A stretch of 64,000 nucleotides of DNA, taken from positions 147,679-211,678 of the IMG/VR virus record IMGVR_UViG_3300020048_000009. One strand, 5' to 3'. Positions 1 through 64,000 of the stretch are shown one piece after another. The position numbers and the translations under genes were made by a program. The notes beneath the pieces are model-generated. The model made no database searches and was not told the origin of the DNA. It saw only the letters and a program-made list of their open reading frames with translations. Numbering within the stretch: the first letter of the stretch is position 1; every line of letters starts with the position of its first letter. The DNA comes from a virus. Lineage: Duplodnaviria; Caudoviricetes.

Positions 1-2
1 TG

Positions 3-491
3 TCTATAGATGATATTCTTAAGGCTTGTGAAATTATGCATGGTGAACAAGAAGGCTTTGTTCTTGTAGATAAAAACTTTAATAGAGTTAAAGTTAAGTC
101 TCCTTTCTATGTTACATTACATCACGCTAAAGATAATGGCCAATTTACTTCTGAAAAGGCTATTAGAATTATTCAAATAAATGAAGTAGATGAATTTTTA
201 ACATACTTCCCTGAATTTAAGCCTTTCTTTGATGAAATAATTGTTTTAGTAGATGATTATGTTTCAGATATGGCACAATGTTTATGTATTGTTTTAGATG
301 GTGTTGAATTTTTATCTAGAAAAGATATTGCGTTACAACTTAAATCACATAAAGCAGCCTGGTATGGTTTTATGGTTTTAGATAAAATTCTTAAACATGA
401 AGTATATCAAATGCCAAGAGATTGTTTTGAAAAGATGGATTCATCCAGAGCAGCAAAGTTTATAGGAGAAAAGTCAATTAAAGTGGCTTAA
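3..491 (+). CDS. T4 Rnl1-like RNA ligase, C-terminal part (5' truncated by window edge)
   Basis: Frame is open from base 3; EGFVLVD..RVKVKS matches nucleotidyltransferase motifs IV and V, followed by a helical C-terminal domain. Confidence 0.7.
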   Translation, partial: SIDDILKACEIMHGEQEGFVLVDKNFNRVKVKSPFYVTLHHAKDNGQFTSEKAIRIIQINEVDEFLTYFPEFKPFFDEIIVLVDDYVSDMAQCLCIVLDGVEFLSRKDIALQLKSHKAAWYGFMVLDKILKHEVYQMPRDCFEKMDSSRAAKFIGEKSIKVA

Positions 492-493
492 TT

Positions 494-1177
494 ATGGCAA
501 AAGAATTATATATATGGGGCGATCCACATTTAAATCATGATAATATTAGACGTTTTTGTGGGCGTCCCTTTCCTACGGTTAAGGAAATGAATGAAGCATT
601 GATTAGCAATTATAATGAGGTTGTTAATCCTAAAGATGATGTTATAATTGTTGGTGATTTTGCTTGGAGTGATCATAACCATTTTCTAGCACAATTACAT
701 GGTAGAAAAACACTAATAATCGGTAATCATGACAAAATGCCAGAAGCGGTACTTAGAAACTTTACTCAAGTTATTGGAACACCGACAAAACCAGGTATTT
801 TAGAAACATGTATTGCTGGACAAAAAATATCGTTTAGTCATTATCCATTATATTCATGGAATGCTTCATTTCATGGAAGTTGGAATATTCATGGTCATTG
901 CCACGGAAGATTAACAGAATTTGATGATCTTCTAAGAACAGATGCGGGTGTAGATTTATATAATTTCTATCCTGTTAATTTTGAAGTTCTAAAATTAAAA
1001 TTACAAAGTAGAGTTCCCGCTTGGAAGAAGAAAATGGAAGAAGTTCATCCAGAAGGTGATGAGACATCTTTATCTAAAAATAAAACAGAATCTTTAAAGT
1101 TTAAACAAATGTTTGAAGAACAAAAAGCTAAAAATACAAATCTACTTAAAGTAGACTATACATATAGAAAGGCTTAA
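494..1177 (+). CDS. calcineurin-like metallophosphoesterase
   Basis: GDPH, VGDF, GNHD and HGHCH motifs. Confidence 0.9.
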   Translation: MAKELYIWGDPHLNHDNIRRFCGRPFPTVKEMNEALISNYNEVVNPKDDVIIVGDFAWSDHNHFLAQLHGRKTLIIGNHDKMPEAVLRNFTQVIGTPTKPGILETCIAGQKISFSHYPLYSWNASFHGSWNIHGHCHGRLTEFDDLLRTDAGVDLYNFYPVNFEVLKLKLQSRVPAWKKKMEEVHPEGDETSLSKNKTESLKFKQMFEEQKAKNTNLLKVDYTYRKA

Positions 1178-1178
1178 A

Positions 1179-1853
1179 ATGGACACACCGACATATTACG
1201 ATAATGTATGTAATGAAGCATTAGATCTTCAAAAACAAATGAATTTAACAGACGTCCAAACCCTTCTTTATAATCATATTTGTAGGGGTGATTTCTATCT
1301 TAGGAATGAAGATGGCCAACATTTTTATGATATTAATAATGAAGGTTTCGGTTATTTTGGTGAACGTGCTTGGGTTAAGAGACAATTTAGTAAACTTGTA
1401 AATGCGGGTTTAGTAAAATTTGAGTCTTTAAGAGATTGCAGGTCAAAACAATGTACTTCTTGGGTTTGGTATTTACCTAAATTTAATTATAACGATTTGG
1501 TTGATGCTTGTTGCTATGTTACTACACATAATTTAGCAATGATCAAAGACCGTTTCAATCTCCCAGATGGATTTTCTAAAGTTGGTAAATATGGAGATTT
1601 AGAATTAATTAAGAACAATGAAGGTTATACTTTTAAGTATAAAGGCGAAGAAAGTATATATTCTTGGGATTATGATGGTAAAGGTATAAAAGAAGATTTG
1701 ACGGATATAACAGGACAACCAACATGGGAATCCGCTCAATATTATGATTCATTTTCTGAGATGTCGCATGATATTATATCGTTCATGGTTAATGACGGGT
1801 ATAAATTAAAAAATGTTAAGGGATATACACAAAAACGGAGGTTTAAAATCTAA
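1179..1853 (+). CDS. hypothetical protein
   Basis: 224-aa ORF tightly packed in the operon. Confidence 0.7.
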   Translation: MDTPTYYDNVCNEALDLQKQMNLTDVQTLLYNHICRGDFYLRNEDGQHFYDINNEGFGYFGERAWVKRQFSKLVNAGLVKFESLRDCRSKQCTSWVWYLPKFNYNDLVDACCYVTTHNLAMIKDRFNLPDGFSKVGKYGDLELIKNNEGYTFKYKGEESIYSWDYDGKGIKEDLTDITGQPTWESAQYYDSFSEMSHDIISFMVNDGYKLKNVKGYTQKRRFKI

Positions 1854-1854
1854 A

Positions 1855-2259
1855 ATGAGTAATGTAATTAAAATTCGAGTTGAAACATCACAAATAGTGG
1901 AAACATGTAAACAAGCGGTTGAAAAACTTGCTATTTATAAAGCTAAAAAATATGAAGAATTGCTTTTAGCTATGGTTAGACCAGTAGAATATAGTTTTTT
2001 TGGTTTAATAAAAACACAAAGCGCTGTTGATAGAGAAAAAGCTATTGAAATTATTAAAAATTGTGAATTTTATGACTATTATGAGCGTTATGCTGGAAAG
2101 GCAACCCAAATTTATTACGAATATAGAAGTCAATATGAAGGTCTTAAAGAATTAATGTTAAAATTAATTCCATATGCTCCTGATAGTACTGAAGGCTCAA
2201 TGCTTTTGCCGCTTGATGCATGGAATGAAATTTGTAATATTTCATTGATGAAAGTATAA
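1855..2259 (+). CDS. hypothetical protein
   Basis: ATG at 1855, right after the upstream stop, preferred over 1813. Confidence 0.7.
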   Translation: MSNVIKIRVETSQIVETCKQAVEKLAIYKAKKYEELLLAMVRPVEYSFFGLIKTQSAVDREKAIEIIKNCEFYDYYERYAGKATQIYYEYRSQYEGLKELMLKLIPYAPDSTEGSMLLPLDAWNEICNISLMKV

Positions 2260-2261
2260 CC

Positions 2262-2786
2262 ATGAAAACATTAGATAAATATGCATTTAAAAATGCTACA
2301 TGCGTTACAATGCAAACGTTGATTGGTGTTTCTACTAGAAGGTTTCCAGTAGATCACGGTAATTGTTTTTCTATTAAATGTGATAATAATATACAGTATA
2401 AAATTGTTAATTTTGTATTAGAAAATTTAGAAAGATTGGTAGAAAAAAAGATTATAAATTGGCCTATTAGAATTCTTCCAATTTCAGAAAGACACGCAGT
2501 AATTATAGATGAAAGAATTCCTGAAAAGTGGTATAGTAAAAAATATTGTGAAGTTTGCTGTCCGTTTGATTTATTACCTCATAATCAAAAAATGTCATAT
2601 GTTAGAAAATTATTGACTAAAGAAATTGAAGAAATTGAATGTCAAGATGGTTCTATTATAGTAAAAAGAGAATTTAAAACGCCGCCACAAAGAACATTAA
2701 AACCAGGATGGACTGTACAACAAGAAACTGATAGTGGTATTATATACTGTGATAGTATTCCGGTAAATTTAAAAAAGAAAATATGA
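2262..2786 (+). CDS. hypothetical protein
   Basis: 174-aa ORF in operon. Confidence 0.7.
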   Translation: MKTLDKYAFKNATCVTMQTLIGVSTRRFPVDHGNCFSIKCDNNIQYKIVNFVLENLERLVEKKIINWPIRILPISERHAVIIDERIPEKWYSKKYCEVCCPFDLLPHNQKMSYVRKLLTKEIEEIECQDGSIIVKREFKTPPQRTLKPGWTVQQETDSGIIYCDSIPVNLKKKI

Positions 2787-3094
2787 GAATTAATAAAATT
2801 ATATGTATACTTTTAGCTTTTTCTTTTATATGTGGATGTGCCACATATTTTGAAAGAAGTGAGTATCCTAGATATAACCAGTATTATCCTGCAACTAAAA
2901 GGGATTATGAAGTATTATCTACTGTAACACATGATATTATTTATGGAACAGGATCTCCTCACAATGTAGGGGGTGAAATAGGTGTTCTTTTGTCTCCGAT
3001 AATAATTCCATGTTTTTTAATAGATTTACCTATTTCTATAACATTTGATACGTTGTTTTTCCCTCTTGATTATTTCGATAAAAACTCAAACTAA
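2783..3094 (+). CDS. YceK/YidQ family (DUF1375) lipoprotein
   Basis: Signal peptide with lipobox FICGC; C-terminal IDLPISITFDTLFFP matches the family DLPxSxxxDTLxxP motif. Confidence 0.75.
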   Translation: MRINKIICILLAFSFICGCATYFERSEYPRYNQYYPATKRDYEVLSTVTHDIIYGTGSPHNVGGEIGVLLSPIIIPCFLIDLPISITFDTLFFPLDYFDKNSN

Positions 3095-3107
3095 AATATA
3101 AAACGTT

Positions 3108-3152
3108 GGTATATTTTAACCTCTATGTTATGTATAGTATTATACATAACAT
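3108..3152 (+). promoter_or_regulatory. putative early promoter GGTATAT-N18-TATAGT overlapping a 12-bp perfect inverted repeat
   Basis: GGTATATTTTAA at 3108; IR atgttatgtata(3125-3136)/tatacataacat(3141-3152). Confidence 0.5.
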
Positions 3153-3176
3153 TTCGTATTTATAAGGAGCAATTAT

Positions 3177-3530
3177 ATGGGTTACATGGGATTAGAGAAT
3201 TATATGGCATCTGATGAAGCATCAGATTTTGTTTGTACTGTTCTTGGAAGCATTGAAAAAGACTGCGAAAAACAACTTAAAAATAAAGCCAATGAGTATA
3301 ATACTCCAGGATATGTTAATATTGCTCTATTTGCTGAAGCATTTTTAAAGAATATTTCAATCTATTCAGATGATAAGCTATATAAGATTTTAGAGCAAGT
3401 AAAAAACAAGCTTGATGAACAAGTAAAAGCTATTAAGAAAATGGAATATTGGAAAGACCAACAAATGCATATTACAGCATTTAAACGGATGTCCAAAAAT
3501 ATTAAGAAAATTTTAGAAAATGCCTATTAA
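3177..3530 (+). CDS. hypothetical protein
   Basis: AGGAG RBS; 117 aa. Confidence 0.75.
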   Translation: MGYMGLENYMASDEASDFVCTVLGSIEKDCEKQLKNKANEYNTPGYVNIALFAEAFLKNISIYSDDKLYKILEQVKNKLDEQVKAIKKMEYWKDQQMHITAFKRMSKNIKKILENAY

Positions 3531-3541
3531 AAGGGCGTGTT

Positions 3542-3676
3542 ATGATAGTAAGCGATTTAATAGAACTATTAAAAAGTATGCCGCCAGATAAACACGTTAA
3601 AATATGTGCAGGCTATACTTTTTTGTTACAGGGTGTAACATGTTCTGACGATGATGATTATGTTGAATTATATTAA
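3542..3676 (+). CDS. small hypothetical protein (not in the ORF track)
   Basis: 44 aa, MIVSDLIELLKSMPPDKHVK..., a typical phage small-ORF N-terminus; fills the gap exactly. Confidence 0.55.
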   Translation: MIVSDLIELLKSMPPDKHVKICAGYTFLLQGVTCSDDDDYVELY

Positions 3677-3694
3677 TTAAATAAAGGAATAAAA

Positions 3695-4696
3695 ATGAAC
3701 GATAACAAACTTAATTCAATCGGTTTCTATACAATGTATGATGAGCGCGTCAGTAAAGTTTCAGCGACTTCACAAATGAAGCGTTGTGAACTTATTATTA
3801 CAGAATATTGTAATTTCAAGTGTCCTTATTGCCGTGGTCTTGCTGATTATATCTATGGTAATAGAAAGATCAAGCAATTGACATTTAAGGAAATTTGTTA
3901 TATCATCGATCAGTGGTGTAAGCTTGAGCCTTTGGAGAGTATCAGATTTTCTGGTGGAGAACCTACTCTTCATCCCGATATTGTAGATGTTATCAAATAT
4001 GCGAAGGCAAAAGGTATTAAGAATATCGCAATTTCTACAAATGGATCTTCTCCTCAGGAATTATATGATCAGCTGTTAGAAGCAGGTGTTAATGACTGCT
4101 CAATTTCATTAGATGCTTGTTGTGCAGAAGATGGCGATCATATGGCTGGTGATAAGAAGGGTGCTTGGGATATTTTAACAAAAAACATTGCATATATCGC
4201 TAAGAAATGTTATGTTACTGTTGGTGTAGTTTTAACTCCTGAAAATGTTGATAAAACTATTGATACTGTTAGATTTGCTCATACATTAGGTGTTGCCGAT
4301 ATTCGTATTATCAGTGCTGCTCAGTGGAATCAGCCAATTCCTAGACTTAATGAAATTGAACAGGAAATTTTAGAAGCACACCCAATTCTAAAATATCGTG
4401 TTGGACATTTCGCAAATGGTGTTAATGTTAGAGGTATTTCTGATACTGATAGCAAGAGATGCTCACTTGGTTACGACGACGCAATCGTAGCGGGTGAATA
4501 TGCGTTCCCATGCATTATCTATATGCGGGAAGGTGGTAAACCTATCTGTAAGGTGGGAGATGATATGCGTGAACGTAAGATAGAATGGTTAAAGACACAT
4601 AACACACATCTTGACCCTATTTGTAAAAAGAATTGCCTGGACGTGTGCGTTTCGTACAACTGCAAATACAGAGAAATTCATGGAGAACAAGCTTAA
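3695..4696 (+). CDS. radical SAM protein
   Basis: CNFKCPYC (CxxxCxxC), FSGGEP, STNG; extra C-terminal Cys cluster. Confidence 0.9.
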   Translation: MNDNKLNSIGFYTMYDERVSKVSATSQMKRCELIITEYCNFKCPYCRGLADYIYGNRKIKQLTFKEICYIIDQWCKLEPLESIRFSGGEPTLHPDIVDVIKYAKAKGIKNIAISTNGSSPQELYDQLLEAGVNDCSISLDACCAEDGDHMAGDKKGAWDILTKNIAYIAKKCYVTVGVVLTPENVDKTIDTVRFAHTLGVADIRIISAAQWNQPIPRLNEIEQEILEAHPILKYRVGHFANGVNVRGISDTDSKRCSLGYDDAIVAGEYAFPCIIYMREGGKPICKVGDDMRERKIEWLKTHNTHLDPICKKNCLDVCVSYNCKYREIHGEQA

Positions 4697-4985
4697 CATA
4701 GAAAGATTTCCAGCATTCGAATTTACCTTTGATAAATGGAGTGCCGGAAGTTTATATAACCTTGGCATAGATGGACATAAACATCTAATGTTTAGATATG
4801 CCATGCGTTATATTAGACAATATGCAATTGGTTATTGTCATGTTGAGTATATTCAAGTTCGACCGAAGCTTGATTGCGTAGCTGTTATGTTTTTCAAAGA
4901 CGAAGTACAATTTTGGACACATTTAACTTTTTCCGAGTTTAGAAGAATATTCCCGGAAGTTCCTAACGATGAAATTTATGAATAA
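4680..4985 (+). CDS. hypothetical protein
   Basis: ATG at 4680 overlapping the upstream gene end, preferred over 4611. Confidence 0.65.
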   Translation: MENKLNIERFPAFEFTFDKWSAGSLYNLGIDGHKHLMFRYAMRYIRQYAIGYCHVEYIQVRPKLDCVAVMFFKDEVQFWTHLTFSEFRRIFPEVPNDEIYE

Positions 4986-5379
4986 GAATTTAAATAATAT
5001 AGAATTTTTAAGAAAATTAGCATTTACTGATTTATTAACTAAATGCTATAATAGAAATTGGTTAAAGTATTGTTATGACAGTACTCTTAATGCTTCTACT
5101 TATTATTTATTCATAGATATTAAGAATTTAAGGGGTATTAATAATGATTCCGGGTATTTACATGGTGATACCACGTTAAAAAATACAGGAATATATTTAA
5201 AAAAATTCGGAGATGTTGTTCGTCTTGGTGGTGATGAATTTCTTGTTATCTGTAAAAATGAAGATATATATTTAAAGGCTTTATCCTATAAGTATAAGAA
5301 ATTTCATATTACAGGTGTTAAGAGTTGTAGTCCTATAACTCGAATAATCGAAAAATTAGATAAGAAGTTAAAAAAGTAA
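4969..5379 (+). CDS. minimal stand-alone GGDEF (diguanylate cyclase-like) protein
   Basis: TDLLTKCYNR, FIDIKNLRGINN, GYLHGD and RLGGDEF occur in canonical order. Confidence 0.85.
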   Translation: MKFMNKNLNNIEFLRKLAFTDLLTKCYNRNWLKYCYDSTLNASTYYLFIDIKNLRGINNDSGYLHGDTTLKNTGIYLKKFGDVVRLGGDEFLVICKNEDIYLKALSYKYKKFHITGVKSCSPITRIIEKLDKKLKK

Positions 5380-5420
5380 GGTATATTTTAATGATGATAT
5401 TACTTATAATATCATCATTA
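5380..5420 (+). promoter_or_regulatory. putative early promoter GGTATAT-N18-TATAAT overlapping a 14-bp perfect inverted repeat
   Basis: GGTATATTTTAA at 5380; TATAAT at 5405; IR 5389-5402/5407-5420. Confidence 0.55.
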
Positions 5421-5441
5421 AGTATTTATTAAGGAGAACAT

Positions 5442-5690
5442 ATGTTAATGATTATTGGTTGGTATTTTATTGGTTTAATTGGAATAACGTCATTTTTATG
5501 GCTTTTAGACGAATTACCGTCTTTAAACCAAATTATGGTAAAAGATATACTTACGGTATGTTTTTTTAGTTCATTTGGACTATTCGTATTTGCAGGTCAT
5601 ATATTATATTTTATTATATTTTTAGTTATTACTATTCAACCGATTTTAAATACAAAAATTGTTGATATTTTTAAAAGAAAGACAAAATAA
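5442..5690 (+). CDS. small membrane protein
   Basis: AGGAG RBS; two hydrophobic segments. Confidence 0.7.
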   Translation: MLMIIGWYFIGLIGITSFLWLLDELPSLNQIMVKDILTVCFFSSFGLFVFAGHILYFIIFLVITIQPILNTKIVDIFKRKTK

Positions 5691-5691
5691 T

Positions 5692-5856
5692 ATGAAAATT
5701 AAAACAATATATGATATTAAACCATTATGGTTGAGAAGAGTTTGTGTGATATTTTTAGGTGTTCCATGCCTTATATTTATAATGTTTGGTACAGCCTGTT
5801 GTGAATGCTGTTCAGGTGTTAGGCAATTTATTAAAATATGGAAAAATGAAGTTTAA
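5692..5856 (+). CDS. small membrane protein
   Basis: ATG at 5692; one hydrophobic segment. Confidence 0.55.
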   Translation: MKIKTIYDIKPLWLRRVCVIFLGVPCLIFIMFGTACCECCSGVRQFIKIWKNEV

Positions 5857-5908
5857 AATATAAAACAAGAATTAATGACTTATGCAACACTAACGGAGGT
5901 AAATTAAC

Positions 5909-7087
5909 ATGAGAAATCTAGCATCTATACAGACAGTTGATAAAATTATTGAAATTCCTAAAGCGAATACTATTGAATTAGTTACATTTAAAAATGTGGC
6001 TTGGCAATGTGTCGCTAAAAAAGGTGAATTTGTACCTGGTGGTTTATGCGTTTATTTTGAAATCGATTCTCTTTTACCCAAAGAAAATACAGCTTTTGCT
6101 TTCATGGAAGCTCGTAAATTCAGAGTTAAAACCGTAAAATTCATGACTGAATATTTATCACAGGGTCTTGCGTTACCTATTTCAGCTTTTCCCGAGCTTG
6201 ATATTGAAAAAATGGCAGATGGTTTAGACGTTACAGAAGTATTAAAAATCACCAAGTATGAAAATGATGCAGGTGATGATGAAGAAGCTGTAGAAGAAAT
6301 GTCTAAAAATAGAAAGAAATATGGAAAATTTAGAAATCTATTAATGAAGTATAAAATTGGTAGATTTATTGTTCGTACCTTTATCGGTAATAAACCTACT
6401 GGTAATTTTCCTACACACCTTTGTGCCAAAACCGATGAAACACGTATTCAAAATCTAGTTTCTTTATTTGAAAAGGCGAAGGGTATTGAATTCATTATAT
6501 CTGAAAAATTAGAAGGTCAATCTGGTACATATATTCTACAAAAAGGTAAATTCTTTAGAAAAAATACCTTTTATGTATGTAGTAGAAATAATTGCTATCC
6601 GACAAAGATTCCTAATAACTTCTGGTATATTGCAGATAAGTATAAAATCCAAGAAATACTTGAAAGTCTTATGAGAAGTTTTAAGGATGCAACACATATA
6701 ACACTACAAGGCGAAATTGTAGGACCAAAAGTTCAGAAAAATATCTATAAATTAGAAGATCTAGAGTTTTATGCGTTCAATATAGTTGTAACCTTTAAAA
6801 ATGGCGATGTTACAGCTTTTAACCCTAAATTTATAAAAGCCTTACTAGAAATAGTATATGAACATACAGTAAAGGCGGAAAATAAAATTACACATTGTCC
6901 TATTTTAGGTACATGTATCTTAGGTGTCACACCTGGATATAGAACAGTTGAAGAAATTTTACAATCTGCTGAAGGATGTTCAACTCTTTTCAATACACAT
7001 AGAGAAGGATTAGTTCTTAGAAACATGGGAATGCATTATTCTTTCAAAGCCGTATCAAATGCATATCTATTAAAACGCGGCTACTAA
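5909..7087 (+). CDS. RNA ligase, DRB0094 (Rnl2-like) family
   Basis: N-terminal LASIQTV..IP.A..IE..W.CV.KKGEF module; motif I SEKLEG, motif III LQGEIVG, motif IV REGLV, motif V SFKAVS. Confidence 0.9.
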   Translation: MRNLASIQTVDKIIEIPKANTIELVTFKNVAWQCVAKKGEFVPGGLCVYFEIDSLLPKENTAFAFMEARKFRVKTVKFMTEYLSQGLALPISAFPELDIEKMADGLDVTEVLKITKYENDAGDDEEAVEEMSKNRKKYGKFRNLLMKYKIGRFIVRTFIGNKPTGNFPTHLCAKTDETRIQNLVSLFEKAKGIEFIISEKLEGQSGTYILQKGKFFRKNTFYVCSRNNCYPTKIPNNFWYIADKYKIQEILESLMRSFKDATHITLQGEIVGPKVQKNIYKLEDLEFYAFNIVVTFKNGDVTAFNPKFIKALLEIVYEHTVKAENKITHCPILGTCILGVTPGYRTVEEILQSAEGCSTLFNTHREGLVLRNMGMHYSFKAVSNAYLLKRGY

Positions 7088-7122
7088 AATTGTATCTGTA
7101 GCAGATACAATATGGAGCAAAT

Positions 7123-7332
7123 ATGATAGATAAACATATATATATTGAAGGTTGGAGAGATTGGCCAAAAGAATCTTTTGGTGGATGGGCGCCTGGAAAT
7201 TATGAGTATTCTATTATTTGTAGAAAATGTAATGGTAGTTACGTTGGAAGCAAATATTCATACCATTGTTATCCATGCGCATTGAAACAATATGAAGAAG
7301 ATATTCAAAAGAATTTAGGAAGCGGAATATGA
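7123..7332 (+). CDS. small Cys-rich hypothetical protein
   Basis: CxxC...CxxC; GGAG RBS. Confidence 0.6.
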   Translation: MIDKHIYIEGWRDWPKESFGGWAPGNYEYSIICRKCNGSYVGSKYSYHCYPCALKQYEEDIQKNLGSGI

Positions 7333-7550
7333 AAATTAATATTAATAATAGATGTAAAGTTATTCTTACAGAAAATGCTCTTGAATCATTATGTTTTAGT
7401 AAAGATGAAATTAAAAGACTTAATAAAGATACAAGAGAATATACCGATGAATTATGGTCTTTAATGAACACTTTTGGTGAATATTTTAAAGCAGCTGGCG
7501 ATAACCAAATATTTGAAAATAATGAAATAGAAATTATAGAAGGTACATAA
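7329..7550 (+). CDS. hypothetical protein
   Basis: ATGA-type overlap with the upstream gene. Confidence 0.65.
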   Translation: MKININNRCKVILTENALESLCFSKDEIKRLNKDTREYTDELWSLMNTFGEYFKAAGDNQIFENNEIEIIEGT

Positions 7551-7606
7551 TGAGGGCTAAGTTATATTTAGTTCCAGATAATGCATTTTAAGGAGTGGTA
7601 AAAATT

Positions 7607-8095
7607 ATGAAAATTAAAATAAGAGATTATGGCCAAAATGGAAAAGAAATTTCTATTAAAGTAAAAAATAATGGAAAAACTTCTACTAAAAAGTTTTATT
7701 ATACTCCCTCACAATTTGGTTCATCGGAAAGTTTTGAGGCTAAATCTAATACAAAGACTCCTATTTTTGTATTACTTAATATGTTATTAGAAGATATTGG
7801 ACAAAAAGATGCATTACAAGTATCCAAAGAACAAATTAAAGCCAAAAAAGAAGCAGAAAAGGCTCGTGAACATAGAATTAATGAAACAGTAAAAGCATTT
7901 AAAGCTATGTGTAAAAAAGAATTGAAAGATAGAAAAGCCAAAGGTTTATGTAATGCAATATTATATCATGGACCAGGACATCAATCTAAAACATTTTGTG
8001 AATGCAAAGGTCCACATAAAAAACATAAATGTAATTTTGGTAGATATGATGAAACAGAAGAATGGACAGGAATGAAGGGATATGCAGGGTATTAA
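7607..8095 (+). CDS. hypothetical protein with Cys/His-rich C-terminus
   Basis: AGGAG at 7591 favours ATG 7607; CNAILYHGPGHQSKTFCECKGPH. Confidence 0.7.
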   Translation: MKIKIRDYGQNGKEISIKVKNNGKTSTKKFYYTPSQFGSSESFEAKSNTKTPIFVLLNMLLEDIGQKDALQVSKEQIKAKKEAEKAREHRINETVKAFKAMCKKELKDRKAKGLCNAILYHGPGHQSKTFCECKGPHKKHKCNFGRYDETEEWTGMKGYAGY

Positions 8096-8118
8096 TATGA
8101 ACCTAAATAAAGGACAAT

Positions 8119-8343
8119 ATGAATAAATTATCAAATTATCATTTTGGTGCCGTAAGAAAAGTTCCAAAATGTAATGAAAATAGAATAGTTATAAGTACCT
8201 ATTATCCATTATGTTTAGGTGAAGATTATACACATATATATAATCCACCTGATGATTATTTGTGTATGCATCCTACAGATTGGAATATGGTATTTTGTGA
8301 GAAATGTTTAGCCCTTAAAAAACAACAAGAGGAAGTAAAATGA
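8119..8343 (+). CDS. small Cys-rich hypothetical protein
   Basis: 74-aa ORF in operon. Confidence 0.55.
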   Translation: MNKLSNYHFGAVRKVPKCNENRIVISTYYPLCLGEDYTHIYNPPDDYLCMHPTDWNMVFCEKCLALKKQQEEVK

Positions 8344-8552
8344 AATTTAATGATATAAATGTTGGACAAGTTTTTATAACAAATTTATTACCAGTAGATA
8401 TTGCGAATAAATGCGGGGTAATTTGTATAGAAAAACAACAAACACCCAATAAGCTCATTATGAAAAGAATGAATTCAGATGAACAATGGATGATTTTTGC
8501 AGATAAGACCACTGATGAATGTAATATGGGAAATTGGATTAAAAAAGATTAA
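8340..8552 (+). CDS. hypothetical protein
   Basis: MKFNDINVGQVF, a typical phage small-ORF start; GAGG RBS. Confidence 0.65.
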   Translation: MKFNDINVGQVFITNLLPVDIANKCGVICIEKQQTPNKLIMKRMNSDEQWMIFADKTTDECNMGNWIKKD

Positions 8553-8573
8553 TATAGCAAAGATGCATTAATT

Positions 8574-8614
8574 GGTGTATAGATGTTGAAATATTGTATA
8601 ATGTATTTATACAA
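8574..8614 (+). promoter_or_regulatory. putative early promoter GGTGTAT-N16-TATAAT with an 8-bp inverted repeat
   Basis: GGTGTAT at 8574, TATAAT at 8597, IR ttgtataa/ttatacaa. Confidence 0.45.
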
Positions 8615-8652
8615 ATGGATATACCATTTATCATATCAGAGGAATATAAAAA

Positions 8653-9843
8653 ATGAAAACAGTAATTGGAAAGTATAATGAAGCAAAAATTTTTGCAACA
8701 ACAGTTGAAGCTTCATGTGAACAGCAAATTTTAGATTTATGTAATGAGTCTTGGGCGCAGGATTGTAATATCCGTATTATGCCTGATTGCCATTCTGGAA
8801 AGGGATGTGTAATCGGTACTACTATGACAATCAAAGATAAGATCGTACCCAATTTGGTAGGCGTAGATATTGGCTGCGGTATGCTTACTACTAAGTTCAG
8901 AGCATTAAAGCTTGATTTAAAGCAAGTTGATAGAACAATTAAGCAGGAAATTCCTATGGGTAGAAATATTCATAACGAAGCTCTTGTTGATTTTTCGCCT
9001 GAATTGAATAAGCTTTGGGCCGTTAAAAAGGAAATAGGTTTTGATAAGGTTTCTAGAAGTCTTGGTTCTTTGGGTGGTGGAAATCACTTCATTGAAATCG
9101 GAAAAGACGAAGATGATTGTTATTATCTAGTTATCCATAGCGGTTCAAGAAACTTTGGTAAGAAGGTAGCTGAATACTATCAGGGTAAAGCTGTTGATTA
9201 TCATAAACTTCTTACAGGTGATGCTAGAAAGGCTTTTATTGAACAATTAAAGTCAGAAGGTCGTCAAGATGAAATTAAAGATGCTTTAATTAAATATAAT
9301 GAGCAGTATAATACTGATTTGTGTTATTTAGAGGGCGCATTATTTAATTCATATTTAAACGATATGAAAATTGCTCAGAAGTTTGCTTCTTTAAACAGAT
9401 ATACTATCGCTAATATTTTATGTAAGGCTTTTCAGGTTGGACCAATAGAACAATTTGAAACAGTTCATAACTATATTGATACTGATAATATGATTCTAAG
9501 AAAAGGCGCAATTTCAGCTCAAAAGGATGAAAAGTGTTTAATCCCTATTAATATGAGAGATGGTTCTTTATTATGTGTCGGTAAGGGTAATGTTGATTTT
9601 AACTATTCTGCTCCTCATGGTGCAGGACGTTTAATGTCACGTACTAAGGCTAGACACGAGTTATCATTAGATGAGTTTAAGGATACAATGTCTAATGTAT
9701 ATTCATCTACTGTTGGAATGTCAACACTTGATGAAGCGCCTATGGCATATAAGCCAATAGCAGAAATCTTAGAAAATATTAAAGATACTGTTGATGTTAT
9801 AACACAGATTAAACCTATTTATAACGTTAAAGCAGAAGAGTAA
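8653..9843 (+). CDS. rtcB: RtcB family RNA 3'-phosphate ligase
   Basis: MPDCHSG, VGVDIGCG, GSLGGGNHFIE, HSGSRNFG, HGAGRLMSR, DEAPMAYK. Confidence 0.97.
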   Translation: MKTVIGKYNEAKIFATTVEASCEQQILDLCNESWAQDCNIRIMPDCHSGKGCVIGTTMTIKDKIVPNLVGVDIGCGMLTTKFRALKLDLKQVDRTIKQEIPMGRNIHNEALVDFSPELNKLWAVKKEIGFDKVSRSLGSLGGGNHFIEIGKDEDDCYYLVIHSGSRNFGKKVAEYYQGKAVDYHKLLTGDARKAFIEQLKSEGRQDEIKDALIKYNEQYNTDLCYLEGALFNSYLNDMKIAQKFASLNRYTIANILCKAFQVGPIEQFETVHNYIDTDNMILRKGAISAQKDEKCLIPINMRDGSLLCVGKGNVDFNYSAPHGAGRLMSRTKARHELSLDEFKDTMSNVYSSTVGMSTLDEAPMAYKPIAEILENIKDTVDVITQIKPIYNVKAEE

Positions 9844-9847
9844 AATT

Positions 9848-10081
9848 ATGAGAAGAGAATTCATTACAGAAATTTGTTCATGTTTTAAATGCCCTATTTT
9901 AGAGAATAGGGAAGAAATTAAAAGCTGTATTTTGGGTTCTGCTTGGTTTGAATATAAACATTGTTTTTATTTTGGTAATAGTTGTAAAACAGATTTCTCA
10001 GAAGAGCAAGATAATAAATTAAGACTTGAATTAGAGGTCTGGTTTAGAAATTGTCCAAAATGGAAATATATAGGAGAATAA
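9848..10081 (+). CDS. small Cys-rich hypothetical protein
   Basis: CFKCP and CPKW; packed in operon. Confidence 0.6.
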   Translation: MRREFITEICSCFKCPILENREEIKSCILGSAWFEYKHCFYFGNSCKTDFSEEQDNKLRLELEVWFRNCPKWKYIGE

Positions 10082-10084
10082 ATT

Positions 10085-10468
10085 ATGAAAAAATTCTTTA
10101 AAAACCTTTTTATTAAAATTGGTGTTATTAAAAAAATTGATAAAAGTCAAACAATAGAAGAAAGAGAACAGGAATTAGTCAAGAAAGTAAATGATATTCT
10201 TCTTGAACCTGAGAGTATTGATACAATGATTCCCCCGTGTAAGAAATGTATTCATTACAAGGGGTATGATTTAAAATCATTACGGCCAGACTGTATTAGA
10301 CCAACCGGCGATAGAACTATCGTAAATGATTATGAAAATGGTATTAGTAGTTCTATTATTGATAGAATTCATAGAGAATGTTGTAGAGAAAGAGAAATAT
10401 CATCTGAAAAATATAGAATTAGATGTGGTCCGTGTGCACTTTTCTTTAAAGAAAAGGAAATAAAATAA
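10085..10468 (+). CDS. hypothetical protein
   Basis: CKKCIHY...C...C...CGP metal-binding pattern. Confidence 0.65.
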   Translation: MKKFFKNLFIKIGVIKKIDKSQTIEEREQELVKKVNDILLEPESIDTMIPPCKKCIHYKGYDLKSLRPDCIRPTGDRTIVNDYENGISSSIIDRIHRECCREREISSEKYRIRCGPCALFFKEKEIK

Positions 10469-10470
10469 TT

Positions 10471-10656
10471 ATGACTAATGTAGAAAAAATGGCTAAAATC
10501 TTAAAAGATGAAGGCGTAACACATTTTAATATGTTTTTACCTTCATGTCCAAAGGATGCTTCAGAAGAATATAAAGCTGGTGAATTTTTAAGAATGTATA
10601 AAAATATGAACAGTGGTAAAACAATTCATGGTGTTGAAGGATTCGATTTTTGGTAA
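10471..10656 (+). CDS. small hypothetical protein
   Basis: Packed in operon. Confidence 0.6.
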   Translation: MTNVEKMAKILKDEGVTHFNMFLPSCPKDASEEYKAGEFLRMYKNMNSGKTIHGVEGFDFW

Positions 10657-10659
10657 GTT

Positions 10660-10998
10660 ATGAATATTAAAGACTTACCTAAAGATGCATATGCTAGAAT
10701 AATAAGTACAAGTTTAAGTATTTATAAGAGAGCAGAATTTGTATATAGAACAGATGAGGATAGTTTGCTTACGCCTGGTACAGGTTTTCCAATATTTACA
10801 GGTTTTTTTAAAAAGATACCAGAAACATATAATGATTTTGAAATAGAAATCATAAGTAAAGAGGAATTTAAGAAGGCTGATGTTTATAATAGACCTAAAA
10901 AGCCATTAAAATTACTTGATAGTCGTATAACATTACAAGAGTGGAATAATTTATCAAAAGAAGAAAGATGGCCAGATTTATATGAAAAAGAATTATAA
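10660..10998 (+). CDS. hypothetical protein
   Basis: Packed in operon. Confidence 0.6.
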   Translation: MNIKDLPKDAYARIISTSLSIYKRAEFVYRTDEDSLLTPGTGFPIFTGFFKKIPETYNDFEIEIISKEEFKKADVYNRPKKPLKLLDSRITLQEWNNLSKEERWPDLYEKEL

Positions 10999-11332
10999 AT
11001 ATGTAACACCACTAGAAGCATTTAGACTTGGGTATGAATATGAAACGACATGTGTCTTTTGTAAGAGAAAAGGTTTGACTAATATACATATGCATCATAT
11101 AGTACCTAGAGCAAAAGGTGGAAAAGAAGTAGCTCCTACCTGTAGTGATTGTGAAGGATTTATTCATAATACTTGGAGTCATAATGAACTTAGAGATACA
11201 TATAATACCGTAGAAATTATCAAAAAAGACGAGAAATATCAAAAGTTTCTTAAATGGCTTTTAAAACAGAAACCTGAAAAGAGTTTTAAAACTATTAGAA
11301 ATAATAATAGACCAAAAGGAAAATATACATGA
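10982..11332 (+). CDS. small HNH endonuclease
   Basis: CVFC...HHIVPRAKGG...TCSDCEGFIH. Confidence 0.85.
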   Translation: MKKNYKYVTPLEAFRLGYEYETTCVFCKRKGLTNIHMHHIVPRAKGGKEVAPTCSDCEGFIHNTWSHNELRDTYNTVEIIKKDEKYQKFLKWLLKQKPEKSFKTIRNNNRPKGKYT

Positions 11333-12117
11333 AGACAGTTGTTTTAGGTAATGGATATTTAGGTTCAGAATTTAAAGATCAAGGTTTTACTGTCTTAGGA
11401 AGAGACGAATTTGAAGTAATAAAACTTCCCAGGGATCAACATAAATATTTTGATAAAATATTATCTGAATATGATGTTATTATTAATTGTATTGCAACAA
11501 GTAATACTAGATTCTGTGAAGAGTATTTTGAAGAAGCATATTTTACAAATTGTCAAATTCCTGCATATTTAAGCACTTGGTGTAAGAAAAATGGTAAAAA
11601 ATATGTTCATATTTCTACTGGATGTTTATATGATAAGAATAATATCCCACAAAAAGAAACAGATTTTATAGCAGCACATTGTAACTATACTCTTAGTAAA
11701 TGGATGGGTGAAAAAGCATGCCAACCTCAAGATTTAATCATACGCCCACGTTTACTTTTTGACTATAAAGATAATCCTAAAAATTTATTATTAAAACTTA
11801 AAAAATATAACAGACTTACTAGAGAATTAGATAGCGCAACTAGTACAAGGACTGTAGTACAGGCTGTTACACATTTACTTAAAGCCGAACAAAGTGGAAT
11901 ATTTAATGTTGCATGCGAAGGTTATATTAGTATGGCAGAAATAGGAACTTTACTAGGAAAAACGACTATAGAAGAAGTTTCAATAGACGATGTTCGTAAA
12001 CAACAGAATTTATATATTGTTAATACAATAATGGATATATCAAAATTAAAACAATTCTATACTCCTTCTGATATTAAAGAAGAAATTGAAATAATGAATA
12101 AAGGTATTAAAACATGA
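11329..12117 (+). CDS. NAD-dependent epimerase/RmlD-like nucleotide-sugar reductase (extended SDR)
   Basis: GNGYLG Rossmann motif, HISTG, YTLSK (YxxxK). Confidence 0.85.
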   Translation: MKTVVLGNGYLGSEFKDQGFTVLGRDEFEVIKLPRDQHKYFDKILSEYDVIINCIATSNTRFCEEYFEEAYFTNCQIPAYLSTWCKKNGKKYVHISTGCLYDKNNIPQKETDFIAAHCNYTLSKWMGEKACQPQDLIIRPRLLFDYKDNPKNLLLKLKKYNRLTRELDSATSTRTVVQAVTHLLKAEQSGIFNVACEGYISMAEIGTLLGKTTIEEVSIDDVRKQQNLYIVNTIMDISKLKQFYTPSDIKEEIEIMNKGIKT

Positions 12118-12254
12118 AAAAAATTATTGTAGTGGGTAGATTTTTGGTTGCAGATACAACTAATAAAAATGGTTCATATTCCAGAATATATGATAAGGAA
12201 TATGTACATTTTTTAAAAACCTCGGTTAATAGTAGAGAGAAAAACAAAAAATAA
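12114..12254 (+). CDS. small hypothetical protein (not in the ORF track)
   Basis: 46 aa, MKKIIVVGRFLVADTTNKNG...; ATGA overlap with the upstream stop and ends 1 nt before the next ATG. Confidence 0.55.
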   Translation: MKKIIVVGRFLVADTTNKNGSYSRIYDKEYVHFLKTSVNSREKNKK

Positions 12255-12255
12255 T

Positions 12256-12990
12256 ATGAATACACAAGATGCAGAGTATATAAATACGACAATAAAAGAA
12301 GAAGGATTTGATTATTGTTTTGATGGATATTCTAGTTTTGAAGATATTAAAGATGAACGTTTTCATTCTTTAAGACAAAAATATCTAAATGCTAAAAAAG
12401 ATCTAAAACAATATATTCAAGTAAGTTTACCTAATTGTGGTGTTCCAGAAGGAATAGATATTGAAGCTGAATTATGGAAAGCTTTAGGTGAATCTATGAA
12501 AGAAGAAGCAAAAAAAGAAGATTTAGAATTTTTAGAACAGTTAGAAAAGTTTTATAAAAGAACAACATATAAAGGTGAGATAACAGAATTAAAACCTAAT
12601 CAAGTGTTTGTGTTCGGTTCCAACACACAGGGGCGTCATGGAAAAGGAGCAGCATTATTGGCTAAGGAGAAGTTCGGAGCTATCCAGGGGCATCCTGAAG
12701 GCTTCCAGGGTCAATCCTATGCTATAATAACAAAAGACTTAACCAAAACAGTCCACCCGTCTGTTTCTGAAGAAAAAATAATAGAACAGATACAACGATT
12801 ATATGAATTTGCTAATGTAAATAAAGATCACGAATTTATTGTTGCATATAAGGGAAATTCGTATAATTTAAATGCGTATACATCACAACAAATGGCAGTT
12901 ATGTTTTCAAAATTTGATATTCCTGAGAATATTGTTTTTGAAGAAGAATTCGCCAAATTAATAGAAAAACAACAAAAAGAAAAGGTATAA
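12256..12990 (+). CDS. two-domain protein; C-terminal A1S_2505-like phage domain
   Basis: ITELKPNQVFVFGSN..GRHGKGAA..A..FGA..G..EG.QGQSYAI motif. Confidence 0.7.
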   Translation: MNTQDAEYINTTIKEEGFDYCFDGYSSFEDIKDERFHSLRQKYLNAKKDLKQYIQVSLPNCGVPEGIDIEAELWKALGESMKEEAKKEDLEFLEQLEKFYKRTTYKGEITELKPNQVFVFGSNTQGRHGKGAALLAKEKFGAIQGHPEGFQGQSYAIITKDLTKTVHPSVSEEKIIEQIQRLYEFANVNKDHEFIVAYKGNSYNLNAYTSQQMAVMFSKFDIPENIVFEEEFAKLIEKQQKEKV

Positions 12991-12991
12991 T

Positions 12992-14080
12992 ATGGATAGT
13001 AAATTATTCATTCCAAAGAAAATAAAAGTAGGGTTTAATAATAGAAGCGATACCTATACAGGTAAGCTTGGATATGTAATTTATTGGGATGCTAAAGGCG
13101 TTCTTCGTAAAGTTAATTCTTGGGAAGGTTGGAGATCTAAGGAAATTGAACCTCAAGAGTTTAATAATGAACCCATGGAAGGTTTCGTTTTAAATCGTGA
13201 TGTTGGTGGCGGAAGACGCTCATATTATTCATGGGATGCACGTATAGAAAAGGTTAGAGTTTATGATCCTAGAGGATTTGAATTCGAAATTTCTATTCCT
13301 AATTTGTTGTTTATTCTACAAGAATGTACTTCTACTAAAGGTAAAGGCATTGAGGGTGAAATGGTATATTCATGGAATGGTCCAGAATTAGTGCTTTTAC
13401 CTGTTTCATGTAAAGAGTATAAGGAATGTCTAAATTATACAGAATATCAGAAATGTAAGTTCAGCGCTAAAAACTTAAAGGTCGGTTTGACATATAGAAC
13501 TAAGAAAATGGAAGATTATGTTTATATGGGACAATATGTCTGGACACCTTGCTATGGTTCATCATATGGTAAAAAATGCCATATATTTGGACAATATGAA
13601 ATAAATCAATATAGTAAGAAACCATATACAAATTTTAGAGCTACTACTTCTACAGATTTCTTAGCAGAGCAAGTTGGTGATGCAGTAGATCCTACATTCG
13701 CAGACCTATTTACAGCATTAGAAAAAGAAGATGGATATGCTACATGCACTAGTATTGTAGTAAAAAAACCTGAAAATCGTTATAGCAGCAGAGATAATTA
13801 TAATAAATGTGGAATTTTCTATAAGAATGAATATTATATTGGAAGTCTTTCACATGATTATAAATATCCCAATAAGGATTATAGTAAACAGGGTTCATAT
13901 AAATATGAAGTCGAATTAAATAAAAAGGTTTCAATTGTTGATGGGGGTTTAGTAGAAAAAATAATTAAAGAACCCATTAAAATTGAATGTACAGATCTTA
14001 CAGCAGAAGGTATTACCTGTGGAGCGCTTATCGCGACAAATTCAAAAAATAAAGAAAATCATATCGTATACGTATACTAA
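12992..14080 (+). CDS. conserved phage protein of unknown function
   Basis: IPKKIKVGF..R.DTYTGKLGYVIY..KGVLRK..SWEGWR and RVYDPRGFEFEISIPNL blocks resemble a recurrent phage family. Confidence 0.65.
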   Translation: MDSKLFIPKKIKVGFNNRSDTYTGKLGYVIYWDAKGVLRKVNSWEGWRSKEIEPQEFNNEPMEGFVLNRDVGGGRRSYYSWDARIEKVRVYDPRGFEFEISIPNLLFILQECTSTKGKGIEGEMVYSWNGPELVLLPVSCKEYKECLNYTEYQKCKFSAKNLKVGLTYRTKKMEDYVYMGQYVWTPCYGSSYGKKCHIFGQYEINQYSKKPYTNFRATTSTDFLAEQVGDAVDPTFADLFTALEKEDGYATCTSIVVKKPENRYSSRDNYNKCGIFYKNEYYIGSLSHDYKYPNKDYSKQGSYKYEVELNKKVSIVDGGLVEKIIKEPIKIECTDLTAEGITCGALIATNSKNKENHIVYVY

Positions 14081-14093
14081 GGAGAAATAAAAA

Positions 14094-14525
14094 ATGACAC
14101 AAAATGATATAAAAATTGATGGATTATTGCAGAAAATTGCAGATCAAAAGAAAAAGTTAGGGCCAAAACCTAAATCAACTCTTATTACAAACGGTGTTCT
14201 ACAAACACACACTAAGACATATAATATTAATGTGAGTGGAATACAGCAATTAGTAGAAGCTTATGCTGACCTACTAAAGATTAAGCAAGAACATTCATAT
14301 ATGCAAGATGCAATGGATATTCTTAACGTTAAATCAGTTGGATATGATATTGGTGGTTATTCTATTACGGATTGGATGGAAGATATTAAGAATAAAGTAG
14401 CAGCCGTACAATGGAATGAACGTAAGCGTGAATTAGATAAGACTGAAGAAAAGCTTAATCAAATGGTTTCTGAAGATGTTAAGACATCAAAAGCTCTTTC
14501 TGATATTGAAAATCTACTTCAATGA
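14094..14525 (+). CDS. coiled-coil hypothetical protein
   Basis: AGGAG RBS; heptad-like pattern. Confidence 0.7.
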   Translation: MTQNDIKIDGLLQKIADQKKKLGPKPKSTLITNGVLQTHTKTYNINVSGIQQLVEAYADLLKIKQEHSYMQDAMDILNVKSVGYDIGGYSITDWMEDIKNKVAAVQWNERKRELDKTEEKLNQMVSEDVKTSKALSDIENLLQ

Positions 14526-14764
14526 TAAAAAATCAAATTAATATTAAATATGGAATTATAGTCACAAAAAATGATGAACCCTATCCTAAAAGGGTTCATC
14601 ATTTTTGTGGTTATGAAGCTCCACCTGAAATATCAGATATTCAACATCTAATCTATGAGTTAATGTATGATAAAGAATTTAATTATCCAGATTTATTACT
14701 TAATTATACATTAGCATTAGCTAAACCCGATGTAGTAGAATATTTTAAAAAAGAACTAGAATGA
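14522..14764 (+). CDS. hypothetical protein
   Basis: ATGA overlap. Confidence 0.6.
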   Translation: MIKNQINIKYGIIVTKNDEPYPKRVHHFCGYEAPPEISDIQHLIYELMYDKEFNYPDLLLNYTLALAKPDVVEYFKKELE

Positions 14765-15084
14765 ATAAAAAATTAATAGCATATGATATAACCGGATTAC
14801 AAAAAGAAATATCTATTGGCGATGAAGAAGATTTTTCAAATATCCGGTGCCAGAGATGTAATTGTGTATTAGTGATTAAAAGTGGATATTGGCATAATAC
14901 AGCCGTATGCCCAATATGTAATAATCAAAATTCAGAGTTTTATTCAAATGAAGAAGAAATAAAAAAAACATCTGAATATATTAACACTTTAATTAATGAC
15001 CTATATTATTATAACAATCTATTAAAAGTTATTACTGATAAAAATAAAGTTAGAGAAAGAAATAAAAATATTATAATACCATAA
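14761..15084 (+). CDS. Zn-ribbon hypothetical protein
   Basis: CQRC...CPIC. Confidence 0.6.
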   Translation: MNKKLIAYDITGLQKEISIGDEEDFSNIRCQRCNCVLVIKSGYWHNTAVCPICNNQNSEFYSNEEEIKKTSEYINTLINDLYYYNNLLKVITDKNKVRERNKNIIIP

Positions 15085-15115
15085 GGTGTATTAGTTTATT
15101 ACATTTTAATATAAT
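15085..15115 (+). promoter_or_regulatory. putative early promoter GGTGTAT-N18-TATAAT
   Basis: Same spacing as the 3108 and 5380 sites. Confidence 0.5.
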
Positions 15116-15121
15116 ATTTAT

Positions 15122-16120
15122 ATGAATGAATTACTAACAAGAGATGATTTTAGAGAATCCGTTTTTAAAAGAGACGGATTCAAATGTCTTTTTTGTGATT
15201 GTACTGAAAATTTAGATGCGCATCACATTATAGAACGTCGTTTATTCACAGATGGTGGATATTATATTGATAATGGAGCAACCCTTTGTCAAAAACATCA
15301 CTTAATGGCAGAATCTACTGAATTAACTTGTACTGAACTTAGAGAAAAAGCTAATATCAAAACGATAGTTTTGCCTGAAGATTTTTACAGCGATTGTAAT
15401 TATGATAAATGGGGAAATATTTATATTGGCCAATTGCGAACAAAGGGGCCGTTATTTTTTAATGAAAGCGTTCAGAAAATATTAACTGGTAGTTTTACAG
15501 ATTTTGTAAAATATCCTAGAACATATCATTTGCCCTGGTCAGAGTCTAAAACTGATGATGATAGAACACTGACAAATGTGGATCATTTTCTTAATGAAGA
15601 AGTAGTTGTTACAGAAAAAATGGATGGTGAAAATTCCACTCTTTATAATAATTATTTCCATGCTAGAAGTTTAGATGGAAATAGTCATTGGACACAAAAT
15701 TGGTTAAAGAATTTTCATGCCTGTTTTAAATTTGATATTCCGACTGGTTGGCGTATTTGTGGCGAAAATGTATATGCCAAACATAGTATTAAATATGAAA
15801 ATCTTCCTTCATATTTCTTCTGTTTCTCTATTTGGACCGATAGAAATCTCTGTTTATCCTGGGATGATACTCTAGATTGGTGTAAATTATATGAAATTGA
15901 ACATGTTCCAGTTTTATACGAAGGTATTTTTGATGAAGAAGTTATTAGAAACTTACCTTTAAATAAAGAAAAGCAAGAGGGATATGTTATTCGTAAACGA
16001 AAAGCTTTTGCTTATGGTGAATTTTCAAAATCTATTGCAAAATTTGTAAGAAAAAATCATGTACAAGATACTGTACATAATTGGAAAAGCAGTAAAATTG
16101 AAGTTAATGGTTTAGAATAA
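15122..16120 (+). CDS. HNH nuclease-RNA ligase fusion
   Basis: N-terminal VFKRD..CLFC..LDAHHI..N..LC..HH; C-terminal KYPRTYHL, TEKMDGEN, CGEN, EGYVIR, KFVR. Confidence 0.85.
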   Translation: MNELLTRDDFRESVFKRDGFKCLFCDCTENLDAHHIIERRLFTDGGYYIDNGATLCQKHHLMAESTELTCTELREKANIKTIVLPEDFYSDCNYDKWGNIYIGQLRTKGPLFFNESVQKILTGSFTDFVKYPRTYHLPWSESKTDDDRTLTNVDHFLNEEVVVTEKMDGENSTLYNNYFHARSLDGNSHWTQNWLKNFHACFKFDIPTGWRICGENVYAKHSIKYENLPSYFFCFSIWTDRNLCLSWDDTLDWCKLYEIEHVPVLYEGIFDEEVIRNLPLNKEKQEGYVIRKRKAFAYGEFSKSIAKFVRKNHVQDTVHNWKSSKIEVNGLE

Positions 16121-16122
16121 AT

Positions 16123-16290
16123 ATGATTAATTTTAAAAAAATATGGAATATATGGGCAAAAGCGTTAGGCCCAAAAGCTTCTGATAATGATAAAGAAGCC
16201 GATTATATTGCTATAATTAGAACAGTAATCTTATTGATATATATTATAACAAATATTGTAATTATGGGTGGTGTTTGGAGACATTGGTAA
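16123..16290 (+). CDS. small conserved phage membrane protein (not in the ORF track)
   Basis: 55 aa, W..WAKALG.KA...D.EAD.IA.IRT...IITN....G..RHW, a pattern seen in T4-like phages. Confidence 0.7.
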   Translation: MINFKKIWNIWAKALGPKASDNDKEADYIAIIRTVILLIYIITNIVIMGGVWRHW

Positions 16291-16294
16291 TAAT

Positions 16295-16585
16295 ATGAAT
16301 GATGAAATAAAAGTTATATTAGCTGCAGGACTTATTCCTACAGACAGTATTGTTAGAAAAATTACTGGAACATACAAGTATAAAATATCAAGACAAATTA
16401 AAATTTATCCTGATAATAATGGTAAACCAGAAGTAATAGATGCAAAGGATGGTAGTGCTTTCTTGATTTCATGTGAAAACGTTAGATCCGACATCAGCTG
16501 TGTTTCTGGAACTTCTGAATTAGTTTGGTTAACAACTGAAGAAGATTTACATTCATGGTTAGCAGAAAGAATAGATAGGGATTAA
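16295..16585 (+). CDS. hypothetical protein
   Basis: Start 16295 follows the 16290 stop. Confidence 0.65.
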   Translation: MNDEIKVILAAGLIPTDSIVRKITGTYKYKISRQIKIYPDNNGKPEVIDAKDGSAFLISCENVRSDISCVSGTSELVWLTTEEDLHSWLAERIDRD

Positions 16586-16587
16586 AT

Positions 16588-17052
16588 ATGAAAATAATTT
16601 TTGTAGATGTAGATGGTGTTTTGAATTGTAAGAATACTACTGATACTGTCATGGGCGATGATGGTCGTAGATATGATGGCATAGATTCAGATAAAATTCA
16701 ATTATTAAAAGAAATAATTGATAAAACTGATGCTTATATTATTTTATCTTCTACCTGGAGATTATATGATACGTTTACAGAATACCTAGAGGAAAAACTT
16801 GGTGACTATAAAGTCAGAATAAAAGGTATTACTCCAAGATCAAAAGCTTTTACCTATACCTATAGATTTAGAGAAATTCAAAACTGGTTTAATGAAAATG
16901 ATACTCGGGATATTGTTAATTATATTATTTTAGATGATATTGATGAAGAAATGGTTGAAACTTTTGGAGATCATTATTTTAAAACAGATGTTGATATCGG
17001 ATTAACCAGAGAAATCACAGATAAATGTATAGAGTATTTAAATAAGGAATAA
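16588..17052 (+). CDS. HAD-superfamily phosphatase, HAD_SAK_2 (RNA-repair) type
   Basis: IIFVDVDGVLN, IILSSTWR, YIILDD, GLT. Confidence 0.85.
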   Translation: MKIIFVDVDGVLNCKNTTDTVMGDDGRRYDGIDSDKIQLLKEIIDKTDAYIILSSTWRLYDTFTEYLEEKLGDYKVRIKGITPRSKAFTYTYRFREIQNWFNENDTRDIVNYIILDDIDEEMVETFGDHYFKTDVDIGLTREITDKCIEYLNKE

Positions 17053-17055
17053 AAT

Positions 17056-17241
17056 ATGAATGATATTGTATATTTAATTCATGCACATTATGATGATCGT
17101 GAACATATTTGGGATAGGGTTTCAGAACATGTTGTTTTAAAAGATGCGATCCTTACAAAAAAAAGTCATGAAGAAGATCAAGATTGTAGATGGTGTTCAA
17201 TTTTCGTTGGAAGAGAGATGACAGATAAAGAATTGGAGTAA
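17056..17241 (+). CDS. small hypothetical protein
   Basis: Packed in operon; AGGA RBS. Confidence 0.6.
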   Translation: MNDIVYLIHAHYDDREHIWDRVSEHVVLKDAILTKKSHEEDQDCRWCSIFVGREMTDKELE

Positions 17242-17247
17242 AAAATT

Positions 17248-17436
17248 ATGCAAAAAGTATTAGTTTTATCAAAAGATACAGATTTAACTGAAGATTTTAA
17301 CTTTAACGATCTCGAAACGTTATTACTAGATGGATGGAAAGTAATATCTTCAGAAAATATTTTAGATTGGTATTCTTGTTATGCTGGAGCAGCATCGTAT
17401 ACATATAAAATTGTTTATATTTTAGAGAAAGAATAA
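17248..17436 (+). CDS. small hypothetical protein
   Basis: Packed in operon; GGAG RBS. Confidence 0.6.
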   Translation: MQKVLVLSKDTDLTEDFNFNDLETLLLDGWKVISSENILDWYSCYAGAASYTYKIVYILEKE

Positions 17437-17439
17437 AAT

Positions 17440-17643
17440 ATGAATTGTCCAATTAATAAACAACAGTATGATAATTTAGTAGAGAGAGAATTGACTCGTA
17501 GTCGTAATGCTAGACGTACATTAAAAGATAGACTACTTGCTTTTCAGATTACATGTCTGCACAAGAATACTAAATATGTTCCAGATGCTTCAGGTAATAA
17601 TGATTCATATACTGAATGTATTGAATGTGGTAAGGAATTATAA
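17440..17643 (+). CDS. small hypothetical protein
   Basis: C.H...C..CG Zn pattern. Confidence 0.6.
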   Translation: MNCPINKQQYDNLVERELTRSRNARRTLKDRLLAFQITCLHKNTKYVPDASGNNDSYTECIECGKEL

Positions 17644-17656
17644 AAAATTAAATTAT

Positions 17657-17962
17657 ATGAAAAGAATACCTGCTGTACAATGGGGACTATCTAAAAGTCC
17701 AATAGAAATGCGGAAATTAAAAATTGAAGCGGGTACTTCAATTATTCCAGCAGGCTGTTATTGTTATGATGAAAAAGGTAAATGCCCTTACTTTGATAGT
17801 TCAAGTAAATACAATGAACAAAATGACGGTTTTTGCTGGTATTTAGAAAAAGGCGACTGGATGACCAGAGAAGAGGGTGGAACATTTTTATTATTTGATC
17901 AATGTAAAGAATGTGGAATAAATGATAATAATGATGAAATTTATTTAAATAATGATAAATAA
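17657..17962 (+). CDS. Cys-rich hypothetical protein
   Basis: ATG 17657 preferred; IP.G.YCY...CPY...C.Y...DQCKECG. Confidence 0.65.
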   Translation: MKRIPAVQWGLSKSPIEMRKLKIEAGTSIIPAGCYCYDEKGKCPYFDSSSKYNEQNDGFCWYLEKGDWMTREEGGTFLLFDQCKECGINDNNDEIYLNNDK

Positions 17963-18067
17963 AATATATAAGTATATAATATATTTTTCTAGAAATAATA
18001 AAATATATTAAATCTTACATAAAAATATTAGATTTTCTAAAAATTTAATATAATAAGAAAGATTAAT

Positions 18068-18355
18068 ATGGATAACGAAGTAATTGTATTAGATGGAAGC
18101 ATTGTAAATATAGTAAGTGAAAAAACTATAGGACCAAATAAACTTAAATATTGTATTTTATTGTTACAAGTAAAAGGTTCAAAAAATAATATCATTCCTA
18201 TAAATGTATATGGTATGAATGTAGATAAAGCGAAGTCATTAAAAATAGGTACTAATTGTAGTGTAAATACTACTATTTCAGCTAAAGGATATAAAGATAA
18301 TTATTTTATTTCTTTAGACTTAGTAAGTTTAATGGTAAAAATGGATAGTAAGTAG
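18068..18355 (+). CDS. OB-fold ssDNA-binding-like protein (DUF3127/SSB-like)
   Basis: Beta-rich 95 aa, L.G.IV.I.....G...K...LL...I.I..YG..V.....L.IG..V...I.A..Y...YF.SL. Confidence 0.5.
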   Translation: MDNEVIVLDGSIVNIVSEKTIGPNKLKYCILLLQVKGSKNNIIPINVYGMNVDKAKSLKIGTNCSVNTTISAKGYKDNYFISLDLVSLMVKMDSK

Positions 18356-18397
18356 TATAATTGTATCTAGTATGGATACAATAGGAGTATTATAAGT

Positions 18398-19468
18398 ATG
18401 AATAAGTTAAATGAAGTTCTTTGGGAATTCACAAATAAGTGTAATAAAAACTGTGAATATTGTGGATCTAAAGATTTAATGAATAATGGAGCACAAGAGC
18501 TTACAATTGAGCAAAAACTTGATGTATGTAAGCAGATTGTATCTATGGGTATTAATGAATTAACTTTTACAGGCGGTGAGCCTTCTGTAAAAAGTAATGA
18601 TCTATATAAAGTAGTTCAATATTTTAGAGATAATGCTCCAGGTATAAAGTTGAAGATTTTAACAAATGGTAATTTGTTTAAAGGCCATGATTTATATAGA
18701 CATGGTGTAATTATAGATAATATGACATCTATAGGCTTATCATTAAATACATTAGACGATATTTTAGAGTTAAGGAAATATAGGGATACTATCCCATACG
18801 AAAAAACAGCAGCTGTTATTAATTTTGGTAAGCATAATATTGGAGATTTTGTAGAATTAATTAAAGCGGGTTTAAATTTTTGTGCTATACAGGTTCAATT
18901 AACAATGGGAAATGATCTCCAGTTAGATTTACCACAAATTAAAGTTCTTTTATCTTCTATACAAAAAGTAAATGAATCGGGTTTAGGAAAAATTTATATC
19001 GGTGATAATTTGAGTTATCACACTTCATGTGTTGCAGGTAAAAGCGCTTGTAGTATAACTTTTGATGGAAAAGTTGTAGCATGTTTATCACATAGATGTT
19101 TTACTAAAATTAAATACCATGGAAATTTGTTAACAGATAAATTTTCAGACATTTGGAGTCTTTGTTTTAGAGAATATAGAAATAGAGATGCTGAACCTCT
19201 TTCTTGTAAAGATTGTACTAGAATATGTAAACTAAAACAATCAACAGATACAATACCAGATACAACCACAACAATAACGTGGACACAAGAAGAATTAAAA
19301 ACAGATTGGACAAAAGTAACAATGCCAACTCTTATAACATATGGTGTTGGTGATTTTTCAAGAGATCAACATGTATATGTTTATGGTGTTATTAATCCCA
19401 ATACGACTGGTTATTATGCGGGTAAATTAGATATGACATCTCATAATAACACAAATAATTTAAAATAA
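18398..19468 (+). CDS. radical SAM/SPASM protein with a C-terminal YG-motif tail (splicease-like)
   Basis: WEFTNKCNKNCEYCGS, TGGEP, CVAG...SITFDGKVVACLS, CKDC; low-complexity linker followed by TYGV and VYGV. Confidence 0.85.
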   Translation: MNKLNEVLWEFTNKCNKNCEYCGSKDLMNNGAQELTIEQKLDVCKQIVSMGINELTFTGGEPSVKSNDLYKVVQYFRDNAPGIKLKILTNGNLFKGHDLYRHGVIIDNMTSIGLSLNTLDDILELRKYRDTIPYEKTAAVINFGKHNIGDFVELIKAGLNFCAIQVQLTMGNDLQLDLPQIKVLLSSIQKVNESGLGKIYIGDNLSYHTSCVAGKSACSITFDGKVVACLSHRCFTKIKYHGNLLTDKFSDIWSLCFREYRNRDAEPLSCKDCTRICKLKQSTDTIPDTTTTITWTQEELKTDWTKVTMPTLITYGVGDFSRDQHVYVYGVINPNTTGYYAGKLDMTSHNNTNNLK

Positions 19469-19474
19469 AATTTT

Positions 19475-20527
19475 ATGATTAATAAATTAAAAGATATTAA
19501 AGAATCACTCTGTTATGATGATGTTTTATTACTTCCTCGGTATAGTACAATAAAATCTAGATTTATTGACGTAGATCTTAGCGTTACATTAGATAAGAAA
19601 AGAGGTATAACTTTAAAACTACCGATTATTTCTAGTCCAATGGATACAATTACTGAAGATAGAATGGCTATTGTGATGGCTGATGTGGGTGGATTGGGCA
19701 TCATCCATAGATATAATACAATAGAAAGACAAATTTTCTTGTTATCTACCGTATTATTTGATAATTCAGATAGAAATGTTGCATGTGCTATCGGTATAAG
19801 CGGTGATTATTTAGAACGAGCCGAAAGATTGGTTAAATCTGGATGTAGAATTTTATGTTTAGATGTTGCACATGGCCATTGTGAACAGATGAAGATTGCG
19901 TTACAAACACTTCGTCCGCTATATCCCGATATTCATTTAATGGCCGGTAATATTGCAACAAGTATTGGTGGATGTGAATTACAAGAATGGGGTGCTGATA
20001 GTATTCGTTGTGGTGTGGGTAGTGGAAGTATCTGTAGTACAAGAATTCAAACAGGTCATGGTCAGCAAGTTCTTCAGACAATTGTTGATTGTGCTGAACA
20101 TGTTTCTGACGATTTACCATTAATTGCCGATGGCGGAATTAAAAATTCTGGTGATATAGCTAAAGCTTTAGCAGGTGGAGCATCGTTTGCTATGATTGGT
20201 TCTCTATTTGCTGGAACGACTGAAACACCTGGTGAAATTATTTTAGATAAATCTGATAAGAAAAGAAAATTATATAGAGGAATGGCATCTAAAGAAGCAC
20301 AATTAGAATGGCGAGGAAGAGCCGCTTCATTAGAAGGAGTTTCAACAACAGTTCCTTATAGGGGAACAGTATTAGAAATTCTAAATAATATAGATACTAA
20401 TTTACGTTCATGTTTTTCTTATTCAGGTGCACATAATATTAATGAATTTTGGGATCGGTCTATTTTTGTAAAACAAACGGCTGGTGGATATAACGAGAGC
20501 TTTACACATATTTTGAATAGGAATTAA
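19475..20527 (+). CDS. IMP dehydrogenase/GMP reductase family protein (no CBS domains)
   Basis: [52 protein letters not shown]. Confidence 0.92.
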
Positions 20528-20528
20528 G

Positions 20529-21287
20529 ATGACGGTTAATATAATAAGTGATTTACATGTAAATCCAAATTATGGTATTTATGATAGATTTGATCCGACT
20601 AAATTAAAAAATGCAGATGTTATTGCCATTGCTGGTGATATTTATACTGTTGGTGGGAATGGTGTATTTGAAAGGTATATAAAACGCTTTTCTGAAGATT
20701 TTGTTGCTGCTGATGGATCTAAAAAATTTAAGCATTTAATATGTGTTAAAGGCAATCATGATTATTATACATATGATTTTAATGATTTATCATGTATAAA
20801 ACAAGATGTAGACCATAGAAATACTATTACAACAATTGATAATGTTTCTTTTTTATCAACGACTCTTTGGACAAATATAACAAAAAATATATTAATGCTT
20901 CAACAGTTTTTCCCTGATTATAGAATGATTCCATATTTTCTTGTAAATGATAGTAATAGATTATTTGTAGAAAATCTTGAATGGTTGGAAGAAAACGCTA
21001 AAAAGGAAAAAGAAAAAGGTAATAAAGTTGTTATCTTAACTCATCATGTACCTCATAAAAAATTATCAAATATATCATATAAAGATAGTAACGCTAATGA
21101 ACGTTTTACTGTTATGGCTAGAGATTTTTATAAAAGATGTACTGCAATTAAAGCTAAATATTGGATTCATGGACATTCACATGATTATATGAATAAAAAA
21201 ATAGGAACTACCACTTTTATTAGAAATCCGTTTGGATATGTATTAGAACAAACAGGCTTTAAATATGATTGTGTTATAAAGGTTTAA
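20529..21287 (+). CDS. calcineurin-like metallophosphoesterase
   Basis: SDLH, AGD, GNHDYY, THHVP, HGHSH. Confidence 0.9.
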   Translation: MTVNIISDLHVNPNYGIYDRFDPTKLKNADVIAIAGDIYTVGGNGVFERYIKRFSEDFVAADGSKKFKHLICVKGNHDYYTYDFNDLSCIKQDVDHRNTITTIDNVSFLSTTLWTNITKNILMLQQFFPDYRMIPYFLVNDSNRLFVENLEWLEENAKKEKEKGNKVVILTHHVPHKKLSNISYKDSNANERFTVMARDFYKRCTAIKAKYWIHGHSHDYMNKKIGTTTFIRNPFGYVLEQTGFKYDCVIKV

Positions 21288-21288
21288 A

Positions 21289-21732
21289 ATGTTAAAAAGA
21301 ATAAAGAATAAAATAGTTGAAATATATTGGAAAATTTATAGAAGATTTTTTGATAGATATGATTTGATTAAAGCTGATACTTTAAGTAAAACGGAATATT
21401 ATGATACCGATACTCGAATATTACATTGTGTAATGCAAAGTATTATAGATTTTTATGATATTGAAATGACTGAATATGAGAAAAATGAATATCTAGAATT
21501 TTTAAAAGGTAATAAAACAACACTAGAGAAAGATCATATACATTTCATTAAAGCTATTAGATCAATATATATATGGTGGAAAAACTACCCTAATAGAGAA
21601 GAAGAAATTTCAAAACTATATGAAAATAATGCTCCCTATAAAATTATTAGAAAAAAGGAAGCAGACTTACTTAAAGAAGAACAGACTGAATTAATGTCTG
21701 CTATTGCTATACGACCAAAACTTTGGTCGTAA
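21289..21732 (+). CDS. hypothetical protein
   Basis: Last gene of the early block. Confidence 0.7.
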   Translation: MLKRIKNKIVEIYWKIYRRFFDRYDLIKADTLSKTEYYDTDTRILHCVMQSIIDFYDIEMTEYEKNEYLEFLKGNKTTLEKDHIHFIKAIRSIYIWWKNYPNREEEISKLYENNAPYKIIRKKEADLLKEEQTELMSAIAIRPKLWS

Positions 21733-21758
21733 CTCTTAAAAAAAATAAAAAATAATTC

Positions 21759-21766
21759 AATAAATA
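21759..21766 (+). promoter_or_regulatory. putative late promoter (AATAAATA variant)
   Basis: About 35 nt upstream of ATG 21801; T4 TATAAATA-like. Confidence 0.45.
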
Positions 21767-21800
21767 ATATAAAATCAAAATTTTATATTATTTTTTATTT

Positions 21801-22103
21801 ATGAAACTATTAAAACTCTTTCCATTAGTCTTAGAAGCAGTAAAAGACTCCGATTATACGCAATTAACACTGGATTTAAAAAAACCAGAACCGAAATATA
21901 ATAAATATGCCGGATATAAGGGTGGGATAGTTAAAATTGAAAAAATTGAAAATTCTGATAAATGGCGGGTTGTTGAACGAAAAGCCGGAATGAAACCATA
22001 TGCATTGGAACGTTTGGGTTTTCATGATAAAAATACAATGCAGGTCATATTGGATAAATGGGCCAAAAAGAATGGAAGAAACCCCCTTCCTATTAAAGGA
22101 TAA
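21801..22103 (+). CDS. hypothetical virion-associated protein
   Basis: N-terminal LVLEA motif; late-promoter-like site upstream. Confidence 0.6.
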   Translation: MKLLKLFPLVLEAVKDSDYTQLTLDLKKPEPKYNKYAGYKGGIVKIEKIENSDKWRVVERKAGMKPYALERLGFHDKNTMQVILDKWAKKNGRNPLPIKG

Positions 22104-22106
22104 ATA

Positions 22107-23504
22107 ATGAAATATTATAACATACACATTTGTGAAGCGTATAATCAAATAATCTTAGAAGATATTTCTAATAAGATATTGATACAATCTCAAAAAATAT
22201 GGAATACTATACCCGAAGAAGAAGTAAAAACAATTTTGGAAAACTTTTTACTCAATATTAGACATAAAGTAAAAACTCCTGATAATGATATAAACTTTTG
22301 GTTTAAAAAGCCTTTTAGTGAATTTAAAAATTTCGTAGAAAATTATAAATCATTAACACAGAGAAAAAAAGAACAAAAGTCTATTACTAAAATAACAAAA
22401 GATGGAAAAGGTATTGGTATTATTCAGAATGATGAATATGAACTTTGGAAAGTAGATTCATACAAAGCAGCTAAAGAATTAGGAAGATTTTATAAGGGTT
22501 ATTCTACCAGTTGGTGTATAAGCACTGATAATGAGGAATTTTGGAATAATTATTATTATGGTATAGAAAATGAAGAGTATGATTCTGACAATGATAGCGA
22601 TGATGATGAATGGTCAGAACTACCACATCGAATTTATTTTCTAATTAGAAAAAATAGAAAAAATGATGATTATGATAAAATTGCCATTTTAATACATGAA
22701 CGTAGTGAATACTTAAGCTTTTGGACGGTTTCTGATGAAAATGTAGAAATTTCAGATATTTATAAAGTATTAGATATTGACTTTTTTAAACCATATATAA
22801 AATATTATCCATATGATCAGAACTCTAAAGAATATATTAAATATAAATTAGGAAAAGATTTCATTAATGCGTGTGGTCATAGCGGTAGATACGGTGATAT
22901 ATCTAGAATTAAAAAATTTGTAGATAATGGTGTTGATCTTAAATCACATGGCGAGAGTGCATTAATGAAAGCGTTAAAAAATAAAATAATACCTACAAGT
23001 AAATACCTTATAGAATTAGGAATACCTATTACTAAAGATAATTATGGTAATATACTATATTATGGTAGTAAAACTAATAATTTTGAATTAATAAAAATTA
23101 TTATAGAAAAATGTATTGAACAGGGGTTTGACGTAAATTATGATAGTATGTTAGTATGGCTTTATCGTACTACAACAAATATAGATACAAATATAATAAA
23201 ATATCTATTAAGCCACGGGGCAGATATTCATCACAATGATAATCAAATAATAAAACGTTTAGTATATAATTTTTATGATAAAGATTATGGTGATATATTT
23301 AAGTTTTTAATAGATAATAAACATATTACTAAAGAAGAATTATTAAAAATTGCAGTTAACAGTAATCATTTTAGATCAACAAAATATTTTATAGATATTG
23401 GTGCAGATATTAATACTATTACTGATGAGGATTTTATCACAAACACTGTGCTAAAAAATACAAGACCTGAAATAATTAATTTATTTAAAAATAGAACGAA
23501 ATAA
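22107..23504 (+). CDS. ankyrin-repeat protein with an N-terminal phage WC domain
   Basis: ICEAYNQIILE; SWCIST..FW..YY; C-terminal KKFVDNGVD, KYLIELG, KYLLSHGADI, KYFIDIGADIN. Confidence 0.75.
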   Translation: MKYYNIHICEAYNQIILEDISNKILIQSQKIWNTIPEEEVKTILENFLLNIRHKVKTPDNDINFWFKKPFSEFKNFVENYKSLTQRKKEQKSITKITKDGKGIGIIQNDEYELWKVDSYKAAKELGRFYKGYSTSWCISTDNEEFWNNYYYGIENEEYDSDNDSDDDEWSELPHRIYFLIRKNRKNDDYDKIAILIHERSEYLSFWTVSDENVEISDIYKVLDIDFFKPYIKYYPYDQNSKEYIKYKLGKDFINACGHSGRYGDISRIKKFVDNGVDLKSHGESALMKALKNKIIPTSKYLIELGIPITKDNYGNILYYGSKTNNFELIKIIIEKCIEQGFDVNYDSMLVWLYRTTTNIDTNIIKYLLSHGADIHHNDNQIIKRLVYNFYDKDYGDIFKFLIDNKHITKEELLKIAVNSNHFRSTKYFIDIGADINTITDEDFITNTVLKNTRPEIINLFKNRTK

Positions 23505-23518
23505 GAAAGAAAATATAA

Positions 23519-24562
23519 ATGAAAGATTATAATGATATAGTATATAAAGCATATCAATTAGTACTTGAAAGTACTAGAGGTTCTGCTGATATAAATATTC
23601 CTAGACCAAATAGACTTAAAACACCACCTAATAATTATGGCAGTTCAGGGCAAAATGCTCGTGAGTATGGTATGTATATTCAAGACCAAGCTGAAGAAGT
23701 CTATCAAGATAAATATGGTAGAGAAAAAGGTACCAAAGCATGGGAAGGTATCATTAGTGTTGGAAATGCAATGTTTAAAGCATGTGATCAAATTTTAGGT
23801 GAAAAACGTACAATGACTGATATAGTTGGTGATTTTATGCGAGATCAAGTTGATAATATGATTACCGATGAAATATGGCGCAAAGCTACTGATTCTTACA
23901 TTTGTTTATGGTGTGCCTGGATTTTATTACAAAAAACTAAAGGAACCAATTATACACAAGACTTTTTATCAGAATGCATCCCAACTTTTAAAAGTGTACT
24001 ATCATATCTACCAGGTTTCTTAGAACCATTTTTACTTAAAGCAGAAATAGATATTAATAATTTTGCATTAAGTAAAAAAGTTCAAACTGCTGTTGATTTA
24101 AAAGAAAAAGTTAGACAGCAACTAGCAGCATTAGACGCAGTAGAACAGCAACAAAAACAAACAGCAGCGACTAATACCAAAACAATGATAGATACGTTTG
24201 TTAATGCATTACCAAATGCTGCAGCTATTAAAGCAAATACAAAATATAATAACTATATATACGATCGGATTAGTATATTAATAGATTCTAAGGCATTAAC
24301 TAAATTAATTAAATATGAATTTAATGGTCAAAAAGATAATGATAGAATAGTTAATATGCTTAGAAAATCATTACGAGACGAATATAAAAATGAAGCAGAT
24401 GTTATGCCATGGATGATTGATATATCAAAAGCTAGAAATTTTGCTGATAATATGAATGCCGCTATTACTGATGAAGGTAAAAGAAATGCTCGTAAAAAAG
24501 CCGCAGAAGATTTAGGTGTAAAATATATTGCCGATCGTTTTACAAATGCGGTACCCGAATAA
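23519..24562 (+). CDS. hypothetical, probable head-packaged protein
   Basis: N-terminal KAYQLVLES. Confidence 0.6.
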   Translation: MKDYNDIVYKAYQLVLESTRGSADINIPRPNRLKTPPNNYGSSGQNAREYGMYIQDQAEEVYQDKYGREKGTKAWEGIISVGNAMFKACDQILGEKRTMTDIVGDFMRDQVDNMITDEIWRKATDSYICLWCAWILLQKTKGTNYTQDFLSECIPTFKSVLSYLPGFLEPFLLKAEIDINNFALSKKVQTAVDLKEKVRQQLAALDAVEQQQKQTAATNTKTMIDTFVNALPNAAAIKANTKYNNYIYDRISILIDSKALTKLIKYEFNGQKDNDRIVNMLRKSLRDEYKNEADVMPWMIDISKARNFADNMNAAITDEGKRNARKKAAEDLGVKYIADRFTNAVPE

Positions 24563-24617
24563 AAGAAAGTATTTTATTTACGTTATTAATAAGCATTTAT
24601 ACGTATAATTTGATTAT

Positions 24618-26258
24618 ATGTCAAATGAACAACTGTCCAAATTAGATCAATGTTTAGCTTATTTTAATAGTAACAATCTAACACCCAGAATTAACCAAAG
24701 GGAATGTTTAGATTTTTTATTAAAAAATGATGATAAAGAATTTTTTATATTAAACCTTCCGACAGGAACGGGCAAAAGCTTTATACCATTATCACTTGGT
24801 GAAATTCATAAAAAAATATTAATCGTTACTTCTACAAACCAATTAATAGAACAATATCTTAAATTGGATAAAAATGTTGTAGAAATAAAAGGCGCAGGTA
24901 ACTATAAATGCGCAAAAGAAGACTTCCTTACATGTGCTGAAGGTCCATGTAAAAATAACATGGCATTACGTCAAAGCTGTATTATTAATTCATGCTGTCC
25001 ACATATAAACCAATTAGACGCATTTAAAAATGCTAAAAAAGGTTTAACAAATTATTCTTTTGTTTTAAGTAGTATTTTATATGGTATATTTTCTGAAGAA
25101 AATAGAGAGTTTAAATATGATTGGGTTATATTTGATGAAGGTCATAATATAGAACAACATATGATTGACTTCGCAACCATAAAAATCGATTATAATTATC
25201 TAATAGAAAATCAGATAATTCCCTATGACGATTATATCATTAAAAACAAACAAGAAATTACATGGGTAGATATTATTAATTCTTGTAAATTTATTCAATC
25301 TAAAATAGCATATAGATTAGAAGTAATAAACTTTAGATTAGATGAATTGAAAAAATCTAAAAAAACGCTTAAAATCAAAAAGGAAATTAAAAAGTCTTTA
25401 GAAGAAAAATCTTTCTTGGATAAGATATTAACACCCTTCTTATTATTTCTATCACATTCAAATGAAAATAATTGGATATATGAACCCAATTCTTCTGATA
25501 ATACTTTTAAATTGACACCTATTAATGCTGGATTTATCTTTAATTCGTATTTAAAAACTATTGGTAAGAAGTTTATCTTTATGTCAGCCACAATCGGCGA
25601 CCAGGACGTGTTTAAACGCATCTTGGAGCTAGAGCCAAGTAAAACTACTTACTTCGAATGCGACTCACCATTCCCCGCTAAAGCAAGCCCTGTGGTCGTT
25701 CTACCGAAACTCAATTTATCATATACTGCTATTGATAATTCTCTAGAAAAATGTTTACAATATGTTGAAGCTATTTCATCTAAGCATAAAGAGGGTGGAA
25801 TTATCCATACTGCTAATTATAAGATTGCAACATATATCTATAATAATTGCAATCCGACATTAAAAAATAGATTAGTATGTAAAGAAAAGTACAAAAACGT
25901 AAATAACTCTAGATTAGTAGAAATACATGAAGAAAATATTAGAGGCGGTCTTAATTCTATCCTATTATCACCGTCTATGATTGAAGGATTGGATCTTATA
26001 GATGATTTAAGTAGATGGCAGATTATAATTAAGTTACCTTTTGCTAGTTTGGGTGATGGAAGAGTCAATTATCTAGCCAATAAATTTAAAGAATGGTATG
26101 TTGATGATGTTGTTAAAAAAATCATTCAGGCTTGTGGCAGAAGTACTAGAACTGAAAATGACTGGTCTATAACATATATTTTAGATAAAACCGCTCCAGC
26201 TATATTTGAACAAATTAAATTGCCTATATGGTTTAAAAATAGACTTATTTTTAAATAG
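24618..26258 (+). CDS. DinG/XPD-like SF2 helicase
   Basis: LPTGTGKS, Fe-S Cys cluster, FDEGHN, MSAT, EGLD, QACGRSTR. Confidence 0.92.
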   Translation: MSNEQLSKLDQCLAYFNSNNLTPRINQRECLDFLLKNDDKEFFILNLPTGTGKSFIPLSLGEIHKKILIVTSTNQLIEQYLKLDKNVVEIKGAGNYKCAKEDFLTCAEGPCKNNMALRQSCIINSCCPHINQLDAFKNAKKGLTNYSFVLSSILYGIFSEENREFKYDWVIFDEGHNIEQHMIDFATIKIDYNYLIENQIIPYDDYIIKNKQEITWVDIINSCKFIQSKIAYRLEVINFRLDELKKSKKTLKIKKEIKKSLEEKSFLDKILTPFLLFLSHSNENNWIYEPNSSDNTFKLTPINAGFIFNSYLKTIGKKFIFMSATIGDQDVFKRILELEPSKTTYFECDSPFPAKASPVVVLPKLNLSYTAIDNSLEKCLQYVEAISSKHKEGGIIHTANYKIATYIYNNCNPTLKNRLVCKEKYKNVNNSRLVEIHEENIRGGLNSILLSPSMIEGLDLIDDLSRWQIIIKLPFASLGDGRVNYLANKFKEWYVDDVVKKIIQACGRSTRTENDWSITYILDKTAPAIFEQIKLPIWFKNRLIFK

Positions 26259-26283
26259 GTCTATTCATATATAAATTTATTTT

Positions 26284-26292
26284 TAATAAATA
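26284..26292 (+). promoter_or_regulatory. putative late promoter TAATAAATA
   Basis: Upstream of ATG 26320. Confidence 0.55.
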
Positions 26293-26319
26293 AAATAAAT
26301 AACTTTTATTAAAAATAAT

Positions 26320-26658
26320 ATGAAAACAAAAGAATCCAAAGTTCAATATATAAAGAAAATAATAGATTTACAACCAGAACATCCTGGTAGTATTAGTTCA
26401 CAAGAACACAAAACTAAAGCCGGAAAGTTGAAAACATATTATTTATGGCAAACTTCTGTTAACGGTGAAAAAGTGTCTGTTCGTTTATCAAAACCTAATG
26501 ATATTTCAGAAATTAGGGATTATATGGATAAACTAAAACATAAAGAAAAAGCCCATAGTCGTAGTGTCTTAAAAATGGTTGATACCTTTAAAGGTGCAAT
26601 TTCAGAATTAGGTGCTGGAAAACGTGGAAATATCCAAAATTTAAAAGGTAAGAAATAA
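26320..26658 (+). CDS. basic hypothetical protein
   Basis: 112 aa after the late motif. Confidence 0.65.
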   Translation: MKTKESKVQYIKKIIDLQPEHPGSISSQEHKTKAGKLKTYYLWQTSVNGEKVSVRLSKPNDISEIRDYMDKLKHKEKAHSRSVLKMVDTFKGAISELGAGKRGNIQNLKGKK

Positions 26659-26659
26659 C

Positions 26660-27274
26660 ATGAAAATAGATAAAAAACAGTGGCAGCAAAAGATATATGA
26701 AAGTTTCTTATTGAATGAATTAGCAGCAAACGAAAATCAAGCAGTTAGAGACCTAAGAAAAGAACTAAAGCTTGATGATAAGTGGGAATCGTCATATGAA
26801 CTAAATAACAACAATAATAACATTATTGTTAAATTTACAAGTAATGATAAAACCTTGGAATTTAAATTTATTCCGTCTGCTGGAAAAGACTGTGGCTATC
26901 AAATAAAGATTAATGATGAAATTATAAAAACTTCAATAGAAACAGATCCTATAAAAAATATCTGTAATTTTATTTATGAGGATAGAGTTTTTAGAAACGT
27001 ATTAATTAAAGCTAAAGAGAAACTACTTGCTCGTGAAAAAGAACAAGAATTAGATGCTCAAAAGGATGTGTCTGCTGATGATAATGTTGATAAGAAATTA
27101 GATCAAGCAATTCCGCCGGCTGAACCCAAGGCTGAACCTTCTGGAGAACCATCGGGAGAACCATCGGGAGAACCAACAGATGAACCCACTGGAGATGAAG
27201 AAGCCAATCAGGAAAAAGCTCCACCAGAAACAGATGAAGAGAAAAAGAAACGTACAACAAGCGTAAAACTTTAA
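26660..27274 (+). CDS. probable head-packaged protein with EPSG repeats
   Basis: IYESFLLNE; acidic Pro-rich tail. Confidence 0.65.
   Translation: MKIDKKQWQQKIYESFLLNELAANENQAVRDLRKELKLDDKWESSYELNNNNNNIIVKFTSNDKTLEFKFIPSAGKDCGYQIKINDEIIKTSIETDPIKNICNFIYEDRVFRNVLIKAKEKLLAREKEQELDAQKDVSADDNVDKKLDQAIPPAEPKAEPSGEPSGEPSGEPTDEPTGDEEANQEKAPPETDEEKKKRTTSVKL
27143..27178 (+). repeat. 12-bp coding tandem repeat (ggagaaccatcg x2, plus one variant)
   Basis: Encodes GEPSGEPSGEPT. Confidence 0.85.
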
Positions 27275-27840
27275 TCTTTTAAAATAAACTGTTTAATAGA
27301 ATCCCGGATTTTATCTGGGATTTTTCTTTCTATATAATCAATGTTATCAAATTGATAGTTGTCATATTTTTGATTATATCGACTTAAAACAAAAGAAGGA
27401 TAGATGGTGATAAACATATAACAAATATCACTCAAATTAAGCTTTTTATGTTTTATAAAAACGACATTATTATATGATGATTTTTTGAAATTGATTTTAA
27501 AAAACTTATCAAATATTTGATTTATTTTTATTTCGTTATATACAATATCAGGTTCATCTATTGTATATTTAGATGTTAATTCTATATTATCAGTATTCGT
27601 ATTAGTATAATGGTGCTCGGGATAACATGTATCAATAATATAAAATTTATACTCTGAATTATAATGAGATATAATATCTAAAATAATTTTATCTACAGCT
27701 TTTAATATATCATTAGCTTTTACTTTTTCTGTAAATATGTATTTACCATTTTCATATATGAATGCATTATTCTTTTCGTCAAAATAATTTTTGACGAAAA
27801 TATTATATATGTCCTGATATGGTATTAAAATTATCTTCAT
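27271..27840 (-). CDS. hypothetical protein
   Basis: Abuts the RNase H gene stop. Confidence 0.65.
   Translation of the reverse strand: MKIILIPYQDIYNIFVKNYFDEKNNAFIYENGKYIFTEKVKANDILKAVDKIILDIISHYNSEYKFYIIDTCYPEHHYTNTNTDNIELTSKYTIDEPDIVYNEIKINQIFDKFFKINFKKSSYNNVVFIKHKKLNLSDICYMFITIYPSFVLSRYNQKYDNYQFDNIDYIERKIPDKIRDSIKQFILKD
27300..27330 (+). terminator. putative intrinsic terminator
   Basis: aatcccggat-ttt-atctgggatt stem followed by a T-run, downstream of stop 27274. Confidence 0.5.
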
Positions 27841-28767
27841 TTAAAATGGCATTTCTTCTTCTTTTAATAATTTTTCTGATTCGGTTATTACTAATTGTTG
27901 TAAATCAGTAGGGATATTATCAAAATTAATAATCTTGTTATTAATTACGAATTGTTTTTTAGCAGCAGCATCTGCATTTAGTCTTGCTTTTAATGATTCA
28001 GTATCTAATACATATTTCATAGCAGTTTGATAACCGCATCTAGGAAATACTTGATTGATATTATCACTATCATCACCCATTAGAATTTTAGCAAAAAGAT
28101 ATTGTTTTGCCGATACTGGATTTTTCTTATATTCTTCTGGTAGAACTTCTACACCTTCTAAATTAAACATTCTAGCATTATAATCATCTCGTAATTGTAG
28201 AAAGTCTTGATCGGATGCTATAATGATTTTATTTTTTATTTTAGAATTTTTACACATTGAAGCAATAACATCATCACCTTCAGCATCTGCAACTCGAAGT
28301 GTATGGATTTTAAAATATTCTTCTAGATTCAATTTTGGAAAAAGAACATCTTGAGCATAATTGAAAGCATTTTTAACTTTAAATTTATGTTTAACAAGTT
28401 TACGATGAGCTTTATACTCTTGATAATATTGCATTCTCCAGTTTGTTTTTAATGGAGAATCCTGACATAGAAATGTAGTAGTACGAATTGTATCAAATTG
28501 ATTAAAAATTTTATTCTTTAGAATCCAATTAATACTGTCAATACGTTTTAATAAATATTCCGCATATATACGAGTATAATCATCACATGTCGTTAAATCG
28601 GGTAAATCATCATATGGTATATCTTTATAATTTTCAGAAATTAATATTTTATTCTCTGAGGTTTTAAACCATTCATTATATGCTCCATGTAATGAATAAT
28701 ATATTAAATAAGAACAATCAATTAAAACTAAACATTCTCTATCAAAACAATCTTTTTCATCTAACAT
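27841..28767 (-). CDS. rnh: T4 RNase H-like 5'-3' exonuclease/flap endonuclease
   Basis: LIDCS, WRMQYYQEYKAHR, AEGDDVIA, IASDQDFLQL, LMGDDSDNI. Confidence 0.9.
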   Translation of the reverse strand: MLDEKDCFDRECLVLIDCSYLIYYSLHGAYNEWFKTSENKILISENYKDIPYDDLPDLTTCDDYTRIYAEYLLKRIDSINWILKNKIFNQFDTIRTTTFLCQDSPLKTNWRMQYYQEYKAHRKLVKHKFKVKNAFNYAQDVLFPKLNLEEYFKIHTLRVADAEGDDVIASMCKNSKIKNKIIIASDQDFLQLRDDYNARMFNLEGVEVLPEEYKKNPVSAKQYLFAKILMGDDSDNINQVFPRCGYQTAMKYVLDTESLKARLNADAAAKKQFVINNKIINFDNIPTDLQQLVITESEKLLKEEEMPF

Positions 28768-28799
28768 ATCAAAATATCCTTTTAATAAATTATACGAAA

Positions 28800-28827
28800 A
28801 AGCTGTTAATAATTAAATTAACAGCTT
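28800..28827 (-). terminator. putative terminator hairpin
   Basis: 11-bp IR aagctgttaat/attaacagctt. Confidence 0.5.
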
Positions 28828-28866
28828 AAGTTTTATACATGTTTAATTACTTTATTGGTATAAATT

Positions 28867-29067
28867 CTATGTTATATTAGGTTTAAATTCACCACAATAA
28901 TCTAATTCAGGCATTGCTATAATGGGATATACAGTTTTTGCAAATGTTGTTTTATATCCTGTTAATTCATTGAAACTATTACCTGATGGTATTGTTATAG
29001 GTGGGAATCGTCTACAAAATTTATTTCTATTATCAAAAAAATCACAATTTATACATTTAGCGGTCAT
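28867..29067 (-). CDS. small Cys-rich protein
   Basis: MTAKCINCDFF..CRRFPP...WCGE-like pattern (here YCGEF); ATG at 29067. Confidence 0.65.
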   Translation of the reverse strand: MTAKCINCDFFDNRNKFCRRFPPITIPSGNSFNELTGYKTTFAKTVYPIIAMPELDYCGEFKPNIT

Positions 29068-29068
29068 A

Positions 29069-29428
29069 TTATTCCTTATTTTTATCATCTATGGATTGTA
29101 AATATCCAGTGATATTTAATTTACTAAAATTATTTTGAACATCATTTATATCAATACAATAGCCAGTTTTTAATAAGAAATCTATTAAATTTTGATCTGC
29201 GCCTTTTAATGTAACTTTATTTTTTAGTTTATCAAATTCTATAATATTAACATTATATTTTTCGGCGTCGGCTCTTAAATTAATCTCGTTTAAACTTTTT
29301 TCATCTTTATCTAGAAGTGAATAATTTAATATTATCTCGTTTTGTACTTGTGCTTCATCTTCCGCTACAATATTTTTATTAGATAATTCTTTAACAGATT
29401 CATTATATATTTTTTTAAATTTTATCAT
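29069..29428 (-). CDS. probable head-packaged protein
   Basis: MIKFKKIYNES. Confidence 0.6.
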   Translation of the reverse strand: MIKFKKIYNESVKELSNKNIVAEDEAQVQNEIILNYSLLDKDEKSLNEINLRADAEKYNVNIIEFDKLKNKVTLKGADQNLIDFLLKTGYCIDINDVQNNFSKLNITGYLQSIDDKNKE

Positions 29429-29431
29429 ACT

Positions 29432-30616
29432 TTAACCTATTGCTATATTTGAAGAACATTTAGGATTCTTATTATTTTCTAATCTATAAACTAATTTTAT
29501 TTTTAATTTACTATTGCTAAATGCTTTTATTTCTTTTATTTTTGGTTCTTGTAATTCTGGTTTAGACCAATCAGGTTCTTGTATACATAATAGAGTATAA
29601 TATAATGCTTTGGCTATTTTTGGCGTTAGGGTTTGAACATCTGCAAGGGTTGGGTCATATCCAAATTTAGAGAAATCAGGCGCGCCTAAATCTATACTAA
29701 TTCCCAATTCTTCAAAATGGATAATTCGTTTAGCTTTAGCATTTTTATCAACAGTTGGATCTTTTTTACCTATAACATATCCCTTATTAATTTTATTAAA
29801 TATAGCAATAGTTTCTGGTGGAATATTTGTTGGATTTTTTATTAAAGAATCAATTACAGCTTTAGTATTATCATTATATGAAAGCTCTTTATATATTTTA
29901 TTAAACTCATCCCATCTTAATGTAGAATTAAAAGCTTTTATTACATTAGAACCAAATGCTTCTATGTCTACTTTATATTTTTTTAATATATTTATAAAAC
30001 CTTTAATAAATTCAGAATTATTAAAATTTTTGCTTAATAAAACAGCAAATGATAAAATATCAATATTAGCTTTTGGTATTAGTTGTGATAACAATACTGT
30101 AACATCACCAGTATACCCTGTTATAAATTCTTCTATTAACTTACCAGTATCATTACCCTTTATAAAACCATCTATTGCTGGAAAAAATATTGGAACGTTA
30201 TTATATCCCTTACCATTTGATTGAGCGGTATAATCAACTGTTAATTTTGTCTTAGGTTCAATGTCTTTAATTAATGAAAGTAATTCATCTATTTTTTTAT
30301 TAAAAGCAGCCTTATAAATTTTCTTAGGGAAATTTATATCTTTAATTCTTGCTGCAACATCTTTAACATTTTCAATGCCTTTGCCAATAGCAGTTGCAGC
30401 TTTTTGTAAACCTGGGTGTAATTCGTTATATGCTTGATTTTTTACAGCAGTCCAAGCGGCTTTTCCTGTTTTAGCAGCAGCACGTTTAAACATGTCTTTA
30501 AATGATGAAGCATTTTTAACATCTTTAGCCTTATTAATAGCTGCATCAGTAGCAACAGGCTCTTGTTCTACTATAAAACTCTCATTATAAAATTGTTTAA
30601 AATTATTGATTTTCAT
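29432..30616 (-). CDS. probable head-packaged protein
   Basis: MKINNFKQFYNESFIVE resembles the T4 internal-protein targeting peptide. Confidence 0.65.
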   Translation of the reverse strand: MKINNFKQFYNESFIVEQEPVATDAAINKAKDVKNASSFKDMFKRAAAKTGKAAWTAVKNQAYNELHPGLQKAATAIGKGIENVKDVAARIKDINFPKKIYKAAFNKKIDELLSLIKDIEPKTKLTVDYTAQSNGKGYNNVPIFFPAIDGFIKGNDTGKLIEEFITGYTGDVTVLLSQLIPKANIDILSFAVLLSKNFNNSEFIKGFINILKKYKVDIEAFGSNVIKAFNSTLRWDEFNKIYKELSYNDNTKAVIDSLIKNPTNIPPETIAIFNKINKGYVIGKKDPTVDKNAKAKRIIHFEELGISIDLGAPDFSKFGYDPTLADVQTLTPKIAKALYYTLLCIQEPDWSKPELQEPKIKEIKAFSNSKLKIKLVYRLENNKNPKCSSNIAIG

Positions 30617-30622
30617 TTAATT

Positions 30623-30631
30623 TATTTATTA
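30623..30631 (-). promoter_or_regulatory. putative late promoter TAATAAATA
   Basis: Immediately upstream of ATG 30616. Confidence 0.5.
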
Positions 30632-31210
30632 CAATTTATTTATTTTTTCTATAGTAAAATGAGAATAACACAATGTAAAAGAATGTTTTATAGGAGATGG
30701 TTCATTTTGATAGTCTAGTGACAATTCACTAAAACGTTTAATCCATGCATTATTATATGTAACTTTTAGTATTGGTTTTTTATATGAATCTATTAAAATA
30801 GCAAAAACGGGTAAAACATTATATATTTTGGGTTTAGGTAAAGACTTTAATGGATTAATAGTACTAACAGGATTAGTAGGTGTTAAATCTTCTATTTTAT
30901 TCATTATATTAGCCCATTGATACAAATAAAAATAATTTGTCCAATCTTCATTAACTAAATAGCTTAATGTAATATTACGGTCTGTTTGTTGAGTAACATG
31001 TGTTGGAACTTCAATGGTTACGCCTTTAAATGATGTAGATGCTCCACCTATAGTAACTTCTGGTATTACAAAATCTGTAAATGGAAAAATAATATCATCG
31101 AATGTTGAAGAAAGCATTGATAAAGGAACATCTGCTATCCATTTATTTTTGACACTATATGTGTCAATATATTTTAATAGAGATTCTGCTTGATAACTTG
31201 TATTTTCCAT
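30629..31210 (-). CDS. T4 gp3-like tail completion / tail-tube-fold protein
   Basis: F.IPEVTIG...V.VP...ITLSYLVNEDWTNY..LYQW; adjacent to gp13. Confidence 0.65.
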   Translation of the reverse strand: MENTSYQAESLLKYIDTYSVKNKWIADVPLSMLSSTFDDIIFPFTDFVIPEVTIGGASTSFKGVTIEVPTHVTQQTDRNITLSYLVNEDWTNYFYLYQWANIMNKIEDLTPTNPVSTINPLKSLPKPKIYNVLPVFAILIDSYKKPILKVTYNNAWIKRFSELSLDYQNEPSPIKHSFTLCYSHFTIEKINKL

Positions 31211-31214
31211 AATG

Positions 31215-32012
31215 TTATCCTATAAACCAGCCACCAGGCATCGCTTCGTCTTTTTTAATTGATTCTTGAAGTTTTTCTAATTCTGATCTTCCTTCATCAC
31301 CAATTGTTTGATCTATATGCGAACCGCCTGGAAGCGTTACATTTGTAAATTTCTTACGTATATTTCCTAATGTTATTTTAGCATATGCTAAACAGAATCT
31401 TTTTACATATTCATTACCATAAAGTTGACTATCTGGTGGAACTACTTCTGCTTGAACACACGTCCAACCTGAAGCACGACCCGCTAAAACAGGATTTGGA
31501 AATAATTGCAATCTTTGTGTTATATTATCAAATAAAAAGTCATATTCAGAACACATCATTCTACGTGAAAGTTTTACAAACTCTGTAACGGCCTGAAATG
31601 TTGTCCAACCTCCAGAACGTGAAACAGATGAATTAAAAAATGGGTAACTGCCATTTGCCAACATTGCGTTACCAACACCCCATAAAGTATCGCCGCCTGT
31701 CATACTGAACTGATCACCTGTTGCGATAGAATAGATTGCAGCGGCTCTAAATGGAGACGTATCAAAGCCTTCGGGTGTACCTTCTTCCTCATCAGCGCAT
31801 GGATAGGTTGCTAAATCGAAAGCAATATAGCGCATTGGGAGCTGTGCCCATTTAGTCCATATTAATGTTGCATCATTAATAGCATCATCTAAATGTTCTT
31901 CGGTTAATTCAACCGTAACCATCGGAAATCCCAATTTTCGCATAATCCATTTCTTTAGATCAGCGCGGGTTTTTATTTTTTGATTTATATATGTTAAAGC
32001 TGTAGGTTCCAT
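31215..32012 (-). CDS. T4 gp13-like neck protein
   Basis: TRADLKKWIMRKLGFPMVTVELTEEHLDDAINDA; YAKITLGNIRKKF...LPGG. Confidence 0.9.
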   Translation of the reverse strand: MEPTALTYINQKIKTRADLKKWIMRKLGFPMVTVELTEEHLDDAINDATLIWTKWAQLPMRYIAFDLATYPCADEEEGTPEGFDTSPFRAAAIYSIATGDQFSMTGGDTLWGVGNAMLANGSYPFFNSSVSRSGGWTTFQAVTEFVKLSRRMMCSEYDFLFDNITQRLQLFPNPVLAGRASGWTCVQAEVVPPDSQLYGNEYVKRFCLAYAKITLGNIRKKFTNVTLPGGSHIDQTIGDEGRSELEKLQESIKKDEAMPGGWFIG

Positions 32013-32038
32013 AATAAGAATATTCTAAACTTTTTATT

Positions 32039-32047
32039 TATTTATTA
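32039..32047 (-). promoter_or_regulatory. putative late promoter TAATAAATA
   Basis: Upstream of gp13. Confidence 0.55.
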
Positions 32048-32065
32048 AAAATTCTATTAAAATAA

Positions 32066-32097
32066 AAAAGGTTTAAGATATTACTCTTAAACCTTTT
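32066..32097 (-). terminator. putative intrinsic terminator
   Basis: 13-bp IR aaaaggtttaaga/tcttaaacctttt with a T-run on the minus strand. Confidence 0.6.
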
Positions 32098-32118
32098 CTC
32101 TAATTAAATTTTTATTAA

Positions 32119-32745
32119 TTATCTATTTTCGTCATCAGATGTTTCTGAATTATCAGGAATAGTATCTAAATCTGTAGGAAGGTCGCCATCAGGATTTCCT
32201 TCAGGATCTCCCTCTGGGGTGCCTTCTGCATCAGGGTCTGCATCAGGATTTAATTCATTTTCTAATGATTCGGCATCTTCACCCATTGCAGATAAAATCT
32301 TCTGTGTCATAGATTTAATAATATCTAATGCCGTAACATTTTCATCATTATAATCTAATTCTTCAGGATTTTCTTCAGGATTTTCTGCATCAGGTTCACC
32401 CATAGGATCGCCTTCTTCTGGTGTATCAGCAGTTGGTTCTATATCTAAATCTGAAATAGTACCAGCATCACTATCTTCATCTTCACCTGCTTCTACAACA
32501 CCAGTACATCCTGCTTTCTTACATAGAGTATCTTCTGCAGCAGAATCACCGCCCATAGCTTTTTCTAATAAACCCATGTCTTCAGTTTTAGTCGCATCCA
32601 AACCTATTTTTTTTACATAATCCTGTAGCTTAGGATCTTTATTCTTTAAATAAGCATCAATAGGTTTAACAACATTATCCACTAAATTGCCGTCTTCTTT
32701 TACCATTTTCTTCATTGCCATAATAGTTTTCTCCAATAATTTCAA
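32119..32745 (-). CDS. highly acidic probable head/scaffold-associated protein (TTG start)
   Basis: D/E/P-rich; TAATAAATA at 32757-32765. Confidence 0.65.
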   Translation of the reverse strand: MKLLEKTIMAMKKMVKEDGNLVDNVVKPIDAYLKNKDPKLQDYVKKIGLDATKTEDMGLLEKAMGGDSAAEDTLCKKAGCTGVVEAGEDEDSDAGTISDLDIEPTADTPEEGDPMGEPDAENPEENPEELDYNDENVTALDIIKSMTQKILSAMGEDAESLENELNPDADPDAEGTPEGDPEGNPDGDLPTDLDTIPDNSETSDDENR

Positions 32746-32779
32746 TTATTTTATTTTATTTATTAAAAATGACAATAAT

Positions 32780-33379
32780 TTAAATCCATTTTATTATTGG
32801 ATCTGCTTTATATCCCTTTTCCCATATAAACCAGGCATATGCAACAGCACTACCTTTCCCAAACTCTCCATTTTTAGCACATTCCTGTCTTTTACTGAAT
32901 ACATATATAGTTTTAGGCGGATATATATCAAAAAGTTTGCGTCTTTCTTGACCTTCTAAAAATGTTAACTTTAAAAACATTGCAACTCTATATCCAGGTT
33001 TTATTATATCTAGTGCCTTTTCCACAAATTCTTTAGCATATTTATATGGAGGATTTGTAATTATATCTATTTCTACACTATTAGATTCATTAGCTGTTTC
33101 TAAAAAATTTGCAACGCTTGTAAAATAAGTATAACCTCTATCTATTAAATCTGTCGATAAAACCTCATAACCATTTTCTAACAATATTGTTGAAATATGT
33201 CCAGCTCCACATGCACATTCCCATATAGAAGAACTAAATTTTTCAACTTTTAATAATGCATTAACTGCATCTGGATCTGTTGCATAAAAATCATTAGTTT
33301 CGCGTTCTTCATCACAATGACTAGAAGAACCTAGTGTTTTAAAAACTGATTGCTTTGTACCGGTCCAATCTTTACTCAT
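32780..33379 (-). CDS. orphan amino (N6A/N4C) DNA methyltransferase
   Basis: DFYAT, WECACGAGHIS, IITNPPY, AMFLKLTFLEG. Confidence 0.85.
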   Translation of the reverse strand: MSKDWTGTKQSVFKTLGSSSHCDEERETNDFYATDPDAVNALLKVEKFSSSIWECACGAGHISTILLENGYEVLSTDLIDRGYTYFTSVANFLETANESNSVEIDIITNPPYKYAKEFVEKALDIIKPGYRVAMFLKLTFLEGQERRKLFDIYPPKTIYVFSKRQECAKNGEFGKGSAVAYAWFIWEKGYKADPIIKWI

Positions 33380-33382
33380 ATA

Positions 33383-33835
33383 TTAAACTAAACCTTTCTT
33401 TAATCTATGCATAGCAAGAGGCTTCATATTATTGGCGACTCTTTTAACTTCTCGAATTTCTCGAATAAAATCCCAAAGTTTAATTTTAGCCACATGTGGA
33501 ATTGTTTCATCATCTTGAATCATAATAGTTGATTCTAATTCTGCTAGACATACATTATCAATATTATCTTCTGTGGAAGTTGGATCTGGAATAGAATAAT
33601 CTTTACTTTCAGTCGGAGTATCTGTTTTTTCAGGTTTTGGTATATCTTCTTTAAAAAGAGATTCCATTATTTGTTTTAGTGAAATTTGTTTTTCTTTACC
33701 GCATTTACCCTCTTCTCTAAATGCTAAATTTCCGCCATTTTCATCTGGATAAAGAATAACATACATCCCCTTATTATTACTAGGATTGGATAAACCTGTT
33801 TCTCGAATTAATTCTTTTTCTAATACCGTTGCCAT
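33383..33835 (-). CDS. hypothetical protein
   Basis: AAGGA RBS. Confidence 0.65.
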   Translation of the reverse strand: MATVLEKELIRETGLSNPSNNKGMYVILYPDENGGNLAFREEGKCGKEKQISLKQIMESLFKEDIPKPEKTDTPTESKDYSIPDPTSTEDNIDNVCLAELESTIMIQDDETIPHVAKIKLWDFIREIREVKRVANNMKPLAMHRLKKGLV

Positions 33836-33855
33836 ATAGTTCCTTATTTTTAATA

Positions 33856-33886
33856 ATTATAATATATGACTATTAAAAAATACACT
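33856..33886 (-). promoter_or_regulatory. putative early-type promoter AGTGTAT-N18-TATAAT
   Basis: Same 25-nt offset as the + strand sites. Confidence 0.4.
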
Positions 33887-33890
33887 ATAT

Positions 33891-34550
33891 TTAAGTATTC
33901 ATTTTGGATAAAATAAAAACACAATTACCTTTTCCATCAGCATATGTCTGCCAATTATCTTTTAATCCTGATACATGTTGAATTTTTTTATCAGTATTCC
34001 AACCATAAGACTTAAATGTATTTTCCCACCATATTTCATCTTCTGCTATAAGATGTGATATTTCAATATGATATTCTTTTATTCTATATTTTCCATTATC
34101 ACCCATTGGAATAACACACATTATATTAGAACAAATTTTTGATATATTGTTTAACATTTTTTCTAATTGTTCTAATGTTAAATGTTCTAAAACGTCTTTA
34201 ATTATAACATGTGTATATTTATTAGTATTTGCAGCCCATGATAAATCTTTAGAACAATTCCAACATCCACTTGGAGCAAAAGATAAGGCATACTCACTTA
34301 TATCACATCCATCTGCTTTAATTTCTAATAATCTTAATGCTTTTACAATAAAACCTTTGGCACATCCAATATCTAATATATAACTATGTTCATTTAATTG
34401 CAATGTATCAATATATGCTAGTGCCTCTTTAATTGATCGAATTGGCATCCATTTATAATTAGATAACCAACCCTTTCCTGATTCTCTTCCACGTTCAAAA
34501 TAATCAGCATCATAAAACTCACCTGTAAACTCTTTAGACGAACTCGACAT
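33891..34550 (-). CDS. class I SAM-dependent methyltransferase
   Basis: YDADYF; ILDIGCAKG; DISEYA; DVLEHL. Confidence 0.85.
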   Translation of the reverse strand: MSSSSKEFTGEFYDADYFERGRESGKGWLSNYKWMPIRSIKEALAYIDTLQLNEHSYILDIGCAKGFIVKALRLLEIKADGCDISEYALSFAPSGCWNCSKDLSWAANTNKYTHVIIKDVLEHLTLEQLEKMLNNISKICSNIMCVIPMGDNGKYRIKEYHIEISHLIAEDEIWWENTFKSYGWNTDKKIQHVSGLKDNWQTYADGKGNCVFILSKMNT

Positions 34551-35466
34551 CTTTAACTCCTTTTAATAAATTATGTATAAAATCATTATGTTCTTTACCA
34601 CAATTACAAAAACTACAATTATATTTTAAATCATGTGGTGGATTATTTAAAAGCCATTGTTCTAAATCTTTAATTTTACATAAATTAAATTTTGATGGTA
34701 TATATCCTTCATATTCAGGTGTTAATTGAATAGACGGGCACGGTAGAAAATTACCGTTCCAATCTATTGCCGCACGTATCCATGCCATATAACAACCCAA
34801 TGGTTGACCAGTTGCTTTTTTTGAAAAAAATATAAAATCTAAATATTTAGAAACATAAGCGTTTATATCCGACTCTCTTTCTAATGTTGACGGGCGTTGC
34901 GCCGCAATTCTTACAATTATATTTTTTTCTTTTGCCCATATATATAAATTATCAATTATATCTAATTTTTCAACATTTCCTATAATATAAGAAGTACTAA
35001 TATTTATATTCTCTGGAATATTGCTTAACTTTAAATTATTTACGTGTGAAAGTGATTGTAAACTAATTCTTATCCATGCTAATTTAGATAAACTATTTTT
35101 TGAAATATTACATAAAGATAACCCGTTAGTTATTAATGATATTTTTAATTTTTTATTACTTGCATAATCAATAGCTTCTTCGATGTGTGGCCATAATAAT
35201 GGTTCGCCACCACCAGAAAATTCTATAGCCTTACACCCATATTTACTTAATATATTAATTGCTAATTTAAAATCATCTAATGATAATTCCTTTGTTTTAT
35301 CCTTAATATTTTTACAACAACAATAGCTACAATTACATTGGCATTTAATAGTTGGCCATATTGACACATGAATTGGTGCCACTGTTTTACTGTCACATAT
35401 ATTTTGTATGTGCTGTGTATGATATATTAATTTATGTAATCCGACGGAATATCTATTAAAATCCAT
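34534..35466 (-). CDS. radical SAM protein
   Basis: CQCNCSYC, FSGGGEP, ITNG, C-terminal Cys cluster. Confidence 0.85.
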   Translation of the reverse strand: MDFNRYSVGLHKLIYHTQHIQNICDSKTVAPIHVSIWPTIKCQCNCSYCCCKNIKDKTKELSLDDFKLAINILSKYGCKAIEFSGGGEPLLWPHIEEAIDYASNKKLKISLITNGLSLCNISKNSLSKLAWIRISLQSLSHVNNLKLSNIPENINISTSYIIGNVEKLDIIDNLYIWAKEKNIIVRIAAQRPSTLERESDINAYVSKYLDFIFFSKKATGQPLGCYMAWIRAAIDWNGNFLPCPSIQLTPEYEGYIPSKFNLCKIKDLEQWLLNNPPHDLKYNCSFCNCGKEHNDFIHNLLKGVKDVEFV

Positions 35467-35479
35467 AATAACCTTTATA

Positions 35480-36292
35480 CTAATTAAGTATTTCCCTTTT
35501 TAAATTTATCATACTATTATCTAACATAGTATATTTATTTAATATTTCATTTGTAAAAGACATAAAATCTGCAGGCCTAAATGTTTGTCCGTTAGAAGTT
35601 CCAGCACGATTAACTTTAAATTCTCTATCTTTAAATGATTGATGATAATAATGATATAATACCACTGATTTATTTGTATAAAAATCAGGAGTTAAAGCAG
35701 TAAATGCTGATGATACATGAACTTTATCAAAAGTAAATGCAGACATACTACTATTAATAGATGGAATATGTGGATCCGTCCATATGGTATTATTATTTTT
35801 TGATAAATTAATAATACTTTTTATAAATATATTATTTCCCCATGGTGTATGTAATGGCGATATATAATTAAAAGTATCTATTAAAGTAGTATTTCTATCT
35901 TGTATAATATCTGGCAAAGAAATCATTTTCCAATACATACATAATATATTAACATCAACATTCAAAAGATTTTTTATATCTTTTTCGTTATTCATATACA
36001 CATATTCATCATCATCAATAAAACATAGCCATTTTGTATAAGGTGTTCTCTCTTTACAAAAATTAGAATATAGGTTATACATCGGACTAAAATTTTTAGA
36101 AAAACCATAATCTTCTTTTATTTCACGTACTTCTACTTTATCATTATTAAATAGATCTTTAATAGAATATGTACTATTATTATCAAATATTGTTATTTTA
36201 TCAAAACCGATGGCTAAATGATAGCTAACCCAATCTATTATATCCATTGGTCTATTATTTTTTGTTAAAACTGCTAATTCAATAGTATTCAT
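35480..36292 (-). CDS. GT-A glycosyltransferase (GT92/GT2-like)
   Basis: WVSYHLAIGFDKITIFDNNS; WLCFIDDDEY; LYHY. Confidence 0.85.
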   Translation of the reverse strand: MNTIELAVLTKNNRPMDIIDWVSYHLAIGFDKITIFDNNSTYSIKDLFNNDKVEVREIKEDYGFSKNFSPMYNLYSNFCKERTPYTKWLCFIDDDEYVYMNNEKDIKNLLNVDVNILCMYWKMISLPDIIQDRNTTLIDTFNYISPLHTPWGNNIFIKSIINLSKNNNTIWTDPHIPSINSSMSAFTFDKVHVSSAFTALTPDFYTNKSVVLYHYYHQSFKDREFKVNRAGTSNGQTFRPADFMSFTNEILNKYTMLDNSMINLKREILN

Positions 36293-36296
36293 TTAA

Positions 36297-36851
36297 TTAT
36301 TTATTTAAATTTAAAACAGTAAGTCCATTATTATTTTTAAATTCTTCTTTAATTGACCATTCTTTATGTTTATCTAAAAATTCTAAAATTGCAGGATATA
36401 ATCCTTTATACTTTGGATCTTCTCCCGTATTTCTAAAGGTCATAGTGTCATGTAAAATAATATATTTATTACAATATTTACTAAACTTTTCTAATTCTTT
36501 TATTAATAAATCATAAATATGCCATGTATCAATAAAAACTAAATCATATGCCCTATCTAATTCTAATTCTAATTTTAAATCATCAGATTGAATAAATTTA
36601 TAAATAATTTTTGTTTCAGATATTTCTTTATATAATATTTCAAGTTTATCTGGGGGTGGCATATTAATATCACATGATAACATATATTCAGGGTTTCCTG
36701 CCAAAAATGCATATGTCGAAACAATATTTCTAACTCCAAGCTCTAATACAGATTTACATCCCTCTGTATATTTTTTTAATATCGGTAAATGTTCATTTAT
36801 ATCAGAAGGTATTTTTACTAATGTGTTATATTTTTCTAAAATCTTTTCCAT
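36297..36851 (-). CDS. class I SAM-dependent methyltransferase (Methyltransf_24-like)
   Basis: DINEHLP; VLELGVR; DLVFIDTWH; ILHDT. Confidence 0.85.
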   Translation of the reverse strand: MEKILEKYNTLVKIPSDINEHLPILKKYTEGCKSVLELGVRNIVSTYAFLAGNPEYMLSCDINMPPPDKLEILYKEISETKIIYKFIQSDDLKLELELDRAYDLVFIDTWHIYDLLIKELEKFSKYCNKYIILHDTMTFRNTGEDPKYKGLYPAILEFLDKHKEWSIKEEFKNNNGLTVLNLNK

Positions 36852-36855
36852 ATTC

Positions 36856-37548
36856 TTATTTTTCCTTTATTAAATTATATATATATTTCATAGCATTAAT
36901 ATCAAAAGATCTATCACCACTTCCAGATTTTAATCTAAAATGAAATGTATTATTTATATTTGTTTTATTTATAGTATTTAACATTTCATAATTATATGCA
37001 TCCATACGCACTATATCATATATTGGTATATTATTTTTTGAAACTAAAAATTCACTTATACTAACATCATCTAATGTTCTAATATTTATTTTTTGTAAAT
37101 TATTTATAAGTAATTGTACTAAATCTTTACTTATAACAAAACCTGAACCGGAAACAAATTTTACTTTAAAATTGGGATCAAATCCACTAGGTCCAGCTAA
37201 AAAATTAGTATTGGGTTTATCTTTAATATACCTATTTAATAATTCTAAATTAACATATGAACTGCTATTAGTTCTATAAATATGTGTAAAATTAAAATTA
37301 TTATCTAATACGTATTTAAAAGCTAAAAGTGTTTTTAATGATACATTTTGTATTATATCTGGTGTATTTAAATATATGGTTTTATCGTCATTATACATAT
37401 TAGGGCTATCACCAATATAATGAAAAACTTCTATATCTTCTTTTTGTTTTAATGAAATCCATGTATCTAATTGAGCCTTTTGCATAGAAATATATGGCTC
37501 TTTATTACACCCTAATATTAAAACTAATATTTTATTCTGTTGTTCCAT
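36856..37548 (-). CDS. GT31/galactosyltransferase-like protein
   Basis: KTLLAFKY; YRTNSSSY; SGSGFVIS; DDVSIS. Confidence 0.7.
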   Translation of the reverse strand: MEQQNKILVLILGCNKEPYISMQKAQLDTWISLKQKEDIEVFHYIGDSPNMYNDDKTIYLNTPDIIQNVSLKTLLAFKYVLDNNFNFTHIYRTNSSSYVNLELLNRYIKDKPNTNFLAGPSGFDPNFKVKFVSGSGFVISKDLVQLLINNLQKINIRTLDDVSISEFLVSKNNIPIYDIVRMDAYNYEMLNTINKTNINNTFHFRLKSGSGDRSFDINAMKYIYNLIKEK

Positions 37549-38344
37549 AAATCCTATTTTTCCAATATTCTGTACTAAGTTTAGTTAAACAATATTTAGT
37601 ATCATCAAAATTATCCAAAAATGATAATAACATATTATGATTTAAATCTGACCATTTATCTAAAACAATAAGGGGTAAATCTTTAAAAGATTCTGTTACA
37701 TAATTTTTAGTAACAATAGGAAATCTATCTAAATATAAAGTTTCCCACATACGATGAGTATCTATACCATTCCCCTCTGGACATAATATAAACATATGAT
37801 CTATTATATCTGTTAAATAATTAGTATAATGTTCAAACTTTTGCTGAGTAACAATATTACTTATCTTATTTGTAAAATATAAATTCTCAGTCGACTTAAA
37901 ACATTCTAAACGCGGTGTGCTATTTGTAGAAACACTAAAATTGGCATAAATTAATTTAGGACAACTATTAAAATTAGGTATTTTATTAAATATTTTATTT
38001 TTAAGTTGTTCTTGTTTTTTTAATTCGGGAAACCATCTTTTACGTTCTAATCCAATAGGAATACACGTCAATTTTTCATGATAACAATTAATATTTTGGC
38101 CATACCAATGAATTATTTTACTATTAGGTGCAAAAACTTTATCAACTAAATCTTTTGTAATAGGTTTATCACCATTATGAGTAATAAGTACTTTAAAAGT
38201 AATTTTTGATAAATCTGTTTTATTTAAAAAATTTTCTAATTCATCTATTTTTATATACTGTACACTTTCATTAGAAAGACTTTCAAAAAAATCACCATCA
38301 ATAAATTGTTCTTCGTTTTTTATTATATCTAAAGACGTAAGCAT
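37532..38344 (-). CDS. exostosin-like (GT47) protein
   Basis: IPIGLE; FILCPEGNGIDTHRMWETLY...PIV. Confidence 0.8.
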   Translation of the reverse strand: MLTSLDIIKNEEQFIDGDFFESLSNESVQYIKIDELENFLNKTDLSKITFKVLITHNGDKPITKDLVDKVFAPNSKIIHWYGQNINCYHEKLTCIPIGLERKRWFPELKKQEQLKNKIFNKIPNFNSCPKLIYANFSVSTNSTPRLECFKSTENLYFTNKISNIVTQQKFEHYTNYLTDIIDHMFILCPEGNGIDTHRMWETLYLDRFPIVTKNYVTESFKDLPLIVLDKWSDLNHNMLLSFLDNFDDTKYCLTKLSTEYWKNRIYGTTE

Positions 38345-38345
38345 A

Positions 38346-39152
38346 TTAAATGTTTATATTTAAAAAGGTTAATAAGGGCTGAATTTTATCTATATTTGAA
38401 GATAATGGCCTAGGTAAATGTGCATCATATAGATGTCCGCCATTTAATCTATCCATATTTATATTCCAATTAAGTCTATCAATACGTTCTATTGCCATTC
38501 CATTATTCCAGGCTCTATTAACAATAATAGTTCTAATATTTCTATCTTTCCAATTAAGATAAAATTCAGAAAATAATGATTCATCATCAAAACGGGGACC
38601 AATATTATTAATAGGATACGGTTTTGTTATATCATGATTAATCAATGTCCCCCTAACATTTTTCATTTTTTCTACTAAATCTTTATATTCTAATTTTTCA
38701 GGATTTAATATTTCAGAAAAAGTTTTTTGATTTGATATCATATAACAAATAGGAAATTTTATTGAATTATTATAAGCATTTCCACCTAAAACAACAAATT
38801 TATCGTCTGAAATATTAGATATAGCATTAACAAAAAACTCTTTATTTAACGGTAACATATCTATATCAGATAACATTATAACTTCATCTTTATATATTTC
38901 AGTAGCAGCTATTAACATCCTAGAAGCCATTGCTTGATTACCAGATGGTATATTCGTAATATTAGGTAAAAATATTACATCATCATAAAATTTAGAAATA
39001 TCTAAAAATTCATTTTTATCTTTATCAGTAACACATAATAAAGTAACTTTTACATCAGGTAAAAGTTTTTTCCAAGCAGGACCAATTATTTTAGAAAATT
39101 CCAAATAATCTTTATTCTCATCTGAACTTACAATAATTCTATCTAATTTCAT
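38346..39152 (-). CDS. putative GT-A glycosyltransferase
   Basis: LSDIDMLP (DxD); FPICY. Confidence 0.6.
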   Translation of the reverse strand: MKLDRIIVSSDENKDYLEFSKIIGPAWKKLLPDVKVTLLCVTDKDKNEFLDISKFYDDVIFLPNITNIPSGNQAMASRMLIAATEIYKDEVIMLSDIDMLPLNKEFFVNAISNISDDKFVVLGGNAYNNSIKFPICYMISNQKTFSEILNPEKLEYKDLVEKMKNVRGTLINHDITKPYPINNIGPRFDDESLFSEFYLNWKDRNIRTIIVNRAWNNGMAIERIDRLNWNINMDRLNGGHLYDAHLPRPLSSNIDKIQPLLTFLNINI

Positions 39153-39859
39153 TAAATTACACCTACAGACTTTAAACTAAAACAACCTTTATTGTTTTCA
39201 TCATATTTATTACCAACAAAATCATACTCATTTTCCCATACTGTTGGGAAAACTCTTTCATTTTTATTTTTAATTAAACTAGAAAATTTAAAAGATGAAA
39301 TATGTGTTAATTGATTATCTTTAATTTTATCCCATACTAATGTTTTTAAAAAATTTTCATCACCACCATATATATAACAAGACGGGTCAAGCATATATTT
39401 ATAATAAGTTTCTTTAAACCATTCGATAAAATCAGGTGTTACTTTTTTAAGATTTATTCCCCACATCCCACCCATAATATTCCAAATATGTCCTGGCCAA
39501 TCTCTCATTATATGTACAGCCATATCTGAACCCAACCACTCATTAACTGCATATTTTTCTCTAATACTTAATCGACTATCGGCATCTCTAAATATTATAT
39601 TTTCAACATCTTGATTATCAGAAAAAATACTTTCATATCTCCAAAATGCTCCAGCACATGAAATAGTAGGACCCCTTTCTAAAATCTCTATATCATACGT
39701 TTTAAGATTTTCTAAATATAAAGGATCTATATTTTTATCAATATAGACCCTAATAATCCAACCAGGATAAATACTTTTTTGAAGTTTAATATTTTCTATT
39801 AAACCCTGTGTATACATTGGGATATTTCCCCATAAACTAAAACAAATTAAATTTTTCAT
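39152..39859 (-). CDS. putative glycosyltransferase-like protein
   Basis: FSLWG; YPGW..RVY; FRDADSR; HIMRD.P.H; GGMWG. Confidence 0.65.
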   Translation of the reverse strand: MKNLICFSLWGNIPMYTQGLIENIKLQKSIYPGWIIRVYIDKNIDPLYLENLKTYDIEILERGPTISCAGAFWRYESIFSDNQDVENIIFRDADSRLSIREKYAVNEWLGSDMAVHIMRDWPGHIWNIMGGMWGINLKKVTPDFIEWFKETYYKYMLDPSCYIYGGDENFLKTLVWDKIKDNQLTHISSFKFSSLIKNKNERVFPTVWENEYDFVGNKYDENNKGCFSLKSVGVI

Positions 39860-40674
39860 ACTGTATATGAATTTATTCCTTCGTGTTCTCGTCCACCAAC
39901 AAAATTATGTTTAAGTGTTATTTCATCTATATTATAATTAGTAGAAAATACACTTACATATCTTTCTGTTATTTGTCCATGTAATCTATACTTATGTAAA
40001 ACATCAAACTTATCTAAATATCCACTGTTCATTATAACATATAATAATGATGCCATTTTTTCAAAAATATCTTTTTTAACAAGAAATGAACAACATAAAT
40101 TTGCTCTTTTAGGCATTAAATCTTTTAATGTTAACTTTTTATTAAAAATTAAATTATAATCTTCAACAATTTTTTCTATACAATTATGCATGCCCGAACC
40201 AGGATCACCAAATAAAGTATTAGGAGCTCTATCATCTAAAATTAAATATTGTTTTAAAATATTACACATATCATGTGAAAAAAATGATATATAGTCTTTA
40301 TTTTGACGCACTTTTGTATTTAATATTTCTGTAATATTTGTTCTATTATTATCATTTATAACTTTAAATTCAAAATCATAATGCATAAAACCTATATAAT
40401 CAAAATCTTCATATAAACCTAATCGATATAAATTATAAATTACTTCTGATTCAGCCCACCATTTACCCATTGTTTTATATCTTGGGATTTCACATTTGTT
40501 TATAACGGTAAACTTATCATGTTTTAAGATTTTATCAGAAACATTAAAAAAGACATAATTTTCATTGTTAAATAAAGGATCATCTTTATAATAATCATCA
40601 ATTATTGGTCCATGTGTTACAATAAAAATTCGCCATTTAGGCATAATCGATGCTACAGGGTCAATATTATCCAT
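39856..40674 (-). CDS. DUF4422-like putative glycosyltransferase
   Basis: IFIVTH; ESEVIY; YIGFMHY; ERYVSVF. Confidence 0.6.
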   Translation of the reverse strand: MDNIDPVASIMPKWRIFIVTHGPIIDDYYKDDPLFNNENYVFFNVSDKILKHDKFTVINKCEIPRYKTMGKWWAESEVIYNLYRLGLYEDFDYIGFMHYDFEFKVINDNNRTNITEILNTKVRQNKDYISFFSHDMCNILKQYLILDDRAPNTLFGDPGSGMHNCIEKIVEDYNLIFNKKLTLKDLMPKRANLCCSFLVKKDIFEKMASLLYVIMNSGYLDKFDVLHKYRLHGQITERYVSVFSTNYNIDEITLKHNFVGGREHEGINSYTV

Positions 40675-40784
40675 ATATACTATTCACTTTTTTTAAATTT
40701 ATATTAAAATTATACAGAATGTTTTATTTTTTATATAAAAACATACTTTTTTATTTATCACTTATTTATAAAAATCGTTTATTT

Positions 40785-40793
40785 TAATAAATA
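40785..40793 (+). promoter_or_regulatory. putative late promoter TAATAAATA
   Basis: Upstream of ATG 40822. Confidence 0.55.
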
Positions 40794-40821
40794 AAATAAA
40801 AATAATTAATAGGAAAAATCT

Positions 40822-42240
40822 ATGAGTATTGAGAATTATCTAATTTTTGAAGCATATAAAACAATGGGCAAAAATACAGCAGTTAAAATCAAAGAAACAG
40901 CACCAAAACCAATTAAAATCAAAGAAGATGAAAATGATCCTGAAGAATTGGACATGGATAATGAATTTGATACTGATCCTGCAGGCGTTGAACTTGATGC
41001 CGATGCAATGACTCCTGATGAAATGGAAAAAGGTACAAAGGGTACAAATAGATATGGTTCTATTTATGATGCTCCAAAAGGCCAACGTGCAGCATATGCC
41101 AATGCAATCCTAAAGAAATATAATAAATGGTCAGGAGCAGATTTACCAGTAGTTAATACTAATAAAGTAGCACACGATCCAACCAATTATTCTAATTTTA
41201 CTGGAAAAGTCGATTGTAGAGGTGGTACAGGAAATGTTAAAAATGCCACTTTCACCATAACAAAGGGTGGAAGAATATTTTTTGACCAGGGTGTATGGTT
41301 AGATGGTGAATTTAGATTGGGCACATTTACTGGTGTATTTAAAAATGGCTTATTTAAAAATGCTCTATTCGGCGGCGGCATATTTGATGGCGGAACAATG
41401 GATGGCGGCGTATTTTATGCCGGTGTATTTAAAAAAGGTGTATGGGTTAAAGGTGATGGCACAAATACAAAAGTAAACTTTATATTGAGTGTTACTGATA
41501 CAGAAGGAAAAACACATAGCAACCTAGAATTAGCAGAACTTTATAATGCAACATATCCAGCATTGAGAAATAAAAATATGATGAAACAGATAAACACTGC
41601 TGGTTTTTATTATAGAGACGAAGCAGGATGGTTAAATGAAGAGGGTGATGCTGCATCTATTGATGAATTATTCAAAATAAGAGGTATTATTACTACTATA
41701 ATGAAAAAAATCGAACGTCAGGCTGAAAGATCCTACGCCAATGCCCCAAGTCCTGAAATGATTGGTAAACCTGTACAAAGAGTTACTAAGAATCCTACAG
41801 GTGGCGTTGATGTAACAGGACAAGACGTAGATGATGAAGATGCCGGTAATATCGCGGATATTAAAGCTGGTGCAACATCTTCAGATATGGGTAAATATTC
41901 TGCTGGTGGTGGTTCTGATATTGATGCGGGTGATGATTTTACTCAAGCATTAGATCAAGATGAAAAAGCAGCAGAAATTGAACGTAAAAAAGAAGATATG
42001 CGTGCTAAAAATAAAGAATTAGGATTAGATCCTGATCAAATTGATGATGAATTGATTGATAATGAACAAGCTATCAATAGAGCATTAACTGATACTGGAT
42101 TAACTGATGAAGAACCTGATTTGACAACAGACGATCCTGAAAAAATTAGAAAAGAAAATATTAAAATATTAGCTCGTAAAGGTAAATCAGCTGCTGATAA
42201 AGCTGCGGCTGAAAAATGGAGAAGAGAAAACGGCATCTAA
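40822..42240 (+). CDS. probable head-packaged protein with G-x-F/W repeats
   Basis: LIFEAY; GVWLDGEFRLGTFTGVFKNGLF...GVWVKG. Confidence 0.65.
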   Translation: MSIENYLIFEAYKTMGKNTAVKIKETAPKPIKIKEDENDPEELDMDNEFDTDPAGVELDADAMTPDEMEKGTKGTNRYGSIYDAPKGQRAAYANAILKKYNKWSGADLPVVNTNKVAHDPTNYSNFTGKVDCRGGTGNVKNATFTITKGGRIFFDQGVWLDGEFRLGTFTGVFKNGLFKNALFGGGIFDGGTMDGGVFYAGVFKKGVWVKGDGTNTKVNFILSVTDTEGKTHSNLELAELYNATYPALRNKNMMKQINTAGFYYRDEAGWLNEEGDAASIDELFKIRGIITTIMKKIERQAERSYANAPSPEMIGKPVQRVTKNPTGGVDVTGQDVDDEDAGNIADIKAGATSSDMGKYSAGGGSDIDAGDDFTQALDQDEKAAEIERKKEDMRAKNKELGLDPDQIDDELIDNEQAINRALTDTGLTDEEPDLTTDDPEKIRKENIKILARKGKSAADKAAAEKWRRENGI

Positions 42241-42258
42241 TATTAAAGGTAAATATTA

Positions 42259-42298
42259 AAATAAAAAAGAGTTTCAGCAATGGAACTCTTTTTTATTT
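42259..42298 (+). terminator. intrinsic terminator
   Basis: 15-bp IR aaataaaaaagagtt/aactcttttttattt. Confidence 0.7.
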
Positions 42299-42328
42299 GT
42301 ATAATTAATGTATTAAAGGAAAAATAAT

Positions 42329-43312
42329 ATGTTTGATGATGATATTAAAGTACCAGAGCAATGGGTAGATAAATATAAACCTAATAATTTTGATGATTTA
42401 GTTCTTACTCCTGAAAATAGAGAGTTTTTTAAAAACATTATAAAATCTAAAAATTTAACACATTTAACATTATATGGAAATGCTGGTATTGGTAAAACTT
42501 TAACTGCAACACTTCTAGCAAAAGAATTAGATGCTATTACATTATTTGTTAAATGCGGTGTTAATGGTAATGTTGACTATGTTAGAGAGCAAATTACAGA
42601 ATTTTGCCAAAGTAAAACCATTGACGGCGCACTAAAAATAATTATTTTAGATGAATTTGATTCAGCATCTGGTGCTATGTCCATGGCTAAAAAAGATGAT
42701 GCAAGCGGCAAAGCAACAAATAATGCAATGATGGCTTTAAGAAGTGTTATATCAGAACATGAAGATGATTGTCGTTTTATAATTACCTGTAATTATGTAA
42801 ATGTGATATTAGATGCTATTCTATCGAGATGTCCACGTATGAATTTATCTTTTACACATAAAGATGTTTTACTACGTATTGTACAAATATTAAAAGCTGA
42901 AAATATTACATATAACAATGACACATTAAAAATGTTTCTAAGTAAAGTTATATTGAAAAACTTTCCAGATATTCGTAGTATGATTCATATATTACAGAGA
43001 TGTTGTTCTTCTGGAACACTAGTAGTTAATTCAGAAATTGAAGAAAATACTACCGATATAGAAGAATTGGCTAAAACTGTATGGAAACAAGTTCAAAATA
43101 AAACACGCCCACAAGATATTAGAAAATACGTATTAGATAATAAAAATAAATTTAATGATGAATATAGTAAATTTGCAGGAATTATATTAAAACAAAATAT
43201 AGATGTTATATCAAATGAACAGGCAAAAAATATAATCCAAAAAATTTATAACATGGAACATGTTATAGATGCAGAAATACAATTTTATGGAATGCTTTTA
43301 GAACTATCTTAA
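42329..43312 (+). CDS. clamp loader subunit (T4 gp44/RFC-small-like AAA+)
   Basis: WVDKYKP, GNAGIGKT, ILDEFD, FIITCN, LSRC, FPDIRS. Confidence 0.93.
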   Translation: MFDDDIKVPEQWVDKYKPNNFDDLVLTPENREFFKNIIKSKNLTHLTLYGNAGIGKTLTATLLAKELDAITLFVKCGVNGNVDYVREQITEFCQSKTIDGALKIIILDEFDSASGAMSMAKKDDASGKATNNAMMALRSVISEHEDDCRFIITCNYVNVILDAILSRCPRMNLSFTHKDVLLRIVQILKAENITYNNDTLKMFLSKVILKNFPDIRSMIHILQRCCSSGTLVVNSEIEENTTDIEELAKTVWKQVQNKTRPQDIRKYVLDNKNKFNDEYSKFAGIILKQNIDVISNEQAKNIIQKIYNMEHVIDAEIQFYGMLLELS

Positions 43313-44049
43313 AGTGAGTGTTCTATTTCTTTTGCGCGTCTTATTATGTACATATCACATTGATGTACTTTTCTAAAACGTGGCGCGCAAAATTTTCTTA
43401 ATAAAGCTTTAAAATTACTTTTATCGTCTGCATTCTGTACTAAATATTTAGCATTTATTAAAGCGGTTGCCACATCATTTTTAAGAGCTTCACCATTATT
43501 AACATTGTTATAAAATTTAGAAGACATAAATAAATTAAATAGTTGTACATATTCGGTTTTTGTTAATTTATTTAAACTAATTAAAGACATTGTAATACGA
43601 ACAGGAATAACTTCTAATTCTTTAATATCATCTTCTACTGGCACTTGTTCTTTTTTAACATTTGGTGTTTTGCTATAGTTTCTATTTGCTACTTTAGCCT
43701 GATATTTAATCGTTGCTTCTTTTAATCTAAATTTATCAGATTTATGTACTCTGGCATTATCGATAAATGCTTTTAATTGTTCTAATGTAACATATTTACT
43801 ACCAATTAATTCCATTGCTAGTCTATCTCTTTTCTCATCACCGTCGTCATCGTTAGCATAATACTTAGAAGTAATAAAATCTGCAAATAGACCATTGTAT
43901 ATATCTTGGTCAATACGATTATTAACAATTAAATTACATAATTCATCAATTGGAAGGTTTTTAAATCTTTCAATAACTTCGGGACTAACATCCTCATTTA
44001 AAAATTTTCTATAAGCTTCTAATAATAAGATTTTTACTGATTTCGCCAT
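43309..44049 (-). CDS. probable head-packaged protein with an internal duplication
   Basis: LLLEAYRKFLNE; two copies of F..F..SK(Y/F)Y..N...G.......A..LI..KY. Confidence 0.6.
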   Translation of the reverse strand: MAKSVKILLLEAYRKFLNEDVSPEVIERFKNLPIDELCNLIVNNRIDQDIYNGLFADFITSKYYANDDDGDEKRDRLAMELIGSKYVTLEQLKAFIDNARVHKSDKFRLKEATIKYQAKVANRNYSKTPNVKKEQVPVEDDIKELEVIPVRITMSLISLNKLTKTEYVQLFNLFMSSKFYNNVNNGEALKNDVATALINAKYLVQNADDKSNFKALLRKFCAPRFRKVHQCDMYIIRRAKEIEHSL

Positions 44050-44067
44050 AATACATATCCTTTATTT

Positions 44068-44099
44068 TATTTATTACTAAAACGTTTTTTTAATAAATA
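44068..44099. promoter_or_regulatory. divergent pair of putative late promoters
   Basis: TAATAAATA on - (44068-44076) and on + (44091-44099) between divergent genes. Confidence 0.6.
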
Positions 44100-44117
44100 A
44101 AATAAAAACATTTTATT

Positions 44118-45752
44118 ATGAACATTACAAAATTATATCAATTAATTGTAGAGAATACCGGTGAAATAAATAGATTAACTGCCAAATTTGGACCAGAATC
44201 TGCAGAGTTAAATAAATTCTATTTTAAAACTCTTAGAGGTAAATATTCTGGTGGAACATTTATTAAAGATACTAATGTAATATTACAACGTTTTAATAAT
44301 TTACAAGAATGGGAAGCTTTTTTAAGACCATGGTTAGAACGTGAAGATTATTATAATGCTAAAAACAAAGCAACAGATTTTGCTTCATTATATAATGCCT
44401 TATCTGATAAAGATATATATTCATATGATTTTGTAATTAATAAAGACAGACAACCTGAAAATGTTAAAAATATTTTAAATACACAATTAGCATATGATAT
44501 TATCTATAATGATGATACATGGCTTGTTGTTACAGCCTTTCAAGCAAATTTAGATATAAGAGATCCTAGAGCAATAAATGCATCAAAATTCTTCTGTAAA
44601 ATGAAGGGTGTAGATAATAGTAAGGGTTCAAACTGGTGTGTTGGTTGGAATTCGGGTTCTAATTACTTTGGACATTATACTGTAAATGGCGGACCACATT
44701 ATATTATCATTAAAAAGGGTCAAACAAAATATAATATTCAATTGGGTGGGGGCGAATCTGACAATAATAAACAAGATTCAGGTAACAGAAATCTCCCAGA
44801 TGGTGGATATAATGTATTTCCGCCTGTAATATTTAATAAAATATTTGAATACGCTACAAATAAAGGCTTCAATAAGGTAAAGGGTAAAGATTTAATACAA
44901 AACTTTTTAAGAGTATTAAGAGTTAGAAATTATATTCATCTTTCAGAAGTTATAATGCCTGGTGATAATACACAGGAATTTATTACAAGTATTGCTGATA
45001 ATAATATAGAAAAATTCAAAACATTAATTAAAACAAATGATGTTAATAAAATAGTTGTAAATGAAAGAATTCAATCAGATTTCCAATTAAACGTTTCAAC
45101 CTTTACACCCTTAATGCTTGCATATATATACCATAGTACTGATATATTACAATATTTGCTTACATTACCTGGTATAAATATTAATAATGAAGAAATATCA
45201 ACAACAACACCTTTAGGGTTTATAATAAATAATTACATTCAAGGAAAATTTCATAATAAATATCCAGAAGCAAAAGCTCATACTAATTTAATGTTAATAT
45301 TAAATAGTGATCAGGCAAATTTAAATAATAAAATTTATGCTGGACATAATATATTAACCAATGTTATTAGTAAATGGACTTTTTATGATAATTCTGAAAG
45401 TACAAAGGCCCGTAAATTAAATATTATCAATATATTAATAGAACGTGTGAGCTTAAATAATACTCGAATTAATAATATGACGCTATTAATGTATATCTTT
45501 TCAATGCAATTACAGGAATTATATCCATTATTTATAAATCATCCTGCTCTAGATATTAATGAAAAAGATCCAATTCTTAGAACTATATTTAGTTATCTAG
45601 TAGATACAGCAAATCCAACAGGATTAAAATATTTATTAGAAAACTGTAATAAGAAAATAGATATTACAGGATATAAATGGATTTTGCGTTTAAACGGTAC
45701 TGTTGGAACAGATGCTGAAACTTATATAAATACATATAAGAATAAAGCTTAA
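44118..45752 (+). CDS. ankyrin-repeat protein with an N-terminal phage WC domain
   Basis: YQLIVEN; NWCVG..NYFGHY...GPHYIIIK; TPLMLA..ILQYLL..PGININ, TPLG, DINEKD. Confidence 0.75.
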   Translation: MNITKLYQLIVENTGEINRLTAKFGPESAELNKFYFKTLRGKYSGGTFIKDTNVILQRFNNLQEWEAFLRPWLEREDYYNAKNKATDFASLYNALSDKDIYSYDFVINKDRQPENVKNILNTQLAYDIIYNDDTWLVVTAFQANLDIRDPRAINASKFFCKMKGVDNSKGSNWCVGWNSGSNYFGHYTVNGGPHYIIIKKGQTKYNIQLGGGESDNNKQDSGNRNLPDGGYNVFPPVIFNKIFEYATNKGFNKVKGKDLIQNFLRVLRVRNYIHLSEVIMPGDNTQEFITSIADNNIEKFKTLIKTNDVNKIVVNERIQSDFQLNVSTFTPLMLAYIYHSTDILQYLLTLPGININNEEISTTTPLGFIINNYIQGKFHNKYPEAKAHTNLMLILNSDQANLNNKIYAGHNILTNVISKWTFYDNSESTKARKLNIINILIERVSLNNTRINNMTLLMYIFSMQLQELYPLFINHPALDINEKDPILRTIFSYLVDTANPTGLKYLLENCNKKIDITGYKWILRLNGTVGTDAETYINTYKNKA

Positions 45753-47560
45753 CAAAAAGCATTTCGTATAAAGTAAGAATCAATACCCGAATTTTCTAAT
45801 AAATCTATTTCGGGTTCTTCATCGCCGAAAAATGGATCTATATCGGATCTTAATGCTATTTTAATTAATTCTAAATCTGTTTCTGTTGGTTTAAGAGTAT
45901 CTGTTACATTTTCAATAACCAATTTTCTAACTTCATCTTTAGTTAAATTATATTGTTCTAACGGCAATATTGTTTTAGGGTATTTTACATGGTCTTCTGT
46001 TATAAACCATTCAGTAACAGTGTAATATTTTTCAATATAATCTTTACTTAAAATATATAAGAACCATAACATACACATAATATGGTCGTCTTTTTTCTTC
46101 TCTCTACCTTTATAAACAATATGTTGGGCTGTTGGATATTTTATAAAATTTTCAGCGTCTATTAATATATTTTCATCATGTATTTCTATTGTAAAATATT
46201 CAGGTTTTAATGAAAATATCTCTCTAGCAAATAAACAGGCTTTTGATTTTATCTGTATATGCGACATTATTCCAGGTAAATTGTTTTTATTAATAATTAT
46301 AAAATTTTCATAATTATGAACAGTTTTAGTTAAAGCGTCAAACATTGAAGCTCCACATGAATTTCTTTCACCTGCAATATATGGATTCTGGTACTGTGCA
46401 CACACATAATTTATAACATACGCAAATTCTGTTGGTGTTATAGTATTGCTTGAATATTTAGCTGCCATTTTAATCCGAGTGAAGTCCGTAATATCCCATA
46501 TGTATAATACCGAAGAGTCGCCACCTGTTCCTTCTGCGCAGTCTACGGATGCCATATACGTGCGATAGGGGTTAAAGGCATAATACTGTACATAAAATAG
46601 ATCGTTTTTACGCTCATCTTCTGCATTAACTAATACTTGTTTGCCGTTATTCTTCAATGCATTTTTTAATTGACGCATTTCTACAATTTTATCATCAGAA
46701 ATAAGTTTATCATATGAAGAAGCCAAAAAGCTATTGCCATATTCTTGATTAAATGCGTCCATGCTTCCCAAAGATTCAATCTGAAGAGCTTTCCATTTTT
46801 CATCTCTTCCAGGGAATTCCCACCAATCAATTCTAAAAGGAACCCATTTTTCTCCATTATCATCGTTTACATTTGATAAAGCTTTTTCATAAAATTGATG
46901 AAACATTTCACCAACGCCATTTGGCGTACTAGTAATAATAACTTTAGAATTAGGGTCTGTTGAAATAATAGGATATACAGCCGTAAAGAAGGATCTTTGA
47001 AGATTTCTAGGTACGTGTGCAAATTCATCTAATAATACCATGTTCGCAGAATAACCACGGGCAGCATCTGATGATGTTGCAGCAACTTTAATACCCGAGT
47101 TATTACCAAAACGCAATTCTGTTTTATTCAAAGTTGTTAAACCACTCTTCAACCAATTAGGTAAATGTTCATAAGCTAAACGCATACGATCCATTACTTC
47201 AATAGCACCAGCTAATTTATTAGATACAACCATTACGCGTTTTTCAGCATTAAAAATAACATAATGTAATGCTAATATCGCTAAATTAGTAGTTTTTGCA
47301 ACCTGTCTAGAACTTAATACAACGACGCGTTTCTTTCCAGCAAATAAACGTAACATGTCTATTTGTTTATCATATAGTTCTATTATATGTTTGCCTCTTT
47401 TGGGTGAAATGATAGTATAATATTTATTTGCAAAATAAATAATATCATTTTTGCATTTCATTAGCTCATATATTCGATAATTAAATTCCTCTGGTGTAAT
47501 ATTTTCAGAGGCATGAGCTACTTTTAAATTCGTATTACCATTTAAATAATCTTTTCCCAT
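45749..47560 (-). CDS. terL: terminase large subunit (T4 gp17-like)
   Basis: C..D.IYFA..Y, SRQVAKTT (Walker A), LDEFAHV, STPNG, FNQEY, VDCAEG, DDHIM. Confidence 0.96.
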   Translation of the reverse strand: MGKDYLNGNTNLKVAHASENITPEEFNYRIYELMKCKNDIIYFANKYYTIISPKRGKHIIELYDKQIDMLRLFAGKKRVVVLSSRQVAKTTNLAILALHYVIFNAEKRVMVVSNKLAGAIEVMDRMRLAYEHLPNWLKSGLTTLNKTELRFGNNSGIKVAATSSDAARGYSANMVLLDEFAHVPRNLQRSFFTAVYPIISTDPNSKVIITSTPNGVGEMFHQFYEKALSNVNDDNGEKWVPFRIDWWEFPGRDEKWKALQIESLGSMDAFNQEYGNSFLASSYDKLISDDKIVEMRQLKNALKNNGKQVLVNAEDERKNDLFYVQYYAFNPYRTYMASVDCAEGTGGDSSVLYIWDITDFTRIKMAAKYSSNTITPTEFAYVINYVCAQYQNPYIAGERNSCGASMFDALTKTVHNYENFIIINKNNLPGIMSHIQIKSKACLFAREIFSLKPEYFTIEIHDENILIDAENFIKYPTAQHIVYKGREKKKDDHIMCMLWFLYILSKDYIEKYYTVTEWFITEDHVKYPKTILPLEQYNLTKDEVRKLVIENVTDTLKPTETDLELIKIALRSDIDPFFGDEEPEIDLLENSGIDSYFIRNAFC

Positions 47561-47571
47561 AGAAACTTCTT

Positions 47572-49053
47572 TTATACATCAGATACAGCCATACCACCAG
47601 GAGTATCATCAAAATCTTCTTCATCTGATGATACTTCACCTGACGCTAATGCTGCAACACCTGTATTTATTTGTATTGGTTCATCAGTATCAGTACCAGA
47701 ATTTTCACTAATAAAGGGTTTAGACTCACTAATATAGTTGGCAATTTCATCATCAGATAAAATTAAATTGAATATATCACAAATAGGTATTTCTAATACA
47801 TCTTCTTGACATATATCATTTTGGTCTGTAATTTTTCTATGTAATGAAATAGATGGAACATCTTTATTATCAGAACATTCTAAATAAAACTCTAATTTTT
47901 GATCGCCACGTTTTAATTCTATTTCCATCTTACCATTTTCAGTTTCGCCAAATAATGCCCATCTATCTGAAAAATTCAATAACATTTTTAATGTATTATA
48001 TAGTGGCGTATCAGCTTGTATCTGTTTTTCAGTATTACCTGTAATAGTTGTAATATTTGTATCAACACTTTCATTTGTTCCTGCTTTTTGAACTACATCA
48101 GTTTCCCAATCTTCAAAACATCTATCAGAACAAAATGCGTGTTTTCCAGGCATTTCTTTTTTACACCATACACATACACTTTTATCACCAATTATTGGTT
48201 CTTGTGTATCTTCTTGACAATTATTATCATCAAAAGCTTCATCTTCTTCTGAAACAGAATCTTTACATTCAACCGTTATATTTTTTAGTGTAACTTTTTC
48301 GCCAGATTTCATTGCATCTAATTTATCAATAATCTGTTTATATAATTTTTCAAAGTTAGCCTCATTATCTAAAAATGCTTTAGATGCAAGTAAATAAATC
48401 AAGTTATTTGTAGCTTCATCAACATCTTTAAATACTTTATCTTTATATGACCATGATCTATTATTTTTAGCGTTTTCGGATTCTATAGATTCTTCAACAG
48501 CTTCACCAATTTTAGGTTTACCTTCTATATTGGTAATTACTTTTTGTTTTCTATTTAAGATATTATCTTTTTTCTGCATTACTTTATCTTTTATATCTTT
48601 TCTCATTCCGCCTTCAGCAGGTTTAGTAGGAGTTTTTGATGAAAGTTTAGGTAAAGGTTTTTTATCTACAGGTTCTTTAGGTAAAGGTTTCTTTACCATT
48701 TTATCTTTTAATGGATTTTCATCTTTTAATGAATCGGTACCCTGTGCGGCATCTTTTGCCACAGTTCTTTCCATTTTTCTAAGATGTGTATAATAAAGTG
48801 GATCTTCTACTAAATGATCGCCAGCTATTTTTTTACCAATAGCTAATGCTTCTTCTTTCGTAGCATCTTTATTATTTTTTACATGTTCTGTATATTCAAT
48901 ACGTTCACCCATTATTAATTGTTTTTCTATTTCCTTAACATCAACACCATGCATTTCAGCAATATCTTGGGCAGATGCTCCATCAGATAGTCCACCTCTT
49001 AACATAATATTTTGTAATTTTCTAAATCTACCTGAAAAACTATTATCGCTCAT
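47572..49053 (-). CDS. DUF5661-like phage protein with long acidic extension
   Basis: QL.MG..IE..EH.....A.KIA.DHL.EDP.YYT.L..ME; TAATAAATA at 49083-49091. Confidence 0.65.
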   Translation of the reverse strand: MSDNSFSGRFRKLQNIMLRGGLSDGASAQDIAEMHGVDVKEIEKQLIMGERIEYTEHVKNNKDATKEEALAIGKKIAGDHLVEDPLYYTHLRKMERTVAKDAAQGTDSLKDENPLKDKMVKKPLPKEPVDKKPLPKLSSKTPTKPAEGGMRKDIKDKVMQKKDNILNRKQKVITNIEGKPKIGEAVEESIESENAKNNRSWSYKDKVFKDVDEATNNLIYLLASKAFLDNEANFEKLYKQIIDKLDAMKSGEKVTLKNITVECKDSVSEEDEAFDDNNCQEDTQEPIIGDKSVCVWCKKEMPGKHAFCSDRCFEDWETDVVQKAGTNESVDTNITTITGNTEKQIQADTPLYNTLKMLLNFSDRWALFGETENGKMEIELKRGDQKLEFYLECSDNKDVPSISLHRKITDQNDICQEDVLEIPICDIFNLILSDDEIANYISESKPFISENSGTDTDEPIQINTGVAALASGEVSSDEEDFDDTPGGMAVSDV

Positions 49054-49111
49054 ATTTAAATTCCTAATATTAACTTTTATATTATTTATTAATCTTTTAA
49101 AAAAATAAAAA

Positions 49112-49142
49112 AATAAGGAGCTATTTTCATAGCCCCCTTATT
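49112..49142 (-). terminator. putative intrinsic terminator
   Basis: GC-containing hairpin with a long T-run on the minus strand, downstream of stop 49160. Confidence 0.6.
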
Positions 49143-49159
49143 ATCGGATTTATCGTGTT

Positions 49160-49900
49160 TTATCCTAAATTACGTACTTGTTTTGCTACTTCTAATGCCT
49201 TCATTTGTTCTTCTGATGCATCAGTATTAGTATAATCCTGTTTTTGTCCTTCTTCATTTTGAGTTGTAATACCTACAACTGTTTTAGGCTTAACTTTAAT
49301 AACACCTTCAGATGCTTTAGCTTGATTTTCGCCTTCAGGTCTAATAAGTTTATTAACATTTACTTCTTCAGGAGTCATTTCTCTGAAATTCCCACCTGCA
49401 CCTGTTACATATACTGTATTAGGACGTTTAATAGGACTATTTTTGTTGAAATAAAATACTAGATAATCCCCTTCAACACCATCTTTAGTAGTATAACGTT
49501 CTTGGTTCTGTGAAAGCTTCTCACCTTGCCATGCAGCTTTACCATGTTGGAAACGTTCTTCATCAGGCACTCCAACTTTATCTTCTTTTCTAGTAATTCT
49601 TTCGGCGCGGCTTGCTCCACCAATATCTACAACTAGGAATGATACTTTATAAATTGGAAATAGAGGCCAAGGTTCTTTATTCTTATTTTTATTAGCTGGA
49701 CAACCAGGCATTGATACCATTGTAACAGATGCATGACCACCACCTTGTAATTCTATAGCATAAACCTTATCCATTATCTGTGAGCTATTAATAGGTGCAC
49801 TACCGGGTCCAATACCCCATGCCATTTCAGTAATCTGTTTTGGCTTTTTCATTTCTTCGTATGCTTCTGCAATTAAATCAAGTTCTGTCTTGTATACCAT
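49160..49900 (-). CDS. probable head-packaged protein
   Basis: AAGGAG RBS favours ATG 49900; LIAEAYEE. Confidence 0.65.
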   Translation of the reverse strand: MVYKTELDLIAEAYEEMKKPKQITEMAWGIGPGSAPINSSQIMDKVYAIELQGGGHASVTMVSMPGCPANKNKNKEPWPLFPIYKVSFLVVDIGGASRAERITRKEDKVGVPDEERFQHGKAAWQGEKLSQNQERYTTKDGVEGDYLVFYFNKNSPIKRPNTVYVTGAGGNFREMTPEEVNVNKLIRPEGENQAKASEGVIKVKPKTVVGITTQNEEGQKQDYTNTDASEEQMKALEVAKQVRNLG

Positions 49901-49925
49901 AATCTTCTCCTTAAACTTCTTTATT

Positions 49926-50417
49926 TTATTTATCAATTTTTCGATTTAAACTATTAAAAGTTCTGCTATTATTAACATAGGTTTTAAAGTTTTTTTCTTC
50001 TACTATTAGTTTTTCTATAATCGGGCGCTGATAATTATAAATATTTTCTAGAGCTTCACTATATGTAAACCATTTGCCTTCTATATTTTCAGGTTGACCT
50101 TTATGAACACCCTCTGTAATTAAATTACAAGAAATAAATTTTTCAGTACCTTCGCCTATATATTTATACACATTAACAAATTTAACAGTGTCTTTAAATT
50201 TTGTTTTTACTATACAAAAAGGATTATCATCTAAATATGCTTCCGTTAATAAAATACCAGTTTCTTCATTGAATTCTCTAATAGCTGCAGATTTAGATTC
50301 TTCGCCTTCGTCTATTCTCCCCTTAGGAATTCCATATAATAAATTATTGCCATAAGACTTTACTAAGAAAATCTTATGGTTTTTAATTAATGCAATTCCT
50401 GATGAATAAATAGTCAT
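49926..50417 (-). CDS. NUDIX hydrolase
   Basis: Nudix box GRIDEGEESKSAAIREFNEETG; TAATAAATA at 50445-50453. Confidence 0.92.
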   Translation of the reverse strand: MTIYSSGIALIKNHKIFLVKSYGNNLLYGIPKGRIDEGEESKSAAIREFNEETGILLTEAYLDDNPFCIVKTKFKDTVKFVNVYKYIGEGTEKFISCNLITEGVHKGQPENIEGKWFTYSEALENIYNYQRPIIEKLIVEEKNFKTYVNNSRTFNSLNRKIDK

Positions 50418-50470
50418 AAAAAAATTAATACTTTATTTTTATTTTATTTATTAATTTTTTTAATAAATGT

Positions 50471-51256
50471 TTATTTTACAATAGCATGTGTTAGTATGTT
50501 TTTTCTATCCTGTTTGATCGGAATTCTATCACGACACCAACCACCACAATCATTACATACATAACGTTTATACGTTTGAACAGATGTTTTCTGATAGCCT
50601 CTTTGTGTAATATTAGCACTACCACATTTTGTACATCTCATTTTACTAAAATCTGTTTCATATAAGCTTACATTAGGATGCATATCATGCCAAGGCAATA
50701 GTTTCTTATATAACTGTTCTGTGACTTTAACATCATGCATACAATAAGTAATCATTTTATCCCATGCAGCTGGAACACCATTTAAACAATCACGCCATAA
50801 TGTGAAAGGTTGTTTGTCTTTTACTTCTATACCTAAATAATGACTTGCTGATTCTAAACTATTACTAGGTAAACGGAGTTTTTTCTTAAGAATTTCCAAT
50901 GTATCGCAAATTTTATAGGTAGACGGAGGTGGGAGACCATAGTATATAAATCTCGCGTTTAAGGTGCCTATATCAAAAGACCTTATATTATGCCCAATAA
51001 CAATATCGGCCTCATCCAGGAGCGCGTGGGCTTGCTTTACGACTGCCCAATCGTTGTTACGCTCTCCACGTTTCCATGCTCGGCTTCCAAACAAGCCGAT
51101 AGATTCAACAGGTTTATCTAGCCACGCCCAAGCTATGCATAATAAATATCCTGGTTCTTTAATTTGTGTTTGTCCAACAGTCTCTTTAAAACGCTTCCAT
51201 ATATATGCAGTTTCCGGAGCGGTTTCAATATCTAATATCAATATTTTTGCTGACAT
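50471..51256 (-). CDS. DEDD/RNase H-like 3'-5' exonuclease with C-terminal Zn ribbon
   Basis: LDIET, GHNI..FD, YC..DV, CTKCG...CNDCG. Confidence 0.88.
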   Translation of the reverse strand: MSAKILILDIETAPETAYIWKRFKETVGQTQIKEPGYLLCIAWAWLDKPVESIGLFGSRAWKRGERNNDWAVVKQAHALLDEADIVIGHNIRSFDIGTLNARFIYYGLPPPSTYKICDTLEILKKKLRLPSNSLESASHYLGIEVKDKQPFTLWRDCLNGVPAAWDKMITYCMHDVKVTEQLYKKLLPWHDMHPNVSLYETDFSKMRCTKCGSANITQRGYQKTSVQTYKRYVCNDCGGWCRDRIPIKQDRKNILTHAIVK

Positions 51257-51398
51257 TTTTTACCTTTCATTGAGTAATATATACCAATTATACCTTTTTA
51301 TTTATTTAAAAGCATTTAAATTAAAAGTATTAGTTATTTTTTAAAAATTTCTAAAATTAGTATAATTTATAATAATTATAATTATAATAAGGAATTCT

Positions 51399-51962
51399 AT
51401 GCCAGTTAAAAAAGAAAAAAAACCGTCAATAAACAAATTGCAAAAAAAGATTTTAGAAGACTATAAAAAAGAACACGTTTCGGAAATTATTATTGATACG
51501 CCAGAAAAAAAAGTTGAAACTCGGGGTAGAAAAACAACTCAATATCTTACAACAGTCCAATTAATGGACCATTTAAAAAAAATGAAAGAAACAGGAATAA
51601 TTTCTGAAGATTTAGGTAGATGTTTTATTACACTAGTGCGAAAAATAAGCGGACATTCTAATTTTAGATTTTATCCGATAGATATACAGAAAGATTTAGA
51701 ATCTGCTGCTCTTGAACGTTTAGTTGGATATGTTCATAATATCGATTTAGATAGACCAAATTGTAAACCATTTGCATATCTAACAGAAATCGTAAAAAAC
51801 TCACATTTTTATTATTTAAAAAATCATTATAAACAATTAAATATTAAGAAAGCTTTAGCTGAACAATATTTACAAGAAATGGCCGAAGATGCATCAATGG
51901 ATGAATCATGCCAATATATTTATAAAGCTTTTAATCAACAAGCACAAACAGGTGAGCATTAA
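51399..51962 (+). CDS. T4 gp55-like late sigma factor
   Basis: YL....L; LGRCF...IS..SNF..Y; YVHN.D....KPFAYLTEI..N....YLK..KQ..IK. Confidence 0.8.
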   Translation: MPVKKEKKPSINKLQKKILEDYKKEHVSEIIIDTPEKKVETRGRKTTQYLTTVQLMDHLKKMKETGIISEDLGRCFITLVRKISGHSNFRFYPIDIQKDLESAALERLVGYVHNIDLDRPNCKPFAYLTEIVKNSHFYYLKNHYKQLNIKKALAEQYLQEMAEDASMDESCQYIYKAFNQQAQTGEH

Positions 51963-52014
51963 AATACTTTTTAGAGAAATTAATCTCTAAATTAAAACAA
52001 GGACACATACACAC

Positions 52015-52269
52015 ATGGAAACAAACCCAAATCCTACCGCATATGGTATACGGTTAGAAATATTAAAAATGGCACATAACGATTGCTTTCAATTATTTGA
52101 GCAAAAGCTACGGGCTCTTGAAAATAGTAAACCATTAATACCGGGTAGCGAGCATAATGTCGCACGGCTTGTTCAAGTTACAGACGCCGAAATAAGTGCA
52201 TTATATCCTACAACTGAACAAATAATGGATAGAGCAAAACAGTTATATAAATTTGTTTGCGAAAAATAA
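52015..52269 (+). CDS. small conserved T4-like phage protein
   Basis: AY.IRLEILKMA...YPT.EQI...A..LY.FV. Confidence 0.7.
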   Translation: METNPNPTAYGIRLEILKMAHNDCFQLFEQKLRALENSKPLIPGSEHNVARLVQVTDAEISALYPTTEQIMDRAKQLYKFVCEK

Positions 52270-52280
52270 ACGCATATTAT

Positions 52281-52319
52281 ATAAAAAACAAAACCTGCTT
52301 TTCAGCAGGTTTTTTTATT
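52281..52319. terminator. bidirectional intrinsic terminator
   Basis: aaaacctgct-tttc-agcaggtttt with A/T runs on both sides, between convergent genes. Confidence 0.8.
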
Positions 52320-52343
52320 AATTATAATTTGTTTTTTAAATAC

Positions 52344-52904
52344 TTACTTAACTTTTTTAGCTTTAATTTGTTTAACTAACGCTTCAACTTCTTTTGATTG
52401 TTTCTTGCTCTTAGCTTTAGATATTGCTACTGGGCTACAATCATCACATGGGCCAAATGTATCATTAAATGCTACTGTAAATGATTTAACAACTAAATTT
52501 ACATTTGCTGTTGATTCTTTAATTTTAGGATATTTATTTAGAGTTAAATCTATACCTGAAAATATAAAACCACTTCCCTGTTTAGCAAGAGGCGCATATT
52601 GAGGTTGTAGTTTACCTTCCGCCACCAATTTATCAACTACTTGACTTACTACCGGTGTAGCAGCAGCAGCAAATGTTTGATTTGTAGCAGGTGTTACATT
52701 TTCAATAGCCTTAGTAATCTCATAAATAGAAGCCTTTACCTGAGTATTTGTTGCAATAGCAGGTACCGATAATACAACCAATGCTGAAGCTGTTCCAGCA
52801 AAAGCAGCGTTTTGACTAATTGTTGACGCATCCATATCTGATGTTTTACAACCAGTTCCCAAACATAAAAACACACATAATAATCCAACTAATAATCTCT
52901 TCAT
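52344..52904 (-). CDS. lipoprotein
   Basis: Signal peptide with LGTGC lipobox; AAGGAG RBS. Confidence 0.75.
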   Translation of the reverse strand: MKRLLVGLLCVFLCLGTGCKTSDMDASTISQNAAFAGTASALVVLSVPAIATNTQVKASIYEITKAIENVTPATNQTFAAAATPVVSQVVDKLVAEGKLQPQYAPLAKQGSGFIFSGIDLTLNKYPKIKESTANVNLVVKSFTVAFNDTFGPCDDCSPVAISKAKSKKQSKEVEALVKQIKAKKVK

Positions 52905-52957
52905 TTTTTTCTCCTTATATTATAACTAATATAATAAATTATACCTATTAAATATTT

Positions 52958-53626
52958 TTAATTCAAGTTATTTAAAATATTAGTTATTGTACATCCATAT
53001 AAAAATTGTTCTTGTACTTTTACCCATGGTATTAAGGCAAAACCGAAAGAACCCCAGGATTTACCCCAACTATTTTGAATAAATACACCATCAGCATTAT
53101 AGCCACATCCTAGAACAGCATGACCCCCAACAGAAGAACTAGCATTTTGTATAGATAATACAGGGTTTTTATCATTTAAATTAAACCATTCCTGAGTAAT
53201 ATTAAAAGCACACATTACTACACCATATTTATGTATTGCAAATTTTATATCATTTAAATTTTTACCAATAACTTTTATATTTTCATCTGTTCCTGGTAAA
53301 TGTTTAAAATTAATAAGAGCTTTAGCTACAGCAGTAAGTGTTGTTCCATCTCCACCACCTAAACCATCTATAGTTTTTGCATAATCATAAATTTGATTCA
53401 TGTCTATTGTACTAGGATAATTATCTAATCTCCATCTAATATTTTCAGCATATTGCGATGCGGTATATGCAGCACATTTAGATGTTTGACCTTGATCCTC
53501 TGTCACTGTACATAAATCACGGGTATCTATCATATTAGGAGCAATAAAATTAGGGGTTGCTCCAAGTGCAGGCAAATCCTGTAAATTATTAGGTACTAAA
53601 CAATATCCAACTTTAAATTCTTTCAT
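52958..53626 (-). CDS. papain-like cysteine peptidase (C1 family)
   Basis: DQGQTSKCAAY (Gln/Cys), GGHAV (His), IQNSWG..WG (Asn). Confidence 0.9.
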   Translation of the reverse strand: MKEFKVGYCLVPNNLQDLPALGATPNFIAPNMIDTRDLCTVTEDQGQTSKCAAYTASQYAENIRWRLDNYPSTIDMNQIYDYAKTIDGLGGGDGTTLTAVAKALINFKHLPGTDENIKVIGKNLNDIKFAIHKYGVVMCAFNITQEWFNLNDKNPVLSIQNASSSVGGHAVLGCGYNADGVFIQNSWGKSWGSFGFALIPWVKVQEQFLYGCTITNILNNLN

Positions 53627-53640
53627 ATTAATCCTTTAAA

Positions 53641-53811
53641 TTATTTATTCCACCATGGAGTAAAAAATGGATATGATGGTTGATTCGCAGTATTTGTAAT
53701 AACGTTAGTATTTGTATTATCAGTACTGTCATTATTATTTGGAGTATCCGATATACATCCACCACTTAATAAACATATAACCATGCTTATTACTATTATT
53801 CTTTTAATCAT
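53641..53811 (-). CDS. small lipoprotein (not in the ORF track)
   Basis: 56 aa, MIKRIIVISMVICLLSGGC followed by an N/T-rich tail ending PWWNK. Confidence 0.65.
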   Translation of the reverse strand: MIKRIIVISMVICLLSGGCISDTPNNNDSTDNTNTNVITNTANQPSYPFFTPWWNK

Positions 53812-53821
53812 AAATATTCTC

Positions 53822-54349
53822 CTATGTTAATAATGGTTCTATTACTTCTTCTACTTTTGGAAGAGTTGTAATAACCACAAATTTTTTATATTCTTCAAGT
53901 TCTTTTTTTGTCTTTGGGTAGACCATAAAACCAAAGCCATGTACTGCTAAATAGCAATTATTTCTAATAAGCCATGCTTCCTCAAAAGCCTCTAAAAGTT
54001 CAAGGAAAAGATCATCACATTCTTTCTGAGGTTTCATATTTGTTGCATACAAAACATCATGTATTGTTGCAGCCGTAATTTTACGTACGCCTGCAGGATT
54101 TCCTATAGTTGACCAGAAAAAACGAGGTATTGATGTTAAATCATAATCAAAATCTTTTTTAACTGTTATTACTTCATTATAAATTCTTACACTAAAATCT
54201 TCTAATAATAACCAACCATCTGTACCGTCATCATCATAAATAAAAGGTTGTAATTTTGGTAAAATACCTCTACTAGTTTTACCTATTTTAGAATCAACCC
54301 AAACGCCATCTATAAATGTTCCTATACAACAATCTTTTCCATATTTCAT
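53822..54349 (-). CDS. DUF1353 family protein
   Basis: F.YDLTSIPRFFWS...AATIHDVLY...CDDLF.E. Confidence 0.85.
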   Translation of the reverse strand: MKYGKDCCIGTFIDGVWVDSKIGKTSRGILPKLQPFIYDDDGTDGWLLLEDFSVRIYNEVITVKKDFDYDLTSIPRFFWSTIGNPAGVRKITAATIHDVLYATNMKPQKECDDLFLELLEAFEEAWLIRNNCYLAVHGFGFMVYPKTKKELEEYKKFVVITTLPKVEEVIEPLLT

Positions 54350-54357
54350 AATTTCTC

Positions 54358-55098
54358 CTATTTTAATTTATTTATAAATTCCCATTGTAATGGAATACCA
54401 TCTAAATTTTTTCCTGCAAATGATCTTTTGCCTTTTGCACACATACCGATTAAACCACCATCTATTAAAGTTTTTATAGATGCATCTTTAATGGAATTGA
54501 AAATTTCTCCAGTATTAATACATTTAACGCTTTTACGTTTATTTGAGCGATCACTCAATAGATATGCGCTCATTTTTTTTCTAGTTTCTTCTGTATGTTT
54601 TTTATTTTTATTCCAGGGTATTATACCAGCTCTAGCAATACTTATTCTTTTTTTATGTTCTTCTGAAAGTTTTTTATTTGAACAAGATTCTCTAATTTTT
54701 CTTTTATGTTCCTCAGAAAGACGGCGACCCTTTTTATAGGAACCTATTTTAATTCTAGTTTCTTTAGAAACATAAAACTTGGAACTACCACCACCTTTAA
54801 TATTATAATTATCAGATCTTTTAACAAAATCTTCATCGACCAAATAACTTTCCCACCAATAAGCTAATTCAGCACTTCCAAATTCATACAAAATTTCTCG
54901 TCTAAAATTATTATATCCATATTTTTTTATAGCATTATGAAATGAACGGTTACTTGTATTTTTATTTACATTACCCTGTCTATAAATTCCATTACCAATA
55001 TATCCATCTTCAAGATTATTTGTAGAATGTACACCTATATAGATCTTGCCATTAATAAGATTTGTGGTTTTATAAACTATATTATATGTTTTTTCCAT
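54358..55098 (-). mobile_element. free-standing GIY-YIG homing endonuclease with NUMOD3/NUMOD1-like DNA-binding repeats
   Basis: IVYKTTNLINGKIYIG; SEEHKRKI x2; HTEETRKKMS; VKCINTGEIFNSI. Confidence 0.88.
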
Positions 55099-55284
55099 TA
55101 TATCTATTTATTTGTTTATTTATTTCTTTGGTATGCCTAATAAAAGATCAATTCCTTCGAAGTCACTCTTAGAAATTGTTTCACCCGTATTTGCTTTAGA
55201 AACAATCTTCTTGTAATATACATGTATTTACTCCTGCAATTTTTATTTCTATTCCATCTGGAAATATTGACATTTAAAACTCCT

Positions 55285-55575
55285 TTATTTTACTAGAGGA
55301 ATAGAAAAATCTATTGGAACATTGTTTGAAGAATTAGTTACAGGAGATTTATACGGAAAGTTTCCTTGAATTATGATCGCCTTATTATGATTTCCATAAG
55401 AACGTGATGCTTGATCATCACTAGTGGCACACCAGACTACGCCAGTTGAACTCGATTCATCACCTAATATATATTTATTATACGTAAAGAGATTCAACTG
55501 AGCATTCCAAGGACTACATCCTGACACACCTACTAACATCATACATACTAAACATATTGCTATTAACTTTTTCAT
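55285..55575 (-). CDS. lipoprotein
   Basis: MKKLIAICLVCMMLVGVSGC lipobox. Confidence 0.7.
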   Translation of the reverse strand: MKKLIAICLVCMMLVGVSGCSPWNAQLNLFTYNKYILGDESSSTGVVWCATSDDQASRSYGNHNKAIIIQGNFPYKSPVTNSSNNVPIDFSIPLVK

Positions 55576-55576
55576 A

Positions 55577-55939
55577 TTATATAATTCCTTGTGCTTCTGC
55601 CATTTGTTTAATTTTCAAAGTAACTGCTAACATAATTTCTGCAGTATACATTGTTATATCTTGTCCAGTAACTGGACTTTTAAAAGTTAATGTTTGTGCA
55701 TCTGTTTTAACAGAATCTTCTAAATTATTAATTCTAAGAGTTCCTTTTGAACCTATGAATGTATCAGGTGCTCTTAAAAAAGTACCATCTTCGTTTGCTT
55801 GTACCTTTTCTACATTTGCGATTAATGTTGATCCAATATTTGGATTAGGTGCTGTTATTTGAAGATTTGATAACCAAAAACTATTAAGATTAATTGGTTG
55901 TTGATTTATTACTGTTGGGTTTGTTAATGGTATTGCCAT
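55577..55939 (-). CDS. tail-fibre-associated protein, paralog of 63256-63618
   Basis: IPL.NP...NL.SFWLS.L.I.A..PN...A.VEKVQ.N.DG. Confidence 0.7.
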   Translation of the reverse strand: MAIPLTNPTVINQQPINLNSFWLSNLQITAPNPNIGSTLIANVEKVQANEDGTFLRAPDTFIGSKGTLRINNLEDSVKTDAQTLTFKSPVTGQDITMYTAEIMLAVTLKIKQMAEAQGII

Positions 55940-55973
55940 ATTATTTCCTTCTGTTCTATTGAACGTTTATTAT

Positions 55974-56165
55974 TTAACTATAAAACTTGAGTTTAATCTC
56001 ATCTACTATTTGTTGATTTGCTTCTATTGATAAATTAAATGTTCTTGTTATATGTATAATTTGTTCATCTAATTTATTTTTTTGTTCATTTAGTTTAAAT
56101 AAAACATCTTCTCTACGTTTTATTAACGAATCTAATTTTTCTTGTGCTTGTTCTAATGCATTCAT
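55974..56165 (-). CDS. small coiled-coil protein
   Basis: 63 aa abutting the tail-fibre gene. Confidence 0.6.
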   Translation of the reverse strand: MNALEQAQEKLDSLIKRREDVLFKLNEQKNKLDEQIIHITRTFNLSIEANQQIVDEIKLKFYS

Positions 56166-56166
56166 A

Positions 56167-58161
56167 TTATTCTATTAATCCTAATACATCATATGTTTGT
56201 GGGAATATATTAAAATTATCAATATAAAATGTATTCTCTGTATCTGCATTAATTATTGTAATTTTTAATATCGTTATATTGTTTTTAATTTGATTTGCTA
56301 TATTAGATATATTCCATCTAATTGTTTGCCATTGATCTACATTTGTAATATTTGGTGTTATTTCAGATACGAGTGTTTCTGATGAAGTAGGGTATTTAAT
56401 TATTACTATTCCAGCGCCTCCGGCCATACCTGCGTTGTATTCGCCTCCTCCACCGCCGCCACCACCTGTATTTTCAACACCTGCCGTTACACCGCCATTG
56501 AAATTTCCTTTACCTCCACCGCCCAGGCCTCCAGTAGATTGAGTTGTACCGCTGGAATGTGTAGCACCACCTCCACCACCTGCGTAATATATAGGCGATC
56601 CTGTTATAGAAATTTGTGAGCCATTACCACCATTACCGCCGTTTTCATAATTTCCATATACGTCTGTTGTATCTTGTCCTATTTCACTTGCGCCACCGCC
56701 GCCAGCTCCGCCATATGTTATTACATTTGTTACAGGACCACCAGAATTTCCTTGACCAACCGTACCTGTACCTCCAGTAGAAATATCAATACCATTATAT
56801 TGGGCGCCTCCTCCACCTGATCCACCATTTGAACCTTTACCATATAATCCATCAACTAATACAAAATATGCACCACCAGCACCACCACCTACCGCAGTTA
56901 AATCATTAAATATGCTATCTTCTCCATTTACACCTTCTACTCCACCAGTACCTACAGTAATAGGATAATTATTTGGTGCTATATTATAACCTGTTTCATG
57001 TATTAATCCACCTGCTCCACCACCTCCGGCATTACCTGGACTATCACTTCCTTTTCCTCCTCCACCACCTCCTGCAACTACTAAAACTTCTGCAGATAAT
57101 TGATTAGAAGTAGAAAAAATACCATCTGAAGTAAAAGTATGAATAGTATTTAACCCAGGAACTATTGAAGCATCTTCTGTTCCATTTCCTGCATTATAAA
57201 GTGCTGAAATATCTACTTGAGGAAGTATACGAGTATAGATACGAAAATCATCAAGTGATCCATTAAAATAAGGATTATATATTCCTGAGCCAGTATCATT
57301 TTGAATTCCTATTACTAAATATGGCATAGGATATATTCCAGTTACTAACATACCAACATCACTACTATTTATTAATACACCATCAACATATATTTGTTTT
57401 GAAGTAGCAGACCAAGTACTTACTATATGATGCCAATTACCATCTATTACATTACTACCTGCTACTCTATCAGGAGAACCACCATTTCCACTAAAAACAT
57501 AGAAATATATTATCCCTGATGAATTAATATAAAAATTACGATCACAATAATTTCCATTATTGTAACCTCCAGCTGAAAATTGAGATACTCCCTGATCTGC
57601 AACAGTTGTTTTTATCCAAAAAGAAATAGAACTATCATTTCTAGGTAAATCATAATATATTGCTACGCCATCACTACTTCCATTAAACATTAAAGCTCTA
57701 TTAATTTTTCCTGATGCATCAGTGATAATATCAGTATTTTGTTGTGCTGTTCCATTATTACTTGCTACAGTATCTTCTACAATAGTATTAGAAGTATTAT
57801 CATTCATCTTATAATGAGCAACTATACCAGTAGATGTATCAGAAGCATCAGAAGTTATCGTACCACCTGTAGGAAATGATCCACTATATAATTCTAATTT
57901 TATATTGCTTCCAGTTCTTGAACTTCTAATATCAAATTTTAAATCTTTTACATTAGTTAAATCATTTGGAACAGTAAAAGATTTAGTAAAAGTAGCAGAT
58001 AAAGCAACAGTAGAAGCGACTGCTTTTAAAGAATAATCACCTTGAGTTTTAATTGTTGCTTCTGAATATGCAACTAAATTTACTGCATCAGAAGTACTAT
58101 AAGCAGCCCTCGCTAAAGTATCTGAAGCATATTCCATATTATCTATTTCTAATTTTGCCAT
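56167..58161 (-). CDS. tail fibre/receptor-binding protein: LamG domain, glycine-rich domain and split beta-sandwich
   Basis: AHYKMND...FNG..D, SISFWIKT, WHHIV, GSLDDFRIY; LVVAGGGGGG...GIVIIKY. Confidence 0.8.
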   Translation of the reverse strand: MAKLEIDNMEYASDTLARAAYSTSDAVNLVAYSEATIKTQGDYSLKAVASTVALSATFTKSFTVPNDLTNVKDLKFDIRSSRTGSNIKLELYSGSFPTGGTITSDASDTSTGIVAHYKMNDNTSNTIVEDTVASNNGTAQQNTDIITDASGKINRALMFNGSSDGVAIYYDLPRNDSSISFWIKTTVADQGVSQFSAGGYNNGNYCDRNFYINSSGIIYFYVFSGNGGSPDRVAGSNVIDGNWHHIVSTWSATSKQIYVDGVLINSSDVGMLVTGIYPMPYLVIGIQNDTGSGIYNPYFNGSLDDFRIYTRILPQVDISALYNAGNGTEDASIVPGLNTIHTFTSDGIFSTSNQLSAEVLVVAGGGGGGKGSDSPGNAGGGGAGGLIHETGYNIAPNNYPITVGTGGVEGVNGEDSIFNDLTAVGGGAGGAYFVLVDGLYGKGSNGGSGGGGAQYNGIDISTGGTGTVGQGNSGGPVTNVITYGGAGGGGASEIGQDTTDVYGNYENGGNGGNGSQISITGSPIYYAGGGGGATHSSGTTQSTGGLGGGGKGNFNGGVTAGVENTGGGGGGGGEYNAGMAGGAGIVIIKYPTSSETLVSEITPNITNVDQWQTIRWNISNIANQIKNNITILKITIINADTENTFYIDNFNIFPQTYDVLGLIE

Positions 58162-58171
58162 AATTTAATTT

Positions 58172-61147
58172 TTAACTCCTTACATATTCAAATGAAACTA
58201 TAAACTTTAAAACGTCACCACTAATACCTGTATTTATCCATCCAATATAATCACCTGCATCTACAATTGGATTATCAAAACTAGATAAACTTACATTACT
58301 TGTCAATAATGTCATATCAGTACTATTTATCTTCACTGGATTTAAACCATTACTATCACATTCAGTTAACATTCCTACAAGATTAGTTCCGCCCGTTTGA
58401 AAACCATGTATTCCGGTAATTGTTAAATCATATGGAGCTCTCCAGATAGAATATGTAGCAGAAAGAGATGGATTAGTTACAACAAATGATTTTGTTTGTG
58501 TAATTAATTTAGTAAGTTGTGCATCTACTGTTGTAGTATCATATGAAATAGCAGTTGCGGGATGTGAACTTGCTGCATCTCTATTAATTAGGGCGGCGTG
58601 ATCTGTAGAAACTGCTGCAGTAGGAACACCTGTTTGTACTGTTCTAAAATCTGCTGCTTCAATAAATACACCTGTTGGAGTACCAGAAGTTCTTTGATAA
58701 ATTACTCTATAAATAAGTTTCCATTCAGCTGTACTTAAATTAATAGTTGGTGATGCAGCATTTCTTGCGTTAGTTATATTAGTATAATCGCCTTGACTTA
58801 TAACAGTATAAATAGGTTCAGCTGGATCATTTGTAGCATATACCCAATTTGTTGCATATCTATTATTTGTAATAGGCTGCAATGTTCCAGATCCATTGTC
58901 ATAAGCGAGAACACCTCCAACCAATCCTTTTGCTGCAACAGAATTTCTAGTCATTCGCATTCCACTTGTTGCATTTCTATACCATAATGATGTAGTAGTT
59001 TGTGTTGATTGAGTATCAAAAGCAATATCTTCATCATAAATTTGACCCTGAGTAACAGATAACGCAGTACTAGTAAATATTCCAGTTAAACCACCATGAT
59101 ACATAGCACCAATATTAAAATGAGCCCATTTATGCCAAGATCTATTTCTCTCGAATGAGTGTCTTTCATCAGTTAAAGTAATATTACTTCCGTCTTTAAA
59201 AACAATAGCACAAGGAGCATTTTCTCCAGAAGATAAATCCCATGGTTCTGTTGATATTTGTAATGTTCCTGTATTATCAATATAGATATAAGAAATAGTC
59301 TGATCGGCCGTAAGTGTTACAATTTGAGATGAGTCTATTGTATGTTTACCCGTTCCATTTGTCCATATATTATAAGAAACATCAGTAGGTGCAATAATTA
59401 TATCATATTGGTCTAAAATTTCTGTGTATACTGCTAAGAAGTGTGAGTCGGTTCTATTCTCAAATCCTGAATATTGTTTATAATCATTAATATTCTTATC
59501 AAAGTCAAAATATCCAGAAGTATTATGCCAAGAAGGAAATTGACCATCAACAGTTAAAGCAATTCCATCAACATCTGAAAGATCTTCTAATCTAGGAGAT
59601 ATTCTTATATTAACTGAAATAACACCATTAACTGTGTGTTTTACTTCAACTATACCAACAGAAATAAAAGTATTTGGAGCTGAAGGCGGTGTAGCAGTAA
59701 GTTTTCCAGGATGTGCAGCATCTACATATAATTCATCGCCTTCAGTATATGCATTTGTATTTAATCCGTGTACTTTACCAATTTTTGTAACTCTAACAAG
59801 ATTATTAACAGTATTTCCTCTAGTAACAACGCCTATACAGGCATTTCCTATAAGTGAATTTGTTATATCAGTTAAGCCAACTGCTTGTCTATTTCCTGAA
59901 ACACCTTTTATAGAAACAACATCACCATCTAATAAAGTAACGCCTGCAAGATTTGTATAACAATCTACTACTTCTTTTCCAAGTTCTAAAGAACCATCTT
60001 CTACGCCAAAAGATAGAGTATGTTCATCAGCATTATAAACCAAATCACCTTGAGCAATAGATGTAAGACCAGTAATAGGTGTAAAAGATAATTTATCTTG
60101 AATTAATGCTGAAGATAAATCTTGGCTAATAGAATAACCGTTTAATATATCAACTTTTGTAGACAAACCGCTTGTAGAAGTTGTAATTAATGTTCTTATA
60201 TCATCATGCGCTATTATAGAATTATTATGACTAGAAATAGAACTTGTTACAAATGTTTCAGATGCATGTCCACTTAAAATATATCCAGATGGAACATTTA
60301 TTTCAGAAGAATATATAGGTAATCTTACTACAGGTCTATCAGCAAAAATATCACCCCAGCCCTGTGCTGTTGGATTTGTAACAAAACTTGTAACATTTGG
60401 AGAAAATCCATATGTACCATAATATGATGGAGCATCTCCATCATAAAATACACCGGTAAGAGCTGAGCATGAATAAAAGGCGCTGTCAATATTTTCAACT
60501 TTTCCAACATATGCTGTTTTTAAATTAATACATCCTTCAAAACATATATCAAAAGCTGTTTTTAGAGCAGGAAGATTTATTGTTTCTAATAAAGGTTCAT
60601 TCCAAAAACACATAGAATCTATATGTTCAATATTACTAGCATCAATTGACGTTATAAAAGATGGTACATAATTATCATCTACAATACGAGTAAACGCATT
60701 AGCTCCTATACGTGTAACAGGCAAACCGTCTATTATATCTGGAATAATTATAGAGGTGCCGCTTGGCCCAATATATTGTGTAATAGTAATATCATTTCCA
60801 TCACTAGACCAAGTAAAATTATTATTTATATAATCAGAATTTTTCCAAGTTGAAGAAACTGGAGCATATGAAGATAAGCTATTTGAAACATTAGTTACAG
60901 AATCTCGTATATCACTATGAGCAACTATATTAGTATTATGAGAAGATATTGCTGATGTTACAAACGTTTCTGTTGCTAAGCCTATTATACTAGGAATATT
61001 TCCAGATAAATCGATAATATCTTGTTGAATATTTTCAATATTTCCAGATAATGTACCAATATCTTGTTCAATATTAACAATATCACCTGATAATGTTTGA
61101 ACAAGAGAATCTACATAAAATTTTGAACTTATTATTTTGTTTGCCAT
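58172..61147 (-). CDS. tail fibre protein with BspA-type LRR (LRR_5) module
   Basis: ITITQY.G...IIPD.IDGLPVT.IG..AF; AFYSCS.LT.V.Y.GDAP; His repeats. Confidence 0.75.
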   Translation of the reverse strand: MANKIISSKFYVDSLVQTLSGDIVNIEQDIGTLSGNIENIQQDIIDLSGNIPSIIGLATETFVTSAISSHNTNIVAHSDIRDSVTNVSNSLSSYAPVSSTWKNSDYINNNFTWSSDGNDITITQYIGPSGTSIIIPDIIDGLPVTRIGANAFTRIVDDNYVPSFITSIDASNIEHIDSMCFWNEPLLETINLPALKTAFDICFEGCINLKTAYVGKVENIDSAFYSCSALTGVFYDGDAPSYYGTYGFSPNVTSFVTNPTAQGWGDIFADRPVVRLPIYSSEINVPSGYILSGHASETFVTSSISSHNNSIIAHDDIRTLITTSTSGLSTKVDILNGYSISQDLSSALIQDKLSFTPITGLTSIAQGDLVYNADEHTLSFGVEDGSLELGKEVVDCYTNLAGVTLLDGDVVSIKGVSGNRQAVGLTDITNSLIGNACIGVVTRGNTVNNLVRVTKIGKVHGLNTNAYTEGDELYVDAAHPGKLTATPPSAPNTFISVGIVEVKHTVNGVISVNIRISPRLEDLSDVDGIALTVDGQFPSWHNTSGYFDFDKNINDYKQYSGFENRTDSHFLAVYTEILDQYDIIIAPTDVSYNIWTNGTGKHTIDSSQIVTLTADQTISYIYIDNTGTLQISTEPWDLSSGENAPCAIVFKDGSNITLTDERHSFERNRSWHKWAHFNIGAMYHGGLTGIFTSTALSVTQGQIYDEDIAFDTQSTQTTTSLWYRNATSGMRMTRNSVAAKGLVGGVLAYDNGSGTLQPITNNRYATNWVYATNDPAEPIYTVISQGDYTNITNARNAASPTINLSTAEWKLIYRVIYQRTSGTPTGVFIEAADFRTVQTGVPTAAVSTDHAALINRDAASSHPATAISYDTTTVDAQLTKLITQTKSFVVTNPSLSATYSIWRAPYDLTITGIHGFQTGGTNLVGMLTECDSNGLNPVKINSTDMTLLTSNVSLSSFDNPIVDAGDYIGWINTGISGDVLKFIVSFEYVRS

Positions 61148-61153
61148 AAAATA

Positions 61154-63103
61154 TTATTCCCCTACGAAAATTGTGTCTGGATAAGGTGCTATTGTTCCAG
61201 TTGTTTCTGCTCTTGTTTGGGCATTAAATATACCGCCATAAATGCTAGCACTGTTATTTACAAAACCATTAAATGTTCCACTAACTATATCACTATTATT
61301 AATTACATTTCCAGTAAATATACCACCCTCAATAGTATTGTAATTTTCTACATTTCCAATAAATGTACCACCATAGATATTTCCATAATTTACAAAATTA
61401 CCAACAAAATTACCACTATTCATAATACTATAATCGGAATTTACATTTAATAGACAAAAGCCTGTTATATTTGTAGAGTACATATCAGGAATATAAACCT
61501 CTCTACTTACACCAGTGGCATATGCTAAATTATAATCTAAATAACCTTCTCGCCATGGAACAACTGTAGGGTGTGCGCCGGTTCCATCGATATTAGCACT
61601 CCAACTATCTAATTCTTCCCATGCACCATATTCCCCAGCTCCGGTGAAATACCATGTCTTAGGATTTATTGCCCATTTCGCAAATAGATTAGTATTAAAA
61701 TTAACAGTAAATGTACTTCCAGAAGAATAATTTGTTCCTGTTCCTCCACTTAAAGTATTCCAATCATTAAAAATATATCCATATTTAATAAGATTTCCAG
61801 TATTTCCTAAAACAGTAACACTAGAACCACTAACATAAGGACTATTTAAATCAACTGGAACGTTTCCTAAATCATTACCATTTCCAAAATATTCTAGAGT
61901 ATATGTTACTGGTGGATTTATTAAGTCTTGTATTAAAACAGGGTCTCCTATTACTAACATTATATCATCGTTTTCAATATTTGTTTCTAGCCAAACCTCG
62001 TGACAATATTCTGAAAGAGAAGGCGTTTTATTTTTAAGATAAACCGTTGGCATATATTTCATTTGATTTATTTGACCTAAATCATCTAAAATCAAATATG
62101 AACTTAACGGAAGATTACTATCAATTATATTTCCAGAAGCATTAAATATTGGAAAATTTCCACTTGTTGCAGAATAAACTTTATCAATTTTATTATTTAA
62201 TGCTGATAAATTTTCAGCAGATAAACTAGAAATAGAACTTGTAACAAAAGATTCAAGAGCATAACTACTTAAAATATTAGAATGTGCAGTTAAATCTATA
62301 TTATGAGAAGAAATCGAAGATGTAACAAACGTTTCAAGTGCATATGCAGATAAACTATTATAAATAATGTTTACCGTAGATGTTAAAGCATAGCTACTTA
62401 AATCTTGATCTCCTGTATTTATTCCTGTTAAATTTGTTGCATATATATCTCCAGTAAAAGTAGCGCCAGTAATAGGTGCATACTGAGACATATCCGGATT
62501 AGGAATTGAAGATATTGCAGATGTTACAAAAGAAATAGTAGAATATGCGCTAAGGCTATTATTTACATCTGTTATAGATGTTCTAATATCTTGATGAGAA
62601 TTTAAATCTATATTATGTTCAGAAATAGAACCCGTTACAAATGTTTGTAAAGCATATGGCGTTAAATCTGGAATATTGCCTGATATTTCATCTACTAATA
62701 TATTTAAATTTTCAACATTTCCTGATAATTCTTCTATATCATTTTCTAAATATGTTAAATCTTGGTCACCTGTATTTATTCCAGTTAAATTGGTAGCATA
62801 TATATCACCATAAAAAGTAGAACCTGATAATGTTGCATAACCGCTTAAATTATTAGATAATTCATTAAATAAATTAGTATAGTCTATTACAATAGAACCA
62901 GCAGATAAATATAAAGTATTTATATCAGCACTTAATTCTGAAATAAATGTTCTAATATCTTCATGTGATATCGGAGATATATTATGAGACGATATAGATT
63001 CTGTTACAAAACTTTTTGTAGCAAATTCTATATAATCAGATATTTGAACACTTAATACAGGTGCCGCTAAATTTGAAACTTCTACATCTATCTTACTCGC
63101 CAT
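61154..63103 (-). CDS. tail fibre protein with InlB B-repeat (Flg_new) and C-terminal beta-helix
   Basis: YTLEY.GNG...G.VP...GY.F..WNT...GT.Y..G..F...LFAKW; GxF repeats; TAATAAATA at 63129-63137. Confidence 0.75.
   Translation of the reverse strand: MASKIDVEVSNLAAPVLSVQISDYIEFATKSFVTESISSHNISPISHEDIRTFISELSADINTLYLSAGSIVIDYTNLFNELSNNLSGYATLSGSTFYGDIYATNLTGINTGDQDLTYLENDIEELSGNVENLNILVDEISGNIPDLTPYALQTFVTGSISEHNIDLNSHQDIRTSITDVNNSLSAYSTISFVTSAISSIPNPDMSQYAPITGATFTGDIYATNLTGINTGDQDLSSYALTSTVNIIYNSLSAYALETFVTSSISSHNIDLTAHSNILSSYALESFVTSSISSLSAENLSALNNKIDKVYSATSGNFPIFNASGNIIDSNLPLSSYLILDDLGQINQMKYMPTVYLKNKTPSLSEYCHEVWLETNIENDDIMLVIGDPVLIQDLINPPVTYTLEYFGNGNDLGNVPVDLNSPYVSGSSVTVLGNTGNLIKYGYIFNDWNTLSGGTGTNYSSGSTFTVNFNTNLFAKWAINPKTWYFTGAGEYGAWEELDSWSANIDGTGAHPTVVPWREGYLDYNLAYATGVSREVYIPDMYSTNITGFCLLNVNSDYSIMNSGNFVGNFVNYGNIYGGTFIGNVENYNTIEGGIFTGNVINNSDIVSGTFNGFVNNSASIYGGIFNAQTRAETTGTIAPYPDTIFVGE
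62401..62825 (-). repeat. diverged internal coding duplication (TF.GDIYATNLTGINTGDQDL x2)
   Basis: Copies near 62401-62465 and 62761-62822 differ mainly at synonymous sites. Confidence 0.85.
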
Positions 63104-63183
63104 TTAAAAATCCTTTAAAATATAATATTATTTATTATATTTTAAAGATTAAATAGTAAACATAATATAATATATTTTACTAG

Positions 63184-63224
63184 AATATAAAAAATCTACA
63201 AATAATTTGTAGATTTTTTATATT
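63184..63224. repeat. perfect 20-bp inverted repeat (41-bp palindrome), possible terminator or cruciform
   Basis: aatataaaaaatctacaaat-a-atttgtagattttttatatt. Confidence 0.8.
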
Positions 63225-63255
63225 ATCAAAGACTAAAATTTTAAAATGAAATGTA

Positions 63256-63618
63256 TTAAATTACACCAGTGACCTCGGCCATTTGTTTAACTTTAAGAGT
63301 TACTGCGTCTATAATATCCGCAACACTTAATTGTATGGGCTGACCTGTAACTCTACTAGTTATAGTAACAAGTCCCATATCAGTGGCACATGCTTTATAT
63401 AAATCATTTATAAAAATACGTCCTACTGTACCTGTTGTATTATGTGGAGCTTTTGTATAAGAGCCATCTGCATTTTTCTGAACCTTTTCAACAGTTGCCA
63501 TAAGTTTTACTTCTTTATTTGGATCAGATGCTGATATATTTAGATATGATAACCAAAAACTATCAAGATTTAATGTTTCTGATGTTACTGTTATAGGGTT
63601 TTGTAGTGGAATTGACAT
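63256..63618 (-). CDS. tail-fibre-associated protein, paralog of 55577-55939
   Basis: Same motif set as the paralog; TAATAAATA at 63643-63651. Confidence 0.7.
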   Translation of the reverse strand: MSIPLQNPITVTSETLNLDSFWLSYLNISASDPNKEVKLMATVEKVQKNADGSYTKAPHNTTGTVGRIFINDLYKACATDMGLVTITSRVTGQPIQLSVADIIDAVTLKVKQMAEVTGVI

Positions 63619-63641
63619 ATTATATTTTCCTTGTTTTAAAT

Positions 63642-63998
63642 TTATTTATTACTTTCTTCTATTTTTACTTCATCTTTTTTAAGCGCGTCTAAAAATGGTT
63701 TAATCATGGTTTCTTTTACTTTTTCATATATTTTTGCCATTACTTCTATTTGAAGTTTTTTATGATTAAGTTTATCCAGATTTGGTATACCTTGATATAC
63801 AAAACCACAACAAGCAACTCTAGCAGAATTCATTATTTCATCAATATTAAATTCTTGTGGAGAACATAACCAAAAACCGAAACGTTTATCACATGGATAT
63901 CTTAATGCATATGTTAGATCATTTTTAGCCAATCTAGCAAGTCTAATACCTATTTCATAATCCTCAAAACAGTCATGCCATGCCGGGTAATTTTTAGC
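63642..63998 (-). CDS. hypothetical protein (5' truncated by window edge), possibly glycosyltransferase-like
   Basis: Frame is open to the window edge: AKNYPAWHDCFEDYEIGIRLARL... Confidence 0.5.
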   Translation of the reverse strand, partial: AKNYPAWHDCFEDYEIGIRLARLAKNDLTYALRYPCDKRFGFWLCSPQEFNIDEIMNSARVACCGFVYQGIPNLDKLNHKKLQIEVMAKIYEKVKETMIKPFLDALKKDEVKIEESNK

Positions 63999-64000
63999 AT

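Follow-up and report, generated by a model that had tools for sequence, protein, structure and literature searches.

We consider it likely that the region studied here, a 64-kb window on the 211.7-kb contig of an uncultured freshwater jumbo phage (GC about 29%), is made of accessory genes including an unusually complete toolkit for RNA repair and tRNA maintenance, with a role in counter-defence. Its four RNA ligases belong to distinct families and probably serve to mend tRNAs cleaved by the host in self-defence. The contig is 84% complete, up to 16% of the phage genome being possibly absent from it. The genes that a first-pass annotation had named are all confirmed in position: every one is an intact ORF on the + strand with a family match far above chance, and motif inspection and alignment reveal intact catalytic motifs in the four ligases, in a HAD phosphatase and in two phosphoesterases. 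The description of the ligases as four mechanistically different enzymes holds for their families but not for their chemistries, which are only two: Rnl1, Rnl5 and the HNH-ligase share one ATP-dependent lysyl-AMP nucleotidyltransferase chemistry and RtcB alone differs.

The Rnl1-family ATP-dependent RNA ligase enters the window by its C-terminal part (1..491, + strand). The full gene (384 aa, genome 147015-148169) begins outside the window, 663 nt before its first base, and the in-window piece (3-491) encodes the C-terminal 162 aa. The protein matches PF09511 (RNA_lig_T4_1; E 2.5e-14, 54.1 bits, above the cut-off of 28.3), phrog_562 (E 1.2e-42) and T4 Rnl1 (PDB 2c5u; E 1.4e-12, about 27% identity). 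Like T4 Rnl1, to which it was aligned, it keeps the KxDG, EG and KxK motifs, namely K97 in motif I (EKVDGS), E239-G240 in motif IV (EGFV) and K252/K254 in motif V (VKVKS). This alignment extends to residue 322 of the 384 of the phage protein; the C-terminal domain of Rnl1 confers specificity for the tRNA anticodon loop. With 71.1 bits against the NCBIfam equivalog TIGR02308, below its cut-off of 242, the protein is, as judged from its sequence, a distant member of the T4 RnlA family. In T4, Pnk and Rnl1 repair the tRNA cut by the anticodon nuclease PrrC, the broken ends being healed and then sealed. Unlike in T4, no Pnk kinase-phosphatase was found in the contig and Rnl1 is adjoined instead, after a gap of 2 nt, by a calcineurin-like metallophosphoesterase (494..1177, + strand; phrog_547, E 6e-44). 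The best structure match of this protein is Aquifex aq_1665 (PDB 1xm7, E 5e-9) and its GDxH, GDF, GNHD and GHxH motifs are all found; a Pfam search gave no match. It could be a healer of 3'-phosphate or 2',3'-cyclic-phosphate ends.

The second ligase (5909..7087, + strand) is a nick-sealing Rnl5 of the DraRnl/NgrRnl type. It carries an N-terminal OB domain (PF21189, residues 4-91, E 1e-20) and a C-terminal adenylyltransferase domain (PF09414, residues 194-382, E 3e-19) without any C-terminal accessory domain, as do the enzymes of Deinococcus radiodurans and Naegleria gruberi, and its match to NgrRnl (5cot, E 8e-41) covers both domains. K200 (EKLEGQS), EGLVLR and FKAVS align to K170, EGLVFK and FKAIS of NgrRnl. 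The phage protein differs from these relatives by an insert of roughly 35 residues between the domains, and its score against the NCBIfam equivalog TIGR02306 (118.7 bits) is below the cut-off of 151.

RtcB (8653..9843, + strand; PF01139, E 5e-62, 210.9 bits; phrog_1075, E 3e-137) keeps the metal ligands and the GMP-accepting histidine of its family: D72, C75, N143-H144, H162 (HSGSR), H272 (HNY) and H322 (PHGAGR). RtcB enzymes depend on GTP and Mn, form a His-GMP intermediate, activate the 3'-phosphate and join 3'-P or 2',3'-cyclic-P to 5'-OH. Archease is dispensable for many of them (PMC4604427).

The fourth ligase (15122..16120, + strand; PF09414, E 7e-33) is an Rnl2/Rnl5-like enzyme fused to an HNH domain; phrog_24030 matches the full length of the protein (E 2e-124). 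The HNH part (about residues 1-76) is followed by a conserved linker and by the adenylyltransferase (about 130-332); the protein ends about 20 residues past motif V and has neither a C-terminal nor an OB accessory domain. The HNH part, related to PHROG HNH families (E 5e-8 and weaker) and to the IscB HNH (E 4e-5), has the catalytic His, the Asn and the Cys/His zinc site of a beta-beta-alpha-Me nuclease. In an alignment with 30 homologs, no exchange is seen at C22, C25, H34, H35, N51, C56 and H60 or, in the nucleotidyltransferase part with its motifs I, III, IV and V, at K166, D168, G169, E215, E286, G287, K307 and R310. The top Foldseek matches of the protein's AF2 model (pLDDT 91) are NgrRnl, TbREL1, T4 Rnl2 and Rnl3, the fold agreeing with the nucleotidyltransferase domains of Rnl2, REL1 and Rnl5. 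Membership of the T4 Rnl2 family proper was rejected, the C-terminal nick-sensing domain being absent and NCBIfam Rnl2 giving no match; because an HNH domain and a linker are present instead of this C-terminal domain, the protein is filed as an Rnl2-like nucleotidyltransferase fused to HNH. The family, which comprises at least about 7,900 sequence clusters, is very abundant; among the papers searched, none reporting experiments on it was found.

The kit is larger than the first-pass annotation had listed. Besides a stand-alone "Swiss-army-knife" (SAK) HAD phosphatase (16588..17052, + strand; HAD_SAK_2, PF18143, E 6e-26, 91.8 bits, above the cut-off of 27.5) with the motifs D7-x-D9 (DVDGV, motif I), SST and DD, which is a candidate RNA 3'-phosphatase, the contig encodes upstream of the window RlaP (E 4e-21), KptA/Tpt1 (E 5e-51), a Thg1-like enzyme (E 4e-29) and a Pth2-like protein whose gene contains one TAG, and elsewhere a CCA-adding enzyme with an HD domain (E 2e-18) and 25 tRNA genes reported by ARAGORN. 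RlaP puts 1-2 nucleotides onto damaged RNA 3' ends (PMC12776372). A second calcineurin-like phosphoesterase (20529..21287, + strand; PF00149 Metallophos, E 2e-15; phrog_1649, E 2e-33) lies beyond the end of the region initially delimited. Its place in the RNA kit is doubtful because it directly follows an IMPDH/GMP-reductase gene (PF00478, E 4e-95); furthermore, it is weakly similar to an anti-phage phosphoesterase and to YfcE. Both phosphoesterases are linked to RNA by proximity only.

The proposal that these enzymes cover every end chemistry goes further than the evidence. In the 84%-complete contig, no polynucleotide 5'-kinase was detected (no AAA_33 match at E <= 0.01), nor was a 2H cyclic phosphodiesterase, nor, at E <= 1, a homolog of the T4-Pnk-like kinase of the nearest relative found, IMGVR_UViG_3300042905_002309 (hereafter G001; 248 kb, complete). 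The sole small P-loop kinase has a fold like that of NadR ribosylnicotinamide kinase or of thymidylate kinase. The kinase component of heal-and-seal repair, as known from T4 Pnk/Rnl1 or Pnkp, was thus not found in this contig, and as far as the sequence goes the path from 5'-OH ends to the ATP-dependent ligases has a gap.

We infer the following RNA substrates and division of labour among the ligases, as well as their role in counter-defence. RtcB would directly seal 2',3'-cyclic-P or 3'-P to 5'-OH, the ends left by metal-independent ribotoxins, while the three ATP-dependent ligases would seal the 3'-OH/5'-P ends produced by metal-dependent nucleases such as the Toprim tRNases, whose products T4 Rnl1 and Rnl2 seal without healing (PMC12445682). 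Each ATP-dependent ligase probably acts in a different RNA context: single-stranded loops for Rnl1, nicks within duplex regions for Rnl5 and the HNH-ligase. Lost nucleotides would be restored at the 3' end by RlaP, at the 3' CCA by the CCA-adding enzyme and at the 5' end by the Thg1-like enzyme. KptA/Tpt1 would strip 2'-phosphates, 3'-phosphates would be taken off by the SAK-HAD and perhaps also by the phosphoesterase adjoining Rnl1, and Pth2 would free stranded peptidyl-tRNA.

It is also conceivable, though in our view quite improbable, that the HNH-ligase repairs RNA unaided by a "trim-and-seal" mechanism, in which the HNH domain would trim damaged termini, removing for example a 2',3'-cyclic-phosphate or 5'-OH nucleotide, before sealing by the fused ligase. 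HNH nucleases produce, by the chemistry of their family, 3'-OH and 5'-P ends; such a cut would be directly ligatable and would therefore make kinase and phosphatase unnecessary, RlaP or Thg1 then putting back the lost nucleotide. That no polynucleotide kinase was found in the contig, and no AAA_33 match in ME3 and LR745208, two other phages with an HNH-ligase, would agree with this.

The RNA-end enzymes are spread over about 40 kb and do not form a single operon. As initially claimed, the ligases are not one cassette: they are interspersed with unrelated genes (radical-SAM, GGDEF-like, RmlD-like and others), in an order that is not kept in relatives. That they have separate promoters receives indirect support from a strand-specific composite motif, of which the + strand has 25 copies and the - strand 3, against 4.3 +/- 2.1 in Markov-shuffled sequence; sigma-70 sites, 122 in number where 135 are expected, are uninformative on this point. 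The motif occurs contig-wide, with one copy ahead of each ligase's gene run, for example GGTATAT-N-TATAAT (5380..5410, + strand) before the run ending in Rnl5, and GGTGTAT-N-TATAAT both at 8574..8602 (+ strand), 79 nt ahead of the start of RtcB, and at 15085..15115 (+ strand), 37 nt ahead of that of the HNH-ligase. Its distribution fits separate transcription units.

Such scattering also speaks for a rival reading in which there is no coordinated system, the genes being independently acquired, partly redundant and in some cases outside RNA repair. The metallophosphoesterases could act on nucleotides or signalling molecules, and the phrog_547 family occurs in 1438 phage records, most of them without Rnl1; the Rnl1 homolog could also aid tail-fibre attachment like T4 gp63, phrog_562 being entitled "RNA ligase and tail fiber protein attachment catalyst"; the HNH-ligase could be DNA-directed or a selfish nick-and-reseal element, and its closest homologs (72-78% identity) lie in quite different gene neighbourhoods. 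Furthermore, ligase content varies among relatives, G001 having only Rnl5 and RtcB and lacking Rnl1 and the HNH-ligase. However, independent acquisition appears unlikely given the number of RNA-end enzymes packed into one 40-kb stretch and the preservation of every active site. The phage also encodes its own NAD-dependent DNA ligase, distinct from the RNA ligases, which are therefore not required for replication. Moreover, G001 shares RtcB (66% identity), KptA (51%), RlaP (42%), Rnl5 (33%), an AAA_28 kinase (69%) and a SAK-HAD with the present phage, and clusters Rnl5, the T4-Pnk-type kinase, the adjoining RlaP, RtcB and KptA within 13 kb, which argues for a joint function; only the last 80 kb of G001 were compared for Thg1, and this part yielded no homolog.

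In another reading, which is very improbable, the ligases would not counter host toxins but chiefly serve the maturation or recycling of RNAs made by the phage itself, such as its tRNA array, small tRNA-like RNAs and perhaps transcripts that are spliced or permuted. In its favour, unusual anticodons and a CUA suppressor tRNA occur in the large tRNA cluster, and the Thg1-like and CCA-adding enzymes belong to families that mature tRNA. However, ARAGORN reported no split or intron-containing tRNA, the window has no Rfam match, four ligase families exceed the needs of any known maturation pathway, and KptA, RlaP and RtcB are typically associated with repair.

The preferred reading, repair as counter-defence, is the accepted, though still hypothetical, one for such phage genes (PMC7824862). 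The 2021 catalogue of Iyer, Anantharaman, Krishnan, Burroughs and Aravind, which includes BcepSauron and BcepSaruman (Burkholderia) and XacN1 (Xanthomonas), describes jumbo phages with any mix of RtcB, Rnl1, Rnl2, HNH-Rnl2 fusions, SAK-HAD, RlaP, Thg1 and KptA, the ligases being likewise inferred to be non-redundant (PMC7824862). BcepSauron, for example, has Rnl5, Rnl1 and RtcB. Compared with these kits, the present one brings four ligase families together in a single genome (about 212-250 kb), with Thg1, KptA, RlaP and Pth2 alongside within about 40 kb and without a recognisable polynucleotide kinase. All four families are also present in LR756501, an uncultured huge phage of 735 kb (a mini Rnl2-like ligase without HNH fusion, Rnl5, a short Rnl1 ORF of 270 aa and two RtcB genes). 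LR745208 (uncultured huge phage, 485 kb) encodes an HNH-ligase, Rnl5, RtcB and two further ligases with PF09414 but no Rnl1; both huge genomes are unannotated and 2-3.5 times larger than that of the present phage. This phage is thus a very rich example of a giant-phage toolkit already described and not a new kind of system.

The cutting of tRNA (by PrrC, RloC, PARIS, OLD, Cas13, Cas12a3 and others) is increasingly recognised as one of the main defence strategies of bacteria, while T4 Pnk/Rnl1 is, to our knowledge, the only repair pathway tested in a phage. By itself, the finding leaves the current picture unchanged. It draws attention to the very abundant, uncharacterised HNH-ligase family. 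Joining in one genome four ligases of distinct families, with intact active sites, to nearly every known RNA-end accessory enzyme, this phage therefore conveniently supplies the genes with which to ask whether such ligases of phages specialise by nuclease or by end type.

The contig, a 211,678-bp IMG/VR record of which the window forms the final 64 kb, has a GC content of about 29%. All the ORFs named in the first-pass annotation are present on its plus strand at the coordinates proposed there, and the gene calls are correct. Only the C-terminal 162 residues of Rnl1 are encoded in the window (3-491), its gene starting 663 nt upstream. The whole protein (384 aa) matches PF09511 (E 2.5e-14), phrog_562 (E 1.2e-42) and the T4 Rnl1 structures (E 1.4e-12), and has motif I (K97), motif IV (EG) and motif V (KxK). 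The Rnl5-type ligase (window 5909-7087) is composed of an OB domain (PF21189) and an NTase domain (PF09414), which both align to Naegleria NgrRnl (E 8e-41); it retains K200 and motifs IV and V. RtcB (window 8653-9843; PF01139, E 5e-62) displays every metal ligand and the GMP-accepting histidine. The fourth gene, HNH-ligase (window 15122-16120), encodes a fusion of an HNH domain with an NTase domain (PF09414, E 7e-33), and the entire product matches phrog_24030 (E 2e-124). These ligases, initially presented as four mechanistically different enzymes, do belong to four families but represent two chemistries only. Since the phage also encodes an NAD-dependent DNA ligase, the four RNA-ligase-family genes are not stand-ins for a replication ligase.

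Three putative end-processing enzymes are found on the same strand of the window. The "Swiss-army-knife" (SAK) HAD phosphatase (window 16588-17052; E 6e-26) carries the DxD motif. A calcineurin-like phosphoesterase (window 494-1177) is recognized by PHROGs and PDB 1xm7, the Pfam search giving no match, and a second metallophosphoesterase is encoded at window 20529-21287. A conserved two-gene module made of Rnl1 and the first phosphoesterase is unsupported, as no record is common to the best matches listed for each. The ORF at window 1179-1853 could not be assigned to a family with Pfam, PHROGs or NCBIfam, and the atlas leads are weak.

The RNA-repair kit exceeds what was first listed, with further genes located upstream on the same plus strand (genome coordinates count along the contig). 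They encode a KptA/Tpt1 RNA 2'-phosphotransferase with the R-H-R-R residues (genome 128763-129317; E 5e-51), RlaP (genome 134166-135236; E 4e-21) and a Thg1-like 3'-5' polymerase (genome 138352-139134; E 4e-29). Also upstream on this strand is a Pth2-like gene with a single in-frame TAG that adjoins a suppressor tRNA, tRNA(CUA), at 140.2 kb, and an HD-domain CCA-adding enzyme is encoded at 32 kb of the contig. An array of 25 tRNA genes lies at 83-93 kb (genome 83394-93081); according to ARAGORN, it includes unusual anticodons (Phe-AAA, Ser-ACT, Arg-ACG, Ile-TAT) and a tRNA-Lys(TTT) of 85 nt. The Rfam search of the window gave no matches.

Various other genes surround this kit. A NIF3/DUF34 protein is encoded after KptA (genome 129570-130418), three ankyrin-repeat proteins near RlaP (genome 130415-131863 and 132727-133461, both on the minus strand, and 131953-132501), a thioredoxin at genome 143349-143669 and a full-length DnaJ, with J, zinc-finger and C-terminal domains, at genome 144735-145838. 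The HD protein encoded just upstream of Rnl1 (146 aa; genome 146357-146797, i.e., window -1321 to -881, plus strand) is not an RNA-end phosphatase: its RelA/SpoT hydrolase domain (TIGR00691, E 2e-17; phrog_990) makes it a small alarmone hydrolase, which could degrade (p)ppGpp/ppApp. Alternatively, it could reverse the pyrophosphorylation of tRNA CCA ends made by toxic alarmone synthetases.

With no kinase found, the proposed coverage of all end chemistries is unproven: the contig, 84% complete according to CheckV, contains neither an AAA_33/T4-Pnk-type kinase nor a 2H phosphodiesterase. Its only small N-terminal P-loop kinase, of the AAA_28 type (genome 137810-138355), overlaps the Thg1-like gene by 4 nt, a pairing present in 0 of 12 related loci. 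By sequence, this protein falls in Pfam AAA_28 and in the thymidylate-kinase family of PHROGs; structurally, it most resembles the ribosylnicotinamide-kinase domain of NadR (TMq 0.71) and thymidylate kinases. This family and this fold rule it out as the missing polynucleotide kinase. Together with an NMNAT-type cytidylyltransferase-like protein bearing a C-terminal P-loop (genome 123496-124482), and considering that KptA and the DNA ligase are NAD-dependent, the NadR-like kinase suggests a phage-side NAD supply. In the nearest relative found, G001 (IMGVR_UViG_3300042905_002309), a 153-aa kinase encoded directly upstream of RlaP matches T4 Pnk (1ly1, E 5e-9), and no homolog of it was found in the contig. 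The ORF directly upstream of RlaP (genome 133476-133955) is not a decayed Pnk, since it encodes a SLOG/YAcAr-DprA-like protein in the position of the G001 kinase.

As no Pnk-type kinase is encoded in the available sequence, RtcB alone could handle 5'-OH ends, and the ATP-dependent ligases would be restricted to 5'-P ends. Toprim tRNases, for example, leave such ends, and T4 Rnl1 and Rnl2 seal them with no prior healing step (PMC12445682). It is also possible that the HNH domain of HNH-ligase itself heals ends for the fused ligase.

HNH-ligase belongs to a family of at least 7,952 clusters (E <= 1e-10), nearly all unnamed, and its HNH and ligase residues are invariant in 30 homologs. Confidence in the AF2 model is high (pLDDT 91, pTM 0.86). 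The NTase domain shows similar likeness to NgrRnl, TbREL1, T4 Rnl2 and Rnl3, and the protein lacks both the C-terminal domain of Rnl2 and the OB domain of Rnl5. A recent duplication of the Rnl5 gene is ruled out as its origin (BLASTP E 0.012). The same fusion is found in unrelated jumbo phages (SCTP-2, RsoM2USA, the CcrBL9 group, ME3 and HGTV-1), and its sole mention in the literature searched is the 2021 review by Iyer et al. A contig of 274 kb with the same HNH-ligase is also indexed. The nearest homologs (72-78% identity) have different gene neighbourhoods, and linkage with SAK-HAD is missing in both nearest contexts (2/2).

Unrelated genes are scattered among the ligases: two radical-SAM enzymes (one at window 3695-4696), a short GGDEF-like ORF of 136 aa holding only the first half of the domain (4969-5379), an RmlD/epimerase-like reductase (11329-12117), an IMPDH/GMP-reductase family enzyme (19475-20527) and a free HNH. 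In DNA this rich in AT, scanning for sigma-70 and terminator consensus sequences was not informative (122 sites vs 135 expected). However, a promoter-like motif, GGTRTAT-N12-24-TANAWT, i.e., GGT(G/A)TAT followed 12-24 nt on by a TATAAT-like box, occurs 25 times on the plus strand of the contig and 3 times on the minus strand, against 4.3 +/- 2.1 in shuffles, usually 40-80 nt 5' of a gene start. GGTGTAT alone is intergenic in 16 of 42 cases, where 3.4 would be expected (P about 6e-8). Copies precede the gene runs holding Rnl1 (window -1834), Rnl5 (5380), RtcB (8574) and HNH-ligase (15085), others being found at window 3108 and at about 20 other plus-strand sites. This is compatible with the separate promoters proposed by the first-pass annotation, without proving separate transcription units. 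Since the element is missing from minus-strand intergenic DNA, it may mark one temporal gene class. A hairpin (TTGTATC-loop-GATACAA) occurs just twice in the contig, in nearly identical copies: after the Rnl5 gene (window 7090-7116) and before a radical-SAM/SPASM gene (18361-18387). Each is directly 5' of a Shine-Dalgarno GGAG and a start codon, and they may constitute a shared translational operator.

Megablast of the 17-kb ligase region against 50,697 phage records gave no match, and the phage thus has no close cultured relative. G001 (248 kb, complete) shares RtcB (66%), KptA, RlaP, Rnl5, the AAA_28 kinase and SAK-HAD with it, and its Rnl5, Pnk, RlaP, RtcB and KptA genes all lie within 13 kb; no Thg1 homolog is present in its last 80 kb, the sole part compared. 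Rnl1 and HNH-ligase are lacking in G001. The phage thus added ligases to a common core. Phage ligases were already inferred to be specialised and non-redundant (Iyer et al., PMC7824862). In a comparison of ligase families covering ten published genomes, all four families, with RtcB in two copies, occur in the uncultured huge phage LR756501 (735 kb); LR745208, another such phage, encodes two further PF09414 ligases besides HNH-ligase, Rnl5 and RtcB; and SCTP-2 and BcepSauron each combine three families. This kind of toolkit is already known, and the RNA-repair set described here is among the most complete for a phage of such size.

Follow-up and report, generated by a model that had tools for sequence, protein, structure and literature searches.

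A stand-alone, C-terminally short GGDEF protein of a giant lake-water phage as a candidate feedback-blind diguanylate cyclase

The gene and its phage neighbourhood

The window analysed here is a 64,000-nucleotide stretch of DNA, the last 64 kb of a 211,678-bp IMG/VR record that is estimated to be 84% complete. The sole GGDEF match there is a 136-codon open frame on the + strand (4969..5379), which ends in TAA and carries an intact RLGGDEF motif as residues 85-91 (nt 5221-5241). Encoded in the record are virion proteins, a helicase and a large terminase of T4 type that shares 33% identity with cyanophage TerL; no tyrosine integrase was found in it. These features uphold the phage origin given in an earlier note on this DNA. 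The G+C content is ~29%. At least two studies have metagenomes, aquatic and from lakes, in which DNA of this giant lake-water phage is present. Near-identical DNA was not found among GenBank phages.

The earlier note had described the product as a stand-alone GGDEF protein of ~135 aa without a sensor domain. The reading of the frame and scores above the curated thresholds of two profiles bear out the first part of this description: Pfam GGDEF (PF00990) scores 34.8 bits against a cut-off of 23.8, with profile positions 1-91 of 161 aligned and no further, and TIGR00254 (NCBIfam) scores 39.2 bits against a cut-off of 37.4. The protein is thus a true PF00990 member, and no sensor domain is present in the 136-aa frame. 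The length needs a small correction, since the first ATG gives 136 aa and the conserved start gives 133. An 86%-identical relative (L162, a 3,994-bp contig from another sample) lacks nine nucleotides that include ATG 4969 but keeps ATG 4978, the one overlapping the stop codon of the gene upstream. Gene callers also picked ATG 4978, yielding an identical 133-aa protein (P0002) on a 274-kb contig. Because the second start is conserved, the first is not, and the gene callers agree, the product is most likely the 133-aa protein that starts MNKNL (4978..5379, + strand). Residue numbers throughout follow the 136-aa version that starts at 4969.

The GGDEF gene is the last of a trio on the + strand. 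It is preceded by a gene for a 333-aa radical-SAM enzyme (3695..4696; Pfam Radical_SAM, E = 3.9e-22), distantly MoaA- or viperin-like, whose best named match is MoaA but at a score far below the cut-off. Between the two lies orf101 (4680..4985, + strand), a 101-aa ORFan that overlaps the end of the radical-SAM gene by 17 nt and the start of the GGDEF gene by 8 nt. Searches of Pfam, PHROG, PADLOC and the atlas gave no match for orf101 and no homologue except itself, and its atlas model is poor; its counterpart in the relative is an ORF called as 99 aa at the same place. The gene order in that contig is radical-SAM, small ORF, GGDEF and a small membrane protein. Runs labelled as RNA, which are probably DNA, cover just parts of the radical-SAM gene.

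Directly after the GGDEF stop codon stands a perfect 15-bp A+T-rich hairpin followed by a U-rich stretch (5388..5421, + strand). It folds at -16 kcal/mol (z = -3.6; none of 200 shuffles was as good) and is kept in the relative with three substitutions. The hairpin probably serves as a terminator or processing site at the end of the unit of radical-SAM gene, orf101 and GGDEF gene; a terminator scan that requires G+C did not call it. Promoter-like sites occur at chance level, with 23 found and 22.2 expected from shuffles, and so lend no support to the early operon named in the earlier note.

Around the trio lie phosphoesterases and several RNA ligases, including a DRB0094-type enzyme, as well as RtcB. 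Because a phosphoesterase, the DRB0094-type ligase and RtcB flank the trio, the neighbourhood appears to be an accessory, counter-defence-type block. Homologues of the radical-SAM enzyme (57-60% identity) occur in the huge phages LR756501 and LR745208 (735 kb and 485 kb), and neither a GGDEF gene nor orf101 was found near them. Apart from the GGDEF gene itself, the ORFs at positions 1-14000 of the window have no relative in 11 other viral loci that encode short stand-alone GGDEF proteins (mini-GGDEFs). IMG/VR single-protein scans with the radical-SAM enzyme, orf101 and the RNA ligase likewise returned no close relatives. The small membrane protein was considered as a consistent neighbour of mini-GGDEFs and rejected, since no rule holds across loci.

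The GGDEF gene is under purifying selection. Comparison with the 86%-identical relative gives dN 0.101 and dS 0.739 (dN/dS 0.137) for this gene and a similar dN/dS of 0.087 for the radical-SAM gene, and the last 14 residues of the GGDEF protein are identical in the two. Another study's lake metagenome yielded a contig of 97% identity, with five differences in the gene, four of them synonymous and one a replacement (T69A). The low dN/dS and the mostly synonymous differences of this second strain argue that the gene is not decaying, and we saw no sign of the pseudogene decay that the earlier note had named as a reason to doubt it.

Fold, active site and predicted pairing

With 36 relatives as input, AF2 gives a confident model of a compact GGDEF palm domain (pLDDT 90.5, pTM 0.83). 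The model has an N-terminal helix at residues 4-19, a short helix at 98-105, a strand at 112-119 and a last helix at 123-135, and the GGDEF motif falls at the turn of a beta-hairpin formed by strands 82-87 and 90-95. The best 50 of 94 PDB structure matches at E <= 0.001 are all GGDEF domains, diguanylate cyclases (DGCs) nearly throughout. They include PleD (E = 2.8e-8), DgcB (6ttr, TM 0.81), WspR (3i5a, TM 0.80), DgcZ and tDGC, and the Foldseek probability is 1.00 against dozens of DGC structures.

This assignment is further supported by the conservation of individual residues. In an alignment of 36 mini-GGDEFs (alignment A1), D21, N28, D50, L54, N58, G66, D67, R85 and G87-F91 are invariant, and R29 and D131 are at least 90% conserved. 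The invariant residues include the RLGGDEF hairpin (5221..5241, + strand), read directly from the frame, so that the homologs do conserve the motif, a point on which the earlier note had made its reading depend. The substrate-binding stretch runs from D50 to D67 (5116..5169, + strand). D50 occupies the position of PleD D327, the first metal-binding Asp, and N58 and D67 were matched through HMM alignments to solved DGCs to the positions of PleD N335 and D344, which mark them as the putative guanine-reading pair.

The roles of these positions have been assigned in earlier work. In the GGDEF site the Asn contacts guanine and the motif acid holds Mg2+, and an Asp rather than a Ser at the position equivalent to D67 drives GTP specificity (PMC6456294). 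The fourth motif residue, a Glu, is needed for catalysis and has been proposed as a general base that deprotonates the 3'-OH across the dimer, and a cross-dimer Arg, found in 94% of DGCs, stacks on the other guanine and favours guanine (PMC6456294). Since all of the positions assigned a role in that study are present, the protein appears to be a canonical guanine-specific GGDEF. The segments DIKNLR and INN had been called deviant, and they do read as described: the Lys usual in the family at position 55 is an Arg here (K55R), and IND has become INN (D59N). The positions that are invariant in the family, D50, L54 and N58, are nonetheless kept.

One GGDEF domain is only half an active site. The earlier note had stressed that the protein lacks a dimerisation domain, and there is indeed no separate one; the N-terminal helix (residues 4-19; 4978..5025, + strand), which leads into the LAFTD...NRN motif, is however predicted to pair symmetrically with its copy as a dimerisation stalk. 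A prediction of the dimer, which had been proposed as a check, gave a symmetric homodimer. Modelled with two GTP and two Mg2+, it reached an ipSAE of 0.66 in each of three runs, whereas no control out of three exceeded 0.00; likeness to solved GGDEF dimers may contribute to this result. For calibration, 20 of 30 solved homodimers and one of 23 solved monomers reached the 0.66 mark. The three runs had at least 83% of contacts in common, with a partner pLDDT of at least 86. The contacts of lowest predicted error join the helices at 14-14, 17-17, 18-18 and 11-11, and the hairpins meet at 87-87, 88-88 and 90-88, so that the modelled interface consists of helix 5-19 and residues 86-90 of both copies. 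This orientation is predicted to be catalytically competent. Because solved GGDEF dimers exist, we read the agreement as likeness and not as proof. In a search of 1.84 billion proteins the closest representative other than the protein itself was P0007 (325 aa), in which two complete mini units are fused in tandem; this natural fusion independently supports the pairing of such units.

The product-inhibition site is the clearest difference from canonical enzymes. No RxxD precedes the motif, as had been noted before; KKFGDVVR stands there instead, in a loop ~3-4 residues shorter than the canonical one. The shortened loop KKFGDVV (5200..5220, + strand) aligns with a four-residue gap over 'rrsd' of tDGC (4urs), and no RxxD lies five residues upstream of GG[D/E]EF, the query sequence being KKFGDVVRLGGDEF. 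This deletion is general among the short forms. The canonical spacing (RxxD...RxGG[DE]EF) is found in 2 of 50 mini forms, so that the loop is deleted in the other 48; among the best bacterial matches 50 of 80 have this spacing, as do 40 of 50 long forms from viral contigs. Between the guanine-reading GD and the motif, mini forms have ~18 residues where 21 are usual. A profile of the mini family aligns end to end with tDGC 4URS (E = 1.6e-23) with gaps at three places: ~6 residues after alpha1, exactly the four residues that carry RxxD, and ~18 residues around alpha3.

The C-terminal end is also trimmed. The last helix (residues 123-135; 5335..5376, + strand) ends LDKKLKK, two residues short of a family-conserved Lys in the AD..MY..K motif. 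In the relatives this helix reads AD..(M/L)Y..K, with the Lys at least 90% conserved in the mini family, and K136 is the last residue here. The stop at LDKKLKK is common to the phage protein and its 86%-identical relative, and the end of the relative P0003 is identical. We take the family Lys to correspond to PleD K442, a GTP-phosphate contact; that PleD residue reportedly contacts the GTP phosphates. The C-terminal phosphate-contacting Lys of the GGDEF family is therefore absent here, which is the main reason why our confidence in catalysis is not higher, and K135 and K136 might substitute for it. The earlier note had also pointed to the missing GRN. The end is as it described, but GRN is no requirement: its absence is unimportant because the active tDGC, which ends ...ADMRMYKAKEMK, has none either.

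Distribution of the short architecture

The search of representative proteins returned 4,209 matches. Among the best 150 of these, ~45 measure 125-200 aa and keep the motif intact, with no more than 45-62 residues after it as against ~80 in canonical domains. IMG/VR holds 182 confirmed GGDEF relatives, with mini forms on at least nine distinct contigs that range from 4.7 kb to 248 kb (jumbo). Of the metagenomic mini forms whose surroundings we inspected, three have a phage or phage-like setting, and in one case a Tad2-like gene is a few kb away. The survey of phage genomes for homologs that had been suggested thus finds small GGDEFs both in isolated phages and on many viral contigs. When one genome per species was searched (185,579 prokaryote species), the best 80 matches were all at least 291 aa long, 31-41% identical and taxonomically scattered, and because the nearest bacterial GGDEFs are so distant and so scattered we make no host call.

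By these counts the mini-GGDEF architecture is strongly enriched in phages, though not exclusive to them. A virus-only distribution was considered and rejected, as one mini form (P0004) sits among bacterial-looking genes. Monophyly of the mini forms is likewise unsupported in a FastTree tree of 290 domains, on which the label needs 25 changes and a 105-row set is shared with long forms. Since the tree does not support monophyly, we use 'mini-GGDEF' for an architecture and not for a proven clade. The literature searched holds no report of activity or phenotype for any phage mini-GGDEF.

Proposed function and relation to known systems

We think it reasonably likely that the gene product works constitutively as a diguanylate cyclase, blind to feedback, and acts through the c-di-GMP receptors of the host. 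Two copies would pair through the short N-terminal helix and bring their GGDEF half-sites face to face. Each copy would bind one GTP, with D50 and D89/E90 holding Mg2+ and N58 and D67 reading the guanine, and R29 and E90 would act across the dimer as the two GTPs are joined into c-di-GMP. With the RxxD loop gone, the product would be unable to lock the dimer in an inactive state, and because of this deletion the output of the enzyme would be set solely by the amount of phage-made protein. The infected cell is then probably flooded with c-di-GMP by the phage enzyme. The 211.7-kb record (84% complete) was searched for c-di-GMP-I and -II riboswitches, PilZ and EAL without a match, and because it encodes no c-di-GMP receptor or degrading enzyme, the product would have to act on receptors of the host. 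Shut-down of motility or pili and more surface polysaccharide or aggregation would be the expected host effects, and from these we infer, purely as such, that receptor display or superinfection could be altered. Across the mini-GGDEF loci examined, no conserved neighbour points to a target. The suggestion of the earlier note that the phage may alter host c-di-GMP is thus the best-supported reading, resting on conserved catalytic and guanine-reading residues, purifying selection and a predicted competent homodimer, while activity and phenotype are what we infer from them.

The effect of such synthesis may depend on the host. In some Bacteroidota c-di-GMP serves as a defence signal, according to PMC13725321, which cites Morehouse 2020. 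In a host of this kind c-di-GMP synthesis would be harmful to the phage, a point against the main reading.

The features that set the protein apart from canonical enzymes can be read in other ways. The degenerate GGDEF proteins known to serve as receptors use the RxxD I-site to bind c-di-GMP; that this site is deleted here weighs against a crippled enzyme that holds GTP or forms dead stalk-helix heterodimers with a host DGC and so lowers c-di-GMP output. The lost C-terminal Lys and part of the last helix, together with K55R and D59N against the family consensus, do fit such a binder, and phage interference with host DGCs by binding has precedent in peptides that bind P. aeruginosa YfiN (PMC8085984). 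A pure binder would, however, not need the metal, base-reading and general-base residues that are intact under purifying selection, and the self-dimer is predicted in a catalytically competent orientation. We therefore regard this alternative as unlikely, and the GTP-binding decoy or heterodimer poison offered in the earlier note is disfavoured, the catalytic residues being invariant in the mini family and the I-site absent. An outright decaying remnant is an exceedingly improbable reading of the truncated C-terminus, the membership in the shortest GGDEF class and the Pfam alignment of just 1-91 of 161 positions: dN/dS is 0.14 at a dS of 0.74, the C-terminal 14 residues are identical in the relative, the second strain shows four synonymous changes against one replacement, and the predicted fold is confident and complete in an architecture common to dozens of lineages.

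The genomic setting invites two further readings. The accessory block rich in RNA ligases, RtcB and phosphoesterases, and the mini-GGDEF of another phage a few kb from a Tad2-like gene, would suit a counter-defence signal maker, in which c-di-GMP or another cyclic or linear dinucleotide saturates or desensitises host receptors or feeds a Panoptes-type decoy guard. A precedent for a minimal palm cyclase comes from Panoptes, where such an enzyme can make decoy nucleotides and phage counter-measures have been predicted (PMC12657218). The guanine-specificity residues N58, D67 and R29 are canonical here, and so not Hypr-like; there is no Pfam mCpol match and no PADLOC match, and no conserved partner or defence-related neighbour recurs across loci, so that we judge this role quite improbable. 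We give only a slender chance to the more general proposal that phage mini-GGDEFs are counter-defence tools whose uncontrolled c-di-GMP, or a near relative of it, jams or pre-empts host cyclic-nucleotide immunity. It would operate by receptor competition, or by keeping a Panoptes-like decoy guard satisfied while phage sponges act, and would explain both the absent regulatory elements and the accessory or anti-defence location (an RNA-repair arsenal here, a Tad2-like neighbour elsewhere). The overlaps of 17 nt and 8 nt, the retention of the trio and its closing hairpin in the relative, and the GTP-using MoaA as the best named match of the radical-SAM enzyme, far below cut-off as it is, might instead point to one pathway of all three gene products from GTP to a modified guanine nucleotide or dinucleotide. 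Tight gene packing is, however, normal in phage genomes, the radical-SAM homologues (57-60%) of two huge phages have no GGDEF or orf101 nearby, and relatives of the two neighbours are missing from all 11 other mini-GGDEF loci. With synteny confined to this lineage, we rate a shared pathway as very unlikely.

Should the constitutive diguanylate cyclase reading hold and the protein be active, few natural diguanylate cyclases would be smaller than this 133-residue enzyme. The minimal catalytic core that it would define lacks an I-site and has a shortened alpha3 region and a last helix cut short. Large lytic-type phages would then write the host c-di-GMP signal directly, beyond reading or perturbing it, which would matter for phage control of motility, surface polysaccharides, aggregation and superinfection in natural waters. 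Because such genes have already been annotated in several phages, the value of the present case lies in first experiments and not in gene discovery.

In size and in its stand-alone form the protein resembles Panoptes OptS / mCpol, a very small palm cyclase with constitutive output (PMC12657218). That enzyme has a near-absent GGDEF motif, an effector as its partner and 2',3'-c-di-AMP as its product, whereas the phage protein has a full GGDEF motif and guanine-reading residues. A search for mCpol gave no Pfam match at E <= 1, no PADLOC match and no effector-like neighbour; the GGDEF protein matches none of the PADLOC families. Identity with mCpol / Panoptes OptS was accordingly rejected on the full motif and the missing matches. 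A Hypr GGDEF (cGAMP synthase) has a Ser at the Watson-Crick-face position (GacA Ser348) and no cross-dimer Arg (PMC6456294). This identity was rejected as well, the query having D67 and R29.

The predicted mode of pairing has closer parallels. In WspR, its GCN4-zipper fusion (3I5C), DgcB (6TTR) and SiaD (7E6G), the helix before the GGDEF domain pairs the catalytic domains, as is predicted here for helix 5-19. The TM scores are 0.76-0.81 for 6ttr, 3i5a and 7e6g and 0.68 for 3i5c. In WspR, DgcB and SiaD the stalk answers to phosphorylation, a receiver domain or a partner protein, whereas the phage helix is bare, ~16 residues long, with nothing upstream.

Phages that have been isolated also encode sensor-less GGDEFs, and Foldseek against BFVD recovers such small proteins at E = 5.5e-10 to 3.9e-8. 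They include SP15_150 of Bacillus phage SP-15 (183 aa, annotated as 'diguanylate cyclase', 36% identical over residues 14-116), gp350 of Bacillus phage G (254 aa) and a protein of Bordetella phage CN1 (152 aa). These proteins are longer and have other neighbours, the SP-15 gene lying among glycosyltransferases, and the query is shorter at its C-terminus. Small GGDEF-only genes of phages are thus already annotated (SP-15, G and CN1), and by this comparison the present protein appears unusually short at its C-terminal end.

The closest solved counterpart is tDGC (T. maritima TM1788 residues 82-248; PDB 4URS, 4URG and 4URQ), likewise a stand-alone, sensor-less GGDEF domain and the best solved match of the mini-family profile. 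With 167 residues, tDGC has a full alpha3 region and a product-locking RxxD I-site (R158), which the phage protein lacks, and its last helix turn with the Lys is missing from the phage protein. As a lone domain tDGC is a robust producer of c-di-GMP, and its I-site mutant R158A loses product inhibition (PMC4215984).

Genes flanking the mini-GGDEF gene

The gene for the predicted minimal diguanylate cyclase lies downstream of a radical-SAM enzyme gene (window 3695-4696) whose product is distantly MoaA- or viperin-like and ends in a Cys-rich C-terminus. Homologues of this enzyme are found in the 735-kb 'uncultured phage' sequences LR756501/LR756503 (60% identity) and, despite a G+C content of 56%, in the 485-kb LR745208 (57% identity). 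The radical-SAM gene appears to be common property of huge phages. We further note that in a 97%-identical strain, from a lake metagenome of a different study, one nucleotide is deleted and another inserted 4 nt away, near the 3' end of this gene (window 4649-4653); the pair is a compensated frameshift that alters one or two codons.

The flanks of the GGDEF unit carry a DRB0094-type RNA ligase (window 5909-7087), RtcB (window 8653-9843) and a phosphoesterase (window 494-1177), which are part of a dense RNA-repair arsenal.

An A+T hairpin and small predicted membrane ORFs

The stop codon of the GGDEF gene is followed by a perfect 15-bp hairpin built of A+T only (window 5388-5421; z = -3.6), which is kept in L162, a relative with the same gene order. 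This hairpin probably serves as a terminator of the kind overlooked by G+C-based scans in a phage of 29% G+C. Beyond it lie two overlapping small ORFs of 82 and 65 aa (window 5442-5690 and 5659-5856), both with predicted membrane helices and neither with a family match; the 82-aa ORF has a counterpart in L162 (31% identical).

Related proteins in other contigs and phages

Two complete mini-GGDEF units, each with an intact GGDEF motif, stand in tandem in P0007, a natural 325-aa protein from a short metagenome contig (L171:1314-2291). P0007 amounts to a covalent dimer of such units. A single mini-GGDEF of 147 aa (L168:8001-8444) is encoded on a 36.8-kb phage contig that also encodes holin, Bro-N and DNA ligase. 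It falls within a block of small early-type genes that includes a Tad2-like gene (Thoeris anti-defence; L168:15817-16140) and a dGTP-diphosphohydrolase-like gene.

In Bacillus phage SP-15, an annotated diguanylate cyclase of 183 aa (KT624200.1 133541-134092) sits between genes for UTP-glucose-1-phosphate uridylyltransferase, two glycosyltransferases and CDP-glycerol glycerophosphotransferase. This setting recalls either polysaccharide synthases under c-di-GMP control or the DNA hypermodification pathway of SP-15.

Follow-up and report, generated by a model that had tools for sequence, protein, structure and literature searches.

Gene P0001, from a 64,000-nucleotide window of a phage genome (i.e., the whole stretch of DNA that we analyzed), encodes a radical SAM enzyme with a disordered C-terminal tail, and the tail carries a Tyr-centered motif that is conserved across a large family of mostly phage-borne homologs. 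Our preferred reading, held tentatively and at slightly less than an even chance on the basis of sequence comparisons and structural models, is that P0001 may combine enzyme and substrate in one chain and act on the tyrosines of its tail.

The source of P0001 is a large phage from lake water. The gene and the parts of its product are listed below (window coordinates).

18383..18387, + strand: AGGAG ribosome-binding site, 10 nt 5' of the ATG (read from the sequence).
18398..19468, + strand: whole gene P0001, predicted 356-aa radical SAM/SPASM (Twitch-like) enzyme with a Tyr-motif tail (ORF and translation, Pfam).
18425..18823, + strand: Radical SAM core, residues 10-142 (Pfam PF04055, 3.5e-15).
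nt 18440-18463, + strand: CX3CX2C cluster motif (C15/C19/C22), inside the Radical SAM core.
19028..19219, + strand: SPASM/Twitch-type auxiliary-cluster domain, residues 211-274 (Pfam PF13186).
19229..19465, + strand: C-terminal disordered tail, residues 278-356 (AlphaFold2 pLDDT, tail composition).
19325..19357, + strand: tail motif 1, residues 310-320, P-T-L-I-T-Y315-G-V-G-D-F (read from the sequence).
19367..19399, + strand: tail motif 2, residues 324-334, Q-H-V-Y-V-Y329-G-V-I-N-P (fits the family logo, including Pro at +5).

The earlier note had proposed a radical SAM enzyme gene at 18398-19468, and the reading frame (+ strand) is open over 356 aa. P0001 is a member of the radical SAM superfamily, as seen from its CX3CX2C motif, its PF04055 match, and a barrel model that matches solved enzymes at Z ~20. 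The core sequence singled out in that note, WEFTNKCNKNCEYCGS, is present at residues 9-24 and contains CX3CX2C at C15/C19/C22; these three cysteines are invariant in the 119 aligned sequences, all of which bear a tail. Pfam assigned Radical_SAM to residues 10-142 (57 bits; cut-off, 29.5) and SPASM to residues 211-274 (32.6 bits; cut-off, 21.5), and the radical SAM core was modeled by AlphaFold2 at a pLDDT of >90. The Thr-rich linker TDTIPDTTTTITWT starts at residue 283, and the two tail tyrosines are exactly where they had been placed (Y315 at nt 19340, in the context LITYGVGD; Y329 at nt 19382, in the context VYVYGVIN).

A full SPASM domain has a 7-Cys motif and two clusters, and a Twitch domain has one cluster. 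Beyond its core, P0001 has cysteines at positions 211, 218, 229, 234, 256, 270, 273, and 277, and the element C211-x12-G224-x4-C229 is present in the SPASM/Twitch-type domain. All of the SPASM-like cysteines named earlier (C211, C229, C270, C273, and C277) therefore exist in the protein, but C273 and C277 vary among homologs, and only C211, C218, C229, and C270 are conserved family-wide. Because four cysteines are conserved, the alignment points to an auxiliary domain with one fully ligated, Twitch-like cluster rather than a full 7-Cys SPASM. By sequence and structural model, the N-terminal 288 residues make up a radical SAM barrel, accompanied by what is probably a single auxiliary [4Fe-4S] cluster of the Twitch/SPASM type.

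In the modeled structure, the closest folds are those of peptide-modifying SPASM/Twitch maturases. The nearest solved structures by Z score were SuiB, SkfB, and ChlB (20.6), PqqE (20.4), CteB (19.6), and anSME (19.5). The best 14 PDB matches from Foldseek were of the same kind (i.e., peptide/protein maturases), and the list of Swiss-Prot fold matches was filled by PqqE. Searches of AFDB clusters and the ESM Atlas gave unnamed or generic radical SAM/SPASM clusters only; a TIGR04133-named cluster was an ESM Atlas structural neighbor (TM, 0.68). Viperin (Z, 19.7; within 1 Z of the best match) and MoaA (Z, 17.6) were also near the top, which leaves room for a small-molecule substrate. Tail residues 291-356 had a pLDDT of <50 and were undocked in the AlphaFold2 model of P0001 (alignment of 119 sequences). 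The tail was likewise undocked, with a pLDDT of <50, in the AlphaFold2 model of the compact homolog P0072 (90 sequences), which was picked on account of its regular motif spacing.

The P0001 family is large, with at least 260 clusters at 50% identity matching at an E value of ≤1e-30. The homologs that we aligned (n = 119; 26 to 97% identity) are nearly all on phage-like contigs, and they evidently come from different phage lineages (26 to 40% identity; contigs of 20 to 500 kb). A profile search for outgroups returned in-family proteins only, and a literature search found no paper describing the family. Tail motifs were counted as Y[GAS][VICTAL], and the chance level was obtained from 200 shuffles of the tails. 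At least one motif was present in each of the 119 aligned members (1 to 7 copies each). The question raised earlier, i.e., whether homologs keep YG tails, is thus answered in favor of a retained Tyr motif, although 25% of motifs have Ala or Ser in place of the +1 Gly. In total, the tails contained 336 motifs, compared with 36 ± 6 (maximum, 55) in shuffled tails, and the motif density was about 13-fold higher in tails (3.0 per 100 residues) than in catalytic cores (0.24). The two YG motifs in the single 84-aa tail of P0001 are, taken alone, within chance expectation; their significance rests on the family-wide excess, not on the two copies alone. Motif-bearing tails were also present in 18 IMG/VR phage loci, and the tails alone had no match among NCBIfam models.

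Two sequences considered as tail-less members, P0092 (in L009) and L025, were rejected as such; both are frameshifted, and the motif tail runs on in another frame. A third apparently tail-less member, P0027, stops 95 bases short of the edge of its contig, and P0085 keeps one motif, followed by a run of Ns.

The family consensus is a module of ~10 residues, P-x-[VTI]-x-[VML]-Y-[G/A/S]-V-x-x-P, of which P0001 has two copies in a Pro/Thr/Asp/Lys-rich tail. Conservation reaches from -5 to +5. The residue at -1 is V, M, or L, that at +1 is Gly (74%), Ala (21%), or Ser (4%), and that at +2 is mostly V (83%; the others are T, A, I, C, and L). Y315 is invariant in the 119 sequences; Y329 does not vary in an alignment of 24 sequences and is kept in at least 90% of the 119. 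The site orthologous to Y315-G-V reads YAV in P0003 and P0005, which are 61% identical to P0001. Gly and Ala/Ser forms were mixed within one tail in 64 of 168 members, and 24 of the 168 had no YG whatsoever. The idea that the motif is a glycyl-radical site was discarded on these grounds (Gly replaced by Ala/Ser in 25% of motifs; 24/168 members without YG).

Motifs are spaced at a modal distance of 10 to 12 residues (range, 5 to 68). Some tail repeats are recent duplicates (9/12 and 8/12 identical residues), and most have just the motif in common. Such variable copy number (1 to 7), modal spacing, and duplicated repeats are how multicore peptide precursors behave. From the last cluster ligand to the first motif, the median distance is 42 residues (range, 14 to 74); given this offset, the tail appears long enough to fold back. 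In MoaA, radical initiation depends on a C-terminal Gly-Gly tail that inserts into the active site, and by analogy the P0001 tail might be a catalytic or gating element, either of this MoaA-like type or by offering a redox-active tyrosine to quench a product radical. We consider such a role very unlikely. It would agree with the strictly conserved tyrosine and the small residue next to it, with the reach of the tail to the active site, and with the presence of MoaA and viperin among the structural and sequence neighbors. However, one would expect a catalytic element to occur once and at a constant distance, whereas copy number, spacing, and offset all vary here; moreover, the repeats duplicate and diverge as cargo would, not machinery, and the extreme C-terminus is not conserved.

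Tyr occupied motif position 0 in 217 of 223 instances, and Phe, Trp, and His in none, even though Phe makes up 2.9% of tail residues. That Tyr is never exchanged for another aromatic residue despite the Phe in the tails suggests that the phenol itself matters, as in Tyr-directed radical chemistry. PqqE, which couples the ring of a peptide Tyr through a C-C bond, and ChlB are among the top fold matches of P0001 (Z, 20.4 for PqqE and 20.6 for ChlB). Both differ from P0001 in that they have a full SPASM, work on separate precursors, and use an RRE or a PqqD partner, and their sequence likeness to P0001 is limited to generic radical SAM regions. A different product of an enzyme fused to its substrate would be a three-residue cyclophane of the triceptide type, with the Tyr ring joined to the beta-carbon of the Val at +2. 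The Y-small-V motif does fit the aromatic-X-X pattern (the aromatic position is conserved, the middle one is small but variable [G, A, or S], and the third, again conserved, has a C-beta hydrogen [V, 83%]), and the triceptide synthase ChlB makes several aromatic crosslinks in one precursor, triceptide precursors bearing several aromatic-X-X motifs (PMC12912966). We nonetheless regard the cyclophane as improbable. Known triceptide enzymes are not restricted to Tyr but also use His, Phe, and Trp (one precursor has YSK, HAS, and FTK; PMC12912966), whereas the P0001 family is strictly Tyr; Pfam identified no RRE in P0001, and the motif is fused to the enzyme. In addition, conservation from -5 to +5 extends far beyond three residues, and the sequence similarity to ChlB is weak (E value, 4e-4).

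The absence of an obvious separate precursor gene, on which the earlier note had built its proposal of self-modification, held up in a wider search. There was no conserved neighbor gene across 25 family loci (only synteny inside one subgroup), no YG-rich small ORF near P0001, and, over the full 211,678 bp of the phage genome, no second ORF with the motif. An off-frame ORF at 23868-24023 with TFVYGVPGF was dismissed as a chance match (~1.6 expected in the 10 kb scanned, as estimated from residue frequencies). Pfam identified no N-terminal RRE or PqqD domain in P0001, the cluster motif of which is reached already at residue 15, and named no lipoprotein family among the scanned neighbors. A second radical SAM gene was found nearby in 7 of the 25 loci and is not orthologous to the window's other two radical SAM genes.

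Genes of nucleotide, DNA, or RNA metabolism surround every family locus. In the window they are an RNA ligase, a HAD RNA-repair domain, an IMPDH/GMP-reductase-like gene, a metallophosphoesterase, and a helicase, and those at other family loci include DNA ligase, RuvC, HD, a thymidylate-synthase-like gene, and Dam. Such surroundings would be expected if the enzyme acted on another target (a nucleotide, a nucleic acid, or a host or phage protein) and the tail were a multivalent short-linear-motif tether resembling a disordered SSB tail, or a regulatory or degradation handle. Such a role, the main alternative to a fused substrate, is possible but, in our judgment, rather unlikely. It would suit the disordered, undocked tails of the models, the structural closeness of viperin and MoaA, and the many invariant polar residues of the barrel (N90, S115, N117, N142, N147, Q165, Q167, D203, N204, R233, and R261). 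The extreme C-terminus, variable as it is, is consistent with docking as well, ending in an SSB-like D[LIV]PF tip in 7 of 223 cases and being K/R-rich, acidic, or Zn-ribbon-like in others. However, just 3% of members have the SSB-like tip, and a docking motif should at times allow a Tyr-to-Phe exchange, which was seen in 0 of 223 instances. Within the phage genome the motif is found on P0001 alone, its persistence across lineages would require one universally conserved partner, and the top structural neighbors are peptide maturases.

An enzyme that modifies its own tail invites comparison with the tyramine spliceases (PlpX/PlpY/PlpA, PcpX, RhaX, RcsX, and RasX). These enzymes, which like P0001 combine a radical SAM core with a SPASM-type domain, excise C8H9NO (135.07-Da loss) and leave an alpha-keto-beta-amino amide, and they need an activating helix from a Y protein/RRE or from the precursor leader. 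The resemblance to the PlpX clade that had been read from sequence patterns did not survive HMM comparison. TIGR04103, which we take to be the PlpX family, scored 47.1 bits against P0001 (cut-off, 725), with only residues 5-69 aligned. It matched 38 of the 119 family members at an E value of ≤1e-8, and P0001 was no nearer to it than to about a dozen other families. By this measure, P0001 is not a PlpX-family splicease. TIGR04103 also stayed under its cut-off in 14 of 14 control genomes, and back-translated published PlpA3/PlpA2 cores had no match in two genome-contig scans; the sole metagenome match to a back-translated PlpA core was rejected as chance, lying on a high-GC contig without a radical SAM gene.

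The likeness of the tail motif to splice sites was borne out. The spliced PlpA cores, AVAAMYGVVFP and PIRPLYGLPI (PMC10533398), are spliced at MYG and LYG (PMC11626197), and their MYGVVFP and LYGLPI segments resemble the phage consensus [VML]-Y-G-V-x-x-P. For PlpXY, a minimal splice tag of ten residues suffices (PMC10533398), a length comparable with the phage repeat spacing of 10 to 12. Engineered spliceases act on tags set in proteins without a leader (PMC10533398, PMC11414181, PMC11626197). Published splice sites in this literature are all X-Y-G; both P0001 sites are X-Y-G-V and 74% of family sites have Gly, whereas +1 is Ala or Ser in 25%. AlphaFold places XYG sites into the active site of true spliceases (Piel group; PMC11414181), while AlphaFold2 leaves the P0001 motif outside the active center. 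Further differences are that P0001 is phage encoded, has its motif fused to the enzyme, and comes without a Y protein, RRE, or leader. For a source of the activating helix, we found no RRE/PqqD in the protein and no conserved small neighbor in 25 loci; an unrecognized helix may lie inside the P0001 linker.

Other known systems were also compared. The resemblance to TIGR04133 (rSAM_w_lipo) suggested earlier is real and consistent, this being the best curated match of P0001 (68.5 bits) and matching 101 of the 119 members at an E value of ≤1e-8 (best, 1.3e-23), but the score is far under the cut-off of 425. Judged by this score and by the lack of a TIGR04134-type lipoprotein partner, P0001 is not in the TIGR04133/TIGR04134 rSAM-lipoprotein system; TIGR04133 is a radical SAM/SPASM family without characterized chemistry, and P0001 differs in carrying the motif on the enzyme itself. 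Matches to viperin_w_prok (47 bits; cut-off, 180) and moaA (50.5 bits; cut-off, 284) aligned only the N-terminal core. PADLOC pVip matches of P0001 were set aside as generic N-terminal radical SAM (residues 7-121 only). By family HMM, P0001 is not of the viperin/MoaA type, and the fold likeness is high but generic. In concept, the nearest parallel is with the borosin precursors (OphMA and relatives), in which a C-terminal extension is the enzyme's own substrate, so that no leader or recognition protein is needed; P0001 is only a candidate for such an arrangement. Borosin enzymes, for which iterative backbone N-methylation has reportedly been studied, differ in being SAM-dependent N-methyltransferases of fungi and bacteria with no sequence or fold relation to P0001.

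If P0001 is fused to its own substrate, the jumbo phage would make a single-polypeptide enzyme-plus-substrate module. The reduced CX3CX2C cluster would cleave SAM to yield a 5'-deoxyadenosyl radical, which would attack a motif bound in extended form where the barrel and the auxiliary-cluster domain enclose a cleft. Either the tail of the same polypeptide (in cis) or another subunit (in trans) could supply this motif, and the chemistry would center on the strictly required tyrosine. The fusion would stand in for the leader peptide or RRE protein of stand-alone peptide maturases. The single most likely chemistry, although unlikely in itself, is splicease-like excision of a tyramine equivalent, by which the preceding V/M/L/T residue would become an alpha-keto-beta-amino amide; a C-C or C-O crosslink at the Tyr, as in PqqE or triceptide chemistry, has almost the same likelihood. 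The universal motif, the strictness of Tyr, the lack of a separate precursor, the maturase folds, and the likeness to PlpA cores argue for a fused substrate. The undocked tail in both AlphaFold2 models, the fold closeness to viperin/MoaA (a polar barrel would also suit a nucleotide or sugar), and the SSB-like D[LIV]PF, basic, and acidic tail tips, which look like docking features, argue against it. The Ala/Ser at +1 and an HMM score no nearer to TIGR04103 than to other families also argue against it.

An extension of the splicing chemistry, which we think improbable, is a self-arming phage protein. Tyramine would be spliced from each motif, and the resulting electrophilic alpha-ketoamides on the disordered tail would block a host serine/threonine protease or other host machine, with the tail steered in some lineages by the SSB-like DD[IL]PF tip or by basic tips. 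The role as a ketoamide or protease inhibitor, which the earlier note had also put forward, is purely conjectural.

Radical SAM peptide maturases are known from bacteria, where they act on separate precursor peptides via leaders or recognition proteins. The P0001 family differs, being found mostly in large uncultured phages and apparently carrying its own repeated, strictly Tyr-centered target on a tail that is disordered. Should the tail be a docking device, phage biology would gain a new and conserved type of short linear motif. If the self-arming proposal is true, viruses would have their first backbone-editing system, and radical SAM enzymes their first member that modifies itself. If the tail is the substrate, viruses too would be capable of radical protein editing, with a minimal one-gene, Tyr-directed radical system that uses no leader or partner and may serve as a one-component splice tag, and the family would point to a new route of phage interference with hosts.

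The gene for P0001, a 356-aa radical SAM enzyme with a C-terminal tyrosine-motif tail, lies in the final 64 kb of a 211,678-bp IMG/VR virus record (30% G+C; estimated 84% complete), a region that also encodes a large terminase, a virion protein, a helicase, and RtcB. Source metagenomes of the phage DNA were aquatic and lake water, and the DNA was present in none of the RNA runs searched.

Features of the P0001 gene, its product, and other genes in the window
18398-19468 (+): P0001 gene, intact, 356 codons, AGGAG ribosome-binding site 10 nt upstream
P0001 residues 10-142: Radical_SAM domain (Pfam, 57 bits)
P0001 residues 211-274: SPASM domain (Pfam, 32.6 bits; cut-off, 21.5)
19475-20527 (+): IMPDH/GMP-reductase-like gene without the CBS insert, directly downstream of P0001 (PF00478, 319 bits)
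20529-21287 (+): calcineurin-like phosphoesterase, downstream of P0001
3695-4696 (+): uncharacterised radical SAM gene, 333 aa
34534-35466 (-): uncharacterised radical SAM gene, 310 aa

The sequence details in the earlier note were all correct: the WEFTNKCNKNCEYCGS motif contains C15, C19, and C22, the Thr-rich stretch begins at residue 283, and the tail carries Y315 (nt 19340; LITYGVGD) and Y329 (nt 19382; VYVYGVIN). Of the SPASM-like cysteines proposed there, the family retains C211, C229, and C270 but not C273 or C277. Together with C218, these three make up the full set of conserved auxiliary-domain cysteines (C-x12-G-x4-C plus one downstream Cys), and the domain therefore looks, on sequence grounds, like a Twitch-type version of SPASM with a single auxiliary cluster. 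Directly upstream of the ribosome-binding site is a near-perfect inverted repeat (TTGTATCTAGTATGGATACAA; 18361-18381) that could be a regulatory hairpin or operator.

A word-indexed search found 43 homologs, and an exhaustive profile search yielded at least 260 representatives (50% identity; E ≤ 1e-30), on phage-like and often very large contigs (97 to 500 kb); no family member has an informative name. No description of the family was found in the searchable literature. Neither the cluster cysteines nor Y315 vary among 119 aligned members (26 to 97% identity to P0001), and Y329 shows at least 90% conservation. All 119 keep a tail with at least one Y[GAS][VICTAL] motif, most of them two to four. 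These tails hold 336 motifs versus 36 ± 6 (maximum, 55) in shuffled tails, at 13 times the density of the catalytic core. The YG tail is confirmed, and the observation is far stronger across the family than in P0001 alone. The motif logo is P(-5) x [V/T/I](-3) x [V/M/L](-1) Y [G/A/S] V x x P(+5), with G (74%), A (21%), or S (4%) at +1, followed by V (83%). With the same flanks, Tyr occupied its position in 217 of 223 cases and Phe, Trp, or His in none (Phe makes up 2.9% of tail residues). The first motif follows C270 by a median of 42 residues (range, 14 to 74), and the modal spacing between motifs is 10 to 12 residues. The closest repeat pairs within one tail are identical at 9/12 and 8/12 positions; typical pairs share nothing but the motif.

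Two relatives that seemed tail-less, P0092 (locus L009, about 2000-2300) and a member in locus L025 (6780-6900), are frameshifted, and a motif-bearing tail resumes in another frame. The L025 change falls at an A/T homopolymer run just past the last cluster ligand; these frame changes could be sequencing errors or programmed frameshifts producing tail-less and tailed forms. A further homolog, P0027, ends near its contig end.

The earlier note saw no obvious separate precursor gene nearby. A comparison of 25 loci of the family revealed no conserved flanking gene, the 5 kb around the P0001 gene contain no small ORF rich in YG, and no other ORF in the whole phage genome has the tail motif, which bears out the absence of a separate precursor. 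A phosphoesterase also adjoins the homolog in locus L007; the rest of the downstream neighborhood is not conserved. The IMPDH/GMP-reductase-like gene falls under every NCBIfam equivalog cut-off. Neither extra radical SAM gene has the tail; their best NCBIfam matches, MoaA (89 bits) and prokaryotic viperin (57 bits), are both far under cut-off. A second radical SAM gene adjoins the tailed enzyme in seven other phage loci, and neither extra gene of the window is orthologous to it.

Upstream of P0001 (8653-9843, 15122-16120, and 16588-17052) is an RNA-repair set comprising an RtcB ligase (phrog_1075, 2.9e-137), an RNA ligase (PF09414) with an N-terminal extension that is HNH-like by eye, and a "Swiss Army Knife" HAD RNA-repair domain (PF18143), possibly countering host tRNA/anticodon nucleases. 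A 465-aa protein at 22107-23504 (+) carries ankyrin repeats at its C terminus (PF12796, 3.2e-12), an unusual feature for a bacteriophage.

The main rival to self-modification, which we consider less likely, is that P0001 acts on a nucleotide, a nucleic acid, or another protein and that its tail serves for multivalent docking or for regulation. Several observations favor this rival. Genes around P0001 (RNA ligase, HAD RNA-repair domain, IMPDH/GMP-reductase-like, metallophosphoesterase, and ankyrin-repeat protein) include those of nucleic-acid metabolism, and many polar residues in the barrel are invariant. Seven of 223 tails (P0019, P0024, P0097, P0139, P0149, P0158, and P0226) end in D[LIV]PF after acidic residues, a tip characteristic of bacterial SSB tails, where it binds genome-maintenance proteins. 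Other tips are K/R-rich, acidic, or Zn-ribbon-like, and these sequences suggest that targeting modules are attached C-terminal to the Tyr repeats. In the AlphaFold2 model of P0001, residues 1 to 288 have a pLDDT of >90 and the tail <50; a second family member was modeled alike, and neither tail is docked.

Among solved structures, the best matches are to maturases of peptides or proteins (SuiB, SkfB, and ChlB, Z 20.6; PqqE, 20.4; CteB, 19.6; anSME, 19.5), and PqqE fills the Swiss-Prot list. Viperin (Z 19.7) and MoaA (17.6) are close behind, and the predicted fold leans toward a peptide substrate without settling the question. That the tail is a MoaA-like gating tail is very improbable, fitting poorly with the variable motif copy number and spacing.

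Tyramine excision by known spliceases takes place at X-Y-G sites (MYG and LYG), and a ten-residue tag is sufficient for PlpXY; the phage consensus is similar to the PlpA-derived tags PIRPLYGLPI and AVAAMYGVVFP (PMC10533398, PMC11414181, PMC11626197). The proposal of a self-modifying splicease is partly supported: its fused-substrate logic survived the note's own refutation test, since homologs keep their tails, but by HMM P0001 is not a PlpX-type protein. TIGR04103, which we take to be the PlpX family, scored P0001 at 47 bits versus a cut-off of 725, aligning only residues 5 to 69. The suggested likeness to the uncharacterised TIGR04133 fared better: among curated families it matched best and most consistently (101 of 119 members), but its score for P0001 was 68.5 bits versus a cut-off of 425.

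We tentatively favor the tail as the substrate of its own enzyme because its motif Tyr is never replaced by Phe, Trp, or His, because motif copy number varies and repeats duplicate, because a partner gene, a leader, and an RRE (the recognition element of stand-alone maturases) are all absent, and because the fold is maturase-like. Splicease-like tyramine excision is the likeliest single chemistry, itself a doubtful one, and a Tyr cross-link is almost as likely. An own-substrate P0001 would be the radical SAM counterpart of a borosin-type enzyme-substrate fusion.

Follow-up and report, generated by a model that had tools for sequence, protein, structure and literature searches.

The helicase gene and its GC3 island

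The stretch of DNA analysed here (64 kb, referred to below as the window) is the terminal part, positions 147679-211678, of a 211,678 bp metagenome assembly in IMG/VR. The record comes from an AT-rich, T4-like lake phage and is estimated to be about 84% complete. The genome has a GC content of 29.8%, and its terminase is T4-like, with about 33% identity to the terminases of cyanophages and Pelagibacter phages. The ORFs of the window read normally in code 11. The tRNA complement of the record comprises 24 tRNA genes and a tRNA(CUA). The 24 genes form a cluster at 83,394-93,081 of the genome, with at least three HNH endonuclease genes between them (at about 84.2-84.9, 86.4-86.9 and 88.9-89.4 kb). 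The tRNA with the CUA anticodon, an amber suppressor that ARAGORN labels tRNA-Pyl, is found at 140246-140322 of the genome, 7.4 kb before the window.

Two features define the locus, in window coordinates:

24618-26258, plus strand: DinG/Rad3 (XPD-like) SF2 helicase gene, 546 aa, intact, with Pfam matches
25566-25712, plus strand: GC3 island within the helicase gene, 49 codons (147 nt), aa 317-365 (KKFIFMSATIGD...VVVLPKL)

The Pfam matches of the helicase ORF are to Helicase_C_2 (5e-19), ResIII and DEAD_2, and the island lies between ResIII (aa 21-181) and Helicase_C_2 (aa 385-524). The protein has 115 homologues, the nearest of which are P0001 (99% amino acid identity) and P0002 (88%, the 88% relative in what follows).

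A reading of the sequence by hand had singled out positions 25581-25712 as an abrupt patch of G/C-ending codons in an otherwise intact helicase, and a recount reproduces this original prediction. G or C ends 23 of the 43 codons other than Met and Trp in the patch, versus 7/45 immediately upstream and 6/46 immediately downstream (Fisher p = 5e-6 for patch versus flanks). The frame and the protein are indeed intact across the patch, which corresponds to motif III (FMSATIGD) and about 40 residues beyond it. As delimited by our scan, the island extends from K317-K318 to L365. Its edges are sharp, and the 23 codons that come next all end in A or T. GC3 is about 0.55 within the island and 0.18 elsewhere in the gene, and all three codon positions are raised (GC1/GC2/GC3 of 0.56/0.44/0.54 versus 0.33/0.28/0.18). 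For the 76 ORFs of the window, background GC3 is 0.151; 6.4% of third positions are C and 8.7% are G. Both bases contribute to the third positions of the island (16 C and 8 G), CpG is as frequent as expected, and the tract lacks a G-then-C strand pattern. It is the sole GC3 island in its gene; other helicase motifs that are equally conserved have none.

Two statistical approaches place the patch outside random GC3 fluctuation. In the helicase, up to 22 of 40 consecutive codons end in G or C. When synonymous codons were shuffled across all genes with the proteins unchanged (300 runs), the window-wide maximum averaged 15.1 and reached 20 at the highest, and shuffling within the helicase gene gave at most 19 (p < 1/300). 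In a likelihood-ratio scan of GC3 over the 252 AT-rich ORFs of the genome, for which the null distribution has a 95th percentile of 11.7 and a maximum of 14.7, the helicase island is the top-scoring island of the genome, with a score of 21.0. The helicase island is therefore real and far beyond chance.

GC3 islands and GC-rich DNA elsewhere in the genome

Eleven islands exceed the 95% threshold genome-wide. Five of them are in the window and belong to the helicase, a radical SAM protein, an exonuclease, a phrog_2072 protein and the terminase. The features other than the helicase island, together with a weak patch and a nuclease gene discussed below, are:

4451-4669, plus strand: radical SAM GC3 island, 73 codons, GC3 0.47, in the Cys-rich C-terminal part of ORF 3695-4696
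10982-11332, plus strand: free-standing HNH endonuclease gene, 1.3 kb upstream of the 12604 island
12604-12759, plus strand: phrog_2072-domain GC3 island, 52 codons, GC3 0.46, in ORF 12256-12990 where its conserved phrog_2072 domain begins
31692-31850, minus strand: weak patch, GC3 0.34, within-gene shuffle p = 0.31
46475-46588, minus strand: terminase GC3 island, 38 codons, GC3 0.50, aa 325-362 of the large subunit (ORF 45749-47560)
50897-51100, minus strand: exonuclease GC3 island, 68 codons, GC3 0.44, in the HN..FD motif region of the DEDD-type exonuclease ORF 50471-51256
Outside the window, in genome coordinates, six islands above threshold: 17655-17792, 36695-36823, 118933-119010, 140517-140669, 16910-16969 and 103560-103607

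Four further patches had been proposed alongside the helicase one, and they fare unequally. The patch at 12601-12717 is clearly borne out, with a GC3 of 0.49 versus 0.09 and a shuffle p < 1/300, and those at 46475-46615 and 51008-51100 hold up more weakly (shuffle p of about 0.01). The patch at 31690-31850, with a GC3 of 0.34, loses significance once amino acid content is controlled for in the within-gene shuffle. The radical SAM island, which had escaped that list, has a scan score of 20.6 and a within-gene p of 0.11; the whole gene is somewhat GC3-rich (0.27).

Most of the annotated islands fall on conserved segments of core genes. The terminase island is C-terminal to the Pfam Terminase_6N match (aa 82-280), on what we take, from our own reading rather than from a tool result, to be the first motif of the nuclease domain. 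Among the islands outside the window, one reaches and crosses the P-loop of a DnaB-like helicase (aa 180-225, with DnaB_C starting at 186) and another is in an AAA ATPase. An island in the zinc finger of DnaJ (genome 145278-145409) scores slightly under the threshold.

Other GC-rich patches in the window reflect the amino acid composition of the protein and not codon choice. The segments at 27113-27227, 32172-32247, 32385-32559, 41712-41932, 56411-57075, 58551-58632 and 61545-61646 combine high GC1 and GC2 with normal GC3, and correspond to Gly-, Pro-, Ala- or Asp-rich protein segments. Those at 27113-27227, 32172-32247 and 56411-57075 encode Pro/Glu/Thr and Gly-rich repeats (a protein with Laminin_G_3 plus glycine-rich domains).

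No RNA-level or ORF-level feature accounts for the helicase island. An overlapping gene is excluded by stops in every alternative frame, and the search for a promoter or terminator returned nothing notable and no terminator-like site. Folding of four islands on both strands gave z-scores of -1.46 to +1.09, and the window contains no Rfam match. Likewise, the 11 islands share no k-mer or DNA motif beyond what is seen in shuffles.

What the islands do share is their codon usage. Pooled over the 11 islands, it is near uniform. AGR codons fall from 70% of Arg codons in the background to 26% in the islands (AGA from 62% to 11%), with CGN codons taking their place, and Leu is encoded by all six of its codons where the background uses TTA for 60%. 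This usage correlates at r = 0.80 with that of a GC-rich block elsewhere in the genome, versus 0.36 with the background. The block spans about 25 kb outside the window (genome 57.6-82 kb), and the GC3 of its genes is 0.4-0.65, versus 0.15 for the genome. It includes the genes for GroES, GroEL (GC3 0.53), an M28 peptidase and a DUF932 protein. In about 70 further phages of AT-rich composition, GroEL has a GC3 of just 0.11-0.26. The block is therefore anomalous in composition in this lineage rather than typical of the gene, and the same comparison led us to reject generic expression-linked GC-rich codon usage for the GroEL block. A search for the donor lineage through the relatives of this GroEL gave a closest match of just 49% amino acid identity. 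The lineage thus holds DNA that looks compositionally foreign.

Homologues, donors and mobile elements

The island is specific to the lineage. Of 160 helicase loci sampled in IMG/VR and in JGI metagenomes, none has more than 50% amino acid identity to the phage protein. In a codon alignment of these relatives there is no rise in GC3 at the island columns (0.18 vs 0.09 in L082, a 50% relative), and 70 AT-rich helicase homologues are free of GC3 islands along their whole length. The second island tells the same story. Hundreds of homologues of its phrog_2072 domain at 60-81% identity, 137-143 aa long and usually stand-alone, are widespread in metagenomes. ORF 12256-12990 is a fusion of an N-terminal phrog_17752 domain to the phrog_2072 domain, which has an invariant FGSN..GRHG.GAA core and no Pfam family. 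The island begins 17 residues inside this domain and spans the best-conserved third of it (mean identity 0.78 vs 0.57). At the island columns, about 70 AT-rich homologues from IMG/VR have a GC3 of 0.03-0.27 and show no third-position identity to the island. Because the homologues of both the helicase and the phrog_2072 protein are without the feature, the islands are lineage-specific and not a conserved codon feature of the motifs that they cover.

Sporadic islands of this kind also occur in cultured AT-rich T4-like phages. In the gp46-like gene of Pelagibacter phage Mosig (L350:36623-38338), codons 172-219 form a GC3 island (0.60 vs 0.26 for the gene) with a score of 20.6 against a null 95% value of 10.0. 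This island is in a fast-evolving part of the gene, and it is missing from the homologue in HTVC008M, which again marks it as lineage-specific.

At the protein level, the island is typical of its clade. In a search limited to residues 318-366, the peptide is 100% identical in P0001 and 96% identical in P0002, and the next match is at 63%. The two differences from P0002 compare with 4.6 expected from site-specific rates (p = 0.15; 68 differences overall), so that divergence at the island is neither raised nor significantly lowered, and the protein shows no discontinuity there. The GC-raising differences between P0002 and the phage protein number 26 against 18 (p = 0.29); P0002 is not detectably GC-richer. 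The amino acids at the island columns are nevertheless shifted towards GC: the excess of GC at first and second positions is 0.083-0.095 in the clade of the phage, including P0002, versus -0.008 to 0.064 in the 50% clade (n=11). The corresponding shift at the phrog_2072 island reaches only the 94th percentile. This amino acid make-up indicates that the shift in composition extends beyond synonymous sites, and its presence in P0002 that the shift is common to the phage and its 88% relative or predates their split.

Searches for a source of the islands were negative. With blastn, the helicase island had only a short motif match among the 160 helicase loci, and comparison with 126 helicase loci and 80 phrog_2072 loci yielded no donor. 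An exact 20-mer has no match in IMG/VR, no close helicase is present in the GTDB genomes, and no island has a repeat partner, a paralogue or an intragenomic donor. The genome has no match to a reverse transcriptase (RVT_1). Templated mutagenesis of the DGR type, one of the origins first proposed for the patches, finds no footing here, as both the reverse transcriptase and the repeat partner are missing.

Mobile elements are present in the genome. No HNH, GIY-YIG or LAGLIDADG gene was found with Pfam or PHROGs within 5 kb of the helicase. The 12604 island is the only one near a nuclease gene, the HNH gene listed above; further HNH genes are in the tRNA region (genome 84.2-89.4 kb), and there is a weak GIY-YIG-like match at about 54832-55083 of the window. 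No intron was detected in the window. An intein at the patch was considered and rejected: the inteins of two helicase homologues (P0062 and P0072) interrupt Walker A and not motif III. No insertion occurs at the patch in the other long helicase homologues or in those of cultured phages, and no interrupted terminase gene is present among the best 40 matches in cultured phages. The UvsX gene of this genome (genome 14868-16712) has an intein-like insertion in its P-loop (GESG|C...HN|SGKS), which we read from the translation and which the Pfam Intein_splicing model does not detect. Its flanks consist of ordinary AT-rich codons and contain no GC3 island. A link between the patches and homing endonucleases had also been proposed. 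With no nuclease gene found within 5 kb of the helicase, the inteins of homologues in Walker A and the flanks of the UvsX intein AT-rich, it has no direct support at this island.

Possible origins of the islands

The tract is sharp-edged and written in the codon usage of another compositional regime, to which a large block of the same genome also belongs; both observations look like the outcome of DNA replacement. Our leading guess, tentative at a probability of roughly 0.38 and short of an established cause, is that the helicase island is a short tract of gene conversion or repair that members of the clade exchanged. In the course of recombinational repair, gene conversion would have put another copy of the DNA in place of some 147 nt of the helicase gene. 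The replacing copy would have encoded a near-identical peptide in compositionally neutral codons (about 50% GC3), in the midst of a genome of about 15% GC3. With some eleven tracts and the 25-kb block in one genome, the lineage appears to have exchanged DNA with GC-richer kin, and the position of most annotated islands on conserved segments of core genes would make homeologous exchange feasible there. That DNA was replaced and not altered in place is what we infer, and the trigger and the donor are inferred likewise.

The clade-typical peptide, together with the GC-shifted amino acids of the 88% relative, suggests that such an exchange took place inside the phage's own clade, or that the tract was acquired before the split from that relative. 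The failure to find a donor and the smooth course of the peptide point the same way, to a donor inside the clade or to an old event. Micro-recombination from a relative of higher GC, the first origin that had been suggested for the patch, is thus upheld in part. The sharp edges, the near-uniform and seemingly foreign codon usage and the likeness to the 25-kb block agree with it, but no donor was found and the peptide shows no discontinuity relative to the 88% relative. There is also a point against the leading reading. By a rough estimate, a tract acquired before the split and exposed since then to AT bias should sit well below a GC3 of 0.55. Given an equilibrium GC3 of 0.15 and a relic older than 12% protein divergence, this argues against a purely passive old relic.

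A close rival, which fits several of the observations almost as well though we give it lower odds, is that the island arose in place, by GC-biased repair at a site of recurrent heteroduplex or double-strand-break repair between co-infecting relatives. Mismatch correction favouring G and C would gradually bring silent sites, along with some of the replacement sites, to a GC of about 50%, with no foreign donor involved. Such a process needs no donor, predicts a clade-typical peptide and is in keeping with a lineage-specific feature. The GC-shifted amino acids at the island columns, which extend to the 88% relative, are as expected from a force that acts on all sites, and silent changes at first positions (TTA to CTN, AGA to CGN) also run towards GC. 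However, replacement accounts better for how sharp the edges are and for the abundance of CGT codons, which would not be favoured by a GC drive alone, and the other equally conserved helicase motifs are free of islands. We know of no demonstration of biased gene conversion in phages, and a literature search on the subject found no report. In a broader and somewhat less probable form of this proposal, the GC3 islands of AT-rich T4-like jumbo phages in general would be places in conserved genes where breaks or heteroduplexes recur and are repaired locally in favour of GC. The sites might be cuts made by the nucleases of competitors, and the islands might be kept up against a strong AT mutation pressure. 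Islands that persist in this manner would be compatible with the clade-typical peptide, with the amino acid shift in the 88% relative and with the missing donor.

The footprint of a homing endonuclease, a special case of the exchange within the clade that we favour, is less probable still. The island would then be a co-conversion or immunity patch at a cut site in the DNA for motif III, and the nuclease could be that of a relative, whether intron-borne, intein-borne or free-standing. The conserved motifs on which the islands lie are those of typical targets (helicase, DnaB-like helicase, terminase and exonuclease), the genome has several HNH genes and an intein, and one HNH gene is 1.3 kb from the 12604 island. 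Set against these are a helicase without a nuclease gene within 5 kb, homologues without an insertion at the patch, a UvsX intein with AT-rich flanks, a window without a detected intron and an island without a G-then-C pattern. A homing-nuclease origin can still be entertained because the recipient genome need not carry the nuclease gene. We give even lower odds to selection on the codons or on the nucleic acid itself, whereby the island would be a cluster of rare codons slowing ribosomes between the motor domains of the helicase, or a DNA or RNA element selected for duplex stability. Three islands (helicase, terminase and phrog_2072) begin at or just past a Pfam or PHROGs domain boundary, the DnaB-like one spans the start of DnaB_C, and the peptide is unchanged. 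None of the 70 AT-rich helicases and none of the roughly 70 phrog_2072 homologues keeps an island at the same columns, though, and the RNA structure, common-motif and Rfam searches gave no signal of an element. The amino acid shift towards GC would be unexpected from selection on codons alone, and the phage tRNAs include G34 species that read NNC codons. An assembly chimera, in which reads from another organism's homologue were stitched into the contig, is very improbable. The record is a metagenome assembly and the tract lengths (about 100-220 nt) are near those of short reads. On our own reasoning about de Bruijn assemblers, however, such a join needs exact k-mers in both AT-rich flanks; the reads would then come from a relative that is almost identical, in which case the tract would be genuine all the same. 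Furthermore, the frame and the clade-specific peptide are intact, the peptide recurs at 100% and 96% identity on the different contigs of P0001 and P0002, and about eleven independent events would be required.

Should the islands be conversion tracts, they would document DNA exchange on a fine scale between phages of different composition, within essential genes and at a size of about 50-220 nt that ordinary analyses of mosaicism miss. Should they result from biased repair, they would be evidence for GC-biased gene conversion in viruses, and hot spots of recombination or nuclease conflict could be mapped directly from them in uncultured phages. In either case, host prediction from codon usage, detection of gene transfer and tests of selection would be locally distorted in such genomes.

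Each of these origins has a counterpart among known systems. Clusters of rare codons at domain boundaries have been linked to co-translational folding, and the island resembles them in placing about 50 genome-rare codons between two Pfam helicase domain matches; unlike a selected cluster, it is conserved in no homologue examined, and its amino acids are shifted towards GC as well. GC-biased gene conversion acts at recombination hot spots in eukaryotes and has been proposed for bacteria. The local gain of G and C at silent sites, weaker at replacement sites, lineage-specific and without a donor, is similar, whereas the edges are sharper than the gradient around a hot spot. In T-even phages, co-conversion and localized marker exclusion reportedly occur around homing-endonuclease sites, and nuclease genes are said to mark the boundaries of exchange in phages. 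Tracts of tens to hundreds of bases in conserved genes, in a genome with HNH genes and an intein, recall these cases. They differ in that no nuclease, intron or intein is near the helicase island, either here or in the sampled homologues, and in that the flanks of the resident intein are free of islands. T4-type phages replicate in a recombination-dependent manner, and homeologous exchange between them gives rise to short conversion or mosaic tracts. The helicase island departs from such tracts in its missing donor allele, in its silence at the protein level and in coinciding with a conserved segment instead of lying between two conserved crossover points. It matches them in being a discrete, sharp-edged segment of a core gene with deviant composition, and in being one of several tracts of varied length in the same genome.
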